From positions 1-64,000 of the forward strand of contig JAKFCT010000031.1 of NCBI GenBank assembly GCA_036676495.1: a DNA stretch of 64,000 nt, written 5' to 3'. This DNA is from Candidatus Sericytochromatia bacterium. Lineage in GTDB: Bacteria > Cyanobacteriota > Sericytochromatia > S15B-MN24 > UBA4093. Made by a program: the position numbers and the translations under genes. The notes under the pieces are model-generated. The model was not told where the DNA came from. It searched no databases and saw only the letters and a program-made list of their open reading frames with translations. Shown piece after piece: positions 1 to 64,000 of the stretch; position 1 is the stretch's first letter; each line of letters starts with the position of its first letter.

Positions 1-37
1 CCGGCGGGTGAGACCGCCGCTAACAAGGAGGAGCACA

Positions 38-1927
<1,890 letters not shown>

Positions 1928-1956
1928 AGAAGGGCCGTAGGCCCATGCCTCGCCAC

Positions 1957-2120
1957 GTCCCCCCTTCGACGGGGGGACTGGCGAAGCCAGGGGGGTGTCA
2001 CTGCTCCCAGGTTCCTTAAGTTGAGGAACTGCCATGGCTGCGCCGGCAAACACCCCCCACCCGGCTGCGCCGGGCGTCCCCCCGTTCCCAGTGGAAAAGC
2101 CGCTGGCGCCGGGGGACAAC
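1957..2120 (+). repeat. Dispersed palindromic repeat, copy 1 (core GGGGGGTGTCACTGCTCCCAGGTTCCTT)
   Basis: Aligns by eye with the reverse complement of 49905-50046 and with 56783-56880; GTCCCCCC-loop-GGGGGGAC hairpin. Confidence 0.85.
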
Positions 2121-2155
2121 TAAAGGAGCCCCCTTGTGGGGATTAGCAGGGAAAC

Positions 2156-3310
2156 ATGAGCAAGCGCGATTACTACGAGGTACTTGGGGTCGCCCGCGGG
2201 GCTTCCGAGGACGAACTCAAGAAGGCCTACCGCAAGCTGGCCCGCCAGTACCACCCGGACATCAACAAGGAAGCCGGAGCCGAGGACAAGTTCAAGGAGA
2301 TCAACGAGGCCTACGACGTCCTCTCGGATCCCCAGAAGCGGGGTGCCTACGACCAGTTCGGCCATGCCGGAGCCCAGGGCTTCGGTCAGGGCGGCTTTGG
2401 CCAGGGCTTCGAGGGCTTCGGCGGCTTCAGCGACATCTTCGAGGCCTTCTTCGGAGGCCAGGCGGGAGGCCAGCAGCGGGGTCGCAAGCGTGGCCCCGAG
2501 CGCGGCGCCGATCTGCGGATCGACGTCGAGATCCCCTTCACCGGGGCGCTTTTCGGCACCGAGCGCACCGTGGACATCCAGCACCAGGAGCGCTGCGACA
2601 CCTGCTCCGGTTCGGGCGCCAAGGATCCCAAGGACGTCCAGACCTGCGACCTCTGCCACGGCACCGGCCAGATCACCCAGACCCAACGCACCATCTTCGG
2701 CCAGTTCCAGCAGGTCGCACCCTGTCCCAAGTGCAGCGGCGAAGGCAAGACCATCAAGGACCCCTGCAACACCTGCAAGGGCCAGGGCCGCACCCGCAAG
2801 TCCAAGAAGCTTCAGGTCAAGGTGCCCGCGGGCGTCGACACCGGAGCCCGCCTCAGGGTCACGGGCGAGGGCGACGTCGGCCCCAAGGGAGGGCCTTCCG
2901 GAGACCTGTACATCGTCCTCCACGTCCAGGATGACGAGCGCTTCGAGCGCCAGGACACCGAGCTCTTCCACACGGCGGCCATCACCTTCCCGCAGGCGGC
3001 CCTCGGAGACGAGATCGAGGTTCCCGTCCTGACGGAAGAAGGCGAAGCCGTCGAGACGGTGAAAGTCCCCGCCGGCACCCAGCACGGGACCATCTTCGTC
3101 CTCAAGGGCCAGGGCGTCCCCTACCTGGGAGACCCCCGCAAGCGGCGCGGCGACATGCACGTCGAGGTCAAGATCGCCGTTCCGACCAAGCTCTCGGGCG
3201 AAGAAGCCGACCTCCTGAGGAAGTACGACGAGGTCTCGCGCAAGCATGCCGAGTCGCACGGCTTCAACTTCATCGACATGCTCAAGAGCGCCCTCAGCGG
3301 CCGAGGCTAG
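2156..3310 (+). CDS. dnaJ: Chaperone DnaJ
   Basis: J domain with HPD, G/F-rich region, four CxxCxGxG repeats. Confidence 0.99.
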
Positions 3311-3326
3311 CGCCCAAGGCAACAAG

Positions 3327-3373
3327 AACACGACGCGGGCCGGGGATTTCCCCGGCCCGCGTCGTGTTTTTTT
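3327..3373 (+). terminator. Intrinsic terminator of dnaK-dnaJ
   Basis: Long stem AACACGACGCGGGCCGGGG/CCCCGGCCCGCGTCGTGTT followed by a T run. Confidence 0.9.
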
Positions 3374-3480
3374 CCCGAGGCTGTTTGCCAACCGCCCGGG
3401 GGGTGACGCCGGTTACCCTTGATCGTAGCGTCACGGCCGGGGCTTGCCATCCGTACTCCCCCCGCGATCGCCCCGTTACA

Positions 3481-4599
3481 TCAAGGACGGATGCCGGTTT
3501 CGAGGTTTCCCACCAGGCCTTGCAGGCGCTCCAGGGACAGGGCCACGGCGCCGTCCGTGTTCGGATCGGCCGTGACCACGACGACCAGGTCCTGGCTGGG
3601 TTTCACGAAGACGTATTGCCCCCCGTGCCCCCATGCCGAATACCAGCTCCCATCCGGGGCGACCCACCAGTAGTAGCCGTACTTGAACGTCGGGACCCCG
3701 TCACGGCTCTTGGCCACCACGATGCCCTGAGTCGATTCGGCGAGCCACTCGGCGCTGACGACCCGCTGACCGTTCCAGAGCCCTTGTTGTAGGCAAAGCT
3801 GGCCGATCCGCAGCAGGTCCCGCGGCCGCAAGGAGACGCCGTAGGCGCCGTAGTGGGTGCCGTCGCGGTGACTCAGCCAAACGAGATCCGAGATGCCGAG
3901 CGGGCCGAAGAGATGCTCCCGCGCATAGCTCTCCAGCGTTTGCCCGGTCACCTTTTGCAGGACCGCTCCGATCAGGTGCGGATCGGCGTCCTGGTAGCGG
4001 AAGGTGCTGCCGGCTTCGCGCGCTTGGGGCCGGGAGACGATCATGGCGACGCTGTCCCGCTCTCCCCCGTACTCCATGTCCAGCGAGAACGCGGAGTTGG
4101 GGAAGTCGAGGCCCGAGCGCATCGTCAGCAGATCTCGGAGGGTGATGCGCGCCTTGGTCTCGTCCTTCACGCGCTCGGGAATCAACTCTCCAAGCGTCTG
4201 ATCGAGGCTCGTGATCGTGCCCTGATCCTTCGCGATGCCCAGAAGCAGCGAGGTCAGGCTCTTGGTTTCCGACATGATGGGGCGGGCCCGCATCCGATCG
4301 TCTGGATCCCGCAGGTAGGCCTCGGCGATCAGAACCCCGTGACGGGCGACGAGGATGCTGCGAAGGTTGGCGGCCTCGCTCTCCGCGAACAAGGGCTCGA
4401 GGGCCGTGCGAAGGACGGTCGAGTCGATGCCTTGCGCTTCCGGCGCGCTGGTCGGCCAATCCCCTTGCACCTCGGCCGGAGCCACCGCGTAGGGGCCCTT
4501 GAAGGGGGCGTCCCCGATGCACGCGGTCAGTGCCAGGACTGTTCCCAGGAGCAGGCCGGCGAACGGGTGACGGGAGCCTTTCGCGGAGTTACCGCCCAA
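3481..4599 (-). CDS. Serine hydrolase (beta-lactamase-like family) lipoprotein
   Basis: SxxK (SETK), FRYQD, YGYYWW and WGHGGQ motifs; lipobox LTAC; TTG start with GGAGG RBS chosen, start uncertain. Confidence 0.88.
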   Translation of the reverse strand: MGGNSAKGSRHPFAGLLLGTVLALTACIGDAPFKGPYAVAPAEVQGDWPTSAPEAQGIDSTVLRTALEPLFAESEAANLRSILVARHGVLIAEAYLRDPDDRMRARPIMSETKSLTSLLLGIAKDQGTITSLDQTLGELIPERVKDETKARITLRDLLTMRSGLDFPNSAFSLDMEYGGERDSVAMIVSRPQAREAGSTFRYQDADPHLIGAVLQKVTGQTLESYAREHLFGPLGISDLVWLSHRDGTHYGAYGVSLRPRDLLRIGQLCLQQGLWNGQRVVSAEWLAESTQGIVVAKSRDGVPTFKYGYYWWVAPDGSWYSAWGHGGQYVFVKPSQDLVVVVTADPNTDGAVALSLERLQGLVGNLETGIRP

Positions 4600-5392
4600 A
4601 GCGCACCTCCGACAGGAAACCGATCCGCTCATGCCAGGTCGGGGCCGGATAAGGGTAGTACGTGCTCCCGAGCTCCAGGGCCAAGCGCCAGCTCGGGCCC
4701 GAGGGGTTCTGCATGCGGTAGGACACGGTGAGGGTCGGTGAGACCAGTTCCGAAGGCCCAAACCACCGGAGGTCCTGGTGCAAGAGCGGCAGCATCTCGA
4801 AAGGGCGATCGAGCGGATCGATCTTTCGGGTCCTCTCGCGGGGAGGCCGGGACACCCCTCCGAAGACCGGCCAGTCCAGGATCACTCCCAGCTCGCGATC
4901 CGGCGAGGGGAGCCAGGCGACTTGAATGCTGGGTGCCAAGGTCAGGGTCGTCACCCAGTACAGGTACGAATCGTCCCACTGCGCGAACCACATGGGCTCC
5001 GTTTGCCAGCCCACCATCCCGCCGAAGCCGAGCATGCCCGCATCACCGAAGGTGGCGACCTCGTAGAGCTGGCGGTAGCGAGCGCCGGCGTTGAGGGCGG
5101 CTCCGAGATGCCCGAGGCGGTTCCAGAGGGGCGCAAGCCCCAGTTGGCCACCCGCCTGGCGCCTGAGGATGCCGTCCTTCCGCTCGAAGCTGAAGCTGAG
5201 GCCCATGCCCGGACCCTGCCAAACCATGGGGATGAGAAGGTCGTCCCGCCCCCGCACGACGGAAAGGGCGACTCCGCCGCTCAGCCAAGTATGGTCCTGA
5301 TCCAGGGTTTGAGCGCTGGCTGGCAAGCCGCTCGAGATCAGAAGCAGAACCACCGACCCGGTGATTCCACGTTTTACGGAGAATCCTGCCAT
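4589..5392 (-). CDS. Secreted hypothetical protein, possible outer-membrane beta-barrel
   Basis: Signal peptide ending ASA, amphipathic beta-strand pattern, overlaps the hydrolase start. Confidence 0.6.
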   Translation of the reverse strand: MAGFSVKRGITGSVVLLLISSGLPASAQTLDQDHTWLSGGVALSVVRGRDDLLIPMVWQGPGMGLSFSFERKDGILRRQAGGQLGLAPLWNRLGHLGAALNAGARYRQLYEVATFGDAGMLGFGGMVGWQTEPMWFAQWDDSYLYWVTTLTLAPSIQVAWLPSPDRELGVILDWPVFGGVSRPPRERTRKIDPLDRPFEMLPLLHQDLRWFGPSELVSPTLTVSYRMQNPSGPSWRLALELGSTYYPYPAPTWHERIGFLSEVRFGR

Positions 5393-5472
5393 GTCCTCAC
5401 CTTCGGGCTCGACCGTTCCAATCACGATAGCGTTTGAACCTCCGTGTGTTCAAGGGCCGCAGGCGAGACCAC

Positions 5473-7773
5473 CTAGATCAACCGTCCATTACCCGTGCGC
5501 TCGGCCACCAGCCGGGTCATGCGGGACTCGAAGGCGGCGTCGCGCGCCAGCAGCTCCAGGAAGTCCTCGCGCGCCAGCGTCACCAGCTCGCAGGGCGTCA
5601 GGGTCCGGATGGTCGCGCTGCGCGGCGCGTCCGTGGTCAAGGCGACCTCGCCGAACGGGTCCCCGTCCTCGAGGCGGGCCAAAGACTCGGTCCCGCCCTC
5701 CGGCGTCGCGCGGAGCACCTCGACGGATCCGCGGGCGATCAGGTAGAACCGCTCGCCGCGATCGCCCTCATGAAAGACCACCCGGTTCGCCGGGAAGCGC
5801 TCGGTCTGGAAGCGGCTCGCCATCTCGGCCAGCAGACTGGGCTCCAGGCTCTCGAACATGCCGAGCTGCGCCAGTCGCTCCGGCTGAACCCCGATGCTGC
5901 CGGACCCGGAGGCGATGAAGCCGCTCTGCTTCTGCCACATCCGCGCGTACGCCCCGGCTTGCCGGCAGAGCGCCTCATGCGTGCCCCGCTCGACCAGTTC
6001 GCCGTCGACCAGCACGAGTATTTGGTCCGCATGCTCCACCGTGGCCAGCCGCGGCGTCGCGACCAGCACGGTGCAGCCTGCGGCCGCCCGGCGTACCGTT
6101 TCCAGCAACTCATGCTCGGCCTGGGCGTCCAGGGCGCCGGTGGCCTCGTCCAGGATGAGCAGGCGGGGCTTGCGCGCGAGGGCCCGGGCGAGCGCGAAGC
6201 GCTGCCATTCCAGGGGCGAGAAGCGTAGGCCTTCGAGCGGGGTCTCGAAGCCTTGGGGCAAGGCGGCGATCGCCTCCAGCACTCCCGCGGCCTCGCATGC
6301 CGCCCGCCATGCGGGCTCGTCCGTGCCGGGGGCCGCCAGGCGAAGGTTGTCGCCGAGGGTCGTGGGGAAGAACAGCGGATCGCGGGTCATGAGGCTGATC
6401 TGCGCCCGGACGCTGTCCTGCGCGAGCCCGCGCAGATCCGCGCCGTCCAGCGTGACCACGCCCGTCTCGGGATCCTCGAAGCGCAGCAGGAGGTTCAGGA
6501 TCGTGCTCTTGCCCGAGCCGCTGCTCCCCACCAGGGCGGTCATGCTTCCTGAAGGCAGCTCGAAGCTCACGTTCCGGAGAGCCGGCCTCATGCTATCCGC
6601 ATCGCTGGCCGGTGCCTGGCTAGCCGGTGTCCGGCTGGCCGGTGCCCGGTTGGCCGCGTCACGGGCCGGGTGACGGAAGGTGACGTCCTGCATGGCCCAG
6701 GAGAGCGCCGCGCTCGGAGCGGGCGGGGCCGCGGGTACGTCCGGGACGCCCGGCCGCTCGGCGAGAAGGTCGTCGAGGTGCTGCATGGCGCCCGAGGCGG
6801 GCACCAGGATCGGCACGTAGTTGATCACGTAGGAGACCGAGTTGCTGAGCGTCAGCAGCAAGGCCTGGAACGAGACCAGGGTCCCGACCGACATCTCCCC
6901 TCTCAAGGCCAGGTAAGCCCCCACCCCGATCGTGAGCACCTGAAGGAAGCTGATCCCGATGTTCGCCGAGCGCTCCACCACCGCGCTCAGGAAGCTCACG
7001 CGCAGGCCGGTCCCGGCGAGCCCATGCGTGATCTCGCGGAAGCGCTGCACGGCCCGCTGCCCGAGGCCGAACTGCTTGATCAGGACCTGCATGTCGAGGT
7101 TGTCCTGGACATGCGAGACCAGCTCGGCCTCCGCCAGCTTGTAGCGGTAGCTTTCCAGCGACGCCCTGCGCGAGAAGACCTTCGGCCCCACCATGCTCAG
7201 CGGCCAGATGAGCATGGCTACCAGGGCCAGGCGCCAGTCGAGCATGAACATCAGGACGGTGCTCATCAGGATGTCCAGCATCGGCAGCACCACCCAGGGC
7301 ACCACGGCCGAGACCGCATGCTCGATGGCCGCGAGGTCGATCGAGAAGCACGAGACCACGTCCGCCGTGTTGCCCCGGCGGTGGAAGGAAAGCGACAGCT
7401 CCTGGAGGTGGGAAAAGACCTTGCGCCGCAGATCCCGCTGGATCAGGCTCACGACCTTGGCGTACAGGTAATCCCGCCCCAGACTGGTGAGCGACACCAG
7501 GGCCAGAGCCCCCATGAGGGCGCTCAAGGTCCAGACGAGTGTCGACTGGCTGTTCTTGGCGATCCCCTCGTCGATCAGGTGCTTGAAGCTCATCGGGATC
7601 AACCCGGTGAATCCCATCTCCAGCAGGAGCGCCAGGAGGATGACCAGCCCGTAGCCGGGATGACGGGCGAAGGTGGAGGCGATCCGGCCGAGCGTCGCCC
7701 CCACGCCGATGACTTCCAGCGGCGTTTCGTCGGGTTCGGGGATGGCGGAAGCCCGGAGGGGGCCGGTGGACAT
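5473..7773 (-). CDS. ABC exporter (TMD + degenerate NBD) with C-terminal cNMP-binding domain
   Basis: TM helices, Walker A GSSGSGKS, Walker B LILDEAT, C-terminal GDPFGEVAL...PRSATI; AAGGAG RBS before ATG 7773. Confidence 0.9.
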   Translation of the reverse strand: MSTGPLRASAIPEPDETPLEVIGVGATLGRIASTFARHPGYGLVILLALLLEMGFTGLIPMSFKHLIDEGIAKNSQSTLVWTLSALMGALALVSLTSLGRDYLYAKVVSLIQRDLRRKVFSHLQELSLSFHRRGNTADVVSCFSIDLAAIEHAVSAVVPWVVLPMLDILMSTVLMFMLDWRLALVAMLIWPLSMVGPKVFSRRASLESYRYKLAEAELVSHVQDNLDMQVLIKQFGLGQRAVQRFREITHGLAGTGLRVSFLSAVVERSANIGISFLQVLTIGVGAYLALRGEMSVGTLVSFQALLLTLSNSVSYVINYVPILVPASGAMQHLDDLLAERPGVPDVPAAPPAPSAALSWAMQDVTFRHPARDAANRAPASRTPASQAPASDADSMRPALRNVSFELPSGSMTALVGSSGSGKSTILNLLLRFEDPETGVVTLDGADLRGLAQDSVRAQISLMTRDPLFFPTTLGDNLRLAAPGTDEPAWRAACEAAGVLEAIAALPQGFETPLEGLRFSPLEWQRFALARALARKPRLLILDEATGALDAQAEHELLETVRRAAAGCTVLVATPRLATVEHADQILVLVDGELVERGTHEALCRQAGAYARMWQKQSGFIASGSGSIGVQPERLAQLGMFESLEPSLLAEMASRFQTERFPANRVVFHEGDRGERFYLIARGSVEVLRATPEGGTESLARLEDGDPFGEVALTTDAPRSATIRTLTPCELVTLAREDFLELLARDAAFESRMTRLVAERTGNGRLI
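6604..6660. repeat. Imperfect 15-bp in-frame tandem repeat (RAPAS/RTPAS/QAPAS) inserted in the NBD
   Basis: gctggccggtgcctg / gctagccggtgtccg / gctggccggtgcccg units. Confidence 0.7.
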
Positions 7774-7903
7774 GCGCGCTCCTTGCGTCGATAGGGGCGT
7801 TCCAGCATACCATCGGAGCGCCCCCTGGCCAACCTGAAAAATACGCTGTAAAACCATGTCAATGACCGCGTCTGGGTGAACTCGCATGCATGAAAGAGGC
7901 GTT

Positions 7904-8557
7904 GTGATCCATCCCGCCACCGAACTCCGCTTCATCGATCCCGCCATCGGCTACGGCGTCTACGCTACCCGCTTCATCCCCAAGGGCACGATCGTCTGGA
8001 CCCTCGACGAGTTCGACCGGGTCCTCAGCCGCGATCAGGTTCGCGCGCTTCCCGAGCTCCTGCGCGCTCAGGTCGAGACCTATGCCTACGTGGACGCGTC
8101 CGGGCAGTTCATCCTCTGCTGGGACTTCGGCCGCTTCATGAACCATTCCTGCGAGCCCACCAGCCGCAGCGTCGGCGAGGCCTTCGAGATCGCCACCCGG
8201 GACATCCTTCCCGGCGAGCAGCTCACCTGCGAGTACGGAGTGCTCAATATGAGCGGCACCTTCGCCTGCGCCTGCGGCACCGCCGATTGCCGGGGGACGA
8301 TCGGCGCGGGGGATCTCGAGGCGATGTGGCCCCTCTGGGATCGAGAGGCCGAGGACGCCTTCCGCGCCGCCTTCGACGTCGAACAGCCGCTCTTGCCGTA
8401 TGCCAAGCTGGGCTCCGCAGACCGGGTCCTCGCCGAGGCCATCCGGGAGGGCCGTCCGGTTCCCATTCCCAGCAGCCAGTCCTACCAGGCCGCGTCCTCG
8501 TCCTCCGTTCCGCCCGCCGGGAGCGGCGGCGGGTTATGGGCGGTGGGCTCCCGATGA
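7904..8557 (+). CDS. SET-domain protein-lysine methyltransferase-like protein 1
   Basis: GYGVYA, RFMNHSCEP, GEQLTCEY and post-SET CACGTADCRG. Confidence 0.92.
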   Translation: MIHPATELRFIDPAIGYGVYATRFIPKGTIVWTLDEFDRVLSRDQVRALPELLRAQVETYAYVDASGQFILCWDFGRFMNHSCEPTSRSVGEAFEIATRDILPGEQLTCEYGVLNMSGTFACACGTADCRGTIGAGDLEAMWPLWDREAEDAFRAAFDVEQPLLPYAKLGSADRVLAEAIREGRPVPIPSSQSYQAASSSSVPPAGSGGGLWAVGSR

Positions 8558-9168
8558 TTCATCCGGATACCGCCCTGCTCAAGATCGACGAGACGGTCGG
8601 CTACGGCCTGGTGGCTACCCGCCCCCTGCCCCGGGGCACGATCACCTGGGTCCAGGACGCCCTCGATCAGGTCTTGCCTCCCGAGCGTTGGCGGGCCCTT
8701 CCCGCGGCCTACGCCGAGCTGATCGAACGCTACACCTACGGCGACTCCCAGGACAACCGGATCCTGATTTGGGATCTCGGCAGGCAGATGAACCATTCCT
8801 GCGCACCCAACTGCTTCGGCACGCTCTACGGCTTCGAGGTGGCTTTGCGGGACATCGCGGCCGGCGAGCAGTTGACCAACGATTACGGGACCCTCATCCA
8901 GGAGCCGCACGAGGGCTTCGCTTGCACCTGCGGCGCTCCCGATTGCCGAGGGACCACCGGCGCTCCCCTCACCTCGGAGCAGCGGATTCGCTTGCAAGCC
9001 CTGATGCGCGAGGCCCTCGCGGAGCTTCCCCGCCTGCCCCAGCCGCTGGGCTGCTTGCTTCAAGCCGAGGTCTTGCTCGACGCGTGCCGCGAGCTCGGCG
9101 CCAACGCGCCCTCTCTAGAGCTTGCTCAGCGCCCGGCGCCCCAGGTCGTGAAGGTCGTGGAGAGGTAG
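8554..9168 (+). CDS. SET-domain protein-lysine methyltransferase-like protein 2
   Basis: GYGLVA, MNHSCAPN, GEQLTNDY and post-SET CTCGAPDCRG; ATGA overlap with SET1. Confidence 0.92.
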   Translation: MIHPDTALLKIDETVGYGLVATRPLPRGTITWVQDALDQVLPPERWRALPAAYAELIERYTYGDSQDNRILIWDLGRQMNHSCAPNCFGTLYGFEVALRDIAAGEQLTNDYGTLIQEPHEGFACTCGAPDCRGTTGAPLTSEQRIRLQALMREALAELPRLPQPLGCLLQAEVLLDACRELGANAPSLELAQRPAPQVVKVVER

Positions 9169-9917
9169 GCGAAGGGGCCCGGGGGATACGACGCGAGCAG
9201 CTCGTTGCCGAAGGCGTAGCCCGCCGCCAGGAAGGTCCCTTCGGCGGTCTGGAGATGGAGCGCGACGTTCGTCCCGCCGTAGTCGCTGACGCCTCCGACG
9301 TGATCGACCGCGAGGTACAGCGGCCCCAGCGAAGGAGTTTCGTAGCCCGCCATGAGCAGCGCCGTCGACGGCCCGGAGAACGGGAACGTGGCGGCGAAGC
9401 CGGTGCTTCCGCCTTGCAGGAACGCCGAGCCGATGCCGCCCGAGAGGCGCCCCAGGCTGAGGTCTTGCCATGCCAGCGTCTTGGTGGCGGAGAGATATAG
9501 CACGTTCAGGCTCTGCTCGGCGCGCCCCGGAGTGAACCCCATGAACCCGGCGGCCAGCGCGGGCCAGAGCGGGTCCTCGCCCAGCAGTTGGCCCTTGACG
9601 TCCAGGGCGAGGCGGGCATCGACCGGGTCTCCGCCCCAGCCGATGAGGTCGACTCCCAGCTCCCAGCCTTCGAAGGCCTTCCCCGTGTCGCCGTAGGTGA
9701 AGCCGCCGCCCAATCCGAGGTTCAGGCCTCCCCAGATCTGGAAGCCGTCGGGGTAATAGGCATCGTAAAGGAAGGCGCTCCCCGCTCCCGCGGTCTGGAC
9801 CTCCCCGGTGGGGCACGCGATGATCGAGGACGGGTAGGCGATCGCCGGGCGTGACGCCGCCGCCACCAGGAAACCTGCGAGCAGCGCGATGCTCAGCGTG
9901 ACTCGAACCAACGCCAT
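9126..9917 (-). CDS. Secreted hypothetical protein, probable outer-membrane beta-barrel
   Basis: Signal peptide ending AIA; Gly/aromatic-rich beta strands. Confidence 0.6.
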   Translation of the reverse strand: MALVRVTLSIALLAGFLVAAASRPAIAYPSSIIACPTGEVQTAGAGSAFLYDAYYPDGFQIWGGLNLGLGGGFTYGDTGKAFEGWELGVDLIGWGGDPVDARLALDVKGQLLGEDPLWPALAAGFMGFTPGRAEQSLNVLYLSATKTLAWQDLSLGRLSGGIGSAFLQGGSTGFAATFPFSGPSTALLMAGYETPSLGPLYLAVDHVGGVSDYGGTNVALHLQTAEGTFLAAGYAFGNELLASYPPGPFAYLSTTFTTWGAGR

Positions 9918-10072
9918 GGGGCGCATTCCTCCGTTCTGTGCTGCGTGAAGGACCGACTCTGCGGCTTGATCTAGGCATACACCCTTCGACGTCAGCAAGC
10001 AAGGCCCTACCATGCCGCTCCCGCGGGTATAACATGGGCAGGGTCGCAGGATTCGACGGAAAGGGAGTCGCC

Positions 10073-10843
10073 GTGATCACCAATCTGCCGCTCAAGGACA
10101 ATCCCAAGCTCGATGCCTTGATGGCCAAGCTGGAGGAGGACGGCTACGTCCCCACCTGGTGGAAGCTGGCCGACCTCAATTCGATCCGCGCGGGAGTCAA
10201 CGACCACGGCCCCACCCACGTCAAGATCGTGGCCCATATCGCCTCGAAGCTTTACCAGCTGCTGGCCGAGGCCGGGGTGCCGATGAGCATCGTGGCCGAC
10301 CACGGCATGGATCCCCATGACGCCCAGGTGGTGGTGGTGATGGCGTCCCTGCTTCACGACATCGGGATGGACGTCCACCGCGACAAGCATGAGGAGCACT
10401 CCCTCTTCATGGCGTACGAGTACCTGATGGAGCTCTACGACGCGGTTTACACGGTCGAGCAGCGCATGATCATGGTCGGCGAGACCCTGCATGCGATGAT
10501 CGGCCACAACTCCAACAAGCGCTGCCTGACGATCGAGGCGGGCATCGTGAAGGTCGCCGACGCGCTCGACATGACCAAGTGGCGCTCGCGCTCCATCATC
10601 AAGACGGGCAAGGTCTCCATCCACGCCCTCTCGGTCTCGGCGATCGACCGGGTCCAGATCGACAAGGGCCAGTCGAAGCCCATCGGGGTCGAGATCGTCA
10701 TGAACTCCTCGGCGGGCATCTTCCAGGTGGACAACCTCCTGAAGCACAAGCTGCTCAAGAGCGGCATCCATCCCTACATGGAGGTCTCGGCCCACATCGA
10801 GTCCGAGGCCAAGGACCAGGTGCTGGGCGTCTACAACATCTAG
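10073..10843 (+). CDS. HD-superfamily phosphohydrolase (COG3294-like)
   Basis: NDHGPTH...LHDIG...VADALD motifs; GTG start with AAGGGAG RBS. Confidence 0.85.
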   Translation: MITNLPLKDNPKLDALMAKLEEDGYVPTWWKLADLNSIRAGVNDHGPTHVKIVAHIASKLYQLLAEAGVPMSIVADHGMDPHDAQVVVVMASLLHDIGMDVHRDKHEEHSLFMAYEYLMELYDAVYTVEQRMIMVGETLHAMIGHNSNKRCLTIEAGIVKVADALDMTKWRSRSIIKTGKVSIHALSVSAIDRVQIDKGQSKPIGVEIVMNSSAGIFQVDNLLKHKLLKSGIHPYMEVSAHIESEAKDQVLGVYNI

Positions 10844-10848
10844 GTTGA

Positions 10849-10920
10849 ACGTCACTCCCGCGTAAGCGGGAGTCCAGCTGGATGCCCGCCTCCCGTGAAA
10901 ACGGGGGGCGGGCATGACGT
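10849..10920. repeat. REP-like palindromic doublet between convergent genes
   Basis: GTCACTCCCGCGTAAGCGGGAGTCCAG followed by inverted CTGGATGCCCGCC...GGCGGGCATGAC. Confidence 0.7.
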
Positions 10921-10931
10921 CCAAGAGGGGG

Positions 10932-12680
10932 TTAGGCGAGCGTCTCCTCCACGGCATGAACCTTGGCCATGCGGCCGGATCTCAGCCAGGAGTCCTTGAT
11001 CTGCTTCTGGAGGGCGGTGGGCGCGGGGACGTCCTCGATCACGTAGCGCTGATCCGCTCCGAGCCGCACCATGGTCTCGCAGAGCTGGTCGCCCCGGAAG
11101 AAGTGCAAGGGCACGATTTCCTCGGGCAGCCACTGGGCGGCGATCTGGGACAAGAGCGCCTCGCTCGCCCGGTTCCCGCCGATGGCCACCACGTGATCGC
11201 CGGCCATGAGGCCCGCATTCTGGGCGGCTCCCCCGGCCCGGACGTCCTCGACCACGAGGCCGCCGTCCCGGGTTGCGAAGCGGGCCTGGAGGCTCGCGGT
11301 GCGGCTCGCGACGGCCAGCCGCAGGCCGGCATGGGCCAGGTAGGGCGTGAGGTCGGTCTCGGAGGGCGTGCGCAGGTGCTGATCGAAGAACGCGCTGAGG
11401 TCCGCGCCGGCGATCTCGGCGGCGATCGCCTCCACGTCCGACGGGTGGTAGGGCATGTCGGTCTCGCCGAAGCGCTCCCAGAGCGTGCGCATCACGTCGT
11501 CGAGGCTGCGGCGGTTCTCGGTGAGGTTCCGGATCTCCAGATCGAGCGCCAGACCCACCAGGGAGCCCTTCAGGTAGTAGTTGATCGCCCCGTTCCAGCG
11601 GTCGTCCCCGAAGTTCCAGGTGATGAAGCTGGAGTCCGAGAGGCTGGTGATGAGGCGGCCCGGGGATTGCTCCAGCATCTGGAGGCTGCCGGCCACGCCC
11701 CGGAGGTATTGCGAGCGGCCCTGGAGCCCGGCGCGCAGGACCATCAGCTCGGTGTAGTACTCGGTCAAGCCTTCGACCACCCAGAGCGCGGTGGTATGAG
11801 CGGGCTTCTGGTAGTCGAAGGGACCCAGGCCCACCGGCCGCAGGCGCTTCACGTTCCAGGCGTGGAAGACCTCATGGGCGGTCAGGGCGAAGAACCCGTG
11901 GGCGTTGCCCGCCAGGTCCATCGGGCCCACGATCATCATCGAGTCCCGGTGCTCCAGGCCGTTGAGGAAGTTCTCGGGCCCATGCTGGTACTGGAAGAGG
12001 TAGCGGGAGTAGGGGAGGCTGCCGGCTGGCCGGTCTCCGGACCAGAACTCGGCCTCGGCCTCGACGATTCGCTTCAAGCCGTCGACCACCCGCTCGCGAT
12101 CCATCGGGTAAGGAGCCTGCCAGGTGATCTCGTGCGTCACGCCCAGGGCCTCGAAGCTGGCGCGCTCGAAGGTGCCGGCCTGGATCGGGGCGTCGATCAG
12201 GGCATCGTAGCTGGGGGCCGTGTAGGTGAAGGGGGCCGACTCCGTCAGGGCCACGGAGATCTCCCAGCCCTCGGGAAGCTCCACGCTCAGCTCGCAGGGC
12301 CAGTCCTGGCCACCGGCAGGGTAGACGAAGATCGCCGCCCCGTTGATCATCGCTTGGGTCGCGGTGAGCTGGGCCTGGTGGATCTGGGGCTTGTCGCCGA
12401 AGACCTGGTAGCTGACCGTGAAGTCGGCTCCGCCGTGGTGAACCCGCCATGTATGAAGGTCGATGCGCTCGACGGGCAGGGCTCCCTGGGGGCCCTTGGC
12501 GACCAGCGCGCGCAGGTTGCGGGCATTGTCGACCAGCTTGTACGCGCCCGGAGCCCAGCTCGGAAGCTTGAGATCGACGGTGGGGCCGGAGGCGTCGGCC
12601 ACCGTGAGCCGGACCTCGAAGAGGTGGCAGTGGGGCTGGGGCATGGCGAGGTGGTACCGCAGGCGTGCGTGCTGAGGCAT
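10932..12680 (-). CDS. M61-family metallopeptidase with PDZ domain
   Basis: WAPGAY, GLEH, HEVFHAWNVKR, YYLKG; C-terminal PDZ-like region. Confidence 0.93.
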   Translation of the reverse strand: MPQHARLRYHLAMPQPHCHLFEVRLTVADASGPTVDLKLPSWAPGAYKLVDNARNLRALVAKGPQGALPVERIDLHTWRVHHGGADFTVSYQVFGDKPQIHQAQLTATQAMINGAAIFVYPAGGQDWPCELSVELPEGWEISVALTESAPFTYTAPSYDALIDAPIQAGTFERASFEALGVTHEITWQAPYPMDRERVVDGLKRIVEAEAEFWSGDRPAGSLPYSRYLFQYQHGPENFLNGLEHRDSMMIVGPMDLAGNAHGFFALTAHEVFHAWNVKRLRPVGLGPFDYQKPAHTTALWVVEGLTEYYTELMVLRAGLQGRSQYLRGVAGSLQMLEQSPGRLITSLSDSSFITWNFGDDRWNGAINYYLKGSLVGLALDLEIRNLTENRRSLDDVMRTLWERFGETDMPYHPSDVEAIAAEIAGADLSAFFDQHLRTPSETDLTPYLAHAGLRLAVASRTASLQARFATRDGGLVVEDVRAGGAAQNAGLMAGDHVVAIGGNRASEALLSQIAAQWLPEEIVPLHFFRGDQLCETMVRLGADQRYVIEDVPAPTALQKQIKDSWLRSGRMAKVHAVEETLA

Positions 12681-12857
12681 GTGATCTCCGTTCTGGCGAA
12701 ACCCGACCTCCTGATTTTAGCCGAGTTCCAAGGTCTTGTCCCCCCTCGCCCCCCTTCCGCCCCTTCCAGCGAACCTCGCGCGTGCGCCGAGGGCGCGCGG
12801 AGGTTCGCTCTCCCCGGCAAGGGGGTATAACTCTTCGCAGAGAGGAGCCTCCTGACG

Positions 12858-13694
12858 ATGTTGCTGAACCCTGAAATCTTGCTAGCCACCGAGGGAAGCC
12901 CCGAGCTCCTGAGCGGCGTCTCCGAGCGCCTGGAAGCGGCCGCCCACTGGTTGGCCCCGTTGAGCATCATCGGCTTCACCATCGAGGACCTGGGCCTTGA
13001 CGGCCGGATCCCGCAGGAGCGCTTGGCCCGGATGCAGGATCATGCCCAGCGGCTGATCCTCGGCGCGGTCCGTTCCGAGCAATCCGGGCGGCGGCGGGTG
13101 ACCGACGCGCTGTTCCGCGTGGGCTCGATGTACTTCGTCGTGCTCTACAACGCCAATCGCGAGAACTACCTGGTGCCCTTGGCCCGGATCATCGAGATGC
13201 TCCGCCAGGAGGCCTACGCGGTGCTGGGCACCACGGGGGCGTCCTATCGCCGGCGCATCGTGATCGGCGCGGCGACCTGGATGCCCCGGCATGGGGCCCT
13301 TTCTGCCGAGGCGGCCGTGGGGAGGGTGCTGGAAGCGATGATGATGGCGCACGTCATGCCGCCCACCGACGAGGCCTACACGCGCCTCGGGATCGCCTCG
13401 TCGAGCTCGGACGAGATCCGGCTCAACGAGTACGGCTGGGACGAAGCGCTCTACGAGCTCGAGCAGCTCAAGGGGAAGCTGGGCCCCGCGCCGGACTCCG
13501 GGGAGCCGGCCTCCAAGGGGCAAAAAGCCGCGGGTCAGAAGCCCGAGGGGCGTAAAGCCGGGAGCGGCAAGGCCGAGGGCGGCAAGACCGCGAGCCGGGG
13601 GACCGTGAAGCAGAAATCCGGGGCTCAGAAGGCCGCGAAGGGGGCGGCTGCGGCGAAGCCGAAGAAGCCCTGGTGGCAGTTCTGGAAAAGCTGA
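12858..13694 (+). CDS. Degenerate GGDEF-like protein with Lys-rich tail and KKPWWQFW terminus
   Basis: PLSIIGFTIEDL / DALFRVGSMYFVV / IVIGAATW resemble the GGDEF scaffold without catalytic residues. Confidence 0.55.
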   Translation: MLLNPEILLATEGSPELLSGVSERLEAAAHWLAPLSIIGFTIEDLGLDGRIPQERLARMQDHAQRLILGAVRSEQSGRRRVTDALFRVGSMYFVVLYNANRENYLVPLARIIEMLRQEAYAVLGTTGASYRRRIVIGAATWMPRHGALSAEAAVGRVLEAMMMAHVMPPTDEAYTRLGIASSSSDEIRLNEYGWDEALYELEQLKGKLGPAPDSGEPASKGQKAAGQKPEGRKAGSGKAEGGKTASRGTVKQKSGAQKAAKGAAAAKPKKPWWQFWKS

Positions 13695-13711
13695 AGCCAC
13701 GAAGGCGATGG

Positions 13712-13741
13712 AAAAGAGGCCGGGCGATCGCCCGGCCTCTC
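13712..13741. terminator. Hairpin terminator between convergent genes
   Basis: AAAAGAGGCCGGGCGATCGCCCGGCCTCT. Confidence 0.75.
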
Positions 13742-13754
13742 GTGATTTGGACGG

Positions 13755-13955
13755 TTAGAACGTGATGTTACCACCCGGCGGCCTGCTGGCGCGCTTGGCC
13801 TCGACCAAGGTCAAGGCGAGGTAGGTGCAGTACTCCTCGTAGTCCGGATCGCCCTCCTGGGGAGTATAGTCCCGGAACTTCTCATGAAGCACCCGGTAAT
13901 GGTGAACGGTCGTCTTTTTGATTGAGTTCTTGGCTTGGGAATCTTGCTCTTGCAT
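13755..13955 (-). CDS. Small hypothetical protein
   Basis: 66-aa ORF with GGGAG RBS, ending next to the hairpin. Confidence 0.5.
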   Translation of the reverse strand: MQEQDSQAKNSIKKTTVHHYRVLHEKFRDYTPQEGDPDYEEYCTYLALTLVEAKRASRPPGGNITF

Positions 13956-14174
13956 GCTCTTACTCCCGGTCGACCCATGGTTGCCTATGCTGCTCGTACC
14001 CGATCCGCCGGTGTTCCTAACGGTTTCTTCATCGGCCGAACATGCGGTGTCTTGGCGCCATGACCACCCTACCACGCGCATCCTGGGTATAAACCCTTTG
14101 AGGGGCGATAGCCCTACCCGTGGGTTTTCGGGCCCCGAGGGGGCGTTGAATCGGGCGACCGGAAGGAGGCGGCT

Positions 14175-14825
14175 TTGAGAGCGTGGGTGATGCCGGCGGG
14201 GGTCCTCACGGCGCTGGGCGTGGTTTTCTCGTCTCCGGTCATGGCGATGGATCCGGTTCCGAGCGACGAGCCGTTGACGCGCCGGGATCTGGTTCAGGCG
14301 CTCTATCCGCTGGTCAAGCGCATGGAGTCGCAGGGGGCGATCGCCCGCAGCAGCAAGCCGTCGCTCACGGTTTTTGCCGATCTCTCGGGGAGCGACCGCG
14401 ACTGGGCGATCGAGCTGGCAAGTCAGTTTCAGCTCTTCGTGGGCATGCCGGCCCTGTCGAGCGGCCGCTTCAATGGCATGCTGCCTCTGAGCCGCTGGGA
14501 GGCAAGCATGATTCTCGGCGAGTTGCTCACCCGGACCCGTCCGGAAGCGCGGACGCTGCTGGCGGCGTCGAGTGGACCGGCCTCGTTCACGGATCTCAGC
14601 CCCGCGGAGTACCGGCGCCTGGAACCGGTCATCAAGCAGGGGCTCTTGATCGGCTATCCCGACCAGACTTTCCGCACCCAGGAGCCGCTGACCCGCGCGC
14701 AGTGGGCGGGCATCTCGGAGCGCCTCTCGGCGCTCGGCGGCTATCAGGCTCCTCCGCCCGCAAGCCGCAAGTCGAGCTCGCTGAAGGACGATTACATGCT
14801 CATCCGCCAGGAATCTGGTCGCTGA
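14175..14825 (+). CDS. S-layer homology (SLH) domain protein
   Basis: Signal peptide; FADL...W, GYPDQTFR...PLTRAQ SLH motifs; AAGGAGG RBS. Confidence 0.8.
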   Translation: MRAWVMPAGVLTALGVVFSSPVMAMDPVPSDEPLTRRDLVQALYPLVKRMESQGAIARSSKPSLTVFADLSGSDRDWAIELASQFQLFVGMPALSSGRFNGMLPLSRWEASMILGELLTRTRPEARTLLAASSGPASFTDLSPAEYRRLEPVIKQGLLIGYPDQTFRTQEPLTRAQWAGISERLSALGGYQAPPPASRKSSSLKDDYMLIRQESGR

Positions 14826-14992
14826 TCCCTGATCCCTAGAACGGCCCGAAGGGGCGTGTCCACGGGTTCTTGGCCTCGACGCCGCGTTGACACGTTTTGG
14901 GGACGCCGTTTCTTGGGTTTAATGAAAATGACGCTTGCTTGCTCGGCGAAGGACGGGCCGGCGAGGAGTCGCCGGACGCAGAGGAAACCGAC

Positions 14993-15505
14993 ATGGCCAA
15001 TTTCGGAGGCTGGTTCCAGAAGAAGACGGAGCCTCCCAATCGTTATTCCGATCAGCTCAAGGAACTCCGCAAGAAGGTTCCCACCGAGGATCGCGTGCGC
15101 TTCAAGCGTTTGCGCGAGGAGGCCGGGGTCTGGCTGACCAATGAAGACCGCAAGCAGGCCCAGTTGATGACCATCCGCGACATCGAGGCCTGGCTCGCGA
15201 TGAAGCCGGCCGAGCGCGAGGCCTGGTTCGAGCGGGTGGAGGCCTACCTGGTCGAGAAGGATGCCAGCTGGCAGCGCTGGCAGCAGTACGAAGAGAGCCG
15301 TCCGCCCCAGGAGCAGGACGTGGCGGATCTGGTGAACGATCTGCGCCATGCCGCGGAGCTGCTGGGAGTCGCCATGAATGCCGACAAGGCCGAGGTGCGC
15401 CGCGCGTTTCGCGCCGCCAGCAAGAAGCATCACCCCGATCTGGGGGGCGATGTCCGCCAGTTCACGGCCATCCAGCATGCTTACGACGTTCTGATGAGCC
15501 GCTAG
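14993..15505 (+). CDS. Type C J-domain protein (C-terminal J domain)
   Basis: VRRAFRAASKKHHPDLGG...AYDVL. Confidence 0.85.
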   Translation: MANFGGWFQKKTEPPNRYSDQLKELRKKVPTEDRVRFKRLREEAGVWLTNEDRKQAQLMTIRDIEAWLAMKPAEREAWFERVEAYLVEKDASWQRWQQYEESRPPQEQDVADLVNDLRHAAELLGVAMNADKAEVRRAFRAASKKHHPDLGGDVRQFTAIQHAYDVLMSR

Positions 15506-15625
15506 CCCGCAAGTCGAATCTCCATCCCCATCTTCGGGTACATGAAGGCACGTGACCGATGTACCTGACACTTCCTCCGTGGCGCGCCATGATGGAGGCG
15601 TCGGGAATCGAGGGAAGGACGTGCC

Positions 15626-17200
15626 GTGCGTGACTATCGAGGCAAGCGATACCCCTTAGCGATCGCGCTCGTGAGCTGGCTGGTCTTGGCGGGGTGGCCC
15701 GCGGAGGGACCGCTCTCCGGGGCTACTCGCTCCGGTTTGGCGTGGGCGAACGAGGATTCCGCGGCCTTCGACAGCTCCTACAAGCAGGCCGGCAAGTTCG
15801 CCGCGCAGGTGGCCCAGCGCTACGACGGCGCGTTGCGTCAGACCGTCGTTCGCCTGGCGGAAGTCGCCCGGCAGGACGCCTCGGATCTCTCGCGCAACCC
15901 CTTGGCCATCGAGACCGCGCGCGGGCAGTGGCCCCTCGTGACCTACGTCCAGAACGGCGACAAGGTCTCGCTCATCCCGGGAGGGCGGGCCTTGCTCTCT
16001 TCCGGCGAGCTCGACGAGGTCGCCGGCCGCAAGTTTCGCCTCTTCCTGAAGGGCTCCACGGTCCTGGTGGCCGCTCCGGCGGGGGGCGATCGCACCACCG
16101 TCGCTGAAATCCCCTTGGCCGCCTTCACGGACCCGCTGGCGAGCGCGTCGCTGGGCGATGGCACCGCCGTCCTGCTCCTCGACGAGCAGGGCCGCAGCCT
16201 CGGCCGGAAGTCGCTGGCCTCGGAAGAGCAGGAGCTGCTGAAGAGCGTCTCGACGGAGGCGGCGACGACCCTCGTCTCCAAGACCTCGGTGCTCTCGCTG
16301 GCCCGCATCCCGACGGCGGGCTGGACCGTGATCGTGCGTCTCCCCCTGGCCGATGCCTACCGCGGGATCGCGTTGCCCGAACTGGACGAGCGCAATCTTC
16401 CCAATCCGCTCTACATCGTCAAGCGTGAGCAGGGAGTCTCGCTGGAAGGGGTCGGCAAGGGCCTTCTCTTCTCGTTCGGGGGATTGGCCCTGCTGGCTCT
16501 CGCCCTATTGGTCGTGCGGCGCCGCCTCCGGGGGGATGGCAAGTTCGGGCCGTTGTCCGCCGTGCAATCGGGAGGCCTTGCCGTCCTGGAGGCCTTGGTC
16601 GGCGAGAAGAACCAGTCTGCACCCCAGGAGCCGCGCACGGCGGACGTCCCTCGGCTTCCGGCGCCCGTCCGACCCTCCGCTCCTCCTCCTACCCATGCCA
16701 ACGTCCAGCTTCCCCTCGACGGCGCGACCTCGGGCGTCTGGCGGGACACCTTGCAGGCACAGGTCTCTTACCTCCTGGGCGAGTTCCGGCAGACCCAGGA
16801 GCAGATGCAGGGATTTGCGCGCCAGCCTCAGGTCGATGCCTTGCAGGCTCAGATGGAGGCCGAGTTCGACTCGTTCGCCGAGGCGCTGCGCCAGCGCCTG
16901 GAGCTGGAGTCCCGCCACTACGAGGCCCTCAAGGCTCAGCAGGCGCACCTCGCGGAGGTGAACGACGGAAAGTTCGGCGCGCTCGAAAGCGAGATCGAGG
17001 GGTATCGGAACCAGGGCTTGCAGGCCGATCGCCAGGCGAACGAGCGAATCCAGGTGTTGGCGCAGGCGGTTCAGCAGCTGCATGCGTCCCTGACCCAGTC
17101 CCAGCAGGAGAACGCGAAGCTCCGCGAGGAATTGGGGGCGCTTTCCGCCCGCGTGCACCGGATCGTTCAGCTGCTCGCCAAGGGCAACAAGACGGCCTGA
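15626..17200 (+). CDS. Membrane protein with Cache-like extracytoplasmic region and cytoplasmic coiled coil
   Basis: N-terminal hydrophobic segment, LLDEQGR and IPTAGWTVIVRLP motifs, TM helix, heptad-rich C-terminus. Confidence 0.6.
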   Translation: MRDYRGKRYPLAIALVSWLVLAGWPAEGPLSGATRSGLAWANEDSAAFDSSYKQAGKFAAQVAQRYDGALRQTVVRLAEVARQDASDLSRNPLAIETARGQWPLVTYVQNGDKVSLIPGGRALLSSGELDEVAGRKFRLFLKGSTVLVAAPAGGDRTTVAEIPLAAFTDPLASASLGDGTAVLLLDEQGRSLGRKSLASEEQELLKSVSTEAATTLVSKTSVLSLARIPTAGWTVIVRLPLADAYRGIALPELDERNLPNPLYIVKREQGVSLEGVGKGLLFSFGGLALLALALLVVRRRLRGDGKFGPLSAVQSGGLAVLEALVGEKNQSAPQEPRTADVPRLPAPVRPSAPPPTHANVQLPLDGATSGVWRDTLQAQVSYLLGEFRQTQEQMQGFARQPQVDALQAQMEAEFDSFAEALRQRLELESRHYEALKAQQAHLAEVNDGKFGALESEIEGYRNQGLQADRQANERIQVLAQAVQQLHASLTQSQQENAKLREELGALSARVHRIVQLLAKGNKTA

Positions 17201-17223
17201 TCGAGCAATCGAAAGCATTTAAG

Positions 17224-17260
17224 AAAACCGGGCCCCGTCAACACTGACGGGGCCCGGTTT
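17224..17260. terminator. Bidirectional intrinsic terminator (downstream of major pilin)
   Basis: AAAACCGGGCCCCGTCA-ACAC-TGACGGGGCCCGGTTT. Confidence 0.9.
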
Positions 17261-17280
17261 CGATTGGGTGGTGATTCGGC

Positions 17281-17829
17281 TTACTTGCCACCGGTCACGA
17301 AGTTGGGGCCTTGGCCCGAACCGTTGTAAATCCAGATGCCGTAGCCGCGGACCGTCCGTGCGGATTCCGTCTGGATGTCGTAGACCGACGCGGTGGCGTT
17401 GGTGGCAGAGACCCGGTACTCGATCGCGCCCACCTTGTTGATGTTCGTGAGTCCGGTCGCAGCCGCCGCGTCCACGTCCGCGAGAGCCGTGCCGACGATG
17501 ATGCCGGCTACCGAGCCGTTAGCTGCAGCAGCATCACCGGCAAGACCGCCCCAGGGGCTCGATCCCGCATCATCCGGGCGATTGCGCGTCCAAGCGGCAA
17601 TAAATTGGGTAGCCGAGGGGTACTTGCCGAAGTTCTTCGCCGTGAACTCTTCGACGGTCGCAGCCGCCGCATTGACTTTGCCCTGTGCCGCAGTGTTGGC
17701 GGCGCTGGCTTTTGCCTGGTTATAGAGCACCGTGGCGCCCGCGATGACCACGACGCCGATGACGATGGCCAGCGTGACTTCGATCAGGGTGAAGCCGGAT
17801 TGCGAGTGCTTAAGCCGATTTGCAGACAT
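17281..17829 (-). CDS. Type IV pilin, probable major pilin
   Basis: Class III signal G|FTLIE plus hydrophobic helix; own promoter, strong RBS and terminator. Confidence 0.9.
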   Translation of the reverse strand: MSANRLKHSQSGFTLIEVTLAIVIGVVVIAGATVLYNQAKASAANTAAQGKVNAAAATVEEFTAKNFGKYPSATQFIAAWTRNRPDDAGSSPWGGLAGDAAAANGSVAGIIVGTALADVDAAAATGLTNINKVGAIEYRVSATNATASVYDIQTESARTVRGYGIWIYNGSGQGPNFVTGGK

Positions 17830-17862
17830 CTTTCCTCTCCTTCACTGGGGACCTTTTCACAT

Positions 17863-17887
17863 ATACCCCTCGGTTGACTGCCTAAAC
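17863..17887 (-). promoter_or_regulatory. SigF/SigB-type promoter of the pilin gene
   Basis: GTTTA-N14-GGGTAT on the minus strand. Confidence 0.75.
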
Positions 17888-17918
17888 TTGAAAGCCGCGT
17901 GAAATCTTAGTGAGCCTC

Positions 17919-18575
17919 CTACGGGACGGGCGGAAGCGTTTCCCCGAGCTTTTCCAGCCCCCGCTTGGCGACTTCCCGGATGCTCGGGTTGTCGGCTCCC
18001 TGGTAGATGGCCCGCCAGGTGGCGACGGCGAGCTCTTTGCGCTGCCCTTTCTCGTACATGCGTGCGGCGAAGTAGCCGGCCTCGGGGGGAGCCCCCGGAA
18101 TCTCGGCGGCGCGTTCGAAGTACCGGGCGGCCAGCAGGGCGTCGTCGCTGAAGAAGAACAGGGTCATGCCGGTATGGTACGGAAACCACCAGTTCGCCGG
18201 ATCGCGCCGGGCTCCCTTCGATAGGAGCCGGACGGCCGCCATCGGATCCCCGGAGTCTCCCAGCGCGAGCGCTCCGAGTTCGTAGGCGGCGTGGAAGCGG
18301 GGATCCAGCTCGACGATCGCCGAGAGCAGCGGGTAGAGATTGTGGAAGTTGCGGCCGTGGGTGAGCTGGTAGCCCCAGTAGCCGACGAAGCGAAGGTAGA
18401 GGGCGTCGGCGACGAGGTTCCGGTAGCCCATGGAGCCGACCTTGAGGGCGGCGGCGGGCGGCACGGAGAGGAGTCCGGGCGGCCGGATCGCCGCTTCGGA
18501 TTCCCAGCGCAAGAGGGAGCCCAGGGCGCAACTTCCCGCCACCAGCAGGATTAGGACGGATTGGAGGGGCTTCAC
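17919..18575 (-). CDS. Pilus accessory TPR-like protein (PilG/XapA-like)
   Basis: ADALYLR, LDPRF..AY, DPANWWFPY..G motifs; GTGA overlap with the permease. Confidence 0.7.
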   Translation of the reverse strand: MKPLQSVLILLVAGSCALGSLLRWESEAAIRPPGLLSVPPAAALKVGSMGYRNLVADALYLRFVGYWGYQLTHGRNFHNLYPLLSAIVELDPRFHAAYELGALALGDSGDPMAAVRLLSKGARRDPANWWFPYHTGMTLFFFSDDALLAARYFERAAEIPGAPPEAGYFAARMYEKGQRKELAVATWRAIYQGADNPSIREVAKRGLEKLGETLPPVP

Positions 18576-19333
18576 GGGAGTTCCTTGCGCGCGAAGACCA
18601 GGTTGGCGAGGGTCAAGAGGACGACGATCAGGCAGGTTCCGTAGGCGATCGCCCAGATCCACTGACCCGCGGCGAGGCTCTCGCCGTAGACGGCCTGGTT
18701 CTTCGCATTGAACGTCTCGAGGTTGGGCAGGAGGTAGTAGATGACGAGCGAGAGGGTCTTCCCGAGGGGATCCGCCTTCTCTCCGAACTGCTTGATCAGC
18801 TCCGAGGCGTGCCCCAGGGCGTAGAAGCCCATGCTGTAGAGGATGCTGAGCATCGGAGAGGTCATGGTGGTGAAGAGCAGGGTCAGGCCGAGCATGACCA
18901 TGGCCTCGAGTCCGAAGAGCACGAGGGGCCCCAGGAAGATCGGGTGGAATTGCCGGGTGACGAGGGCCATGAGCGCGTAGTAGAGCAGGCCCAACAAGCC
19001 CAAAAGCAGCCACAGCGCGCCCGCACAGCCGAGGAACTTGCCGGTGAGGAATTGGCCTCGGGTGATGGGCTTGCTCAGGAGGGTGTAGACGATGCGCTGT
19101 TCGAGATCCCGGGAGATCAACCGAGCGCCGAGGAAGATGGCCAGGAGGATCAAGAGGGCGTTGATGGTGCCCAGGCCGAAGTCCTGGATGATCTTGAGGT
19201 CCTGTCCGGCGGAGATCCCGCCGAGCAGGAGGGTGAAGCCGATCATCAGGGCTCCGAACAGGGCGGCGACGTGGAGGAGTTTGTCTCGGAGGGCTTCCTT
19301 GAGGGTGATGGAGGCGATCGCGAGCGGGGTCAT
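18572..19333 (-). CDS. ABC-2 type permease (PilI/XapB-like)
   Basis: Six TM helices; LLSKPITRGQFLTGKFLG motif. Confidence 0.85.
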   Translation of the reverse strand: MTPLAIASITLKEALRDKLLHVAALFGALMIGFTLLLGGISAGQDLKIIQDFGLGTINALLILLAIFLGARLISRDLEQRIVYTLLSKPITRGQFLTGKFLGCAGALWLLLGLLGLLYYALMALVTRQFHPIFLGPLVLFGLEAMVMLGLTLLFTTMTSPMLSILYSMGFYALGHASELIKQFGEKADPLGKTLSLVIYYLLPNLETFNAKNQAVYGESLAAGQWIWAIAYGTCLIVVLLTLANLVFARKELP

Positions 19334-19337
19334 CGGT

Positions 19338-19877
19338 TTATTCGGCGACGATGGTGATGGGCACCGAGATCTTCCAGGTCACCCGGTCCCGGAACTGGTT
19401 GAAGCCCTGGAAGGTCACGACGGCCTCGACGTCGATGTCGGAGATGCTGGCGGCGCCCTTGCCGGGGTCGGTCGCGTCCACGAGCTGGCGGGTGATGATC
19501 TGGCCCAGGACGAGCTCGGAGGGAGTCTCGGCCAGGAGGCGTGCCCGGTACGGCATCGCCGCGTCGGGCACGTTGATGTAGGCGGGCTTGCCGCCCTCGC
19601 CCTGGGGAGAGAAGTACTCGACCACGGCCGCCTCGAGGTCGACGGGCGAGGAGCCGGGGATCAGCGAGACGCTGAGCACGGGGGCAGTCTTGGTGGCCAG
19701 GTAGACGGTATTGCCTTCGTCGTTGACCTCGGCCTTCCAGGCGATCTTGCCCTTGGTGACGACCGTGCCCTGGATCTCCGACGTCTTGAGGAGCGACGTC
19801 CAGTAGGAGTTACTGCAGCCCGTCGCGAGCAGGATCGTGGCGAGCAGGAGGGTGAGGAGCTTAAGCTGCCGCATCAT
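19338..19877 (-). CDS. Lipoprotein coupled to the secretin gene (possible pilotin)
   Basis: Lipobox ATGC; start overlaps the secretin 3' end. Confidence 0.7.
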   Translation of the reverse strand: MMRQLKLLTLLLATILLATGCSNSYWTSLLKTSEIQGTVVTKGKIAWKAEVNDEGNTVYLATKTAPVLSVSLIPGSSPVDLEAAVVEYFSPQGEGGKPAYINVPDAAMPYRARLLAETPSELVLGQIITRQLVDATDPGKGAASISDIDVEAVVTFQGFNQFRDRVTWKISVPITIVAE

Positions 19878-21546
19878 TGACGATCTCCGGAGTGATGAGG
19901 ATCTGGACCTCGGTGCGGTTCTGATCGACCACCGTGCGCTGGAAGAGCTTGCCGAGGAAGGGGATGTCACCCAGCAGCGGGATCTTCTCGACGGTTTCAC
20001 GGCCGGAGTCCTGGATCAGGCCTCCGATGACGATGGTCTCCCCGTTGAGTACCCGGATCTCCTGGGTTTGGAACTCCCGGGTGCTCTTGAGGGTGGCCAG
20101 GATGTCCTGGTTCGGGGCGCGCTCTTCCTTGCGGACGATGGAGATGACGGGGTGGACGTTCATGGTGATGCTGCCTTGCAGGTCGATCCGCGGGGTCAGC
20201 TCGAGGGTGATGCCGACCTCTCCGAGTTCGACCGTCCGGGTGGTCAGCGTCTGGTTGGCGTTCTGGGAGATGGTGGTCGTGGTCTTGCTGATGATGTCGT
20301 CGGTGATCTTGATGACCGAGGAGCGGTTGTTCATGGCGAGCACCGAGGGGCTTGCCAGGACCTTGGCCTTGTTCTGCGAGACGAGCGCGTCGAGGGCCAC
20401 CCGGAGGTTCGCGGCCTGGTTGGTCGCACTCTCGAACGTGAAGCGGCCGTTCGTATTGGGGTTGTTGGCGTCGAAGTCTCCGCTGAACTGCTTGGAGCCC
20501 AGGCCGTAGCTGAGGCCGAGCCGCTGGAGGGCGCCCTGCTCGATCTGGACGATCTGGGTGCGGATCAGCACCTGGGGGGGCTTGCGATCGAGGGCCTGGA
20601 TGATCTGATCCGCCAGGGCGAGCTCGGCCTGGGAGCCGACGGCCAGGAGGGCGTTACGGCTGCCCAGCGGGATGAAGCGCGGGGTCTTGTCGCCGATGGT
20701 GATGGTTTCGGTTTTCGTGTCGGGGAGCTTGCCGGGCGCGGTGCCCGCGAAGTCCCGGAAGGTGTTCTTGACGGTCGCGCCGGCCGCACTGCCAGCGGCG
20801 CCGCCCGCCGCACCGCCTGCTGCCGCGCCCGTGCCGCTTCCGCCCGTCTGAACGCTCGTGTGGAAGCTCGCTTTCAGGACGTCGATGGCTTCGCTGACCG
20901 TGACGTAGGAGAGCGGGAAGACCCGGTTGGGAAGGAGCACGTCCATGCGCTTGACGAGCTGCTCGACGACCTGGACGTCCGTTTCCTGGCCCGAGACGAT
21001 CAAGGCGTTGCTGTTGGTGTCCGCCCGGACCTGGGTGGCGAAGAGCTGCTTGACCGACGTGGCGGCAGTTCCCCCGGCTGCGCCGGTGCTGCCGGAGCTC
21101 TCGGCGAGGACGTTCTTGACCATGGTCGCGGTGTTGGCGGCATTGGCGTAGGCCAGGGGGATGAAGCGGATGATCGGGCGACCGTAACGGCCGCTCCGGT
21201 AGACGACGTAGGTCGAGCCGATGTTCTGGATTTCCAGGCCGTTCGAGCTGATCAGGGTTTCGAGGATCTCGTTGAGCGGCGTGTTGAAGAAATCCAGGTT
21301 CAGGTTCGCGGACTTGTCGCTGGAGATGGAATCGTCGAGCGTCAGGTTGAGGCGCTTCTGCTCGGCGATCAGCTGGAGCGCTTCGCGCAGCGATGTGTCG
21401 CGCAGGCGGATGGTGAGCTTGCTCTCTCCGCCCGGCACGGTGATCTTTCGCTGGAGCGCGACGCCCTGGGCCGCGGCCGTAGGCATGCTTGCGAGGGGTA
21501 GCCCGAGGGCAAGCAACAGGGCGAGGCTTCTAGTCCACTTACTCAC
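19861..21546 (-). CDS. Secretin (PilQ/GspD family)
   Basis: Signal peptide, N domains, PQVLI, GETIVIGGLI, KIPLLGDIPFLGKLF, ILITPEI. Confidence 0.95.
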   Translation of the reverse strand: MSKWTRSLALLLALGLPLASMPTAAAQGVALQRKITVPGGESKLTIRLRDTSLREALQLIAEQKRLNLTLDDSISSDKSANLNLDFFNTPLNEILETLISSNGLEIQNIGSTYVVYRSGRYGRPIIRFIPLAYANAANTATMVKNVLAESSGSTGAAGGTAATSVKQLFATQVRADTNSNALIVSGQETDVQVVEQLVKRMDVLLPNRVFPLSYVTVSEAIDVLKASFHTSVQTGGSGTGAAAGGAAGGAAGSAAGATVKNTFRDFAGTAPGKLPDTKTETITIGDKTPRFIPLGSRNALLAVGSQAELALADQIIQALDRKPPQVLIRTQIVQIEQGALQRLGLSYGLGSKQFSGDFDANNPNTNGRFTFESATNQAANLRVALDALVSQNKAKVLASPSVLAMNNRSSVIKITDDIISKTTTTISQNANQTLTTRTVELGEVGITLELTPRIDLQGSITMNVHPVISIVRKEERAPNQDILATLKSTREFQTQEIRVLNGETIVIGGLIQDSGRETVEKIPLLGDIPFLGKLFQRTVVDQNRTEVQILITPEIVNDAAA

Positions 21547-21688
21547 GCGTTTCCCCCGTGGGCTTCATCAAAGGTGTCATGCCGTCTTTGGGATGGTAGC
21601 AGGAGAGTGAGACGCATGGCTGTGAGCGCTGCACGCCTCCCTTACCCGGGAAGCGAACGCTTGAAACGATCGGTGGCTGTGCGAGGGC

Positions 21689-22246
21689 CTAGTTGTGGAC
21701 CGCATCCCCGTCGGACAGCTGGGCGCCCTGGACGTAGAAGTAGCGATCGCCGCTGGGATCCGTGATGGCGACCAGGTAGAGGCGCGTGGCCATGGGTTTT
21801 CCGCCGCGCGAGAGATCCTGGACCTTGAGCCAGCCGTTGGCGGTGGGGTCGCTGTGGCGGTAGTAGTAAAGGATGCCGGAGTCCCCGATGTTGTCGGAGG
21901 TGTCCTCGAAAAGGGTCGGGACATCTCCGCCGGCGATGCCCCCGGCGGTCGCCGCGGCATCGGTTTTGGACCATGCGCTACCGCCCCAGGGGCTCGAGTT
22001 GTAATCCGCCGCGCGCTTGAGCTTCCAGGCGACGCGCAGTTCCGCGATGGAGGGGTACTTGCCGTCGTTGATGACGGCTTGGTCTTCGACGGTCGTCTGA
22101 AGGGCCACGACCCGTTGCCAGGCGTTGGTATGGCCCGAGTTGGTGCGAAGCTGGTTGTAGAGGGCGATGGAGCTGCCCAGCAGGATGGCGCCGACGACCA
22201 GGACCAGCATGACCTCGGTCAGCGTGAAGCCGGCTTGGCGTTTCAT
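21689..22246 (-). CDS. Type IV pilin-like protein
   Basis: G|FTLTE prepilin motif; shares SPWGG motif with the major pilin. Confidence 0.88.
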   Translation of the reverse strand: MKRQAGFTLTEVMLVLVVGAILLGSSIALYNQLRTNSGHTNAWQRVVALQTTVEDQAVINDGKYPSIAELRVAWKLKRAADYNSSPWGGSAWSKTDAAATAGGIAGGDVPTLFEDTSDNIGDSGILYYYRHSDPTANGWLKVQDLSRGGKPMATRLYLVAITDPSGDRYFYVQGAQLSDGDAVHN

Positions 22247-22260
22247 GGGGCGTCCTTTCA

Positions 22261-22821
22261 TTACTGGGGTCCGCTCAGCACGTAGAAGTAGCGAAAGCCG
22301 TTATTGCCGATGATCTTGTTGCCTGCGACCGAGTAGCTCTTGGCCTGGACGAGCGCGCCGGCGCGCGTCAGGTCCCCGAACTCCGCGCTCCCGTAGCCGC
22401 CGGCGCCGTTATCGATGACGGTGTAGTACATGCCTCCCGGCAGATCGTCGTCCTGTCCTGAAGCCAGCTTCTGTCCCTGGGTGGCGACCGAGTACTTGAT
22501 GCCGCCGGAGTTCGTGCGGTTGGCTTCCGTGGCGAGGATCAGGCCCCCCCAGGGGCTGTTCTGGTAATCCTTCGGTCGGCGGTGCTTCCAGGCATTGGTC
22601 ACTTGCGTGCCGGTCGGGTAGACGCGTGGCCCCACGTAGAGCTCTTCGACGAGCAACTGGAGATCCTGGACCTTCTGGCGCATGCCGGCATCCCCGGCCT
22701 GTTCGCGCAAGGCCCTGTAGCCGTAGATGCTGGCTCCCAGGAGCATGATCCCGACGGACAGGGCCAGTCCGACCTCCAACAGCGAAAAGCCGCGTTCGTG
22801 ATTCCGATCCAGTTTCTTCAT
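22261..22821 (-). CDS. Type IV pilin-like protein
   Basis: G|FSLLE prepilin motif; SPWGG motif. Confidence 0.88.
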   Translation of the reverse strand: MKKLDRNHERGFSLLEVGLALSVGIMLLGASIYGYRALREQAGDAGMRQKVQDLQLLVEELYVGPRVYPTGTQVTNAWKHRRPKDYQNSPWGGLILATEANRTNSGGIKYSVATQGQKLASGQDDDLPGGMYYTVIDNGAGGYGSAEFGDLTRAGALVQAKSYSVAGNKIIGNNGFRYFYVLSGPQ

Positions 22822-23055
22822 GGTCTCCTGAGCCTGTGCTCCTGCGCTGCCCGAGCATGCGCTCCCTGGTACTATACCAAGTTCCGCTCAGGCTCTAACG
22901 AATCTGCCCATTGGTGACAAATGTCCCAGACAAGAGGAGGCGCTTCGGCGATAATCCCAACGGAAATCCAGTTGCCTTCGAGGTTTCCTGGGTTTGAGTC
23001 TCCGTCAGGCCGGGTACTTGTTGCTTGGTACCCCTCCGGTGCCTCACGGGCGCTA

Positions 23056-24612
23056 ATGAAAGGGCCTGCCTTGCCCAAGCTCTACGACTGCGTCGTCCAT
23101 TCCGGGACCGAGCTGCGCCGGGAAGCTGTCGAAGCCGATAGCTTCCGGGAGGTTCGCGCCATGCTTCGTGGACAAGGGCTCTATCCCCTCGAAATCAAGG
23201 AGGCCAAGAAGCCGCGCCGCGATCTCTGGGCGGAGCTCAAGGCGCAGTTCGCGACCGATCGCACGGAGCGCGAGGCGATTCTCGAGGGGCAGAAGCAGTC
23301 CAAGAAGCGCAAGTATTACTTCGAGGCCATGCCGGTTACGGGGGGTGACTTGATCCAAGGGGATATCATGGCGCCGGATGCGCGGGCGGCCCGCCAAATG
23401 CTCCGAGAGCAGGGCCTGACCGTCGGGGTGCTCGAGCCCAAGCAGTTCTGGCATGATTTCCGTCCCAAGCAAGCGGCGGCCATGCTGCAGCTCGGAGACG
23501 AGGCGCGGGCGAAGGCGGCTCCTCGCAACTTGCGCCAGCAGCTGAGCGACACCTTTCTGCCGAAGCGCATCGCCATGAAGCACATGGCCTTCTACACCCA
23601 GCAGATGGCCACGATGCTCGACGCGGGGCTCTCCGTCAACCAGACCATGGACATCCTTCAGGAAGGCCTCACCGACCCGCGGCTGATCATGGTCAACCGC
23701 GAGGTCAAGAACAAGATCATGGAAGGGGTGGGCATGGGAGAGGCCTTCAGTGCCTTCGACCGCTACCTGCCTCCGGTCTTCATCGACCTGATCGCGGTGG
23801 GCGAGCTCTCCGGTAACCTCGAGGAGACCTTGAAGCGCCTCGCCGAGTACTTCGAGAAGGAGCTGGAGATCCAGGCCAAGATCAAGAACGCGCTCGCCTA
23901 TCCGACCATCCTGGTGGTCCTGATCGTGGCGATCGTGATCGGGATGATGCTCTTCATCGTTCCGAGCTTCCTGGACCTCTTCGCGGAGTTCAACCTGACC
24001 TTGCCCTGGACGACCAAGACCTTGCTCGCGACCAGCGCCTTCGTCTCCGCCAAGTGGTGGACCCTGCCGCTCTTCGCCGGCGGGTTCTACGTCGCCTGGC
24101 GCTGGTTCGTCTCCACGCGCATCGGTTCGGTGATCGTGGACTTCTTCGAGTACAAGGTGCCCTTGATCGGCAAGCTCAAGTACAAGGTCCTGATCGCGCG
24201 GATGCTCCACAACCTCTCACTGATCCTGCGCTGCGGCGTGCCCATCATGGTCGCCCTGGATCAGGTGCGCTCGGGCATCCAGAACCGCAACATCGCCTTG
24301 AAGCTGGGCGAGATCCGCACGGGCGTGGCCCAGGGGCTGCGGGTCTCGACGCTGTTTCAGGCCTCGGGGCTGTTTCCGCCGTTCATCGTTCACTTGCTGG
24401 TGGCCGGCGAGGAGTCGGGGGCCATCGACGACCTGATGACCAAGGGCGCCAAGTACATGGACGCGGAGGTCGAGCAGGGGGTGAAGTCCATGACGACCGC
24501 CATCGAGCCCATCCTCACCGTCATGGTCGCGGGCACCGTCCTCTTCATCCTGGGCAGCCTCTACATGCCGCTCATGGGCCTGATGGGCTCGGGAAGCAAG
24601 GTGCCGACATGA
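23056..24612 (+). CDS. pilC: Type IV pilus platform protein PilC/GspF with duplicated N-terminal domain
   Basis: QMATMLDAGL, GELSGNL, ALAYP, AGEESG, IEP motifs; start is 23056 (ATG) or 23071 (TTG). Confidence 0.92.
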   Translation: MKGPALPKLYDCVVHSGTELRREAVEADSFREVRAMLRGQGLYPLEIKEAKKPRRDLWAELKAQFATDRTEREAILEGQKQSKKRKYYFEAMPVTGGDLIQGDIMAPDARAARQMLREQGLTVGVLEPKQFWHDFRPKQAAAMLQLGDEARAKAAPRNLRQQLSDTFLPKRIAMKHMAFYTQQMATMLDAGLSVNQTMDILQEGLTDPRLIMVNREVKNKIMEGVGMGEAFSAFDRYLPPVFIDLIAVGELSGNLEETLKRLAEYFEKELEIQAKIKNALAYPTILVVLIVAIVIGMMLFIVPSFLDLFAEFNLTLPWTTKTLLATSAFVSAKWWTLPLFAGGFYVAWRWFVSTRIGSVIVDFFEYKVPLIGKLKYKVLIARMLHNLSLILRCGVPIMVALDQVRSGIQNRNIALKLGEIRTGVAQGLRVSTLFQASGLFPPFIVHLLVAGEESGAIDDLMTKGAKYMDAEVEQGVKSMTTAIEPILTVMVAGTVLFILGSLYMPLMGLMGSGSKVPT

Positions 24613-25052
24613 GGAAGTCCCGCGGGATGTCGCTGCTCGAAGTCTCCCTGGCCGTTTCGGTGGGCTTGATGCTCACCGTGGGCGGCGCTTACGCGTACCG
24701 CCAGCACATGCAGGCCACGCGGATCACCCAGGCTCAGCTGATGCTGGAGACCATCAACATGGGGATCGTTCGCTATCACGTCCGCACCGGAAGCTACCCC
24801 ACCCTCGCCGTCTTGCAGAGCAACAACGATGGGGCGAACCGGGGCTTCTACGGGCCGGCCGGCTCTCCCTTGCGCGATCCGCTCTACCCACCGATTCTCG
24901 AGACGCAGTCCTCGCCGATCAAGGCATGGACCGCGAATGCCGTCGCTCCCTGGGGGGGATGGCGCTATTACCCGGGCCCCGCCCCGAGCGCCTATGTAAA
25001 GCCGAACTTCAACCCCGCGGATTATCCCGGGCACGATCCGAACAAGTGGTAG
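24609..25052 (+). CDS. Type IV pilin/pseudopilin-like protein
   Basis: G|MSLLE prepilin motif; ATGA overlap with pilC. Confidence 0.85.
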   Translation: MRKSRGMSLLEVSLAVSVGLMLTVGGAYAYRQHMQATRITQAQLMLETINMGIVRYHVRTGSYPTLAVLQSNNDGANRGFYGPAGSPLRDPLYPPILETQSSPIKAWTANAVAPWGGWRYYPGPAPSAYVKPNFNPADYPGHDPNKW

Positions 25053-25058
25053 GTGGGA

Positions 25059-26687
25059 ATGGCTTCTAAGAAGGTCAAGCCCTTCGTCGGGCTCTATATC
25101 ACGGCGGATCGCCTCGAGGCGGCCGTCGTCGGAGGCCGCCCCGGCGAGCTCGAACTCGAGACGCAGTACCTCTCGGAGCTGCCGCCCGACCTGATCGACG
25201 CGGACGGGACCATCCAGGATGTGGCGGCCCTCGGTGCCGAGCTCAAGCGCTTCTGGAAGGAAGCCGGGCTCAAGAACCGCCGGGTCGTCCTGGTCATCGA
25301 TTCCCGCAAGGCCCTGCTTCGTCAGATCCGCCTGCCCAAGATGCCCATCAGCAGCCTCGATCAGGCCATCCTGAGCGAAGCCGAGCAGTTCGCGCTCTAC
25401 CGGGATGAAGAGCCCCTGATCGATTACTTCGTCAACGAGCTGGAGCATGACTTCATCCAGACGACTTACGGGGTGGTCCCCGAGGAGACCGTCGCATCTT
25501 ATTCCAAGGCCCTGAAGGCCGCAGGCCTGAAGCTCGAGGCACTCGACCTCGCTCAGCTCGCGGGTCAGCGGGGCATGGAGTTCTTCCATCCGCTCGACGA
25601 CGACCACTGGACCGGCGTGATGGTGCAGCCCCAGCGGCTGATCATCTCGTGCTGGATGGAGAAGCGGCTCTGGGTGATGCGCGAGATCATCCTGCCGGAG
25701 CGCATCTCGCACGACATGGCCATGCTGGCCCAGAGCTACCTCCCCAACATCTCCCACTCGGTCGCGAGCGACACCAACACCTTCGACGACCCCCACATGG
25801 TGCTGGCTTGCGATCGCGTCGAGGATGCGCGCGTGCTGGCCGATCATGCCCGGAGCCTGCTCGAGGGCCGCATCAGCATTGCCGGCTCGACGGACGATCC
25901 CACCGAGGAGCGGAAGTCCGCCTGGGGCTCGACCGTCGACGATGCGCTCGACGGTGCCTTCGGCAACGAAGAGGGCTTCACGCTCACCGCCACCCTCCCG
26001 CAGGCGGATCCCGACGCCGAGGACGATCTCGACGACGATCTGGAGGACGACCTCGACGACGAGGGCCCGCAGATCTCGTACATCGCCCTGGGCGCGGCCC
26101 TCTGGGGACGGGCGGAAGTCGTGCCCTCGCTCAACCTCCTTCCCAAGGGCAAGTCCGCGTCCTCGCAAGGTCTTCCCAAGATCGAGCTCGACCTGGACCG
26201 CCAGGTGCTCATGGGCCTGGCCGCGGCCCTCGTGGTCGGCGTCGCGCTCACCGGCTGGCAGTTCTGGCTGAAGAGCGATCGGGAAGCCCAGGTGAAGAGC
26301 CTGATGCGCCAGCTCGCCGATGCCAAAGTCCAGATGCAGGGCAACCAGCAGATGATGGAGACCCAGCCCCCCGAGGGGGAGATCCTCGGCCAGTGGCTGC
26401 CGCATCACCAGGAGAACGTCTTCGCGCGCCAGTTCCTCGAAACCCTGCGCGAGACCACGCCGTCCGACGCCTGGGTCTCCAAGGTCACGTACACGGCGGG
26501 ACAGGAAATGGTGATCTCGGGAGGCGCGCTGACCCAGACCTCCTGCCTTTACTTCGCCGATCAGATTGCGGGACTGGAGAGCGTCCGACAGGTCCGGATC
26601 CTCAAGATCTCGAAGGCCGGCTCGGCCTATTCGTTCGAAATCCAGGCGGGCCTGGGAATAAAGCTTGCGGGTGAGGCGCTGCCATGA
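25059..26687 (+). CDS. PilM-PilN fusion-like alignment protein
   Basis: PilM-like N-terminus (LKAAGLKL), acidic linker, SLNLLP + TM + coiled coil + TPSDAWV PilN-like C-terminus. Confidence 0.8.
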   Translation: MASKKVKPFVGLYITADRLEAAVVGGRPGELELETQYLSELPPDLIDADGTIQDVAALGAELKRFWKEAGLKNRRVVLVIDSRKALLRQIRLPKMPISSLDQAILSEAEQFALYRDEEPLIDYFVNELEHDFIQTTYGVVPEETVASYSKALKAAGLKLEALDLAQLAGQRGMEFFHPLDDDHWTGVMVQPQRLIISCWMEKRLWVMREIILPERISHDMAMLAQSYLPNISHSVASDTNTFDDPHMVLACDRVEDARVLADHARSLLEGRISIAGSTDDPTEERKSAWGSTVDDALDGAFGNEEGFTLTATLPQADPDAEDDLDDDLEDDLDDEGPQISYIALGAALWGRAEVVPSLNLLPKGKSASSQGLPKIELDLDRQVLMGLAAALVVGVALTGWQFWLKSDREAQVKSLMRQLADAKVQMQGNQQMMETQPPEGEILGQWLPHHQENVFARQFLETLRETTPSDAWVSKVTYTAGQEMVISGGALTQTSCLYFADQIAGLESVRQVRILKISKAGSAYSFEIQAGLGIKLAGEALP

Positions 26688-27805
26688 ACCAGACCGAGAA
26701 ATTGCTGATCGCCGGGGCCATCCTGCTGGCGCTTGCCGTGCCCGCGGGGGTTCACCTCCTGGGCGTGAAGGCCGTGGAAGGCGATCTGACGCGCTTGCGC
26801 CAGCAGATCGATCTGGCGATGCGCGATCGGGACTCCAGCGATCGCCTGCTTTCCTTGCGCCAGCAAGAATGGCAGAAGCTCACGATCGAGATCGACCGCC
26901 TGCGCCTCTTCGACCTCCGCAAGGAGGAGCGGTTCGAGACCGTGATGATCAATCGCTCGAACCTCGGCCTCATCGCGCTCTCCGAGATCTTCGAGAAGAA
27001 CGGCATCGCCATCGACGCCCTGGAGCCCCAGGAAAGCGGGTTCCGCCAGGTGCTGATCGCCGAGGCTCCTCAAGCCGGGGTGGTGAGCCGTCGCTACGTG
27101 CTCCAGGCCCGGGGCCCCTATCAGAGCCTCTTGAAGGTCTATGACGCCCTGAAGACCCTGCCCCCCACCCTGGAGGTCAGCGGTTACGAGGTGGCCTACC
27201 TGGATTCCAGCGCCCAGCGGGCCATGGTCTCCTTGAAGCTCGATCTCGCCTTCAACTACCTGCTGACGCCGGAGCAATTGGCCCAGGCCCAGGCGGCCGA
27301 GCAAGCGCCCGCCGCTTCCCCGACTCCTCCGATCAGCTTGACTCCCGATCAGGCCTGGAAGGTCGTGCTCAACTGGCTCATGCCTCCGGCGTGGGCGCAG
27401 TCGCCCGCCCCAGAAAAGCTTTACACCATCCCCGTCCGCAAGACTCCCCAGCTGGGCCGTTCGGAGCCCTTCCTGCCGCTGGCGCCCGTGGGAACCGGCT
27501 CGGTGGGCGTCCAGGTCCGCTCGAAGCCCAACTTGCAGATCGCCCTGATCGGCGTCTTGCTCGGGGGCGACGGCCTTCCCGGCGCCCTCGTCAATGCCGC
27601 CGGACAGCGGATCCGGGTGCGCCCCGGCAGCGTCTTGCCGAACGGCGCCGAGGTGCTGGCCATCGGGGACGGCTACGTCCTCGTGCGGCATTCGGGGGCC
27701 ATTCACCGGATCGGCTTGACCCGGGATTCGTTGGCTCCGGAATCGGAGGCGCAGCCGCCGGCCTTGCCTACGCCCCCGATTCCCCCGTTGCCCAGCGGAG
27801 AGTAA
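26684..27805 (+). CDS. PilO(-PilP)-like alignment protein
   Basis: TM + coiled coil + RGPYQSL PilO-like domain, then GRSEPFLP and VRPGSVL PilP-like beta region. Confidence 0.65.
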   Translation: MNQTEKLLIAGAILLALAVPAGVHLLGVKAVEGDLTRLRQQIDLAMRDRDSSDRLLSLRQQEWQKLTIEIDRLRLFDLRKEERFETVMINRSNLGLIALSEIFEKNGIAIDALEPQESGFRQVLIAEAPQAGVVSRRYVLQARGPYQSLLKVYDALKTLPPTLEVSGYEVAYLDSSAQRAMVSLKLDLAFNYLLTPEQLAQAQAAEQAPAASPTPPISLTPDQAWKVVLNWLMPPAWAQSPAPEKLYTIPVRKTPQLGRSEPFLPLAPVGTGSVGVQVRSKPNLQIALIGVLLGGDGLPGALVNAAGQRIRVRPGSVLPNGAEVLAIGDGYVLVRHSGAIHRIGLTRDSLAPESEAQPPALPTPPIPPLPSGE

Positions 27806-27809
27806 GCCG

Positions 27810-29591
27810 ATGGAACAAAAAGAACAGGGTCTGATCCCGACCAACCAGATCGAGCGCCGCCAGCAACAGGACGGCCCCATCAAGAAGCTCCGCGTCGGCG
27901 AGTGGCTCAAGAACCTCGGCTTCATCTCGGAGTTCCAGCTCTCCGAGGCCTTGACCCTCCAGATGGAGACGGGAAAGAAGCTGGGCGAGATCCTGGTTGC
28001 CAAGGGCTACGTCGCCGCCAAGGAGCTCCAGGAGATCCTCAACCTTCAAGAGGTGCTCGCCAACAAGTCGACCCTCGCCGACTTCTCGGTCGATGCCGCG
28101 ATCCTGGCCATGGTCCCCGAGTCCTTCGCCCGCCAGCATTTCGTCATCCCCCTGGTGAAGGTGGGAAGACGCCTGGTCGTTGGCGTGAACCGCGCGGACG
28201 ACACCAAGCTCCTCGATCACCTCTCCCTGCTGACGGGCCACTTCATGGTGCCCTTGGCTTTCCGCAAGGAAGACCTCGAGGGCGCGCTGACCACCTTCTA
28301 CGACAGCCGCCACCGCAGCAACTCCAGCGCCATCGAGCGCGCCATCAAGAGCGGCACCCATGAGACCTCCCAGCCCCAGCGGCAGGTCCAGGAGATCGGG
28401 ACGGCCGGCAACGCGGACGCTCCCATCATCGAGCTGGTCAACGCCATGCTCGCCGAGGCGGTCGAGCGCGGGGTCAGCGACATTCACCTGGAGCCCCGGG
28501 AAACCTTCATGGAGGTCCGCTTCCGGATCGACGGCGTCTTGAGCAAGTACCTCGACGTCCCCAAGGCCATCGAGAACTCCGTCACGACCCGCCTCAAGGT
28601 CCTGGGCAACATGAACATCACCGAGAAGCGCCGCCCCCAGGACGGCCGCTTCGGGGCCAACTTCGCCAACGGCGAGAAGGTCGACTTCCGCGTCTCGAGC
28701 ATCTCCACCCACTGGGGCGAGAAGATCGTCCTGCGCCTCCTGCGGCAGAAGTCCATCGCGCTCGGCATGGATCGCCTGGGCTTCGAAGAGGATCATTCGA
28801 AGCTGATCAACCGCCTGCTTCATAGCCCCACCGGCATCATCCTGGTCACCGGGCCCACGGGCTCCGGTAAGACCACCACGCTCTATGCCGCGCTGCAGAA
28901 GTTCGATCGCGAGACCGACAGCATCGTCACCATCGAGGATCCGGTCGAGTACCCGGTGGAGGGCATCGCCCAGATCGGGATCAACACCAAGATCGACTTG
29001 ACCTTCGCCGGCGCCCTGCGCACGATCCTGCGCCAGGACCCCGACGTGATCATGCTGGGAGAAATCCGCGACCACGAGACCCTGGAGACCGCGACGCACG
29101 CGGCCATGACGGGTCACCTGGTGCTTTCGACCCTTCACACGAACGATGCCGTCTCTACCGTGGGGCGCATCGTCGAGATGGGCATCCCCCCGTACATCGT
29201 CTCGTCGACGGTGATGGGGGTCATCGCCCAGCGGCTCGTGCGGCGGCTTTGCCCGAACTGCACCGAGGAGTACGAGGCCAACGCCGAGGATCGAGCGTTC
29301 CTGGGGGTTGCTCCCGATCGCCCGCTCACCTTGGCGCGGGGCAAGGGCTGTGAGGTCTGCAACATGACCGGCTACAAGGGGCAGCTGGGCGTGTACGAGA
29401 TCCTGATGATGAGCCGGCCGCTGCAGGCGATCGTCAACCGCGGAGGCTCGAGCATGGAATTGGCCGAAGAGGCCCACAAGGGCGGCTTCCGGACCATGCT
29501 CTTCGACGCCAAGCGCAAGATCATTCGTCGCATGACCAACGTACCCGAGGTGATCCGCGTGCTGGGTTACGGCGGACCTGACGGTTACTAA
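27810..29591 (+). CDS. pilB: Type IV pilus extension ATPase PilB/GspE with MshEN domain
   Basis: SDIHLEP, PQDGR, GPTGSGKT, TIEDPVE, LRQDPD, CxxC..CxxC; tandem RVGE..L..Q / KLGEIL..G..Q repeats. Confidence 0.96.
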   Translation: MEQKEQGLIPTNQIERRQQQDGPIKKLRVGEWLKNLGFISEFQLSEALTLQMETGKKLGEILVAKGYVAAKELQEILNLQEVLANKSTLADFSVDAAILAMVPESFARQHFVIPLVKVGRRLVVGVNRADDTKLLDHLSLLTGHFMVPLAFRKEDLEGALTTFYDSRHRSNSSAIERAIKSGTHETSQPQRQVQEIGTAGNADAPIIELVNAMLAEAVERGVSDIHLEPRETFMEVRFRIDGVLSKYLDVPKAIENSVTTRLKVLGNMNITEKRRPQDGRFGANFANGEKVDFRVSSISTHWGEKIVLRLLRQKSIALGMDRLGFEEDHSKLINRLLHSPTGIILVTGPTGSGKTTTLYAALQKFDRETDSIVTIEDPVEYPVEGIAQIGINTKIDLTFAGALRTILRQDPDVIMLGEIRDHETLETATHAAMTGHLVLSTLHTNDAVSTVGRIVEMGIPPYIVSSTVMGVIAQRLVRRLCPNCTEEYEANAEDRAFLGVAPDRPLTLARGKGCEVCNMTGYKGQLGVYEILMMSRPLQAIVNRGGSSMELAEEAHKGGFRTMLFDAKRKIIRRMTNVPEVIRVLGYGGPDGY

Positions 29592-29621
29592 GTTTGCGCC
29601 AAATTAATCTCCGTCTGAGGG

Positions 29622-29646
29622 GTTCATGAGCCGAGCGACGGGGTAT
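29622..29646 (+). promoter_or_regulatory. SigF/SigB-type promoter of cassette 1
   Basis: GTTCA-N14-GGGTAT, conserved in the duplicated copy. Confidence 0.7.
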
Positions 29647-29699
29647 AAGGCTGATAGTCCCTCTTACGCGTGTTCGGTAAGGCGGAAAAGGAGGCCTTG

Positions 29700-32600
29700 A
29701 TGGCATTCGCACGGATCCATCCGAGACTCTCACGCCTCACGGCTTTCATCCTGATGGCCGTGCTCTCGATCGCGTTGACGGCCTGTCCGCGGCCCCTCAT
29801 GCCGCCCATGGGAGCGCCTGGAACCAGCCCTTACACCACCAACGAGCCGGATCAGGTTTCCGGCTACGTCGACTTCGGCACCCGCACCGTGCAGGCGAAC
29901 CTCGACGCCGATATCATGCCCGGCAGCACCATCGCGCTGATCGAGGTGGACACGGGCAATACGGTCAGCACGGCGAGGACCGACGAGAACGGCAAGTTCG
30001 TTCTCAAGTACTCCAACGGTTTCAAGCCGGTGCCCGGCAAGCTCTACTACTTCGAGGCCCTGAAGGGGCTTGCTGACGTTACCGGAAAGCCGAACGCGGT
30101 GGGATCCGACCTGGTCCGGGTTCGGACCATCGCCAGCTATCGTCAGGGTGGCTGGGTCAGCCTCACGAGCTCCCGCTTGGGCTTCTACATGCCTATCACC
30201 GCCATGACGACGGCGCTTTCGATCGTCGTCAGCTTGCGTTCCACCACGACCAAACCCATCGATGCGAGCACCCTTTTCGGGAGCGTCTGGCTCGGCCAGA
30301 CGACCGGCGCGTACCCGGACCGGCTGGTTTTCCCTGATACCACCCTGCTTCCCGTCACCCTGGTCCAGCAGACCTACGACCTGGTCATCGATGCCTTCCT
30401 GAAGAACCGCGATCCCATGCGCTGGGTCACCTTCGGGGACGCGGCCTTCGACAAGGTCATGCTGCCGGACGTGCCGTTCACCATCGAGCGCTATGATCCT
30501 CCCGAGCAGGTGGCCCAGGCGGAGCTTGCGATCGTGGGGACCAACTTCTCTCCGAAGTTGTCCGATCATGAGGTGGTCTTCCGGGCGGTCAACGGGACCA
30601 CCGCCGTGGCGCAGCTGGTGAGCATCAGCCCGGACCTTTCCCACCTCACCGTGAAGGTCCCGGCCGAGGCCGTCAGTGGTCCGCTCGTCCTCAGCATCGG
30701 GACGGGTGAGAACCGCAAGACCCTGACGGGCCAGACCTTCCGCTTGGCGACGCGCGACGGCCACTCCGTGGTCGACGCGCTCGGCAACACCTACGTCGTC
30801 AATTCGAGCATGGGGACGGTCGCCAAGGTCGGCCCCCTTCCCGGGGTTGGAAAGAACGGCGTCCGGTCGGTGATCACGGGCCTCGACAAGCCCGGAGCGC
30901 TGACCTTCGCGCCCGGCAACTACCGCTACCTTTACGTCGCGCTCGGCGGCAGCGCCCGCAGGGTCGTCAAGTACGATCTCGAGGCGGCCGATCCTTCCGC
31001 TTCCGGGGTGGCGTACAGCACGGGAGTCGGGGTGGCCAACCCTTCGGGTATCGCCTTCCGGACCGAGACCGGCGCACTCTACCTCACGGACGTGACGGCG
31101 GACAAGCTTTACGTGATCACCGCGGCGGGAGCCGCGGTCCAAGAGGTCACGCTGAACGCGGCCTTGAGCGGCCCGCGCGGCCTCTCGTTCGGTCCGGACC
31201 GCCGGCTCTACGTGGCGAATTCGAAAAGCGGGGATGTCGTCGCGATCACCTTGTCCAGCGCGACCACGGGGACGGTGGCGCCCTATCAGTCGGGCTTGAG
31301 CACGCCCTGGGGCGTCGCCTTCGACAACCTCAACGCCTTCTACGTCAGCAACAACAAGGGCAACTCGATCTTCAAGCAGCCCGTCGTCTCCCTGCCCGGG
31401 GTCACGCCGCTGGTCTATGGCCCCCTGACCTCGTTCGCGAGCATTCCGAACCCCGGCGGCATCGACGCGGACGCTTCCGGCTACCTCTACGTGGCCGACA
31501 ACGTCAGTAACGGCATCTACACCGTCAACCCCGACGCGGAGGCCCGGCAGATCGGGTACGGCATCAGCTACCCCGTGGCCACCTGGGCGGATGCGGACGG
31601 CCTCTTCACCCTCACCGACGAGGGGCGCATGCTGCATCTCGACGCGCAGCAGAACCTCTCCGTCTACGCCGAGGGCCTTACCGGAACCCGGGGCCTCATG
31701 CGGGACAAGCTCAAGAACTTCTACACCGTCAACACCACCCTCAAGGCCTTGATCATCGTGAGGCCCGACGGCTCGAGCATGCCGGTCACTCCGATGAATG
31801 CGCTCAATGGCTACTACCCCGAGCTCTCTATCAACAACGCCGGCGATCGCTTCTATCTCCGCAAGGCCAGCAGCGATCATCCGTCGATGGGCCAGGTCGA
31901 CGCCTTCGACCTCAACCTCAACGCCTCCGGCCTTCCCGTTCTCACCGGCGTGCCGGTCCAGGTCTTCAAATCCCCGCTGCGGAGGTTCATCGCGATCGCC
32001 GCGGATCGAACCGCTGCCGACCGGCCGGATCTGAATGCCTATCGGGGCCAGTACTACGTGCTGCAAAACAACGAGAACAACGAGCAGGCCATCTTCCGGG
32101 TCACCATGGTGAACTCCCAGACCTACGACACGGTTCGCCTGGTCGCCGGGGGGAGACTCAAGGAGCCCGTCGATATCGCGGTCGCCGAGGACGGCAAGAT
32201 CTGGGTTGCCGACCGTCAAGGGTTCGACGGCGACGGCGGCCTGATCATCTACAACCCCGACGGCACGTTCCATGACGAGATCCAAACCATCACGGATCCC
32301 CAGCGCCTTGCCTATGACCCGATCGCCAAGCGGATTGCCGCGAGCTGCTACGCCGCGAACGAAATCCACTTCTACAATGCGGCCAAGACCCGGGTGCAGC
32401 TCTTGCGGGGGATCGCGCTCCCGGTGGGGGCGGCCTTCTCCGACACCGCTCCGCATACGAAGGCGCTCTTCGTCAACTCCCACAGCACGGGACAGGTCTA
32501 TCGCTTCCTGAATTACACGGCCCTCGGGAACAAGACCTTCACCGCGGGAGAACTGTCGGCCGCCGAGTATTACTACACCGGCGCCAACAACGATATCGAG

Positions 32601-33239
32601 CTGCTGGGCAACGAGCTGCTGTATACGCACGGATCGGCCATCGGGAACGTGAAGACCGATCGCATCACGGTCAAAGAGAACTGGCAGAACCATTATTCCG
32701 GCATGCTTCGCCTCAACCGCAATCATGACGAGGGGTTGATCTCGGTTACCGACTACTCATGGGCTCATCTTCCCCATAACGGCAGCCACCAGGCTTCCTT
32801 CTCGGGGCTGCGCGCCGGCAGCAACTCCGGCAAGGGAGCGCCGATCGTGCTGAATGGCTCCATGGTCTCGTACTCGCACATCGGTTATCGGGAGTACGCC
32901 ATCATCGTCGACTCCGACTTCGACGGCAAGAATCAGCGCAGCTACCGTCCGGACTGGTACCTGGGAGCCGCGACGAGCAATGGCACGGATACCGCCTTCT
33001 TCGCCCATACCTACGGCGGCTCCATTCTCCAGTGGAAGGTGGATCCCGTGACCAAGAAAGGCGCTCCGTCCACGGTCGTGAGCGGCGGCTACAGCGGTTT
33101 CGACTTCACGCATGGGCTTGCCTACTATGACGGCTACCTTTACCAGCCCATTCGTGAAAAGCACGTGGTTCGCAAGGTGAACGTGGCGGCGAAGACCGCC
33201 GCGGAACTCAAGGTGGGCGTGGTCGCCCCGGAACTCTAG
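29700..33239 (+). CDS. Giant lipoprotein A1 (conserved N-domain, IPT/TIG, NHL-repeat propellers)
   Basis: Lipobox LTAC; IVGTNF...VKVP..AVSGPL IPT motif; many PxG(I/L)AxD..LYV repeats; AAGGAGG RBS. Confidence 0.88.
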   Translation: MAFARIHPRLSRLTAFILMAVLSIALTACPRPLMPPMGAPGTSPYTTNEPDQVSGYVDFGTRTVQANLDADIMPGSTIALIEVDTGNTVSTARTDENGKFVLKYSNGFKPVPGKLYYFEALKGLADVTGKPNAVGSDLVRVRTIASYRQGGWVSLTSSRLGFYMPITAMTTALSIVVSLRSTTTKPIDASTLFGSVWLGQTTGAYPDRLVFPDTTLLPVTLVQQTYDLVIDAFLKNRDPMRWVTFGDAAFDKVMLPDVPFTIERYDPPEQVAQAELAIVGTNFSPKLSDHEVVFRAVNGTTAVAQLVSISPDLSHLTVKVPAEAVSGPLVLSIGTGENRKTLTGQTFRLATRDGHSVVDALGNTYVVNSSMGTVAKVGPLPGVGKNGVRSVITGLDKPGALTFAPGNYRYLYVALGGSARRVVKYDLEAADPSASGVAYSTGVGVANPSGIAFRTETGALYLTDVTADKLYVITAAGAAVQEVTLNAALSGPRGLSFGPDRRLYVANSKSGDVVAITLSSATTGTVAPYQSGLSTPWGVAFDNLNAFYVSNNKGNSIFKQPVVSLPGVTPLVYGPLTSFASIPNPGGIDADASGYLYVADNVSNGIYTVNPDAEARQIGYGISYPVATWADADGLFTLTDEGRMLHLDAQQNLSVYAEGLTGTRGLMRDKLKNFYTVNTTLKALIIVRPDGSSMPVTPMNALNGYYPELSINNAGDRFYLRKASSDHPSMGQVDAFDLNLNASGLPVLTGVPVQVFKSPLRRFIAIAADRTAADRPDLNAYRGQYYVLQNNENNEQAIFRVTMVNSQTYDTVRLVAGGRLKEPVDIAVAEDGKIWVADRQGFDGDGGLIIYNPDGTFHDEIQTITDPQRLAYDPIAKRIAASCYAANEIHFYNAAKTRVQLLRGIALPVGAAFSDTAPHTKALFVNSHSTGQVYRFLNYTALGNKTFTAGELSAAEYYYTGANNDIELLGNELLYTHGSAIGNVKTDRITVKENWQNHYSGMLRLNRNHDEGLISVTDYSWAHLPHNGSHQASFSGLRAGSNSGKGAPIVLNGSMVSYSHIGYREYAIIVDSDFDGKNQRSYRPDWYLGAATSNGTDTAFFAHTYGGSILQWKVDPVTKKGAPSTVVSGGYSGFDFTHGLAYYDGYLYQPIREKHVVRKVNVAAKTAAELKVGVVAPEL

Positions 33240-33250
33240 AGGAGCTGACG

Positions 33251-36200
33251 ATGAGACGCTTGCTGGTATCAGTCTTATTTCTCTTCCTCCTCACGAGCTG
33301 CCGCCTGCCCTCGCTTCTCCCGCAGGTCATGGGGAACGGAGGGGACGCGCCCGCCGTCGGCACCGTGCATGCGCCCAACGTGCTCAAGGTCCGCATCGGG
33401 GAGTCGCTCACCCTCCAGGCCAAGCCCGAGGAAATCGCCAACGGGGCCACGATCGCGCTGGTCGACTCCGAGACCGGCGCCACCCTCGGCACCAGCATCA
33501 CCTCTCCGACCGGCGAGTTCGTCTTGACCTTCGGGGAGAACGTTTCGCTGGTGGATGGCCGCGCCTACTATCTGGATGTCATCAAGGGGCTGCGCCTCGA
33601 TACCACCAAGCCCTTGCCGCCGCCGAACGATCCGGCGAATCCCTTCAACCAGGCCGGGGCGGATGCCCTGCGGCTCCGCAACCTCCTCTTCTACCAGGCG
33701 GCGACCGCGGCGGGTCCGGCGGGTTGGAAGAGCCTTTACGACGCGACCCCCAGCAACACGGTCAACGTGGGCAACAAATCCACGGCGCTGGCCGTCGCGC
33801 TCGCCCTGAAGCAGCTCGCCGGCGAGACGATCACGCTCTCGGATTATGCGGGCGTCCTCAAGGTGGTGGAGGTGGTGGGCGGAGTGGAGCTCACCGTCAT
33901 CGAGAAGGATCCGACATGGGTCCTGGGAGGCATGGATCACAACGGGTTCATCACCGCCCGCGACGTGGTCAAGAACGCCATCGAGAGCGATCGCGATCCG
34001 CTCCAGTACACGGCTTACGATCAGACCACCAAGACCTTCCGCAGCTCGTGGGTCGGCTTCTCGATGCGGACCATCTCCCCCACGGTGGGCCCGATCAACC
34101 AGATCATCACCATCACCGGCTCGGGCTTCGAGGCCGGCGTTCCCAAGGTGGCCATCAACGGTCGTGAGATCACCGTCATCAGCCACTCGGCCGCCGAGAT
34201 CAAGGCGCGCGTCACTCCCGGCACGCGCTCGGGGCCGGTCTCCGTCCAGATCGGATCGATCCTCCTGGCGGGCAACACCTTCACCGTCGCCTTCCAGGAT
34301 GGCCACCAGGCCGTGCTGGATCGCGTGGTCGGCGGTAAGACCGTTCGCATGCTCTACGTGGCGAATCCCGCGTGGAACACGGTGGTGGAGATCGCGCCCG
34401 ACGGCTCCGTGAAAAAGCTCTGGGACGGCACGGCGGTTCCGGAGTTGAGCAATCCCCAGCAGATCGCGATCTGGAACAAGAAGCTCTACGTCTCCTGCAA
34501 CCCTGTCGGTACCGCCAATGACTTGATCCTCGAGTTGGATCCCGAGAGCCTTGGATACAAGCGGGTTCACAGCCGGGCCGTCCCCGAGCCCTTCGGGCTG
34601 GCCTTCGATACGGCCGGAGCCCTGCATGTCTCGAGCTTCCAGGATGCCGGAGCGGTCTACAAGCTGAGGGCTGACGGCACGGAGCTGACCCGCTACGCCG
34701 GCGTTCAGTATCCGCGCGGCATCGCCTTCGATTACCAGGGCAGCATCTTCGTCGCCGAGGAGCAGCGCGGCCAGATCGTCAAGCTCACCTCACCCGGCTT
34801 CGGCGCCACCGTCTGGGGCCTCGTCCCCTCACCGCTCGGCCTTGCGGTGGACTCGGCCGGCGACGTCTTCGTCGCCAGCAACGTGAACGACGCCATCTTC
34901 CGGATTTCGTCCACCCGGGCGATGTCGGTCTTCGCCATGCTCAACAAGCCGGGCGGTTTGACGTTCGACGATCGCGGCTACATGTACGTCTCGGACACCG
35001 AGAAGAACCTCGTCAACCGCATCTCGCCCTCGGGCGACGCCCGGGTCTACGCCTATGGCATCAGCAATCCGCGCGGCCTCGCCGTGGATCCGGCCAATGG
35101 CACGCTCTATGTCTCGCTCAGCCAATCCAACGCGATCCTGAAGGTGGAGGGAGGCATCCTCAAGCCCTTCGTGACGGGAATCGCCAACCCGATGACGATC
35201 TCCTTCCGAGGGAAGGGGCTCATCATCAGCCACCCCGAGACGCATACGGTTTCCTTCGCCGAGACGACCGGCAAGCTCAGCACCCTGGCGACAGGCCTGG
35301 TCTATCCCGGAGGAGCGGATCAGGCCGTGGATGGTGCGGGCAACTTGACGGGGAAACTGTACGTCGGGCGCTTCGGGGATATGGAGTCTCCCATCACGGC
35401 CCGCTATCCCTACGACTCCTATACGATCTCCGACGGGAACTACAACGGCGTCGACGTGGTCGAGAACAAGGTCCCGACGCTCCGGCGCTGGTTGTACCGG
35501 ATGAAGCTCAGCTACATCGCAGTGGATGCCTCCAAGAACATCTTCGCGATTCAGTCGAGCGACCGGACGCTAACCAAGATCTCGGTCGCACCGGGGGGCG
35601 GCAACAGTTCCCGCCGGATCCAGCGCCTCTGCGGCCCGGGCTCCGCGTATTCGTTCCCATCCGACCCGGGCTGGGTCTCGCTCGATCGTGACGGCAACGT
35701 CTACGTGGTGGTGCCTGGAGACAATGCGGTCTACCGCTTCAAACCGTCCGGCGACACCTACGTCATGAGCAAGATCACCAACTTCAACCAGCCCTGGGGC
35801 ATTGCCTTCTCGGACACGATTCCGCAGGCCATGTTCGTCTCCAACACGGGAGATGGGTTGATCCGCAAGGTCACCACCCCGGCTACCGATGCCGCGGCCC
35901 TCAGCACCACGACCTTCAACATCCCCGCGGATACCACGGTCAAGGGCCTCACCTACATGTCCACGGGCACGGCCGGTACCGGCACGCTCTACATGGCCAA
36001 CGGCACCAGCGTGATGAAGGCGAGTCTCTCCGGGAACAATTACGTCGCGGCCTCTTATGGGCCCTACTTCACCGACCTTCCGGTAGCCTGGTCCTACCTC
36101 TACGCCAAGTCAGACACCAAGGAGCTCTACGGCTGGGGCAACAGCGTCTTTTCTCATCGCCTCGTACCGGGCACTCCGCCGGTTCCCTACACCTACCGGG

Positions 36201-36670
36201 ACTACACGGGTTGGGGACGCTACTTGGGCTTCACCTTCGCCCCGGATTTCACGTACTACGCGATGGAGATGCACTACGGAGGGGTGAGCACCATGTGGTC
36301 CCAGAACACCACGCGGGAGATCTTGCTCAACGGCAATACGCTCTATGTCGCTTCGCCGGACAGCATGGGCTCAGGTGGCGTCCTGCGCATCGATCTGGCC
36401 ACGAACGAGGAGCTGTTGGTTCCGATTCAGTCGTACTCGCTGGCCCTTTACGGGACGAGTCTTTACGTCGGTGCCACCAACAACCGGATCTACGAGGTGG
36501 ATGCGGCCGGGCGGCACTATGAGCGGTGGAACATCGGAACGCTTCCGTATGGCCTGGATATCCGCGGCAATACCGTCTGGGCGGTGGGAGCCGACTCGGT
36601 CATCTACGAGCGGGTCATCGGAGGCGGGATCGCGGATCATCGCTTCGGCATGATGGGACCGGTGTTCTAA
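33251..36670 (+). CDS. Giant lipoprotein B1 (conserved N-domain, IPT/TIG, NHL-repeat propellers)
   Basis: Lipobox LTSC; ITITGSGF...TRSGPVSV IPT; NHL repeats. Confidence 0.88.
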   Translation: MRRLLVSVLFLFLLTSCRLPSLLPQVMGNGGDAPAVGTVHAPNVLKVRIGESLTLQAKPEEIANGATIALVDSETGATLGTSITSPTGEFVLTFGENVSLVDGRAYYLDVIKGLRLDTTKPLPPPNDPANPFNQAGADALRLRNLLFYQAATAAGPAGWKSLYDATPSNTVNVGNKSTALAVALALKQLAGETITLSDYAGVLKVVEVVGGVELTVIEKDPTWVLGGMDHNGFITARDVVKNAIESDRDPLQYTAYDQTTKTFRSSWVGFSMRTISPTVGPINQIITITGSGFEAGVPKVAINGREITVISHSAAEIKARVTPGTRSGPVSVQIGSILLAGNTFTVAFQDGHQAVLDRVVGGKTVRMLYVANPAWNTVVEIAPDGSVKKLWDGTAVPELSNPQQIAIWNKKLYVSCNPVGTANDLILELDPESLGYKRVHSRAVPEPFGLAFDTAGALHVSSFQDAGAVYKLRADGTELTRYAGVQYPRGIAFDYQGSIFVAEEQRGQIVKLTSPGFGATVWGLVPSPLGLAVDSAGDVFVASNVNDAIFRISSTRAMSVFAMLNKPGGLTFDDRGYMYVSDTEKNLVNRISPSGDARVYAYGISNPRGLAVDPANGTLYVSLSQSNAILKVEGGILKPFVTGIANPMTISFRGKGLIISHPETHTVSFAETTGKLSTLATGLVYPGGADQAVDGAGNLTGKLYVGRFGDMESPITARYPYDSYTISDGNYNGVDVVENKVPTLRRWLYRMKLSYIAVDASKNIFAIQSSDRTLTKISVAPGGGNSSRRIQRLCGPGSAYSFPSDPGWVSLDRDGNVYVVVPGDNAVYRFKPSGDTYVMSKITNFNQPWGIAFSDTIPQAMFVSNTGDGLIRKVTTPATDAAALSTTTFNIPADTTVKGLTYMSTGTAGTGTLYMANGTSVMKASLSGNNYVAASYGPYFTDLPVAWSYLYAKSDTKELYGWGNSVFSHRLVPGTPPVPYTYRDYTGWGRYLGFTFAPDFTYYAMEMHYGGVSTMWSQNTTREILLNGNTLYVASPDSMGSGGVLRIDLATNEELLVPIQSYSLALYGTSLYVGATNNRIYEVDAAGRHYERWNIGTLPYGLDIRGNTVWAVGADSVIYERVIGGGIADHRFGMMGPVF

Positions 36671-37032
36671 TGATGGGTAGAAGACCAATGATGACTGGAA
36701 GACACTTGCCGCAGCTCGTGATCGTGGGCGTGATGGCCTTGACCATGATGATCGGCTGCGCGGGAGAGGAGGACTTGCTCGGATCCAACGGGGCTGCCCG
36801 GAGGTCGCCGCCGCCGACGTCCGAAGCCACTCCGACTCCCACTCCGACTCCGGCTGTAACGGCGACCCCGGCTCCGACCCCGAGCCCCTCGTCGGCAGCC
36901 AGCGTGGCGCCATCGGACGATCCGACCTTGAACCCGCTGCCGTCCGCCCCCCAGGAATGGCCGTCGAGCGACCCCGTTCCCAGTGCTTCCCCCGAGGAGG
37001 GCTCGGATTACCCCGATCCCGAGATCCCTTGA
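36670..37032 (+). CDS. Small Thr/Pro-rich lipoprotein C1
   Basis: MIGC-AGEEDLLG then TPTPTP; TAATG overlap with B1; several possible ATGs. Confidence 0.7.
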   Translation: MMGRRPMMTGRHLPQLVIVGVMALTMMIGCAGEEDLLGSNGAARRSPPPTSEATPTPTPTPAVTATPAPTPSPSSAASVAPSDDPTLNPLPSAPQEWPSSDPVPSASPEEGSDYPDPEIP

Positions 37033-37055
37033 GACCTGGCGTGAAAGAGGAACCT

Positions 37056-37244
37056 ATGAAACCCTTGCTTCCTATTTTTGTGTTGATCGTGGCGGGCGCC
37101 CTGGCCTTTGGTGCGGGCTGCGCGGAGGATGGCGACCTCTTCGGGGTCGGAAACAGGAACGGTGGCAACACCACCAACCCCACGCCCACGCCCACCCCCT
37201 CCGCATCGCCTTCGGGCACGGGCGGTAACGTCATCAACGACTAA
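37056..37244 (+). CDS. Small Thr/Pro-rich lipoprotein D
   Basis: AGC-AEDGDLFG then PTPTPT; AGAGGA RBS. Confidence 0.7.
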   Translation: MKPLLPIFVLIVAGALAFGAGCAEDGDLFGVGNRNGGNTTNPTPTPTPSASPSGTGGNVIND

Positions 37245-37261
37245 CCTCGTGGCTTGTCGAA

Positions 37262-37300
37262 AGGCCCAGGCCGTTCCGCGATCCGGAACGGCCTGGGCCT
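37262..37300. terminator. Strong hairpin at end of cassette 1
   Basis: AGGCCCAGGCCGTTCCG-CGATC-CGGAACGGCCTGGGCCT; no T tail. Confidence 0.6.
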
Positions 37301-37360
37301 CGACGTGCGGGGGCTCGGGGGGGCCTTTCAGGAACGCGGCGCCCAACAGGAAGACGCCCA

Positions 37361-37449
37361 TTGATGCCAAGCGCAGGATCAGTCGCCGCATGCCCAGCGT
37401 GCCCGAGGTGATCCACGCGCGGGGTTGCGGTGGATCTGTCGGCGACTGA
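37361..37449 (+). pseudogene. Decayed copy of the pilB 3' end (duplication scar)
   Basis: DAKRRISRRMPSVPEVIHARGCGGSVGD* versus PilB DAKRKIIRRMTNVPEVIRVLGYGGPDGY*. Confidence 0.85.
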
Positions 37450-37479
37450 GTTTACGCCAAAACAATCTCTACATAAGGA

Positions 37480-37504
37480 GTTCATGGGCCGAGCAACGGG
37501 GTAT
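37480..37504 (+). promoter_or_regulatory. SigF/SigB-type promoter of cassette 2
   Basis: GTTCA-N14-GGGTAT. Confidence 0.7.
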
Positions 37505-37557
37505 AAGGCTGATAGCCCCCCTTACGCTTGCACGGTAAGGTGGAAAAGGAGGCCTTG

Positions 37558-40500
37558 ATGGCTTTCGCTAGGATTCATTCGAGACTTTCACGCTTCGCGG
37601 CCTTCATCCTGATGGCCGTGCTCACGATCGCGTTGACCGCCTGTCCGCGACCGCTCACGCCGCCCATGGGAACGCCCGCTCCTGGAACGCTCACGGGATC
37701 GGAGGCCGATCAGGTCGTCGGCCACGTCGATTTCGGAGGCCGCAGCACCCAGGCCACCATCGAAGACAACATCATGCCGGGCAGCACCATCTCGCTGATC
37801 GAGGTGGAGACGGGCGATACCGTCAGCACGGCGCGCTCCGACGCGAACGGCAAGTTCGTCCTCAAGTACTCCAACGGCTTCAAGCCGGTACATGGCAAGC
37901 TCTACTACTTCGAGGCGATCAAGGGCCTCGACGCGGGATCGGGCAACTATAACGCGGTGGGCGCCGATCTGGTCCGCGTCCGAACCATCGCCACGTATCG
38001 CAACGGGGGGGGCTGGCTCAGCCTGACGAGCGATCGCTTCGGCTTCTATATGCCGATCACTCCCATGACCACGGCCGTGTCGATCGTGGTCAGCCTGCGC
38101 TCTTCGACCAACCGCAAGATCGACGCGAGCACCCTTTTCGGCAGCGTCCGGCTGGGGCAGTCGAACGGCAAGTACCCCGACACCCTGGTCTTCCCGGATA
38201 CGGCCCTCTTCCCCGTCACCCTGGCTCAGGGCGCTTATAACCTGGTCATGGATGCCTTTGCCAAGGAGCGCGATCCGATGCGCTGGATCCAGCTCGCGGG
38301 CGGGGACGCGCAGTTCAACACGGTCGAGTTGCCGGACGTGCCGTTCACCCTGCTGGGCATCGCTCCTCCTGCCCAGGTTCCCCTCCAGCTCGTCTCGCTG
38401 GTGGGCACCAACTATGAAGGCGAGGTCGAGGTCCACTTCCAGCGCGATGGTGGCGGCACGGTGGCGGCGCAAGGTCCGAACGGTGGAGCACCTGAAATCA
38501 GTCCGGATCGGACGCGAATCACCGTCCGCGTTCCGGCCAACGCGATCAACGGGCGGCTCGAGCTCAAGATTCGTCCCAATTCGACCAGTCCCTGGCGAAC
38601 GCTCATCAGCGCGCAGGACTTCCTGCTCGCGACCATGGACGGGCATAGTGTCGTCGATCTCGCGGGGCGGGTCTATGCCGCCAATGTGGGCCTGGGCACG
38701 ATCGTGCGCCTTCAGCCCACGGGCCAGGACGATCGGCTGGAGGTCGCCACCTTGATCTCGGGGCTCGACAAGCCCAGCGCCCTGACGTTCGCTCCCGGCA
38801 CCCTGCGGCCGGAGACCTCGTTCGATCCGATCTCGTACGATTACCTCTTCGTCGGCCTGGGCGGCACGACGCGCCAGATCGTGGAATACGACCTGCGCGG
38901 GGCCACGCCGGTCGCCACTCCCTACCATGCGGGGGTCGGGGTGGCGAACCCCTCAGGTATCGCCTTCGCGCCCTCCAAGGCGCTCTACGTGACCGACGCG
39001 GATGCCGGCAAGCTCTACGTCATCCCGAGTCGCGGAGCGGAGGTCGCCGAGGTCACGCTTCAGGGCGAGGCCCTCAACAAACCGCGCGGGATCGCCTTCG
39101 GCCCGAACGGCCGCATGTACGTGGCCAATTCGGGGGCCAATACGGTCCTCGAGATCGACCTGACGAAGACTCCGCCACTTGCCAAGAAGCATGTCTTGGG
39201 TTTGAGCACGCCGTGGGGCGTGGCCTTCGATCCCAAGGGCAACTTCTACATGAGCAACAACCAGGGGAACTCGATCTACCGGGTTCCGGTGACCTCTTTG
39301 CCGGGAGCTCCGCTGACCTACGGGGCCCTCGAGGCTTTCTCGGCGGTGCCGACGCCCGCCGGCATCGATGCCGACGCGTCCGGCTACCTCTACGCGGCCG
39401 ACCGCACCACCAACGGCATTTACCGCATCAACTCGAACGCCGAGGGCCGGCAGGTCGGCATCGGCATCAGCTACCCGGTGGCGACCTGGGCCGGGCCCGG
39501 CCCGAATGCCGGCGATCGCGAGATCTACGCCCTCACGGACGAAGGGCGCCTGATGAAAATCACGCGCCCCCAGAATGGGCCGTCCGCACTCTCGGTCTTC
39601 GCGGAGGGGCTCAGGTCCTCGCGTGGTCTGACCCGTGACGCGGCGGGCAACTTCTTCACGCATCGCCGGGCTGCCAAGGCCCTCACCAAGATCTATCCCG
39701 ACGGGACGACGGCAGACCTTCTCGGCTCCTTGGACGCTTACTACCTGGCCTCTCCGGTGGTCCGGGGGACCCAGATCTTCTTCCGCACCGCGAACGGTTC
39801 GCTGTCACCGGCGGATCTCCATGGGTACAACCTCGGCCCGCCCATCGGCGCCGCTCCGGCCGTGTCCTATCAGGCGTTGATGCGCGGCGTCGTGGCCGTG
39901 GCCGTGGACCGGAGCGGGCGGGTCAACAACGGCAAGTACTTCCTCCTCCAGAACAATGAGGTGCCCAAGAACCTCATCCTGAAAGTGACGCGCTTCAGCG
40001 GCGAGCGGGCCGAGACGGTGCCGTTCCTGACGGCGGCGGCCCTCAACCGGGTCACGACTCCCGTGGACATCGCCGTCGACGGAGCCGGCCAGGTCTGGGT
40101 GGCCGATGCGGCGGGCAAGGTCGTGGTTTTCAATGAGAACGGCGCCTACGTGGGAGAGGTGGCGGTTCCCAATCCGGTTCGCCTGACCTACAACGACACG
40201 CATATCGTCGTGAGCAACTATCAGGCGGCAGGAGACGTGCGCTTCTACACCACGGCCCGGGGCCTCGCCAAGACCCTGAGCGGCTTGGGCTATCCCGTGG
40301 GAGTCTCCTTCGAGGGGACCAACATGTACGTGAATACGCATGACGACGGCTGGGTCTATCGGGTCGCCAACTACGCGGGCCTTCCCACCAAGGCGCTGAC
40401 GGCGGGAGATCGCGTGCAGTTCTACCAGATTGGAGGGCAGAACGACATCGAGGTGATCGGCGGAAACCTCTACTTCACGTATGTTGCGGGCTACGGCAAC

Positions 40501-41094
40501 ATCCGCATGTGGAACGGGAAGACGCTTGAAACCTCCTGGCGCTCGCACTATTACCCGATCTCGCGCCTGACTCAGGACGGGAGCAAAAGGATGGCCTACG
40601 TCTCGTCCGCAAGCTGGGTGCATCATCAGGACGATGGGTTCTATACCGGCTTCACGGGGAGCCTCTCGCAGCTCACGTACCGGGGAGACTACGGTGAATC
40701 CGTCGCCCCCGTGGCGTTCACCCCTTATTCGTGGATCTCCTACAACCGCATGGGGGCCTGGACGCAAGCCGTGGAGACCTACTTCGACGGCTCCAAGGAA
40801 CGAAGCTTCAAGTACTACGGCGGAGGCGACTACGGCTCGGTCGTGGCCGGCAACGACGGGACCATCTACATTCCCACGTTGACCGGCGGAGCCATCTTCA
40901 AGTGGACGGCGGACGGCTATAGCGTCCTGACGCCGAGCATCTACACGGGCGGGATCGATCACGTCTGGGGCCTGGCCTTCTACGACAACAAGCTCTACCA
41001 GCCGGTGCGGGAGCGGCATCTGGTACGGGAAGTCGACACGCTGACCGGGGTGGCGAGCGTCATGCCGGTTGGTCTGGTCGCACCGGAGCTCTAG
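37558..41094 (+). CDS. Giant lipoprotein A2 (paralog of A1)
   Basis: Near-identical N-terminus to A1, same architecture, ends GLVAPEL. Confidence 0.88.
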   Translation: MAFARIHSRLSRFAAFILMAVLTIALTACPRPLTPPMGTPAPGTLTGSEADQVVGHVDFGGRSTQATIEDNIMPGSTISLIEVETGDTVSTARSDANGKFVLKYSNGFKPVHGKLYYFEAIKGLDAGSGNYNAVGADLVRVRTIATYRNGGGWLSLTSDRFGFYMPITPMTTAVSIVVSLRSSTNRKIDASTLFGSVRLGQSNGKYPDTLVFPDTALFPVTLAQGAYNLVMDAFAKERDPMRWIQLAGGDAQFNTVELPDVPFTLLGIAPPAQVPLQLVSLVGTNYEGEVEVHFQRDGGGTVAAQGPNGGAPEISPDRTRITVRVPANAINGRLELKIRPNSTSPWRTLISAQDFLLATMDGHSVVDLAGRVYAANVGLGTIVRLQPTGQDDRLEVATLISGLDKPSALTFAPGTLRPETSFDPISYDYLFVGLGGTTRQIVEYDLRGATPVATPYHAGVGVANPSGIAFAPSKALYVTDADAGKLYVIPSRGAEVAEVTLQGEALNKPRGIAFGPNGRMYVANSGANTVLEIDLTKTPPLAKKHVLGLSTPWGVAFDPKGNFYMSNNQGNSIYRVPVTSLPGAPLTYGALEAFSAVPTPAGIDADASGYLYAADRTTNGIYRINSNAEGRQVGIGISYPVATWAGPGPNAGDREIYALTDEGRLMKITRPQNGPSALSVFAEGLRSSRGLTRDAAGNFFTHRRAAKALTKIYPDGTTADLLGSLDAYYLASPVVRGTQIFFRTANGSLSPADLHGYNLGPPIGAAPAVSYQALMRGVVAVAVDRSGRVNNGKYFLLQNNEVPKNLILKVTRFSGERAETVPFLTAAALNRVTTPVDIAVDGAGQVWVADAAGKVVVFNENGAYVGEVAVPNPVRLTYNDTHIVVSNYQAAGDVRFYTTARGLAKTLSGLGYPVGVSFEGTNMYVNTHDDGWVYRVANYAGLPTKALTAGDRVQFYQIGGQNDIEVIGGNLYFTYVAGYGNIRMWNGKTLETSWRSHYYPISRLTQDGSKRMAYVSSASWVHHQDDGFYTGFTGSLSQLTYRGDYGESVAPVAFTPYSWISYNRMGAWTQAVETYFDGSKERSFKYYGGGDYGSVVAGNDGTIYIPTLTGGAIFKWTADGYSVLTPSIYTGGIDHVWGLAFYDNKLYQPVRERHLVREVDTLTGVASVMPVGLVAPEL

Positions 41095-41106
41095 AGGAGG
41101 ATGGAC

Positions 41107-44100
41107 ATGCGCCGCTTTTTGATTCCGATCCTCCTGATCTTCGTGCTCGCGAGCTGTCGCATGCCCTCGATCGTGCCGCAGATCCCCGCGGGCACGGTCG
41201 ATTCGGGGGCGCCCGTGGCACGCCCGGAATCGGCCCTCAAGGTCCGGCTCGTTCGCGACCCCCAAATTCAAGCGATCTTCGAGGAGTTCACCGCAGGGGC
41301 GACCATCGCCTTGATTGATACGGAGACCGGCCTGACGCTCGGCACGAGCGTTACCACGCCGGAAGGCTCGTTCATCTTGAATTTCGGTCCGGACTTCAAT
41401 CCTGTCGACGGCCGGCTTTACTACCTCGATCTCTTCAAGGGATTGCAGGTTCAGCCCGACGGCCAGTTCAACCAGGCGGGCGCCGATGCGCTTCGCCTTC
41501 GCAACGTGCTCTGCTACGACGCGGCGACCTCGGGTTGGACCAGCCTCATGAACGGGACGCCGAGCAATTCCGTCGACATCGGCAACAAGTCCACGGCCCT
41601 CAGCATCGCACTGGCCCTCAAGCGTCAGGCGGGAGAGCTGGTCGATTTCAAACAGTACCTCGGCGTCGTGCCGTACCCCAACGATTATCCGGCGGCAGGC
41701 GTCGGCACGCTCGAGAAGAGCAAGTTCGATCAGGCTTACGCGGCGGTCATCGAGGCGATCGCCAAGGACTCCGATCCCCTGCAGTACCTGGTCTATGACA
41801 AGATCACCGGGACTTACTTCGGATCCCTGGTCCTGTTCTCCCTCTCGGACATCTTCTTGAAAGGCACCGACGCCACCCCCGTTCGCGAGGGCAAGATCGA
41901 CGACCGGGTGATCATCACGGGCGCCGGCTTCGGTCCGGGGGCCCAGTTCCGGCTCAACGGCAAGCTGCTCTCGATCGTCGGCTCCATCGCGGCGACCCGC
42001 GTCGAGGTCCAGATTCCTCCCGGCACCCGCACGGGACCGGTCTCGATCGAGCAGGAGGGCAAGACCCAGTTCGGCAAGACCTTCACCATCAAGGCCGACG
42101 ACGGACATCGCGCGATCCTCAACGGCAAGCTCTATGTCGCCAGTCCGACGTGGCACTCCATCTCCGAGGTCGATCAAAACGGCGTCGTGAAGACCCTCTG
42201 GGACAAGGTCCGGGACGGCATTCCCGAGCTGGACTCTCCGCGGCAGGTGGCGGTCCGCGGAGGCATGATCTACGTGACCACCAGCAGCTACGTCCTGCGC
42301 TTCAATCCGGCCCAGCCCAAGGTGAGGGACGCGTTCGCGATCGCCGTCACGGATCCTTACGGCATGGCGTTCGACCTGGCGGGCAACCTCTACGTGACCA
42401 GCCGCAGCGCGGGCACGATCATCAAGCACAATGCCGCCGGGACGCCGCTCCAAACCTTCGCGGGCTTCAACCGGCCAATCGCCATGGCCTTCAACTATCA
42501 GGGCCGGCTCTTCGTCGTGGAGGAAGGCGGTGGCATCCGCCGCGTGACCTTCACACCGACCTATGCCAACGAGGCCTGGGGCTTTGCTTCCAAGCCCCTG
42601 GGGATCGCGGTCGACTCGGCCGGCGATCAGTTCGTCACGAGCAACGACAATGACGTCATCTTCCGGATCTCCCATACCGGGTTCCCGTCGGTCTTCGCCG
42701 CGATCAACAAGCCGGGAGGCCTGAGCTTCGATGACGAGGGCAACCTCTTCGTCTCGGATACCGGGCGCAACCTCATCAGCCGCCTCTCGCCCTCCGGGAA
42801 CAGCAAGGTCATCGCCTACGGCATCTCCGTGCCGCGCGGCATCGCCGTGGACCCTGCGAGCCCCCGCACCCTCTACGTCAGCCTCGGCCAATCGAACGCC
42901 ATCCTGAGGGTGACGCCGGATACCGGCGCGCTGGCTCCCTTCGTCACCGGAATTGCCAACCCCATGTCCCTGAATTTCCGGGGGCAGGGCATGTTCATCG
43001 CGCACCCGGAAACCGGAACGATCTCCTATGCGCGTACCAGCGGCGAGATGGAGACGGTCGCCACGGGGATCCTCTACCCCGGCGGCGCCGATCAGCAGGT
43101 CGTCGGCGGCGTCCGTACCGGCAATCTCTACGCGGGCCGCTTTGGGGACGTGGAGGGGGCCACCACGCCGCGCCTCCCGAACTTCGCCATTCGCGCGCTC
43201 GCGTTCGGCGATCACTACGGCTTGGAGACCTTCAATAACGGCACCCGCGTGGAAGCGCGCCAATGGCTTTACCACCAGCAGGTGCAAAGCGTCGCCGTCG
43301 ACTCCGAGGGCAACATCTTCATGGTCAACCAGGCCGAGAAGTCGCTGACCATGTTCACCAAGTTCGTCGAGACCACCGGCACGAAGTACGCACGCCTGAG
43401 TCGCCACCTGGCGGGTCCCAGGGCGGCCAACGCCGCCGCGCGCTTCACGGGAACTCCCGGCCAGGTCGTGCTGGATCCCCTTGGGAACGCCTACGTGACC
43501 GTGCCGAGCGAGAACGCGGTCTACCGCTTCAACAAGGCGCGCGGCTACGCCATGGAGAAGATCACGGGCTTCGCCAATCCGCGCGGGATCGCCTTCTCCG
43601 ACACCACGGCGCCGGTCGTCATGTTCGTCTCGAACGCCGGGGACGCGGGTCGGATTTACCGCGTCACCAACGCCGATCAGGCGGCGGTCGTCCAGAAGGA
43701 TGGCGCCTTCGCCGTCGCCATCGATCCCAACGTCGAGGGTATCGCCTACATGCCCAGCGGGACCCTGGGCACCGGCACCCTCTACATCTCCAACAACAAC
43801 CCGGCCAACGACCCGGACGGCGATCCGGAAACGGCCGAGTACCAGCTCGACAAGGTGAGCATCGCGGGCAACAACGCCTCCGGAGGACGCGTGAACGTCT
43901 TCAAGTACCTGCCCCGTCCCTGGAAGTACATCTTCGCCCACCCGGCCACGGGAATGCTCTACGGGTACATCAACGTCTCGTTCGTCGACAAGATCAACCC
44001 CACGACGCTGGCTTTCGACAACCACCGGGACGGCACGGGCTCGGGGGTCTATGAAGGCTACTTCATGAGCTTCTCCGGCGCCAGCTACACGGAGTGGAAC

Positions 44101-44568
44101 GGCTACCGCTACAACGGCGGGCTTCATAACTGGTCCAACGGCGCCTACAACCTCTCCCCCATGACGACGACCCGCGAACTGGAGCTCGATCCCGGACGCT
44201 ACCTCTACGTGGCCTCCCCCGAGAACGAGATCGGTGAAGGCGGCGTCCTGCGCATCAACCTCACCAACAACGAGGAGCTCTACTTGCGGCTGCGGGCCTA
44301 CTCCCTCGGCCGTGACACCTCGACCGACTTGCTGTACATCGGGGCCTACGACTCGGGTATCTACCGGATGGAGCCCAGCGGCAGAACGACGCTGATCTGG
44401 ACGGTTCCGGGGGGAAGGCCCTTCGGGCTCGACGTCTACACCAATGCCGGCGCGCCCGCCAACTCCCGGGTCTGGGCGGCGGCGGAGGATTCGACCCTCT
44501 TCGAGGCGGCAATCCAGGCCGGCACGACGGCCACCCATCGCGTAGGAATGAAAGGTCCGGTCTTCTGA
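41107..44568 (+). CDS. Giant lipoprotein B2 (paralog of B1)
   Basis: Lipobox LASC; FNQAGADALRLRN shared with B1; ends GMKGPVF; alternative ATG at 41101. Confidence 0.88.
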   Translation: MRRFLIPILLIFVLASCRMPSIVPQIPAGTVDSGAPVARPESALKVRLVRDPQIQAIFEEFTAGATIALIDTETGLTLGTSVTTPEGSFILNFGPDFNPVDGRLYYLDLFKGLQVQPDGQFNQAGADALRLRNVLCYDAATSGWTSLMNGTPSNSVDIGNKSTALSIALALKRQAGELVDFKQYLGVVPYPNDYPAAGVGTLEKSKFDQAYAAVIEAIAKDSDPLQYLVYDKITGTYFGSLVLFSLSDIFLKGTDATPVREGKIDDRVIITGAGFGPGAQFRLNGKLLSIVGSIAATRVEVQIPPGTRTGPVSIEQEGKTQFGKTFTIKADDGHRAILNGKLYVASPTWHSISEVDQNGVVKTLWDKVRDGIPELDSPRQVAVRGGMIYVTTSSYVLRFNPAQPKVRDAFAIAVTDPYGMAFDLAGNLYVTSRSAGTIIKHNAAGTPLQTFAGFNRPIAMAFNYQGRLFVVEEGGGIRRVTFTPTYANEAWGFASKPLGIAVDSAGDQFVTSNDNDVIFRISHTGFPSVFAAINKPGGLSFDDEGNLFVSDTGRNLISRLSPSGNSKVIAYGISVPRGIAVDPASPRTLYVSLGQSNAILRVTPDTGALAPFVTGIANPMSLNFRGQGMFIAHPETGTISYARTSGEMETVATGILYPGGADQQVVGGVRTGNLYAGRFGDVEGATTPRLPNFAIRALAFGDHYGLETFNNGTRVEARQWLYHQQVQSVAVDSEGNIFMVNQAEKSLTMFTKFVETTGTKYARLSRHLAGPRAANAAARFTGTPGQVVLDPLGNAYVTVPSENAVYRFNKARGYAMEKITGFANPRGIAFSDTTAPVVMFVSNAGDAGRIYRVTNADQAAVVQKDGAFAVAIDPNVEGIAYMPSGTLGTGTLYISNNNPANDPDGDPETAEYQLDKVSIAGNNASGGRVNVFKYLPRPWKYIFAHPATGMLYGYINVSFVDKINPTTLAFDNHRDGTGSGVYEGYFMSFSGASYTEWNGYRYNGGLHNWSNGAYNLSPMTTTRELELDPGRYLYVASPENEIGEGGVLRINLTNNEELYLRLRAYSLGRDTSTDLLYIGAYDSGIYRMEPSGRTTLIWTVPGGRPFGLDVYTNAGAPANSRVWAAAEDSTLFEAAIQAGTTATHRVGMKGPVF

Positions 44569-44906
44569 TGCCTGGACGGTTTACCAGCAAGCTCTCCTTG
44601 GTCGCCCTCTTCGTCGCCACCATGGCCATGGGGTGCGCCGGCAACGATGAGGATCTCTTTGGAGCCAGCGGGCGGGTGACCTCTCGTCCTACTGCGGAAG
44701 CGACGCCCACCCCGACCCCGACGCCGACCCCCACTCCGACCCCGACCCCGACGGCCACGAAGACTCCCTCCCCCACTCCCTCTCCGGAGGCCACGCCGGA
44801 CGAGGAGGCCACGCCGGAGCCCCGCGAGAGCATCGTTCACCTCGAATCCCCGGGGCCTGGGTATTCCCCTCCCCCAGAAGCCAGCGGATCGCTCGACGGG
44901 AACTGA
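44568..44906 (+). CDS. Small Thr/Pro-rich lipoprotein C2
   Basis: AMGC-AGNDEDLFG then (TP)n; TGATG overlap with B2. Confidence 0.75.
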   Translation: MPGRFTSKLSLVALFVATMAMGCAGNDEDLFGASGRVTSRPTAEATPTPTPTPTPTPTPTPTATKTPSPTPSPEATPDEEATPEPRESIVHLESPGPGYSPPPEASGSLDGN

Positions 44907-44986
44907 GGATCGGCTAGGCCGCCGGCGGCTTCCGAACGCGGGGCGTACCCACCCGGAAACGACGTCGGCGGTGGGGCCAAGAACGA

Positions 44987-45658
44987 CTAGGGGTTGCGCA
45001 GCGCGACGCTCGTGCGCACGTAGCGCGGAGCGGATTCGGGGGTCGGCCGGATCACCAGGGTGATCTCGACCCGGCGGATCTGGCTCAGGAGGATCGTGGG
45101 CTCCCCCGCCGCCGTCAGGTACGTGAAGATCGGAACCGGGCCGTTCGTCGTCCCCTTGCCGCCTCTTAGCTGCAGCGGAATGCCGTCCGGGTTATGGTTC
45201 TGGATCAGGCGATCCGCGCTGAGGGTCATGGGCCCCTCCCCGGTGTCGAGCCCGGGGGCGCCCACCAGGCCGGCTCCCGCGTGCCCGGATCCCGACGGCA
45301 AAGCTCCCGCCCCGGCGGACGACCCTTCGATGACGAGTTGCAAGGGGCGGACCCACGGATTGGACGGATCGGCCGGCGCCTGCGAGATTTCCCGGATCGT
45401 CGCCCCGTCGTCGGAGATTGACGTGTAGCGGATCGTGCCGCTCCCCGCCAAGGTGAGGGTCTTGAGGTTGGCGAGCTCCCGGCTGACCATCGAGAGCGGG
45501 CGCATCGCCTCCTGGGGGCCCTTGGCCTCTCCGAGCACGACGTAGACCGTCTCCTGCTGGCTCCGGAACAACATGAAGAGCCCCGCCATGAAGCTCGAGA
45601 TGAGGGTCAAGGCGAGCGCCGTCTCCAGGATCGTCAGGCCCTTCTCATGCTTTCGCAT
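44987..45658 (-). CDS. Minor pilin (PilW/GspJ-like)
   Basis: G|LTILE motif; C-terminal IRRVEITL...VALRN typical of this class. Confidence 0.8.
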   Translation of the reverse strand: MRKHEKGLTILETALALTLISSFMAGLFMLFRSQQETVYVVLGEAKGPQEAMRPLSMVSRELANLKTLTLAGSGTIRYTSISDDGATIREISQAPADPSNPWVRPLQLVIEGSSAGAGALPSGSGHAGAGLVGAPGLDTGEGPMTLSADRLIQNHNPDGIPLQLRGGKGTTNGPVPIFTYLTAAGEPTILLSQIRRVEITLVIRPTPESAPRYVRTSVALRNP

Positions 45659-46089
45659 CAGAGCCCTCCCTTGGCGACGGGGCCGGTGACCTTGTCGAGC
45701 TCCAGCGAGCCCGCCAGGACCTCCGGGGCCCCGGGAGCCTGATAGGTCACCTCGATGGTGTAATCGACCTTGCGGAAGCCGTTCTGCGCGGGAGGAAGGC
45801 CGTTCCGCACGACCCGGACCGAGTAGGTCGCGCCGGCCACGCCCAGCGGAGCGAGACGGACGGTTTCCGGGGGAGGGTCGATCGGGTTCGCGCGAACCGT
45901 CTCGGCCGCATCGCGAAGCAACTGCTCGACGATCTCGGGATGCTGAACGATCCCCGACTCCGCCGGCGAGACGCTCGCCGCCATGGTCCGGGTCAGCTGC
46001 GTGATGGCCATGACCCCCATCATCAGGACGAGGATGGAGAGCATCGCCTCCAGCAGCGAGACGCCCTTCTGCGCGCTACTTCTGTTCAT
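45658..46089 (-). CDS. Minor pilin (PilV/GspI-like)
   Basis: G|VSLLE motif, short. Confidence 0.8.
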   Translation of the reverse strand: MNRSSAQKGVSLLEAMLSILVLMMGVMAITQLTRTMAASVSPAESGIVQHPEIVEQLLRDAAETVRANPIDPPPETVRLAPLGVAGATYSVRVVRNGLPPAQNGFRKVDYTIEVTYQAPGAPEVLAGSLELDKVTGPVAKGGL

Positions 46090-46552
46090 AGCGCTGAAGC
46101 ACCCAGGCGGAGCCCGAGGCGACGTCGAAGCGGAGGGTTCGGGTGATCGGGCCCCAGCCGGTATTGCCTCCGACGGGCACGGCCTCGCCCGTGACCTCGT
46201 AGCGGAAGACGCCGGGGGTGACGGGATCGAGGGCCACGATCCGGTACCCGACGCGCTGCGTGACCGTGACTCCGGGGTAGGCGATCGTGCGCTCCCAGGT
46301 GGCCGGGGGCGGGATCTCCGGGATCGCGTCCCGGACGGGCTTGATGTTGTTCTGGTACATCAGCGCGTTGATCCCCTTCTCCGCCGCATAGAGCGCCTGG
46401 GCGGTCGGGTAGCCCGCGAACCGGAGTTCGGCGCCCGCGGAGGTCTGCTGGCGCAGGAACTTGGCCGCCCCGAGGCTCAGCACGGTCATACCCGTGACCA
46501 GCGCCGTGGCGATGAGCAGCGTATTGCCGCGTTCGGAGGCGTGACGTTCCAT
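46076..46552 (-). CDS. Minor pilin (PilX/GspK-like)
   Basis: RG|NTLLI lacking Glu5; QALYAAEKG PilX-like motif. Confidence 0.8.
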   Translation of the reverse strand: MERHASERGNTLLIATALVTGMTVLSLGAAKFLRQQTSAGAELRFAGYPTAQALYAAEKGINALMYQNNIKPVRDAIPEIPPPATWERTIAYPGVTVTQRVGYRIVALDPVTPGVFRYEVTGEAVPVGGNTGWGPITRTLRFDVASGSAWVLQRYEQK

Positions 46553-46597
46553 AGGGGCTGCATACCCGCTTGCTGGCCGCTTTATAGCTTGCCTGGC

Positions 46598-48352
46598 TTA
46601 TTTGCCCCCGCGCAGGGCCTCGGTGAAGCCGCTCCAGCCCGCGGTCATGTGCGGGCCGGCCAGAGAGAAGGCTTCGGCGATCGCCTCCTGCCGCTCGGCC
46701 TTCTTCTGCTCCTTCAAGAGCTGCCCCAGCGGCTCGCCCGTCAGCTTAGAGGCCGCCGCCCCGTAGCGCTTGGCCGCCTGGGAGATCGCCTCGGGCGTCT
46801 CGGCCTGCTCGAGGGCGACGAAGGCCTCGCGCAGCGGCGTGAACTCGGCGCGCCGCTCGGGGGGCAAACTGCGCCAGATCTCGCCCATCGCCCCGCCCGC
46901 GCCGCGCAGGAAGAACTCCTTGGCGCGCGTGCGCTCCGCGTCGTCCTGCTCGAGGACCTGCTTGGAGAAGAACTCCGCGTTGGAGACGATCTGGTCCAGC
47001 GGGGTGGCCATGTTCTCGGGAGTGCCATGCAGGAACTCGGCGCTCGGCAGGAAGACGCCCATGCCGCCCAGCTGGGAGTAGTTCTGGGGTTTCATGGTGG
47101 GCAGGGCCAGCTCGTCGACTCCGAAGTGGGAGCCCACGAGGTCGTCCAAGGCCTTCGTGGCGTCCGTGAGGGCCTTTCGGATCGCTCCCGAGGGGTCTTT
47201 TAGCTTGCCGGAGGCGATCGCCCCTTCCAGGCCCTCCGAGAAGCCTTTCAGATCCCGCTGGTGTCGGTTCACCGCATCCAGGTCCTGGCCCGGCGAGAAG
47301 CGCGGAGCCCGCGCGATCACATCCTCGATGGCCTGGCGAGACGCCGGATCCTTCAGGGCGGCCGTCAGGGCCGAGCCCAGCGCGTCGGTGGCCTTGGCCA
47401 TCGCCTCGGCATGCTCCATGTCGTAGTGGCTGAGCGTGGGAGTGGCGTTCATGGGCTGGGTATCGGCGTCCGCCACCCCGTCGCGATCGACGTCGAAAGG
47501 GCGGGCCGCCTGCGAGGCCAGCGCGATCGTCCGGGTCGCAAAGGCCTCGGCGTCCATCTCGGGGTTCGCGATCAGGGCCCGGAGCATCTCCTGGGTGGGC
47601 TGCCCGTCGATGCTGCCGCCCAGGGTCATGTCGTTGGCCAGCTCCACCTCGCTGGAGGCGATCACGTGGTCGGCGACTCCGCGCATCGCGTTCACCACTT
47701 CCTGCTGGCCCATCAAGCACGCGTCGAAGTCCAGGATGTCGAGCGCGTCACGCCCGCTTCCCTTCAAGCCGCGCGAGAGCGCCGCGGAGATCTCCCCGAG
47801 GGTGGCCCCGCCGTTGTCGCCGGACATGCCGTCGATGGCATTGCCGTGGGACTGGATGATGACTCCCATGCGCTGGCCGGGATGCTCCTTGGCCGCCCAG
47901 GCCGTGAGGCCCTCGAGATCCTTGGCGAAGCCCTCGGAGGCATGCTTGCCCTGGACACTCACCTTGCCGTCCTTGATGACGAAGCGCTCGACCACCGGCC
48001 CGTTCTCGCCCTGGGTGACCTGCTGGGCCACGATGGTGACCGGCTTGCCTTCGGTTTCTTTGGCGAGATCCTTGAGCTGCTGGGCCTTGGGGGCGGCTCC
48101 GAACTTGTCGCTCAGCGTGGTGGTGAGGTTGACCGCCATGGTCCACTCGGGCTTCTGCTGGACGGCGGCCTTCGCGCGGGCCAGGACGTCCGAGAGGCTG
48201 GCCGAGGAGCCGGCCTTCCCCGAGAGCGAGAGCGCGTCCGTCCCGAGCGACGGCAGGGGGGCGGTCGCCGGCGCCGACGTGCGCGCGGGGCCGTTCAGGG
48301 GAGCCGTGGGGGCGGCCGTCGAGATCCGGTTGGGCTTGGGGTCGAGACGCAT
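46598..48352 (-). CDS. Clostripain-family (C11) cysteine peptidase
   Basis: IIQSHG (catalytic His) and FDACLMG (catalytic Cys), IASSE, TLSHYD. Confidence 0.85.
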   Translation of the reverse strand: MRLDPKPNRISTAAPTAPLNGPARTSAPATAPLPSLGTDALSLSGKAGSSASLSDVLARAKAAVQQKPEWTMAVNLTTTLSDKFGAAPKAQQLKDLAKETEGKPVTIVAQQVTQGENGPVVERFVIKDGKVSVQGKHASEGFAKDLEGLTAWAAKEHPGQRMGVIIQSHGNAIDGMSGDNGGATLGEISAALSRGLKGSGRDALDILDFDACLMGQQEVVNAMRGVADHVIASSEVELANDMTLGGSIDGQPTQEMLRALIANPEMDAEAFATRTIALASQAARPFDVDRDGVADADTQPMNATPTLSHYDMEHAEAMAKATDALGSALTAALKDPASRQAIEDVIARAPRFSPGQDLDAVNRHQRDLKGFSEGLEGAIASGKLKDPSGAIRKALTDATKALDDLVGSHFGVDELALPTMKPQNYSQLGGMGVFLPSAEFLHGTPENMATPLDQIVSNAEFFSKQVLEQDDAERTRAKEFFLRGAGGAMGEIWRSLPPERRAEFTPLREAFVALEQAETPEAISQAAKRYGAAASKLTGEPLGQLLKEQKKAERQEAIAEAFSLAGPHMTAGWSGFTEALRGGK

Positions 48353-48437
48353 GCGAGGGTCCTCCTGGGGGCTTCATACCCGCGGAGGATTAAGCACGCG
48401 CTAAGGTCTCGTTCGCGGCGCGTTAGCGGGGCAATAA

Positions 48438-48478
48438 AGAAACGCCGTCCCCCAGGACTGGCCTGGGGGACGGCGTTA
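48438..48478 (-). terminator. Intrinsic terminator of rplS
   Basis: AACGCCGTCCCCCAGG/CCTGGGGGACGGCGTT stem with T-rich tail on the minus strand. Confidence 0.85.
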
Positions 48479-48548
48479 AGAAGCAAGGGGCCTCGCGTCT
48501 GGGCTCGCCAACGTGCGGCGGCGGGCCGGGTCGCGGGGCGGCGCCGCG

Positions 48549-48923
48549 CTACTTGGCGGTGCGCGCCTTCTCCTTGATGCGGGTGGCCTTGCCGGTCAGC
48601 CCGCGCAGGTAGTAGAGCTTCGCGCGGCGGACGATACCGCGGCGCAGGACCTCGATCCGGTCCAGACGGGGCGAGTGCACGAGGAAGGTGCGCTCGACGC
48701 CGACGCCCTGGAAGACGCGGCGGACGGTGAAGGTCGCGTTGATGCCCGAGCCGCGACGCTTGATCACGACGCCCTCGTAGCCCTGGACCCGCTCCTTGCC
48801 GCCTTCGACGATCTTCACGAAGACCTTGACGGTGTCGCCGGGGTTGATGGCCGGCAGGTTCTCTTTCAGTTGGCCCTTCTCGATGCCATTGATGACATCA
48901 CGGGCGATCAAACGGGTGCTCAT
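48549..48923 (-). CDS. rplS: 50S ribosomal protein L19
   Basis: [36 protein letters not shown]. Confidence 0.99.
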
Positions 48924-49037
48924 TCCCAAATTCTCCCTACTGGTTGGATCTTGGATCTCCGGCGCTTGCCGGCCTGAAAACTAACAAAGGCAGCGATCGC
49001 GCATGGTAACACAAACGACCGCTGCCCGCAAGACTTG

Positions 49038-49067
49038 GGTTTAGGCTGTGGTTAAGCTCGGGTTAAG
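49038..49067 (-). promoter_or_regulatory. Pho-box-like triple direct repeat
   Basis: CTTAACCC-GAG-CTTAACCA-CAG-CCTAAACC, 11-bp period. Confidence 0.55.
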
Positions 49068-49752
49068 TCCCGAGCCGGTAACCGAAGCCCCGCACCGTCT
49101 GGATGTACTTCGGGTTGGAGGGATCCTCCTCCACCTTCTCGCGCAGCCAGCGGATGTGGACGTCCACCGTCTTGGTGTCGCCGTAGAAGTCCAGGCCCCA
49201 GACCTGCTCGAGCAGCTCCTCGCGCGAGAAGACGCGGCCGGGAGCGCCCATCAGCATGGCCAGGATCTTGAACTCCTTGGGGGAAAGCTCGACTTCCCGC
49301 TCGTCCACCATCACGCGGTGCTCCGAGAGGTTGAGCATGATGTTGCCGTGCTGGTAGACCTTCGCCTTCTGATCGGTCTCGGTCGGCTTGGAACGACGCA
49401 GGAGGGCCTTGATGCGGGCTACCAGCTCACGGAGGCTGAAGGGCTTGATCAGGTAATCGTCGGCGCCGACCTCCAGGCCGATCACCCGGTCGATCTCCTC
49501 ACCCTTCGCCGTCAGCATGATGATGGGGATATCGTTCTGCTCCCGGCGCAGCAGGCGGCAGACTTCCAGGCCGGAGAGCTTCGGAAGCATCAGGTCCAGC
49601 ACGATCAAGTTGGGCTTGGCCAGCTGAACCTGCTGCAAGGCCTCCTGACCGTCGTGCGCTTTGACGACTTCGTAGCCTTCCTGAGCCAGCGCGAACTCGA
49701 TCGATTCAACGATCATTTCTTCGTCGTCGACGAGCAGAATCTTCTCGGCCAT
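49063..49752 (-). CDS. OmpR/PhoB-family response regulator (SphR/PhoB-like), orphan
   Basis: REC domain (VDDE, LDLMLP, KPF) and winged helix KTVDVHIRWLREK...TVRGFGYR. Confidence 0.93.
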   Translation of the reverse strand: MAEKILLVDDEEMIVESIEFALAQEGYEVVKAHDGQEALQQVQLAKPNLIVLDLMLPKLSGLEVCRLLRREQNDIPIIMLTAKGEEIDRVIGLEVGADDYLIKPFSLRELVARIKALLRRSKPTETDQKAKVYQHGNIMLNLSEHRVMVDEREVELSPKEFKILAMLMGAPGRVFSREELLEQVWGLDFYGDTKTVDVHIRWLREKVEEDPSNPKYIQTVRGFGYRLGT

Positions 49753-49904
49753 GGGGACTCCTTCTACAAACGGTAGTTCAAAAGGGGCAAACACCCGTCC
49801 GTGTTATTTTACCCCGACTTCGGCAACTTCTTAACCTTGATTGTACTCGGGATCCCGCTTTCTTAAAATGCTTAGGGTTATGTTAGCCTGGAATCTTCAC
49901 TTTT

Positions 49905-50046
49905 TTGTCCCCCCTCGATGGGGGGACCTCGGCGAAGCCGAGAGGGGGGGGTTGGCCGGCGAAGCCAAGGCGTTCCTCGTTACAAGGAACCTGGGAGCAG
50001 TGACACCCCCCTCGGCTTCGCCGGTCCCCCCATCGAGGGGGGACAA
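49905..50046 (-). repeat. Dispersed palindromic repeat, copy 2 (perfect 24-bp terminal inverted repeats)
   Basis: TTGTCCCCCCTCGATGGGGGGACC at 49905-49928 and its reverse complement at 50023-50046; shared core on minus strand. Confidence 0.9.
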
Positions 50047-50073
50047 TATTCGGAACGCCCCCTGTGGGAGCGA

Positions 50074-53000
50074 TTAGAATCTCAACTGCGCCTTCAGCGT
50101 GATCGGCACGTTCACCGAGACCCCATCGAGCTTCCAGTCATAGAGGGCGGGCTGCTGTCCCAGGCCGGGAAGGCCGTTGTCCAGACCCGCCTGCAAGGAC
50201 CAGATCGAGCTCAAGCGGTAGTTCAGGCCCACCTGGTAGTAGTTCTGGGTCGCGTTATCCTGGCCCGTATGGTTCCCGTTGATCGTGTAGCGCGCGTTCA
50301 GCGACAACGGCCCCAGCGGCCGCGTCTGGCCATACAGCGACAGGTTCGGAAGCAGCTCCTGAGCCGCCTGCTGGGCCTGGGTCCCCGAGACCAGATCCAT
50401 GCGGAACTCCTCGAGGAAACGCTTGCTGCCGGTCTCGACCAGCCAGTCGTCGAGCGCGGTGTTCACGAACTGGCCCACCCCGCTCGAGATGAACTCGGTC
50501 ACCTCCCGGCGCAGGATGTCTCCCGTCTGCGGGCCACCGGAATCCCCCCGGAACGTGCTCGTGATCAGGCTCTCCTTGCCCAGGACCTTGAGGATCCGAT
50601 CCTGCGACAGCGGAGGGTTGCTCTCGAAGTTGATCTCCATGTTCGAGAGCGAGCCCGTCACGTGGGCGATCACGTTCAGGTAATCGGGCTCGGCCTTGTT
50701 CTTGACCGCGATGAAGTCTTCCCCGTTGTAATCCCAGACCCGCGCCTGGGCCTTGATGTCCAGGCGCGCGTTGGGAAGCTTGGACTTGCCGCCCAGGCTG
50801 TTCCCCGCCGGAGCCAGGATGTCCATGAAGTCGTCATTCTCCGCCGCCAGGCCCGCTCCCAGGAACTCCACCCGGCCCACGGGATCGGAGACGATCCGGA
50901 AGTCGGTGTTCACCGTGGTGAACGATCCGCTGCGCACCAGGATCACGCCCTTGGGCTGCGGATCGTCGAGCATGCCGTTGACGATCAGGTTCCCGGCCAC
51001 GGTCACGTCCATCTTCATGGTCGCTCGGTCCGTCAGCGCCGAGCCCATCGAGACCTGCACGCCGGTGCCCAGCTGGACCGTCAGATCCTTGAGGGTCACC
51101 GGGATCATCTCGGCGGGGGCCGCCGCGTTGGGGTCCTCGCCGCTGGGCAACTGCACCGTCCCGCGGCTCAGGGCGATGATGCCGCTGATGACCGGATGAT
51201 CCGGCTTGCCGGTCACCTCCAGCGTCGCCCCGGTCATGCCCTGGTAGAGCTTGTTTTTAAGCTTGAGATCGACCTGGTTGACGGAGACCTGGAAGCGCAT
51301 GTCCTGAGGCTTGAATTCCTTGGTCATCGCGAGGTTTCCGGAGGCCACGATGCGCCCGCCGCCGTACTGGGCCGTGGCCCGCTGCACGAGGACGCCCTTC
51401 GGACCGATGCTGGCCGAGGCCACCACGTTGGTGAGGGGCCCTTCCAGCGCCTTGATGCCGATCGACCCGCCCTGGAGATCCAGGCCGCCCGTCAGCTTCG
51501 GCTCTTCGAGCGTCCCGCGCAGCGCCAGCTTCATGGAGCCGGGGCCGCCGAGCCATTCGACTTCGCCCTTGGTGACGACCGACACCAGCCCGAGGCTCTC
51601 GCCGTCGAGGTCCATGTCCATGGTGATCGCATCGTTGCCGGGGGTGGCCGGAAGCGGCAGGCTTCCCGTGATATGCGCCGCCCGCCCGTCCTTGATGATC
51701 TCCGACGACTGGATGGAGAGGCGGCCTTCGGTGTAGAGGGCTTTCGCGCGCGCCTGATCGTAGGCGAACTCGTTGAGGAGACCCTTGTTGACCTCGGCGG
51801 TGATGTCGACATGGGGATCGCTGAGCGTGCCCTTCGCGCGCAGCGTCACGCCGGCGCGGCCTCCGAGAGTCAATTCCTGGGCCTGCATCCACGGGTTGAT
51901 CCAGGCCAGATCCAGCCGATCTCCGTAGACCTCCAGCATCTGATCCGGGCCCAGGATGCCCTTGGCGTAGACGGAGCCGCCGTCCTCGGACGAGACCGAG
52001 AGGTAGGGGACGAGGAGGCGATCGTCCTTCAGCGCCAGCGAGACCTGCGCGGTCTCCAGCCGGTGCCCGTAGGCCTTGCCGTGGCGGACATGCGCGCGAA
52101 GCCGCATGTCCGGAGCGCTCACGGGCCCCGTGATCGCGTAGTCCATGGACAGCCGGCCTTCAAACGCCTGCCAGAACGGTCGGCGCGACGCCAGGAAGAG
52201 CTCGTTCGACGGCAGTGGCTCTTTCTTCGCCTCCTTCCAGTGATCCAGGAGGGGGGCGAACGACGACGGCAGCGTCCCATCGAGCAGCGGCTGGCCTTCC
52301 CGGCCCGGAAGATCGCCCGCCGGAGTTCCAGGCCCCAGCGACGCGTCCACCATCCGGCGGCCGATCCAGGTCCCTCGCAGCAACTGCTGCCAGTGCACGG
52401 CCTCCATGATCTGGCGGAGGTTGGCGTCGATGGTCGTGACGGTCAGATCCGCCACCGGATCCTTTTGCGTGCCGTCGCGGAGCCCCGAGAAGTCGAGGTC
52501 TCCCTTCACCAGGATCTCGGCGTCATCCCCCTGAGAGCCCAGCTCCGGCTTGGCGCGAAGCTCCGGCAGGGTGAGCCGGTCGTGGCCGTAGTAGATGGGA
52601 CCCCAGACCCGCTCCAGCTCTCCGAAGCGCTCGGCGTCCACCTTGGTGGCCTCCACGTCGCCCTTGAGGCGCAGGGCCTGGTTCTGGCTCTCCGCATGGG
52701 CCGTGAGGGTCACGAGGCCGCGCACCATGCCCAGGTCGTGCACCAGGAGGCGTTGCAGCGGCTCGACGTCCCCGGCCTCGACGTCCTTGACCGCCAGGTC
52801 GAAACTGAAATCGGGAATCGATTCGGCGGTCTCCGGCAGCATGAGGTGGCCGGAGCCCGTCACCGAGCCGCCGCCGGTCTTGCCCTCCACCAGGGGAAGA
52901 TCCAGCCGCTTGCCGGCGAAGCTCCAGCGGACCAGCGCCTCGGTGATCTCCTGGCCGTCGATGATGACGCGCGGCCCCATCGCCTTGCCCGAAACCCGGA

Positions 53001-54774
53001 TCGACTCCGGCACCTGGGCGTTGCCCCCGATCAGCCCTTCGGCCGTGACCGAGCCGGCCATGGGAATTTCCACGCCCATCGACGCTAGCCGGTCGAGCGG
53101 GAAATCCACCACCTGGAAGCGGCCCGTGACGCTCCCGCCCTCGTTGCCCATCGCCGTGGCCGTGAGGCTGCCTCCGGCCAATTGGACGAGCGCCTCCGGC
53201 ACCTCCCAGCGCTTCCCGTTCAGATGAAACGCTCCCGAGACCGCCTCGATGTTCTGGGAGGCATAGCCGCCGTTCAGCACTTCGGCCCGTCCCCGGACGT
53301 CCAGGTTCGTCGCCGGTCCCGAGACCACCACGGAGCCCGAGGCCGAGCCCTGCAAGGGCAATGGCGCCTCCAGGTACGGGGCCACCAGCGCGGGAAGGTT
53401 CACGCCCTGCCAGGAAGCGGTGGTCTCCACGTGCAGATCGCCTTCCGGGGTGCCCGGCTTGCCCGTCCCGAAGCGCAGCCGGGTCGCGCCGTCCACCCGG
53501 CCGCCGTGGACGGTGCCGGTCCACGCCGGGATCGTGACGGCCATGTCCTGGTAGCGCACCTGGCCGGAGACCTGCTGGAGGTCCTGCTTCACGATCTGGG
53601 CCTGCGGCACCTGTACGTCCGCCGTCACCACCGGATCGGCCGCGTAGCCGCTCACCTGGCCCGCGACCTCCGCCGTGCCGGAAAGCCCGTACTGATCGAG
53701 ATCCTTCACCAGCGGTTCGAGGGATTTGAGATCCACTCCCTGCGCCGTGTAAGCGATGTCGAGCGTGGGGCCCGTCGTCTTGGAGTTCGGCACCCAGGGC
53801 CGGTCGATCCCCAGCACCTTGCCGGCGCCGGTGACGCGGTTGCCTTCGAGCTGCGCCTGGACCCGCTCGAGGGTGACTTCCTTGAGGTCGAAGCGGGCCT
53901 CGCCCTCGATGGCCTTGACCGGCCTCAGGAGGTTGCGGACCTCGAGCTCGGCTCCTTGCACCTGGACCTGGCCGTTCACGGCGAGGGTCTCGATCCGGGT
54001 GGGATCCTCCCATTTGACGTCGACCTGGGCCTGGGCTTCCCCCCGCGTGGCCCACCAGTCCTGGGAGGGCGCGAGGTAGGTCACCCAGCGCGGGACGTCG
54101 ATCTGGCCGACCTCCGCCGCGACCGCGCCGGAGCCTCCCTTGAGACGGTAATGCCCCTTCACCTGAAGGGGGCTGCTGAGTTCCTTGCCGTTGCCGCTGA
54201 ACGTCAGGACGGAATCGACGAGATCGGCCCGCGCCGAGATGCCCTTCAGGCTCGCCTCGAAGGGGGCCTTGCGCTGGTAATGGTCCGTCCAGCGGATCAT
54301 GCCGCCGTGCGCGACGATCCGGATGGGAGGAAGAAGCGGCGGCTCCCAGGCCTCCCCGGTGGACGGCTTGAACTTGGGCTGGTAGCTGATCTGGCCCCGC
54401 GCGTCGCGCGCGAGGAGGACCCGCGCGCCGTAGACCTCCACCTGGACGGGCTTGTCGCCCAGCTTGAGGATCTCGAGGATCGAGTAGCTGGCGCGCACCT
54501 CGGGGGCGAAGGCGATGAGCGGGGCGTTCTCGGCGTCAGAGCCGTAGACCTTCACGTCGCGAAGGCTCATGCCTCCCCAGAGGGGACCCGTGATCCGTCC
54601 CACCTTGATGGGGACCCCGACGGCCTCGGAGGCGGCGCGCTCGACTTCCACGAGGGCTTCGCTCAGCAGCCGATTGCGGTTCTGATAGGTCCAGACGCCC
54701 AGCGCCAGCAGCACCGCCACGATCAGGGACGTGACGACGAGGAGGATCTGGTTGAGTCGGTTGAAGATGGTCAA
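50074..54774 (-). CDS. tamB: TamB/DUF490-family translocation and assembly module protein
   Basis: N-terminal TM anchor, long repetitive beta (AsmA-like) region, C-terminal ESNPPLSQDRIL motif. Confidence 0.85.
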   Translation of the reverse strand: MTIFNRLNQILLVVTSLIVAVLLALGVWTYQNRNRLLSEALVEVERAASEAVGVPIKVGRITGPLWGGMSLRDVKVYGSDAENAPLIAFAPEVRASYSILEILKLGDKPVQVEVYGARVLLARDARGQISYQPKFKPSTGEAWEPPLLPPIRIVAHGGMIRWTDHYQRKAPFEASLKGISARADLVDSVLTFSGNGKELSSPLQVKGHYRLKGGSGAVAAEVGQIDVPRWVTYLAPSQDWWATRGEAQAQVDVKWEDPTRIETLAVNGQVQVQGAELEVRNLLRPVKAIEGEARFDLKEVTLERVQAQLEGNRVTGAGKVLGIDRPWVPNSKTTGPTLDIAYTAQGVDLKSLEPLVKDLDQYGLSGTAEVAGQVSGYAADPVVTADVQVPQAQIVKQDLQQVSGQVRYQDMAVTIPAWTGTVHGGRVDGATRLRFGTGKPGTPEGDLHVETTASWQGVNLPALVAPYLEAPLPLQGSASGSVVVSGPATNLDVRGRAEVLNGGYASQNIEAVSGAFHLNGKRWEVPEALVQLAGGSLTATAMGNEGGSVTGRFQVVDFPLDRLASMGVEIPMAGSVTAEGLIGGNAQVPESIRVSGKAMGPRVIIDGQEITEALVRWSFAGKRLDLPLVEGKTGGGSVTGSGHLMLPETAESIPDFSFDLAVKDVEAGDVEPLQRLLVHDLGMVRGLVTLTAHAESQNQALRLKGDVEATKVDAERFGELERVWGPIYYGHDRLTLPELRAKPELGSQGDDAEILVKGDLDFSGLRDGTQKDPVADLTVTTIDANLRQIMEAVHWQQLLRGTWIGRRMVDASLGPGTPAGDLPGREGQPLLDGTLPSSFAPLLDHWKEAKKEPLPSNELFLASRRPFWQAFEGRLSMDYAITGPVSAPDMRLRAHVRHGKAYGHRLETAQVSLALKDDRLLVPYLSVSSEDGGSVYAKGILGPDQMLEVYGDRLDLAWINPWMQAQELTLGGRAGVTLRAKGTLSDPHVDITAEVNKGLLNEFAYDQARAKALYTEGRLSIQSSEIIKDGRAAHITGSLPLPATPGNDAITMDMDLDGESLGLVSVVTKGEVEWLGGPGSMKLALRGTLEEPKLTGGLDLQGGSIGIKALEGPLTNVVASASIGPKGVLVQRATAQYGGGRIVASGNLAMTKEFKPQDMRFQVSVNQVDLKLKNKLYQGMTGATLEVTGKPDHPVISGIIALSRGTVQLPSGEDPNAAAPAEMIPVTLKDLTVQLGTGVQVSMGSALTDRATMKMDVTVAGNLIVNGMLDDPQPKGVILVRSGSFTTVNTDFRIVSDPVGRVEFLGAGLAAENDDFMDILAPAGNSLGGKSKLPNARLDIKAQARVWDYNGEDFIAVKNKAEPDYLNVIAHVTGSLSNMEINFESNPPLSQDRILKVLGKESLITSTFRGDSGGPQTGDILRREVTEFISSGVGQFVNTALDDWLVETGSKRFLEEFRMDLVSGTQAQQAAQELLPNLSLYGQTRPLGPLSLNARYTINGNHTGQDNATQNYYQVGLNYRLSSIWSLQAGLDNGLPGLGQQPALYDWKLDGVSVNVPITLKAQLRF

Positions 54775-55175
54775 GAAAACCGCTCGCTATTCCCTGGACT
54801 CGTTCGCAGGCTCCATTATACAAGCCCGAGCCCCCTCTTAAACGCGGTAATGCGCCTCACAGGAGTGTCTCTTCCATGCTTTGACATGGCGTCTCCCCGT
54901 GATGAAGGACGGGTTTCGCCGGCGATTCGTTCCCTTCACGAAGGTTCACACGACCCTCGCTATGCAGATACCAAGCCGCTTCACGAGCGGATATGACCTG
55001 ATTAACCCTCTCTCACTCGCAAAACATAAGTTCACCGCCACCCCCCTTTAGACCCGGGAAAGAGGGGGTAAACGATGCACGGACAGGACGGCCTGAGCGT
55101 TCTGTGAAGGAAGTCTAAGCGTCTCGTCTCGCGGAGTTTCCGCAGGGGATGCAGCGATGAAAGGATTCCCGACGA

Positions 55176-56762
55176 TTGATTAAGCAGCTTGATAGATTCC
55201 GGTCTCGGAAGTCCCTGACCAAACCTGCGCTGGCCGCCTCGGTCGCCGTTCTGATGTTGGCAGGGTGTGGACAGGGCGCCGTCACGGCCCCGGGGATGGG
55301 GAGCCTGGGCAGCGCGGACGGCGTACCCCAGGTCAAGGCCGGCGCGCCGACCGTGAACGGCTCCGGGATCAAGGTCTACGTCAACGACGTCACGCACGCG
55401 GCCAATTCCTTCGTGCTCGCGACCAACCGCAACCACGTCACCAACAACTTCCCCAACGGCGCCGCCAAGCTGGAGAAGCTCAAGGAGCTGCGCCCGCGCT
55501 GGGGGCAGGGCCGCTACATGTACCGGATCGGCCACGGCCCCACCGACGGTCGCCATGACTACAACTACATGACCGGCTACCACTTCGAGCAGCACTGGAA
55601 CAAGGACGGCGGCTACCCGTACGACGATATCCGCAACGGCCTCAAGGAGGCCAACGCGCTGGACGCCGAGCAGCTTCACGTCGTGAACTTCGGCACCGGC
55701 TCTCCCGAGGAGGCGGCGCGCTACGTCTCGTATCTCAACAACCCCAACGACGCCAACCGGGCCAAGTACCCCTACCCGGTCCAGAACGCCAAGTTCTTCG
55801 AGATCGGCAACGAGATCTCCTGGTCCAAGGTCCGCGGCCACAAGGAGTACGCCTCGACCGACATCAAGTACGCCCAGCGGGCCAAGCAGTTCGCCCAGGC
55901 CATGCGCAAGGCGTCGCCGACTCCCATCTCGATCGGGGCCGTCGCCTCGACCAACTCCAACTTCATGGGTGAAGGCTGGGCCCCAGGCGCGGCCGGCGTC
56001 CGGAACATCCTCCAGACCATGGGTGACGACGTGGACTTCCTGATCTACCACGGCTACCCCAGCTACCCGATGGCGACCAAGGGCGGCGATCGCCTCAGCA
56101 TCATGGCCCAGAACGCCTGGAACGAGCGGAAGTACACCAAGGAGATCATCCCGGCCATCAAGCAGTACGCGAAGAAGCCCGTGCGGCTCGCCAATACCGA
56201 GTTCTTCACCGAGATCTACAACGACGTCAAGCTCGCCCGCGGCATGTTCGGAGCCCTCTACGCCGCCGACACCGTGACCCTCGCGATGAACCTCGACATG
56301 CTGGTCGCCAACCAGTTCGGCCTCGATCACGGGGACATGTCGGACGCCTCGTTCTTCGTCGGCAACGACCCCAACCGGGTCACCACCATCTTCATGTTCC
56401 AGAAGATGCTGGCCGAGCACTGGGGCGACGGCATGCTCAAGACCGAGGGCGTGAACATTCCGACCCAGTTCGTGAAGGGATCCTCGGATTCCATCGACAT
56501 GCCCAAGCTGGCCTATACCGCCTCCAAGGGTAGGAACGGCAAGATCTACGTGATGGTCACCAACCGCACGAACGACTCCGACGTGACCACCAGCGTCGGG
56601 CTGGGGCTCACCCCCCGCTCCGTCGCGGCTTACGAGCTCAAGGGCCCGTCGGGCTGGAACTCGGACCACCATGACGCCGCGGTCACGACCAAGCAGGTGA
56701 GCCTGGCCCGCCCCTACACCTTCCCGAAGGCCTCGATCACCATCCTCGAGATCACCCCATAG
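55176..56762 (+). CDS. Clan GH-A glycoside hydrolase lipoprotein (GH51/GH79-like)
   Basis: Lipobox LAGC; FEIGNE acid/base, LANTEF nucleophile; C-terminal beta-sandwich ending FPKASITIL. Confidence 0.75.
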   Translation: MIKQLDRFRSRKSLTKPALAASVAVLMLAGCGQGAVTAPGMGSLGSADGVPQVKAGAPTVNGSGIKVYVNDVTHAANSFVLATNRNHVTNNFPNGAAKLEKLKELRPRWGQGRYMYRIGHGPTDGRHDYNYMTGYHFEQHWNKDGGYPYDDIRNGLKEANALDAEQLHVVNFGTGSPEEAARYVSYLNNPNDANRAKYPYPVQNAKFFEIGNEISWSKVRGHKEYASTDIKYAQRAKQFAQAMRKASPTPISIGAVASTNSNFMGEGWAPGAAGVRNILQTMGDDVDFLIYHGYPSYPMATKGGDRLSIMAQNAWNERKYTKEIIPAIKQYAKKPVRLANTEFFTEIYNDVKLARGMFGALYAADTVTLAMNLDMLVANQFGLDHGDMSDASFFVGNDPNRVTTIFMFQKMLAEHWGDGMLKTEGVNIPTQFVKGSSDSIDMPKLAYTASKGRNGKIYVMVTNRTNDSDVTTSVGLGLTPRSVAAYELKGPSGWNSDHHDAAVTTKQVSLARPYTFPKASITILEITP

Positions 56763-56782
56763 AACGGCCGCAGGCCGATGCG

Positions 56783-56880
56783 TTGTCCCGCCCCCCCTTG
56801 ATGGGGGGGCGCCGGCATAGCCGGCAGGGGGGTGTTACTGCCCCAGGTTCCTTGCCCCCCGTCAAGGGGGGGCAAGACAA
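56783..56880 (+). repeat. Dispersed palindromic repeat, copy 3 (shorter)
   Basis: TTGTC...GACAA ends, C-run/G-run hairpins, core GGGGGGTGTTACTGCCCCAGGTTCCTT. Confidence 0.8.
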
Positions 56881-57006
56881 GGAAGATGAGGCCGAATCCC
56901 CGGCCCATGTTTGGCGGGTTCCGCCAAGGCGTTTCTTCCTGCCGTCCCCTAGGCTGGTCTGCGGAGTTCCCTTCGGCGCAAGTTGCCGATCAACCGGGAG
57001 GGTGCC

Positions 57007-58740
57007 ATGCCGATTACTCGTTCTCCCTGGAGTCAGGTGCGTTCCAGCCTGGAGACCACCGTGGGCGACGCGATCATCGAGACCCTGATCGACTGGGGCA
57101 TCGACACGGTCTTCGGCATCCCCGGCGACAACGCCGACGGCCTCATGGGCGGCCTGCTGAAGCACCGGGACCGGATCCGCTTCGTGCTGGTCCGGCACGA
57201 GGAGAACGCCGCCTTCATGGCGACGGCGCATTACAAGCTGACGGGAAAGATGGCCGCTTGCCTCACGACCGCGGGGCCGGGCGCCTTCCATCTCATCAAC
57301 GGCCTCTACGAGGCCTTCCATGACAAGATCCCCGTCCTGGCCCTGACCGGCAATGCGGACAGCTTCGCGATCGGCACCGATCAGGTGCAGGAGTTCATCC
57401 CGGAGAAGGACTTCGCGGGGTGCACGGTCTGGGCGCGGATGCTCGCCGGCGCGAAGAACGCCCGGATCGTGACCTCCAGCGCGATCCGCACGGCGTATGC
57501 CCGCAGCGGGCCGGCGTTACTTTCCGTGCCCGTGGACATCGGGCTGGCGGTCTTGCCCAAGGAGGCCCCGCGGGCCGATCACCAGTTCTCGCCGCCGACC
57601 CTGGTGCCGGATCCCGAGATGCTCGCGCGGATCGTGGAGGCCCTCGATCGCAGCGAGCGGCCGATCCTCATGATCGGCCGCGGCACCTGGGGGTTGGGGC
57701 ATGCGCTCGTGCAACTGGCCGACAAGCTCGGAGCCCCGATCCTCAAGGCGCTCTGGGGCAAGGAATCCGTTTCCGACGACGATCCCCATGTCCTCGGCGG
57801 CCTGGGCCTCCTGGGCACCCGGCCATCGGTCGAGGCCGTCGCGCAGGCGGATCTCCTGCTGCTGCTGGGGACGTCCTTCCCGTACACCGACTTCCTGCCC
57901 GATCCCGGCCGCTGCCTGGTGATCCAGGTGGATCAGGATCCCTCTCAGATCGGCAAGCGCTACCCCGTGGATCTCGGGCTCTGCGCGGATGTGCACCGGC
58001 TCGTGCCCGAGCTGCTGGCGCGGGCTCGCCGCCACGACGATCGGCGCTGGCTCGGGGGCCTCCAGAAATCCCGCGCCCAGTGGAACGCGCTCATGGAGCG
58101 CCAGGCGACCAGCGACCGCACGCCCATGCGCCCCCAGGTCATGGCGCGCGCCCTGAGGGCCTGCGCGGCGGAGGACGCCATCATCGTCACCGATTCCGGG
58201 GCCAATACCGTCTGGATGGCGCGCAACTTCTTCGTCAACGGCCGGCAGCGCTTCATCGGCTCCGGCCTCATGGCCACCATGCAGTGCGGGCTTCCCTATG
58301 CCATCGGCGCCAAGTTCGCCTGTCCCGACAAGCAGGTGATCGCGGGCCTGGGCGACGGGGACTTCGTCATGTGCATGGGGGAGTTCACCACGGCCGTGAA
58401 GTACCAGCTCCCCATCGTCGTCTGCATCTTCAACAACTCCAAGCTGGCGCTGATCAAGTACGAGGAGATGGTGGCGGGAGTGCCGGAGTTCGGCATCCAC
58501 TTCATCAACCCGGACTTCGTGAAGTTCGCGGAGGCCTGCGGCGGCTTCGGGGTTCGGGTCGAGGATCCCCGGGACGCCGAGGATGCGGTCAGGGCGGCGA
58601 TCGCCTCCGGCAAGCCCGCCCTGATCGACGCCATCGTCGAACCCAACGAAGTCCCCTTCCCGCCCAAGATCGAGCGCGGCCAGGCCACCGGCTTCGGGAT
58701 CGCCTTCCTGCGCGAGCAGTTCGCCAAGATCACCGAGTAA
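57007..58740 (+). CDS. ThDP-dependent enzyme, pyruvate oxidase/PoxB-like
   Basis: FGIPGD, RHEENAAF, GPGAFHLINGL, GDGDF...FNN. Confidence 0.92.
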   Translation: MPITRSPWSQVRSSLETTVGDAIIETLIDWGIDTVFGIPGDNADGLMGGLLKHRDRIRFVLVRHEENAAFMATAHYKLTGKMAACLTTAGPGAFHLINGLYEAFHDKIPVLALTGNADSFAIGTDQVQEFIPEKDFAGCTVWARMLAGAKNARIVTSSAIRTAYARSGPALLSVPVDIGLAVLPKEAPRADHQFSPPTLVPDPEMLARIVEALDRSERPILMIGRGTWGLGHALVQLADKLGAPILKALWGKESVSDDDPHVLGGLGLLGTRPSVEAVAQADLLLLLGTSFPYTDFLPDPGRCLVIQVDQDPSQIGKRYPVDLGLCADVHRLVPELLARARRHDDRRWLGGLQKSRAQWNALMERQATSDRTPMRPQVMARALRACAAEDAIIVTDSGANTVWMARNFFVNGRQRFIGSGLMATMQCGLPYAIGAKFACPDKQVIAGLGDGDFVMCMGEFTTAVKYQLPIVVCIFNNSKLALIKYEEMVAGVPEFGIHFINPDFVKFAEACGGFGVRVEDPRDAEDAVRAAIASGKPALIDAIVEPNEVPFPPKIERGQATGFGIAFLREQFAKITE

Positions 58741-58742
58741 GG

Positions 58743-58916
58743 CTAGTCTCTCCTCCGGTTCAGCCAGAACGCCAACCCGCCGGCCGCGAGCGTCGCCACC
58801 AGCGCGGCGCCCCAGCGCCGGCGGTGCATGCGCTGGTAGACCCCGAGGTAAGGCAACATGCTCACGCCCTCTTCGATCGGGTTCCGGGCTTCCCGCGCTT
58901 CCCGCAAGGTCTTCAT
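58743..58916 (-). CDS. Small membrane protein
   Basis: 57 aa, GGAGG RBS, one hydrophobic helix flanked by Arg clusters. Confidence 0.5.
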   Translation of the reverse strand: MKTLREAREARNPIEEGVSMLPYLGVYQRMHRRRWGAALVATLAAGGLAFWLNRRRD

Positions 58917-59055
58917 GGCTCCACCTCCCCCCACGTCGTCGCGTCCAGCATAGGGAGCCGGGAGGGGGACGGCAAGCCCCGTCCGGGCGTTACGGTCCCG
59001 GCGGGGAGAATCCAGCCATCGCGGGCCTCCTTGTGAAACCGCCGCACCGCGGGCG

Positions 59056-60054
59056 CTAGCCCTTGCGGCGGGCCCATGCCGTGGCGAGGCCGGCCGCTCC
59101 GAGGCCTGCGAGGGCCAGCTTCCCGCGGTTGAGCGTGCCCCAGAGCTGGACGGAATAGGGCGACGCGCAGTGGTCGAAGGCTCCGTGCGCTCCGTAGTCG
59201 CGCTCCTCGTCGGCCGGCTCCCAGAGGTTGCAAGGCTGCATCTCGAGGGAAGGCTCGCGGGTTTGCTGGGAGCGGTAGCCGATGCTTCCCAGGTAGCGAT
59301 CGAGCAAACCGGGAGCGAGCTTCTGGCCGAAGATGGCGGCCATGGTGGACATGCCCACGTAGACCTCGCGGCGCTCATGGTCGGCGGCCCAGAGGATGGC
59401 CTCGGCGGCGACCTCGGGCTGGAAGATGGGGGGGACGGGCTGGGACTGGTGAGGGAGGCGGCTCTTCTCCCAGTCGAACTGCGGGGTGTTGAGGGCGGGC
59501 ATCTGGACCATGGTCACGCGGACGTTGCTGTCGTCGTGCTCCAGCTCGCAGCGAAGAGAGTCGGTGAAGCCCGCGATGGCGTGCTTGGCGGCGCAGTACG
59601 CCGATTGCAGGGGGATGCTCCGGTAAGCCAGGGCGGATCCCACCTGCACGATCACCCCGCGATCGCGCGGTTTCATGCGCTTCAAGGCGGCGAGCGTCCC
59701 GTAGACGTAGCCCAGGTAGGTGACCTCGGTGACGCGCCGGAACTCGGCGGCCGTCATCTCGGAGATGGGAGAGAAGACCGAGACCATGGCGTTGTTGACC
59801 CAGACGTCGATCGGCCCGAACTTCTCCTCGACCTCCTGGGCCGCCTCCTCGATCCGATCGGCATCCGAGACGTCGCCTTTCAGGATGAGCGCTTCTCCGC
59901 CGGCCGCCTCGACGTCCCGGCGGGAGCCTTCGAGGCCTGCCGTCCCCCGGGCGATCAGGCCGATGCGAGCCCCCCGCTTGGCGAAGGCGATCGCCGTCGC
60001 CCTCCCCACTCCGGCCGAGGCTCCCGTGATGACGACCACCTGCCGCTCGGTCAT
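59056..60054 (-). CDS. SDR-family oxidoreductase
   Basis: TGASAGVG, VNNA, YCAAK. Confidence 0.95.
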   Translation of the reverse strand: MTERQVVVITGASAGVGRATAIAFAKRGARIGLIARGTAGLEGSRRDVEAAGGEALILKGDVSDADRIEEAAQEVEEKFGPIDVWVNNAMVSVFSPISEMTAAEFRRVTEVTYLGYVYGTLAALKRMKPRDRGVIVQVGSALAYRSIPLQSAYCAAKHAIAGFTDSLRCELEHDDSNVRVTMVQMPALNTPQFDWEKSRLPHQSQPVPPIFQPEVAAEAILWAADHERREVYVGMSTMAAIFGQKLAPGLLDRYLGSIGYRSQQTREPSLEMQPCNLWEPADEERDYGAHGAFDHCASPYSVQLWGTLNRGKLALAGLGAAGLATAWARRKG

Positions 60055-60164
60055 GGCTTCACCCCTTTCGGATCGCTTTTCGGGTCCATGGGCGTCCTCC
60101 TCACGGGACGAACTTGGCGGCGTCCGGGCCCTTGAACTCGAGACCGGTCCGGGCCGGGGGCGGT

Positions 60165-60257
60165 CGGGGCGGGATCCCTGAGGTCGTTGATGCGGAGGTG
60201 CCGGGTCCGGCGGGCGGGAACGGTGATCCGGTAGGGGCCGACGGGCTCGCGATCGCA
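60165..60257 (-). pseudogene. Relic of a sensory rhodopsin transducer (ASRT-family) gene
   Basis: DREPVGPYRITVPARRTRHLRINDLRDP matches the ASRT core as recalled; flanks not homologous. Confidence 0.65.
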
Positions 60258-60398
60258 AGCCGATCGCGAGCCCCTCGCTCCCGCGCTGGGCACGTCCCGG
60301 CGCGATGCCCGCAGTATGACCCCGGGCGCGACGGCTTCGGCTGTCCAGTTTGACTGAAATTTGGGCCGGGACGGCGGCAGGAGGACCGGACGGAGAAC

Positions 60399-60432
60399 GA
60401 AAAAAACCGGCCTCCCCTTGGGGAGACCGGCT
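60399..60432 (-). terminator. Terminator downstream of tRNA
   Basis: CCGG..TCCCC/GGGGA..CCGG stem with T7 on the minus strand. Confidence 0.75.
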
Positions 60433-60434
60433 GA

Positions 60435-60509
<75 letters not shown>

Positions 60510-60599
60510 TCGATGGATCTACTTTACCACGCCTTATCCGGGAGATCAAGTCGCTTTGGACAAATTTCCCTCCCCGCCGCGGCCTTGAAACCCTCGCCG

Positions 60600-62399
60600 C
60601 TACTGCGAGAGCTCGGCCACCGGGGTGCTCAGGTAGCCCGCTACCCCCTTGGCGATCGCCTCGGCAGCCCGCTTCTGGTAGTCGCGATCCCCCAGGAGCC
60701 CCTCTTCTTCCGGGTTGGAGATGAACCCCGCCTCGATCAGGGCCGACGGGATCGTCGGATGCCGCAGCACGAAGAGCCGCGCCTCCCGCACGCCCCGATC
60801 CGGACGCTGCAGCTCGCTCACCAGCGCATGGTGAATCTGCTGCGCGAAACTCTGGCTCACCGTCGTCCGGTAGTACGTCTCCAGCCCCAGCGCGCTCGAC
60901 GCGTCATGCGAGTTCGCATGCACGCTCACCAGCGCATGCGCCCCCAGCTGGTCGATCATGCGCGCGCGCGCCGCCAGATCCAAGCTCACGTCGCCCGTGC
61001 GCGTCAGGACCGCGTTCACGCCGCGCGCCTGCAGCGCCTTTTGCAGCTTCAGGGCGATCGCCAGGTTCACGTCGCTCTCCTTGGTCCCCCCCGAACCCAA
61101 AGCCCCGGGATCGTCCCCGCCATGCCCCGGATCGATCAAGACCAGCGGACGCTTGGAGAGCGAAAGCGCCTGAGGCTGAATGGCCAGCACCAGGGTCTTG
61201 CCGTCGTCTTCCAGGCGGTTCTGGATGTCGAGCGGACCTTCCGGCAGCCGCGCTTCCAGCACCCAGAGATCCCCGTCCTCGCGGACTTCCAGGGCCTCGA
61301 CCTGCCCCTTGGCCTTCGGCAGCTTGCCCTTCAGGGCACCCGAGGGAATCTGCACCATCAAGCGCGCCGGATCGACCGCTTGCTGGATCTTCAGGCGAAG
61401 CGCCCGGTTGCCCTGAAGCTTGAGCTGCGTGCTGCCCCGCGATTGAGAGAGCTGGATCCCCACCTCCTCGCGCCCCGGTCTCGCCGCGACGCTTCGAGAG
61501 GCCGGCGATTCCTCGGCCTTCGCCTCCAGGGCTTCGGGCTCCGCAGCCCGGACTCCCTGGGACTTGGTCCCCTGGGACTTGGCCCCATGGGCCTTGGTCT
61601 CATGCGGCTTGCTCGCCAGGGTCTTGGCCCCCTGGGGCTTGGCCCCTTGGGTCTTGGCCGGGGTCGCTGGCTCCGGGCGTGCCGCCACGGCCACTTCCGG
61701 GCGCGTCTTGCGCCGGACCGCACCGGAGGCTCGCAGGGAGGCCGGAGGACCGAAGCGCTCGGGAGGACCATAGGCCTCCGCCACGGCGGCTTGGGGCTTG
61801 GCTGCATACTTGGTGGGCCGGTATTCGGGGGCTTGCCGCTCGGGAGCCTGCCGCTCGGGAGTGGCCCTCGGGGCTTCCTGCGCCGGGACCTCCTCGGGGC
61901 GATCCGCTCCCTGGAGCCGGATCACCAGGCGCGGCATCCCGCGAGGCTGGGTAATCTGAACGGGGACGGGACGATCGCAGTCGATCACGACCCGCAGGAA
62001 GCCCTCTTCCGGATGGGCGCCGATCCGGATCTTCTGGATCGGATCCGTCTCGACCGTGATGGCCTGGGCCAGGTTCGGATCCCCCAGCTCGGCGTCGAAG
62101 AGGTCCACTACCACGCGATCCGGCTCGCGCAGGTTGAAACTGCGGAACCGCAAGAGGCGATCCGAGCCCACGATCAGCCGCTCGCCGTCCCAGCGGAGTT
62201 CAGTGACGATCACCGAGTTCGCCGATGGTTCGACGGGGCGGACGGAGGTCTTGACGGCCGAAGGCGACCTGGACGGAGCCGCCGCCTGCAGCTCGCCGGC
62301 ATGCGCCTGGGGCTCGCCTACGAGGATCGCGTAAACGAGCGCAAGGAAGATGTTGGTAAGCTTCCGTCCCAAGGCGGTCACGATCCTGCTCCTCCCCAT
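60600..62399 (-). CDS. N-acetylmuramoyl-L-alanine amidase (Amidase_3) with AMIN domains
   Basis: IDPGHGG, ESDVNL, VSVHAN, LIEAGFISN; PDRVVVD and PARLMVQ AMIN motifs. Confidence 0.93.
   Translation of the reverse strand: MGRSRIVTALGRKLTNIFLALVYAILVGEPQAHAGELQAAAPSRSPSAVKTSVRPVEPSANSVIVTELRWDGERLIVGSDRLLRFRSFNLREPDRVVVDLFDAELGDPNLAQAITVETDPIQKIRIGAHPEEGFLRVVIDCDRPVPVQITQPRGMPRLVIRLQGADRPEEVPAQEAPRATPERQAPERQAPEYRPTKYAAKPQAAVAEAYGPPERFGPPASLRASGAVRRKTRPEVAVAARPEPATPAKTQGAKPQGAKTLASKPHETKAHGAKSQGTKSQGVRAAEPEALEAKAEESPASRSVAARPGREEVGIQLSQSRGSTQLKLQGNRALRLKIQQAVDPARLMVQIPSGALKGKLPKAKGQVEALEVREDGDLWVLEARLPEGPLDIQNRLEDDGKTLVLAIQPQALSLSKRPLVLIDPGHGGDDPGALGSGGTKESDVNLAIALKLQKALQARGVNAVLTRTGDVSLDLAARARMIDQLGAHALVSVHANSHDASSALGLETYYRTTVSQSFAQQIHHALVSELQRPDRGVREARLFVLRHPTIPSALIEAGFISNPEEEGLLGDRDYQKRAAEAIAKGVAGYLSTPVAELSQ
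61550..61660. repeat. Imperfect 15-bp coding repeats (xKxQG pentapeptides) in amidase linker
   Basis: AKTQG AKPQG AKTLA SKPHE TKAHG AKSQG TKSQG. Confidence 0.7.
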
Positions 62400-62601
62400 C
62401 GCCGCGGGCTCGAAGCGCCGACGGCCGTCTTCGATAAGCCTATTCGAATCCCCGCACGGTCGCGGTGCGTTCGGTCACGCGAACGCTCCTTCGGAACCTC
62501 GTTTAGTCGCCACGGGGTCGCGGTATATGCTCTTTACTGGACCGAAGGTCCTTTTTCTCCCCTCGATTTCATCGCCCTCTCCAGCCCGTAGGGAGCCCTC
62601 G

Positions 62602-63558
62602 ATGTCCAGTAATCAATTCGATCGTCTCGCCAAGCTTCCGGCCCTCCAGGGCTTCACCCCCGAGGAAATGGTCGCCTTCTTCCGGCTCGCCTCCAAGCAT
62701 GAGCACCAGCCCGGAGACGTGATCATCCGGACCGGAGACGTCGCGGATTGCTTCTACATCGTCGCGGCGGGCCAGGTCGAGATCTCCCTGAAGCAGCATG
62801 GCGCCGTCACGCCCCTGGCCCAGCTTTCGCAGGGTAGCCTCGTCGGAGAGATGCCCCTCCTGTACAGCCAGCCCGTCCGCCAAGCCGACGCCGTCGTCAC
62901 CCAGCCCACGACCTTGCTTCGCTTCAACTACGCGGATTACGAGCAGCTCTCGGCGCAAAACCCCCAACTCGCCAAGAAATTCCGGGGCAACCTGGGTCGG
63001 ATCGTCGCGGGGCGCGTCTGGAGCACGTTGCCGACCGAGCAAGCTCCCTCCAAGAGCCTGGATCCGGTGCCGCACGCTCCGGCGCATGCCGATACCGCCA
63101 AGCCGCAACCGCTTTCCAACCGGGAAATCATGCGCAAGGCCAACATCTTCGCCGGCCTCAACGACGACGAGCTGATGCAGCTCGAGGCGATCGCCCTGCC
63201 CATGGCCTACGACGCCGGAAAACCCATCGTCCGGACCGGGGACCCGGCCAGCGCCTTCTACCTCATCACCACGGGCTACGCGGAGGTCCAGACCCAGCAA
63301 GCCGGAAAGACCACGCCACTGGCTCGCCTGGGCGCGGGACAGGTCTTCGGCGAGATGGCCCTCGTCTACAAGCAGCCGAACCGCACCGCGGACGTGGTCG
63401 CCGTGGGCGACCTCAAGCTGCTTTGCTTCCCCTTCGACGATTATCAGCGGCTGGCCACCGCCGTCGAGTCCATCGGCCGCCGGATGCGCGGCAACCTCGG
63501 CCGCGTCGCTGCCAGCCGCTCCTGGTCGATGCCCGGAGTGGACGAGACCCGTCGCTGA
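62602..63558 (+). CDS. Protein with two cNMP-binding domains
   Basis: VGEMPLL..PVRQADA and FGEMALV..NRTADV phosphate-binding cassettes; no HTH. Confidence 0.88.
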   Translation: MSSNQFDRLAKLPALQGFTPEEMVAFFRLASKHEHQPGDVIIRTGDVADCFYIVAAGQVEISLKQHGAVTPLAQLSQGSLVGEMPLLYSQPVRQADAVVTQPTTLLRFNYADYEQLSAQNPQLAKKFRGNLGRIVAGRVWSTLPTEQAPSKSLDPVPHAPAHADTAKPQPLSNREIMRKANIFAGLNDDELMQLEAIALPMAYDAGKPIVRTGDPASAFYLITTGYAEVQTQQAGKTTPLARLGAGQVFGEMALVYKQPNRTADVVAVGDLKLLCFPFDDYQRLATAVESIGRRMRGNLGRVAASRSWSMPGVDETRR

Positions 63559-63607
63559 CGCGACCCGGCGCTGACGCGACCCGGCGCTGACGCGACCCGG
63601 CGCTGAC
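63553..63607. repeat. 16-bp tandem repeat (CGCTGACGCGACCCGG x3 plus partial)
   Basis: Exact units at 63553, 63569 and 63585. Confidence 0.9.
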
Positions 63608-63618
63608 CGAGTCGGGCG

Positions 63619-64000
63619 CTAGAAGTATTTGAGGCGCTTGAACCAGGCGACCAGCACGAGGGCGATCGCCAGCATCAGCCCGAGGGCGTAGGGGTAGCCC
63701 CAGCGCCACGCCAGCTCCGGCATGACGCGGAAGTTCATGCCGTAGATGCCGGCCACCAGCGTCACCGACATCAGCACCGCCGAGATGGTGGTCAATCGCT
63801 TCATGGTGTCGTTGGTTCGGTTGGCGGCAATCGACATGTACGCCTCCACCGCCGAGGCCACCAGGTCCCGGTAGAGGTCGATCGCGTCGGTGACCCGGAT
63901 CAGGTGGTCGTAGACGTCCTGGAGGTGCAGGAGCGTGTTCTGCCCGATCAGGGGCACTTCCCGCCGCACCAGCATGACGAAGGCGTCCCGCGTGGGCCCG
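63619..64000 (-). CDS. corA: Magnesium transporter CorA family, 3' part only
   Basis: DVYDH, GIYGMNF..MPEL, GYP; runs off window edge. Confidence 0.93.
   Translation of the reverse strand, partial: GPTRDAFVMLVRREVPLIGQNTLLHLQDVYDHLIRVTDAIDLYRDLVASAVEAYMSIAANRTNDTMKRLTTISAVLMSVTLVAGIYGMNFRVMPELAWRWGYPYALGLMLAIALVLVAWFKRLKYF

Follow-up and report, generated by a model that had tools for sequence, protein, structure and literature searches.

Two tandem gene cassettes, A1-B1-C1-D and A2-B2-C2, are nested in a type IV filament locus within the window, i.e. the whole stretch of 64,000 nucleotides of Sericytochromatia DNA analysed here. The reading that we favour, with a probability of roughly 0.55, is that these cassettes represent a lineage-restricted three-gene lipoprotein module A-B-C and are no part of the filament machine; they have the appearance of an autonomous envelope protein family found in non-photosynthetic relatives of cyanobacteria. 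All genes of the cassettes are on the plus strand, and their starts were placed at the ATG after an AAGGAGG site. They are flanked by a T2SSE-family ATPase gene and by three minus-strand pilin-like genes (44987-46552), which confirms the placement between a pilB-type gene and a minor-pilin triad given in a preliminary description. The gene junctions were also correctly described there: CTCTAGAGGAG is found at both A-B junctions, the distance from the A stop to the B start being 11 nt in the first cassette and 6 nt in the second, and the B and C genes overlap by one base in both cassettes (TAATG and TGATG). No Rfam family matched the A1 leader at E ≤ 1. The hairpin downstream of D has a minimum free energy of -52.8 kcal/mol (z = -5.4), and 0 of 200 shuffles were as low.

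Table 1. Features of the filament locus and of the two lipoprotein cassettes (positions in the window).
Feature	Position	Strand	Characteristics
Pilin-like genes	17281-17829, 21689-22261, 22261-22821	-	remainder of type IV filament machine
ABC-2 protein	18572-19333	-	machine locus
Lipoprotein	19338-20000	-	machine locus
Secretin	19861-21546	-	machine locus; PF00263 134 bits
Platform protein	22921-24612	+	machine locus; PF00482 169 bits
Pilin-like gene	24609-25052	+	remainder of type IV filament machine
PilM-PilN fusion	25053-26687	+	PilM_2 plus PilN
Protein with weak T2SSC-like C-terminus	26684-27805	+	machine locus
PilB/GspE-type assembly ATPase with N-terminal MshE-type c-di-GMP-binding domain	27810-29591	+	PF00437 425 bits, MshEN 41.5 bits
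Leader of A1, including AAGGAGG ribosome-binding site	29592-29699	+	82-88% DNA identity with 37450-37557
A1, 1179-aa lipoprotein	29700-33239	+	lipobox LTAC, Pro-rich linker, N-terminal module, then ~830 aa of NHL-type blades; NHL 49.8 bits
B1, 1139-aa lipoprotein, paralog of A with the same architecture	33251-36670	+	lipobox LTSC; NHL 43.3 bits, TIG 39.9 bits
C1, 120-aa small lipoprotein	36670-37032	+	lipobox MIGC, acidic motif C-AGEEDLLG, Pro/Thr-rich tail
D, 62-aa small lipoprotein of C1-like type	37056-37244	+	lipobox GAGC, C-AEDGDLFG, Pro/Thr-rich; ortholog in G002 (60% identity)
Perfect 16-bp hairpin downstream of D	37263-37299	+	terminator-like stem without T run
Relic of ATPase gene 3' end, stop codon included, 5' of A2	37330-37449	+	aligns to 29472-29591
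Leader of A2, copy of A1 leader	37450-37557	+	DNA identity to 29592-29699
A2, 1178-aa A-type lipoprotein	37558-41094	+	lipobox LTAC; NHL 39.7 bits
B2, 1155-aa B-type lipoprotein	41101-44568	+	lipobox LASC; NHL 26.8 bits
C2, 112-aa small lipoprotein	44568-44906	+	lipobox AMGC, C-AGNDEDLFG, then (TP)n tail
Minor pilin with Glu5	44987-45658	-	weak N_methyl/PilV matches across triad, below cut-offs
Minor pilin, PilV-like	45658-46089	-	weak N_methyl/PilV matches across triad, below cut-offs
Minor pilin without Glu5	46076-46552	-	weak N_methyl/PilV matches across triad, below cut-offs

The earlier view of A and B as giant lipoproteins with a shared N-terminal domain, an IPT/TIG domain and ~800 aa of NHL blades is corroborated. 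Both are built of a predicted acylated cysteine, a Pro-rich linker, an N-terminal module of ~320 aa and then ~800 aa of NHL-type blades, roughly 17-18 in number, which corresponds to about three propellers. Lipobox signal peptides are present in every cassette protein (Table 1), and a pattern search recovered one in 35 of the 37 members of the family; of the two misses, one is truncated by the 5' boundary of its locus and the other carries LVAC, which falls outside the pattern. Cys29 is nearly invariant in the family alignment. The NHL family (PF01436) scores above its gathering cut-off of 20 bits in all four large proteins, and TIG (PF01833, cut-off 20.9 bits) does so in B1 alone. For A1, the IPT fold was taken from the predicted structure, in which residues 229-320 superpose on IPT domains with Z of 10-13.5; the model of the N-terminal module has a pLDDT of 88.9. 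This module combines a transthyretin/CarboxypepD_reg-like sandwich, a helical part and the IPT domain. It is class-specific, the sandwich-plus-helical part of ~230 aa being found only in the class Sericytochromatia. Residues 640-1179 of A1 are made of further NHL-like blades, which align to the first propeller with a probability of 99.9 in profile comparison. In B1, the first propeller has matches to designed 'Pizza' proteins (up to 4e-34) and to the six-bladed NHL propeller of the PknD sensor (1rwi, E 1.2e-23), but PknD carries a single propeller on a transmembrane kinase, whereas the B1 propeller shares its lipoprotein stalk with others.

A similar organization is observed in IPT/TIG plus NHL surface lipoproteins of Bacteroides (3hrp, 3tc9, 3kya and 4hw6), where, as in A and B, an Ig-like IPT domain directly precedes an NHL propeller. 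The best matches of the A1 IPT domain are 3hrp (Z 13.5) and 3tc9 (Z 13.4), with an rmsd of 1.6-1.9 over 85 residues and 21-25% identity, and 3kya gives a weak sequence match spanning the IPT domain and the start of the propeller (E 8.5e-4). One of these proteins, 3tc9, is BT_3476, an 'auxiliary nutrient binding protein'. However, the Bacteroides proteins are of ~400-500 aa with one propeller, whereas A and B have, in addition, the sandwich-plus-helical module specific to their class and enough blades for about three propellers, and occur as co-duplicating pairs with a third, small lipoprotein. The Bacteroides IPT-NHL lipoproteins occur singly, next to transporters of the SusC/D type; near A/B, no TonB-dependent transporter was observed.

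Weak matches to the SGL/gluconolactonase, Vgb_lyase and arylesterase families, together with feature-based neighbours named SMP-30/gluconolactonase-like, raise the question of whether A and B could be a periplasm-facing two-subunit enzyme, with NHL propellers of lactonase or lyase type acting on an envelope or imported substrate. This is rather unlikely, since the matches score under the Pfam thresholds and NHL blades resemble one another in a generic way. No conserved catalytic constellation was apparent. Furthermore, three tandem propellers on a stalk, fast-diverging distal blades and expansion of the array, which reaches 6 A-B pairs in G002, suit binding modules better than an enzyme.

A B-type gene lies directly downstream of the A-type gene in 20 of the 20 A genes examined, with gaps of -4 to 12 nt indicating tight coupling. 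The A and B clades give mirrored trees, and a Mantel comparison of their distance matrices gives r = 0.969, a value that 0 of 10000 permutations attained; for the 7 pairs of genus g1, r is 0.964 and 6 of 5040 permutations reach it. These data show that the A-B pair is inherited and duplicated as one unit, and support the idea that A and B behave as an obligate pair. Of the earlier inference, the pairing of A and B is supported, whereas their membership in the filament machine is not, as G001 and other relatives described below indicate. The mirroring of the trees is partly due to shared ancestry and co-duplication and is no proof of binding.

In 11 of 17 A-B pairs (G000, G002, G003, G008 and G020), the start of a C-type lipoprotein gene is located at -1 to +13 nt relative to the B stop; the 17 pairs come from 19 scanned rows, L036:7730 and L015:15971 being excluded as they have no upstream A gene. 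Apart from the lipid anchor, the C-type proteins contain just the acidic motif and a tail rich in Pro and Thr, with Gly plus acidic residues right behind the cysteine. This motif loosely resembles the sorting signal of T2SS-dependent lipoproteins.

Identity is 49.6% between A1 and A2 and 47.2% between B1 and B2, while A and B share 26-29% in pairwise and 20-22% in multiple alignments. Paralogs had been described as alike at the N-terminus and diverged at the C-terminus. This is true of A1/A2, whose identity is 71-79% in residues 1-250 and 23-39% beyond residue 650, and holds only weakly for B1/B2 (N-terminus 47-63%, first propeller 56-67%, C-terminus 31-53%). The distal blades are thus the most variable part of A and B. 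Upstream of A2, the relic plus leader has 82% identity over 216 nt (blastn) to the original stretch, of which the genome contains no further copy. Because this relic of the ATPase 3' end and the duplicated leader sit 5' of A2, duplication or gene conversion took place on the spot. Identity to the G002 orthologs is 61% for A1 and 64% for B1, compared with 80-92% for the machine core and 49-67% for the pilins, a pace of divergence that fits exposed envelope proteins. We propose that A and B may form an envelope-anchored hetero-oligomer that most likely faces outward, in which the conserved stalk would hold the head away from the membrane and the fast-evolving distal blades would bind a variable ligand.

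To what extent the cassettes belong to the filament locus is seen from related genomes. Genus g1 comprises three of them, G000, G001 (97% complete) and G002, where 4 of 6, at least 2 of 3 and most of the N-terminal-module genes, respectively, lie within the filament locus, at two different positions. This clustering exceeds simple chance expectation and could mean a functional tie to the machine. On the other hand, in G001 the ATPase gene adjoins the triad, a C11 peptidase and L19, without A/B. Among the fetched machine loci of seven relatives outside this genus (G004, G005, G008, G012, G016, G018 and G020), none contains A/B or N-terminal-module genes; their A-B pairs are on other contigs or, in G008, at a distance of ~90-110 kb. 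In G003 there is just a related pair of the third clade, ~14 kb downstream of the ATPase gene. Triad genes stand beside the ATPase gene with no A/B adjacent in G003, G004, G005 and G008, the relatives with a recognised triad gene, and in G003-G005 they are followed by glycogen-metabolism genes. At the family level, the fused PilM-PilN machine occurs in at least 6 of 8 genomes of f3 and the N-terminal module in 1 of 8, whereas in f7 the module occurs in 5 of 6 genomes and the fused machine in none of the 3 f7 genomes of the PilM-PilN search. The proposal that A/B are part of this machine is consequently not supported; A/B lie outside the fetched locus in the seven relatives, although most module genes of g1 lie inside it. 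In this genus, the cassettes entered the gap between ATPase gene and triad and were amplified there in place.

These comparative data already weaken the original view, that A and B dock on the minor-pilin triad as a pilus-tip adhesin replacing a PilY1-type propeller. Like A/B, the PilY1/PilC tip adhesins are large beta-propeller proteins encoded near minor pilins, and the position of the cassettes between the ATPase gene and the triad, the divergent transcription of the G002 A1 ortholog from the triad and the propeller architecture of A/B are compatible with such a role. So is the absence of a recognisable PilY1, which now extends from the window to the genome: PF05567 (T4P_PilY1) has no match at E ≤ 1 in this 92% complete assembly, so that no canonical pilY1 was found elsewhere. 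However, PF05567 is also absent among the Pfam matches of A1, B1, A2 and B2 at E ≤ 0.01, and, unlike PilY1/PilC, A and B carry lipoboxes; an acyl anchor fits badly with riding a filament tip. The linkage with the triad is not conserved, the triad being present without adjacent A/B in the relatives cited above, and the cassettes are on different sides of it in G000 and G002. Moreover, PilY1/PilC are generally missing from cyanobacteria, as stated in PMC13759059, and the premise that a minor-pilin triad needs PilY1 thus fails in this phylum. Altogether, a tip adhesin is very improbable.

The machine itself has the core type IV filament components in one locus (T2SSE, T2SSF, secretin, PilM_2 plus PilN and N_methyl pilins), and its region 17281..27805 is syntenic in 10 relatives; no retraction ATPase gene is found in the locus. 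The three triad genes are conserved beside the ATPase gene in relatives, and the product of the last one has no Glu5 and therefore looks like a cap subunit. The ATPase scores 54.1 bits with NF053729 (cut-off 38), whereas the PilB and GspE equivalog models give nearly equal scores, both below cut-offs. The same is true of all T2SS/T4P equivalogs (GspD/E/F/G/L and PilB/C/M/Q), with Gsp and Pil scores close to each other. The GspF and GspD models slightly outscore those of PilC and PilQ; the profile of the PilM-PilN fusion matches PilM, not GspL, in the PDB, and that of the pilin matches T4P pilins (4.8e-9) versus GspG (0.3).

SslE is a T2SS-dependent surface lipoprotein, and the PulA and SslE genes are located in or adjoin the machine locus. 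T2SS-dependent surface lipoproteins such as PulA and InvL, with a Gly/Ser-rich or Asn/Asp-rich sorting motif just past the lipobox, are described as established in PMC12802150; these proteins are large and acylated like A/B, and are anchored at the surface after secretin-dependent export (PMC12802150). By analogy, the machine could be a type II-like system that would carry A/B (and C) in acylated form across the outer membrane and anchor them at the surface, the cargo genes being nested in the locus of this genus by happenstance. The Gly plus acidic residues of C-type lipoproteins, the lack of a retraction ATPase gene in the locus, the slight advantage of the GspF/GspD models and the clustering of module genes in all three g1 genomes, at two positions, are consistent with it. 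Nevertheless, such secretion is unlikely. A and B themselves carry Pro/basic residues, not Gly/Asp, after the cysteine and have no homology to PulA or InvL; the below-cut-off T2SS equivalogs and the PilM and T4P pilin matches leave the machine not assignable to T2SS. In addition, linkage is confined to one genus, with the machine of G001 present without A/B, the seven other loci devoid of A/B or module genes, the G003 pair distant and of the third clade, and the machine and module distributed differently in f3 and f7.

Less likely still is a more specific export scheme, in which the ~230-aa sandwich-plus-helical module would serve a non-canonical type IV filament machine as the domain for recognising or handling the acylated proteins that it exports to the cell surface. 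This machine would be characterized by the PilM-PilN fusion, the c-di-GMP-sensing ATPase and the lack of a retraction ATPase; the cassettes nested in its locus would supply a diversifying cargo dedicated to it, forming an array for recognition at the surface, and the C-type acidic motif would be the sorting signal. If export by the machine were true, lipoprotein secretion by type IV filament machines would reach beyond Proteobacteria.

As for the favoured reading of a self-contained A-B-C lipoprotein module, the pilus linkage is a genus-level insertion amplified in place, and the attractive but poorly grounded notion of a novel pilus adhesin system can be set aside. Next to nothing is known about the envelope biology of Sericytochromatia, a group of cyanobacterial relatives that do not photosynthesise and have not been cultured. 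What emerges here is a lipoprotein module restricted to the class and, across the order, a family of giant lipoprotein pairs that duplicate together; they offer concrete objects for metaproteomics, for structure prediction and for expression in a heterologous host. The A-B pairs are probably a major, variable part of the cell envelope of these bacteria.

The giant lipoprotein genes form two cassettes, A1-B1-C1-D and A2-B2-C2, and this observation of the preliminary description was confirmed in the gene order, in the motif CTCTAGAGGAG common to both A-B junctions and in the one-base overlap of the B stop with the C start in both cassettes. The B start lies 11 nt (B1) or 6 nt (B2) past the A stop. 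Coding frames in the window, whose G+C content is 65%, were selected by third-position G+C, and the starts of A1 and A2 were placed at the ATG after AAGGAGG, the longest ORFs beginning 30 nt farther upstream. A perfect 16-bp GC-rich hairpin lies 3' of gene D, with no T run after it and an MFE of -52.8 kcal/mol for a 76-nt stretch (z = -5.4). A promoter and terminator scan gave scores no better than shuffled controls, and an Rfam search found no family on the A1 and A2 leaders, its sole match being a chance-level IRES_Bip (E 0.64) within the A2 gene.

Positions of the cassette genes and of the neighbouring features discussed in the text
Feature	Coordinates	Strand	Remark
Fourth pilin-like gene	24609-25052	+	147 aa, GMSLLEV..., APWGGW motif; between platform gene and PilM-PilN fusion
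ATPase gene	27810-29591	+	
A1	29700-33239	+	frame chosen by third-position G+C
B1	33251-36670	+	frame chosen by third-position G+C
C1	36670-37032	+	small lipoprotein gene; frame chosen by third-position G+C
D	37056-37244	+	small lipoprotein gene; frame chosen by third-position G+C
Hairpin	37263-37299		3' of gene D
ATPase 3'-end relic	37330-37449		upstream of A2
A2	37558-41094	+	frame chosen by third-position G+C
B2	41101-44568	+	frame chosen by third-position G+C
C2	44568-44906	+	small lipoprotein gene; frame chosen by third-position G+C
Minor-pilin triad	44987-46552	-	member 46076-46552 without Glu5
C11 peptidase gene	46598-48352	-	clostripain family, directly after triad

The giants are members of a lipoprotein family built on a class-specific stalk that carries many NHL blades. 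All seven cassette products start with a signal peptide ending in a lipobox, and the lipobox pattern matches 35 of the 37 family members, the misses being one protein truncated at the end of its locus and one reading LVAC. The cysteine is directly followed by PRPL..PP in A-type proteins and by [RK]LPS..P in those of B type. A1 residues 29-348 were modelled with AlphaFold2 from 39 aligned sequences (pLDDT 88.9, pTM 0.79), and the model falls into three parts, a beta-sandwich at model residues 24-138, a helical part at 140-214 and an IPT domain at 233-319. The last resembles that of the Bacteroides lipoproteins 3hrp (Z 13.5), 3tc9 (Z 13.4), 3kya and 4hw6, in which an IPT domain likewise precedes an NHL propeller. 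These IPT matches filled the fold search, and module residues 1-228 were compared by sequence only, where their profile (alignment A7) found no PDB match at E <= 10. The sandwich is weakly CarboxypepD_reg-like in Pfam (21 of 39 members at E <= 1, best E 1.3e-4, below cut-off).

Pfam places NHL above its cut-off in all four giants and TIG in B1, and the first propeller has matches in the PknD sensor and in the designed 'Pizza' proteins. Since residues 640-1179 align to this first propeller with a probability of 99.9, in several registers, and their feature-based neighbours are NHL proteins, the proposed stretch of about 800 aa of NHL-type blades per giant stands. PADLOC and PHROGs searches returned generic propeller-repeat matches and nothing else. 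The extreme C-termini are conserved by type across genera, as GL..(P/A)E(L/M) in A and G(L/M)..P.F in B (encoded, for instance, at 33213-33236 in A1 and 36644-36667 in B1), and may serve as a closing strand or as a signal for sorting or assembly. In the small products C1, C2 and D, the lipobox is accompanied solely by an acidic motif (C-A-G/E-[DE]..-L-[LF]-G) and a tail rich in Pro and Thr.

A1 and A2 share 49.6% identity and B1 and B2 47.2%, compared with 26-29% between A and B in pairwise alignments. The paralogs had been described as alike at the N-terminus and divergent in the C-terminal half; this holds for A1 and A2, with 71-79% identity across the first 250 residues and 23-39% past residue 650, whereas the identity of B1 and B2 is more even along their length.

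A and B travel together: a B-type gene follows on the same strand in 20/20 A-type genes examined, with gaps of -4 to 12 nt for the pairs in which both ORFs had been called. In a maximum-likelihood tree of the 37 members, 18 fall in an A clade, 16 in a B clade and 3 in a small third one, and the branching of the A clade mirrors that of the B clade. Distances among A proteins follow those among their B partners, with r = 0.969 over 14 pairs, a value that none of 10000 label permutations reached, and r = 0.964 over the seven pairs of the genus g1, to which our genome G000 belongs, reached by 6 of 5040. Shared descent contributes to this correlation, which shows co-duplication and an equal pace of change, not contact. 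A C-type lipoprotein gene comes after B in 11 of 17 A-B pairs (from G000 and its relatives G002, G003, G008 and G020), a count that leaves out two scanned entries without an upstream A gene; one further pair has its C-type gene upstream of A. The genes form obligate A-B(-C) cassettes, duplicated as whole units, and we infer that A and B form a hetero-oligomer.

In a phylum-wide sample of 301 genomes, the A7 profile detected the 228-aa module in 28, every one from the class Sericytochromatia. By family, it occurs in 9/9 genomes of f1, 8/8 of f4, 5/6 of f7, 3/13 of f6, 1/1 of f5 and 1/8 of f3, and in none of any other family. Full-length A/B matches were found in f1 and f4. A related-loci search with an A-type alignment (A3) returned six loci, all from Sericytochromatia records except one from Stenomitos. 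The full N-terminal profile (alignment A2), run against protein representatives, was dominated by multi-IPT repeat proteins, with the whole module covered in 3 of the 150 matches listed, and was excluded from the range estimate. G000 carries six module genes, four in the cassettes and two as singletons in unrelated contexts on contigs C62 and C19.

The type IV filament locus around the cassettes encodes a secretin, a platform protein, a PilM-PilN fusion, an ATPase and a protein with a weak T2SSC-like end, together with four pilin-like genes sharing an SPWGG/APWGG motif and the triad. The fourth pilin-like gene is concealed in a longer spurious ORF; relatives have its orthologs at the corresponding position. 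Scores of the Gsp and Pil equivalog models lie near one another, all below their cut-offs, and PDB profile searches favour PilM and T4P pilins. The SPWGG motif presumably resembles that of GspG, and a GspG-like label for the pilins was dropped, the PDB profile search giving GspG at E 0.3. Since an MshE-type c-di-GMP-binding motif is present in the ATPase (NF053729, 54.1 bits vs a cut-off of 38), the machine may be switched by c-di-GMP. Recognised in relatives by its PilM-PilN fusion (35-48% identity), the machine is present in all f1 genomes and 7/8 of f4, with a more distant form in f3, and its gene order is kept in 10 fetched relatives. Because the G000 genome holds nine T2SSE-family ATPase matches, seven secretin matches and platform-protein matches on five contigs, this machine is one of several filament systems there. 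Filament-system matches lie on contigs C30, C38, C46, C48, C60, C91 and C102, and the type IV filament set is unusually rich for a 4.1-Mb genome. The window also encodes an ABC exporter fused to a cyclic-nucleotide-binding domain (5473-7947, minus strand), a SET-domain protein (7886-8557) and, separate from the exporter, a protein with two cNMP-binding domains (62350-63558, plus strand).

The preliminary description took the cassettes to be linked to this pilus machine, a reading that the comparison across genomes supported only in part. In G002, of the same genus, six giant-lipoprotein pairs and two further module genes lie between the ATPase and C11 peptidase genes (L013-L016, contig C101), with the triad in mid-array, divergently transcribed from the A1 ortholog, and the A1-B1-C1-D orthologs on its far side. 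The third member of the genus, G001 (97% complete), has no A/B pair anywhere in its assembly; its ATPase gene is directly followed by the triad, the C11 peptidase, L19, a response regulator and TamB. Inside its filament locus, flanked by a pilin gene and the platform gene, are three module genes of a different type (L033, contig C44, 7591-14257), whose products of 350, 860 and 1005 aa differ from A/B in their C-termini and give only IPT in Pfam. Part of the G001 filament locus is inverted relative to the window. The C11 peptidase gene is kept after the triad in 3/3 genomes of the genus (62-63% identity) and not in other genera.

Outside the genus, no A/B or N-terminal-module gene was found in the fetched machine loci of G004, G005, G008, G012, G016, G018 and G020; their A-B pairs lie on other contigs than the machine or, in G008, about 90-110 kb away. 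Judged by contig, the module matches listed for G006, G007, G009, G014, G024 and G026 likewise lie away from the machine. In G003, a third-clade pair lies downstream of the ATPase gene at a distance of about 14 kb. The recognised triad genes (G003, G004, G005 and G008) adjoin the ATPase gene and, in the first three, are followed by glycogen-metabolism genes (GH57, DUF4912), with no propeller protein there. The pairs in other genera have no recurring neighbour family besides A/B. Insertion and amplification of the cassettes within this conserved filament locus are confined to one genus.

This amplification left a trace upstream of A2, where a 120-nt copy of the ATPase gene 3' end, stop codon included, is directly followed by a copy of the 108-nt leader. 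The ATPase copy is the only second one in the G000 genome, and there is none in G002. Across the leader and the 5' coding DNA, A1 and A2 share 70-88% identity, compared with 41-51% between the A1 leader and that of its G002 ortholog, with which the whole A1 protein nonetheless groups. Since the A1 and A2 leaders are the more alike, they point to a local event, either duplication or gene conversion, and the relic is a molecular fossil of such a tandem duplication or conversion, the unit having begun inside the ATPase gene.

The role of the pairs can be read in several ways. That no PilY1-type propeller adhesin is recognisable in the window was upheld even genome-wide, PF05567 having no match anywhere in G000, and the A/B proteins had been proposed as variable adhesin or target-recognition complexes that the machine displays or secretes. 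A role of A/B as a pilus-tip adhesin is nonetheless the least likely reading, because PilY1/PilC is generally missing from cyanobacteria (PMC13759059) and the linkage of the triad to A/B is not kept. In the literature searched, no paper ties Sericytochromatia to pili in substance. Export of A/B through the adjacent machine is a viable alternative; lipoproteins that depend on a T2SS are established (PMC12802150). A1 and B1 share 61-64% identity with their orthologs, the machine core 80-92% and the pilins 49-67%. This rate of divergence, together with the analogy to the Bacteroides IPT-NHL lipoproteins, suggests that the A/B complex would face outward, with the distal blades as its variable binding surface.
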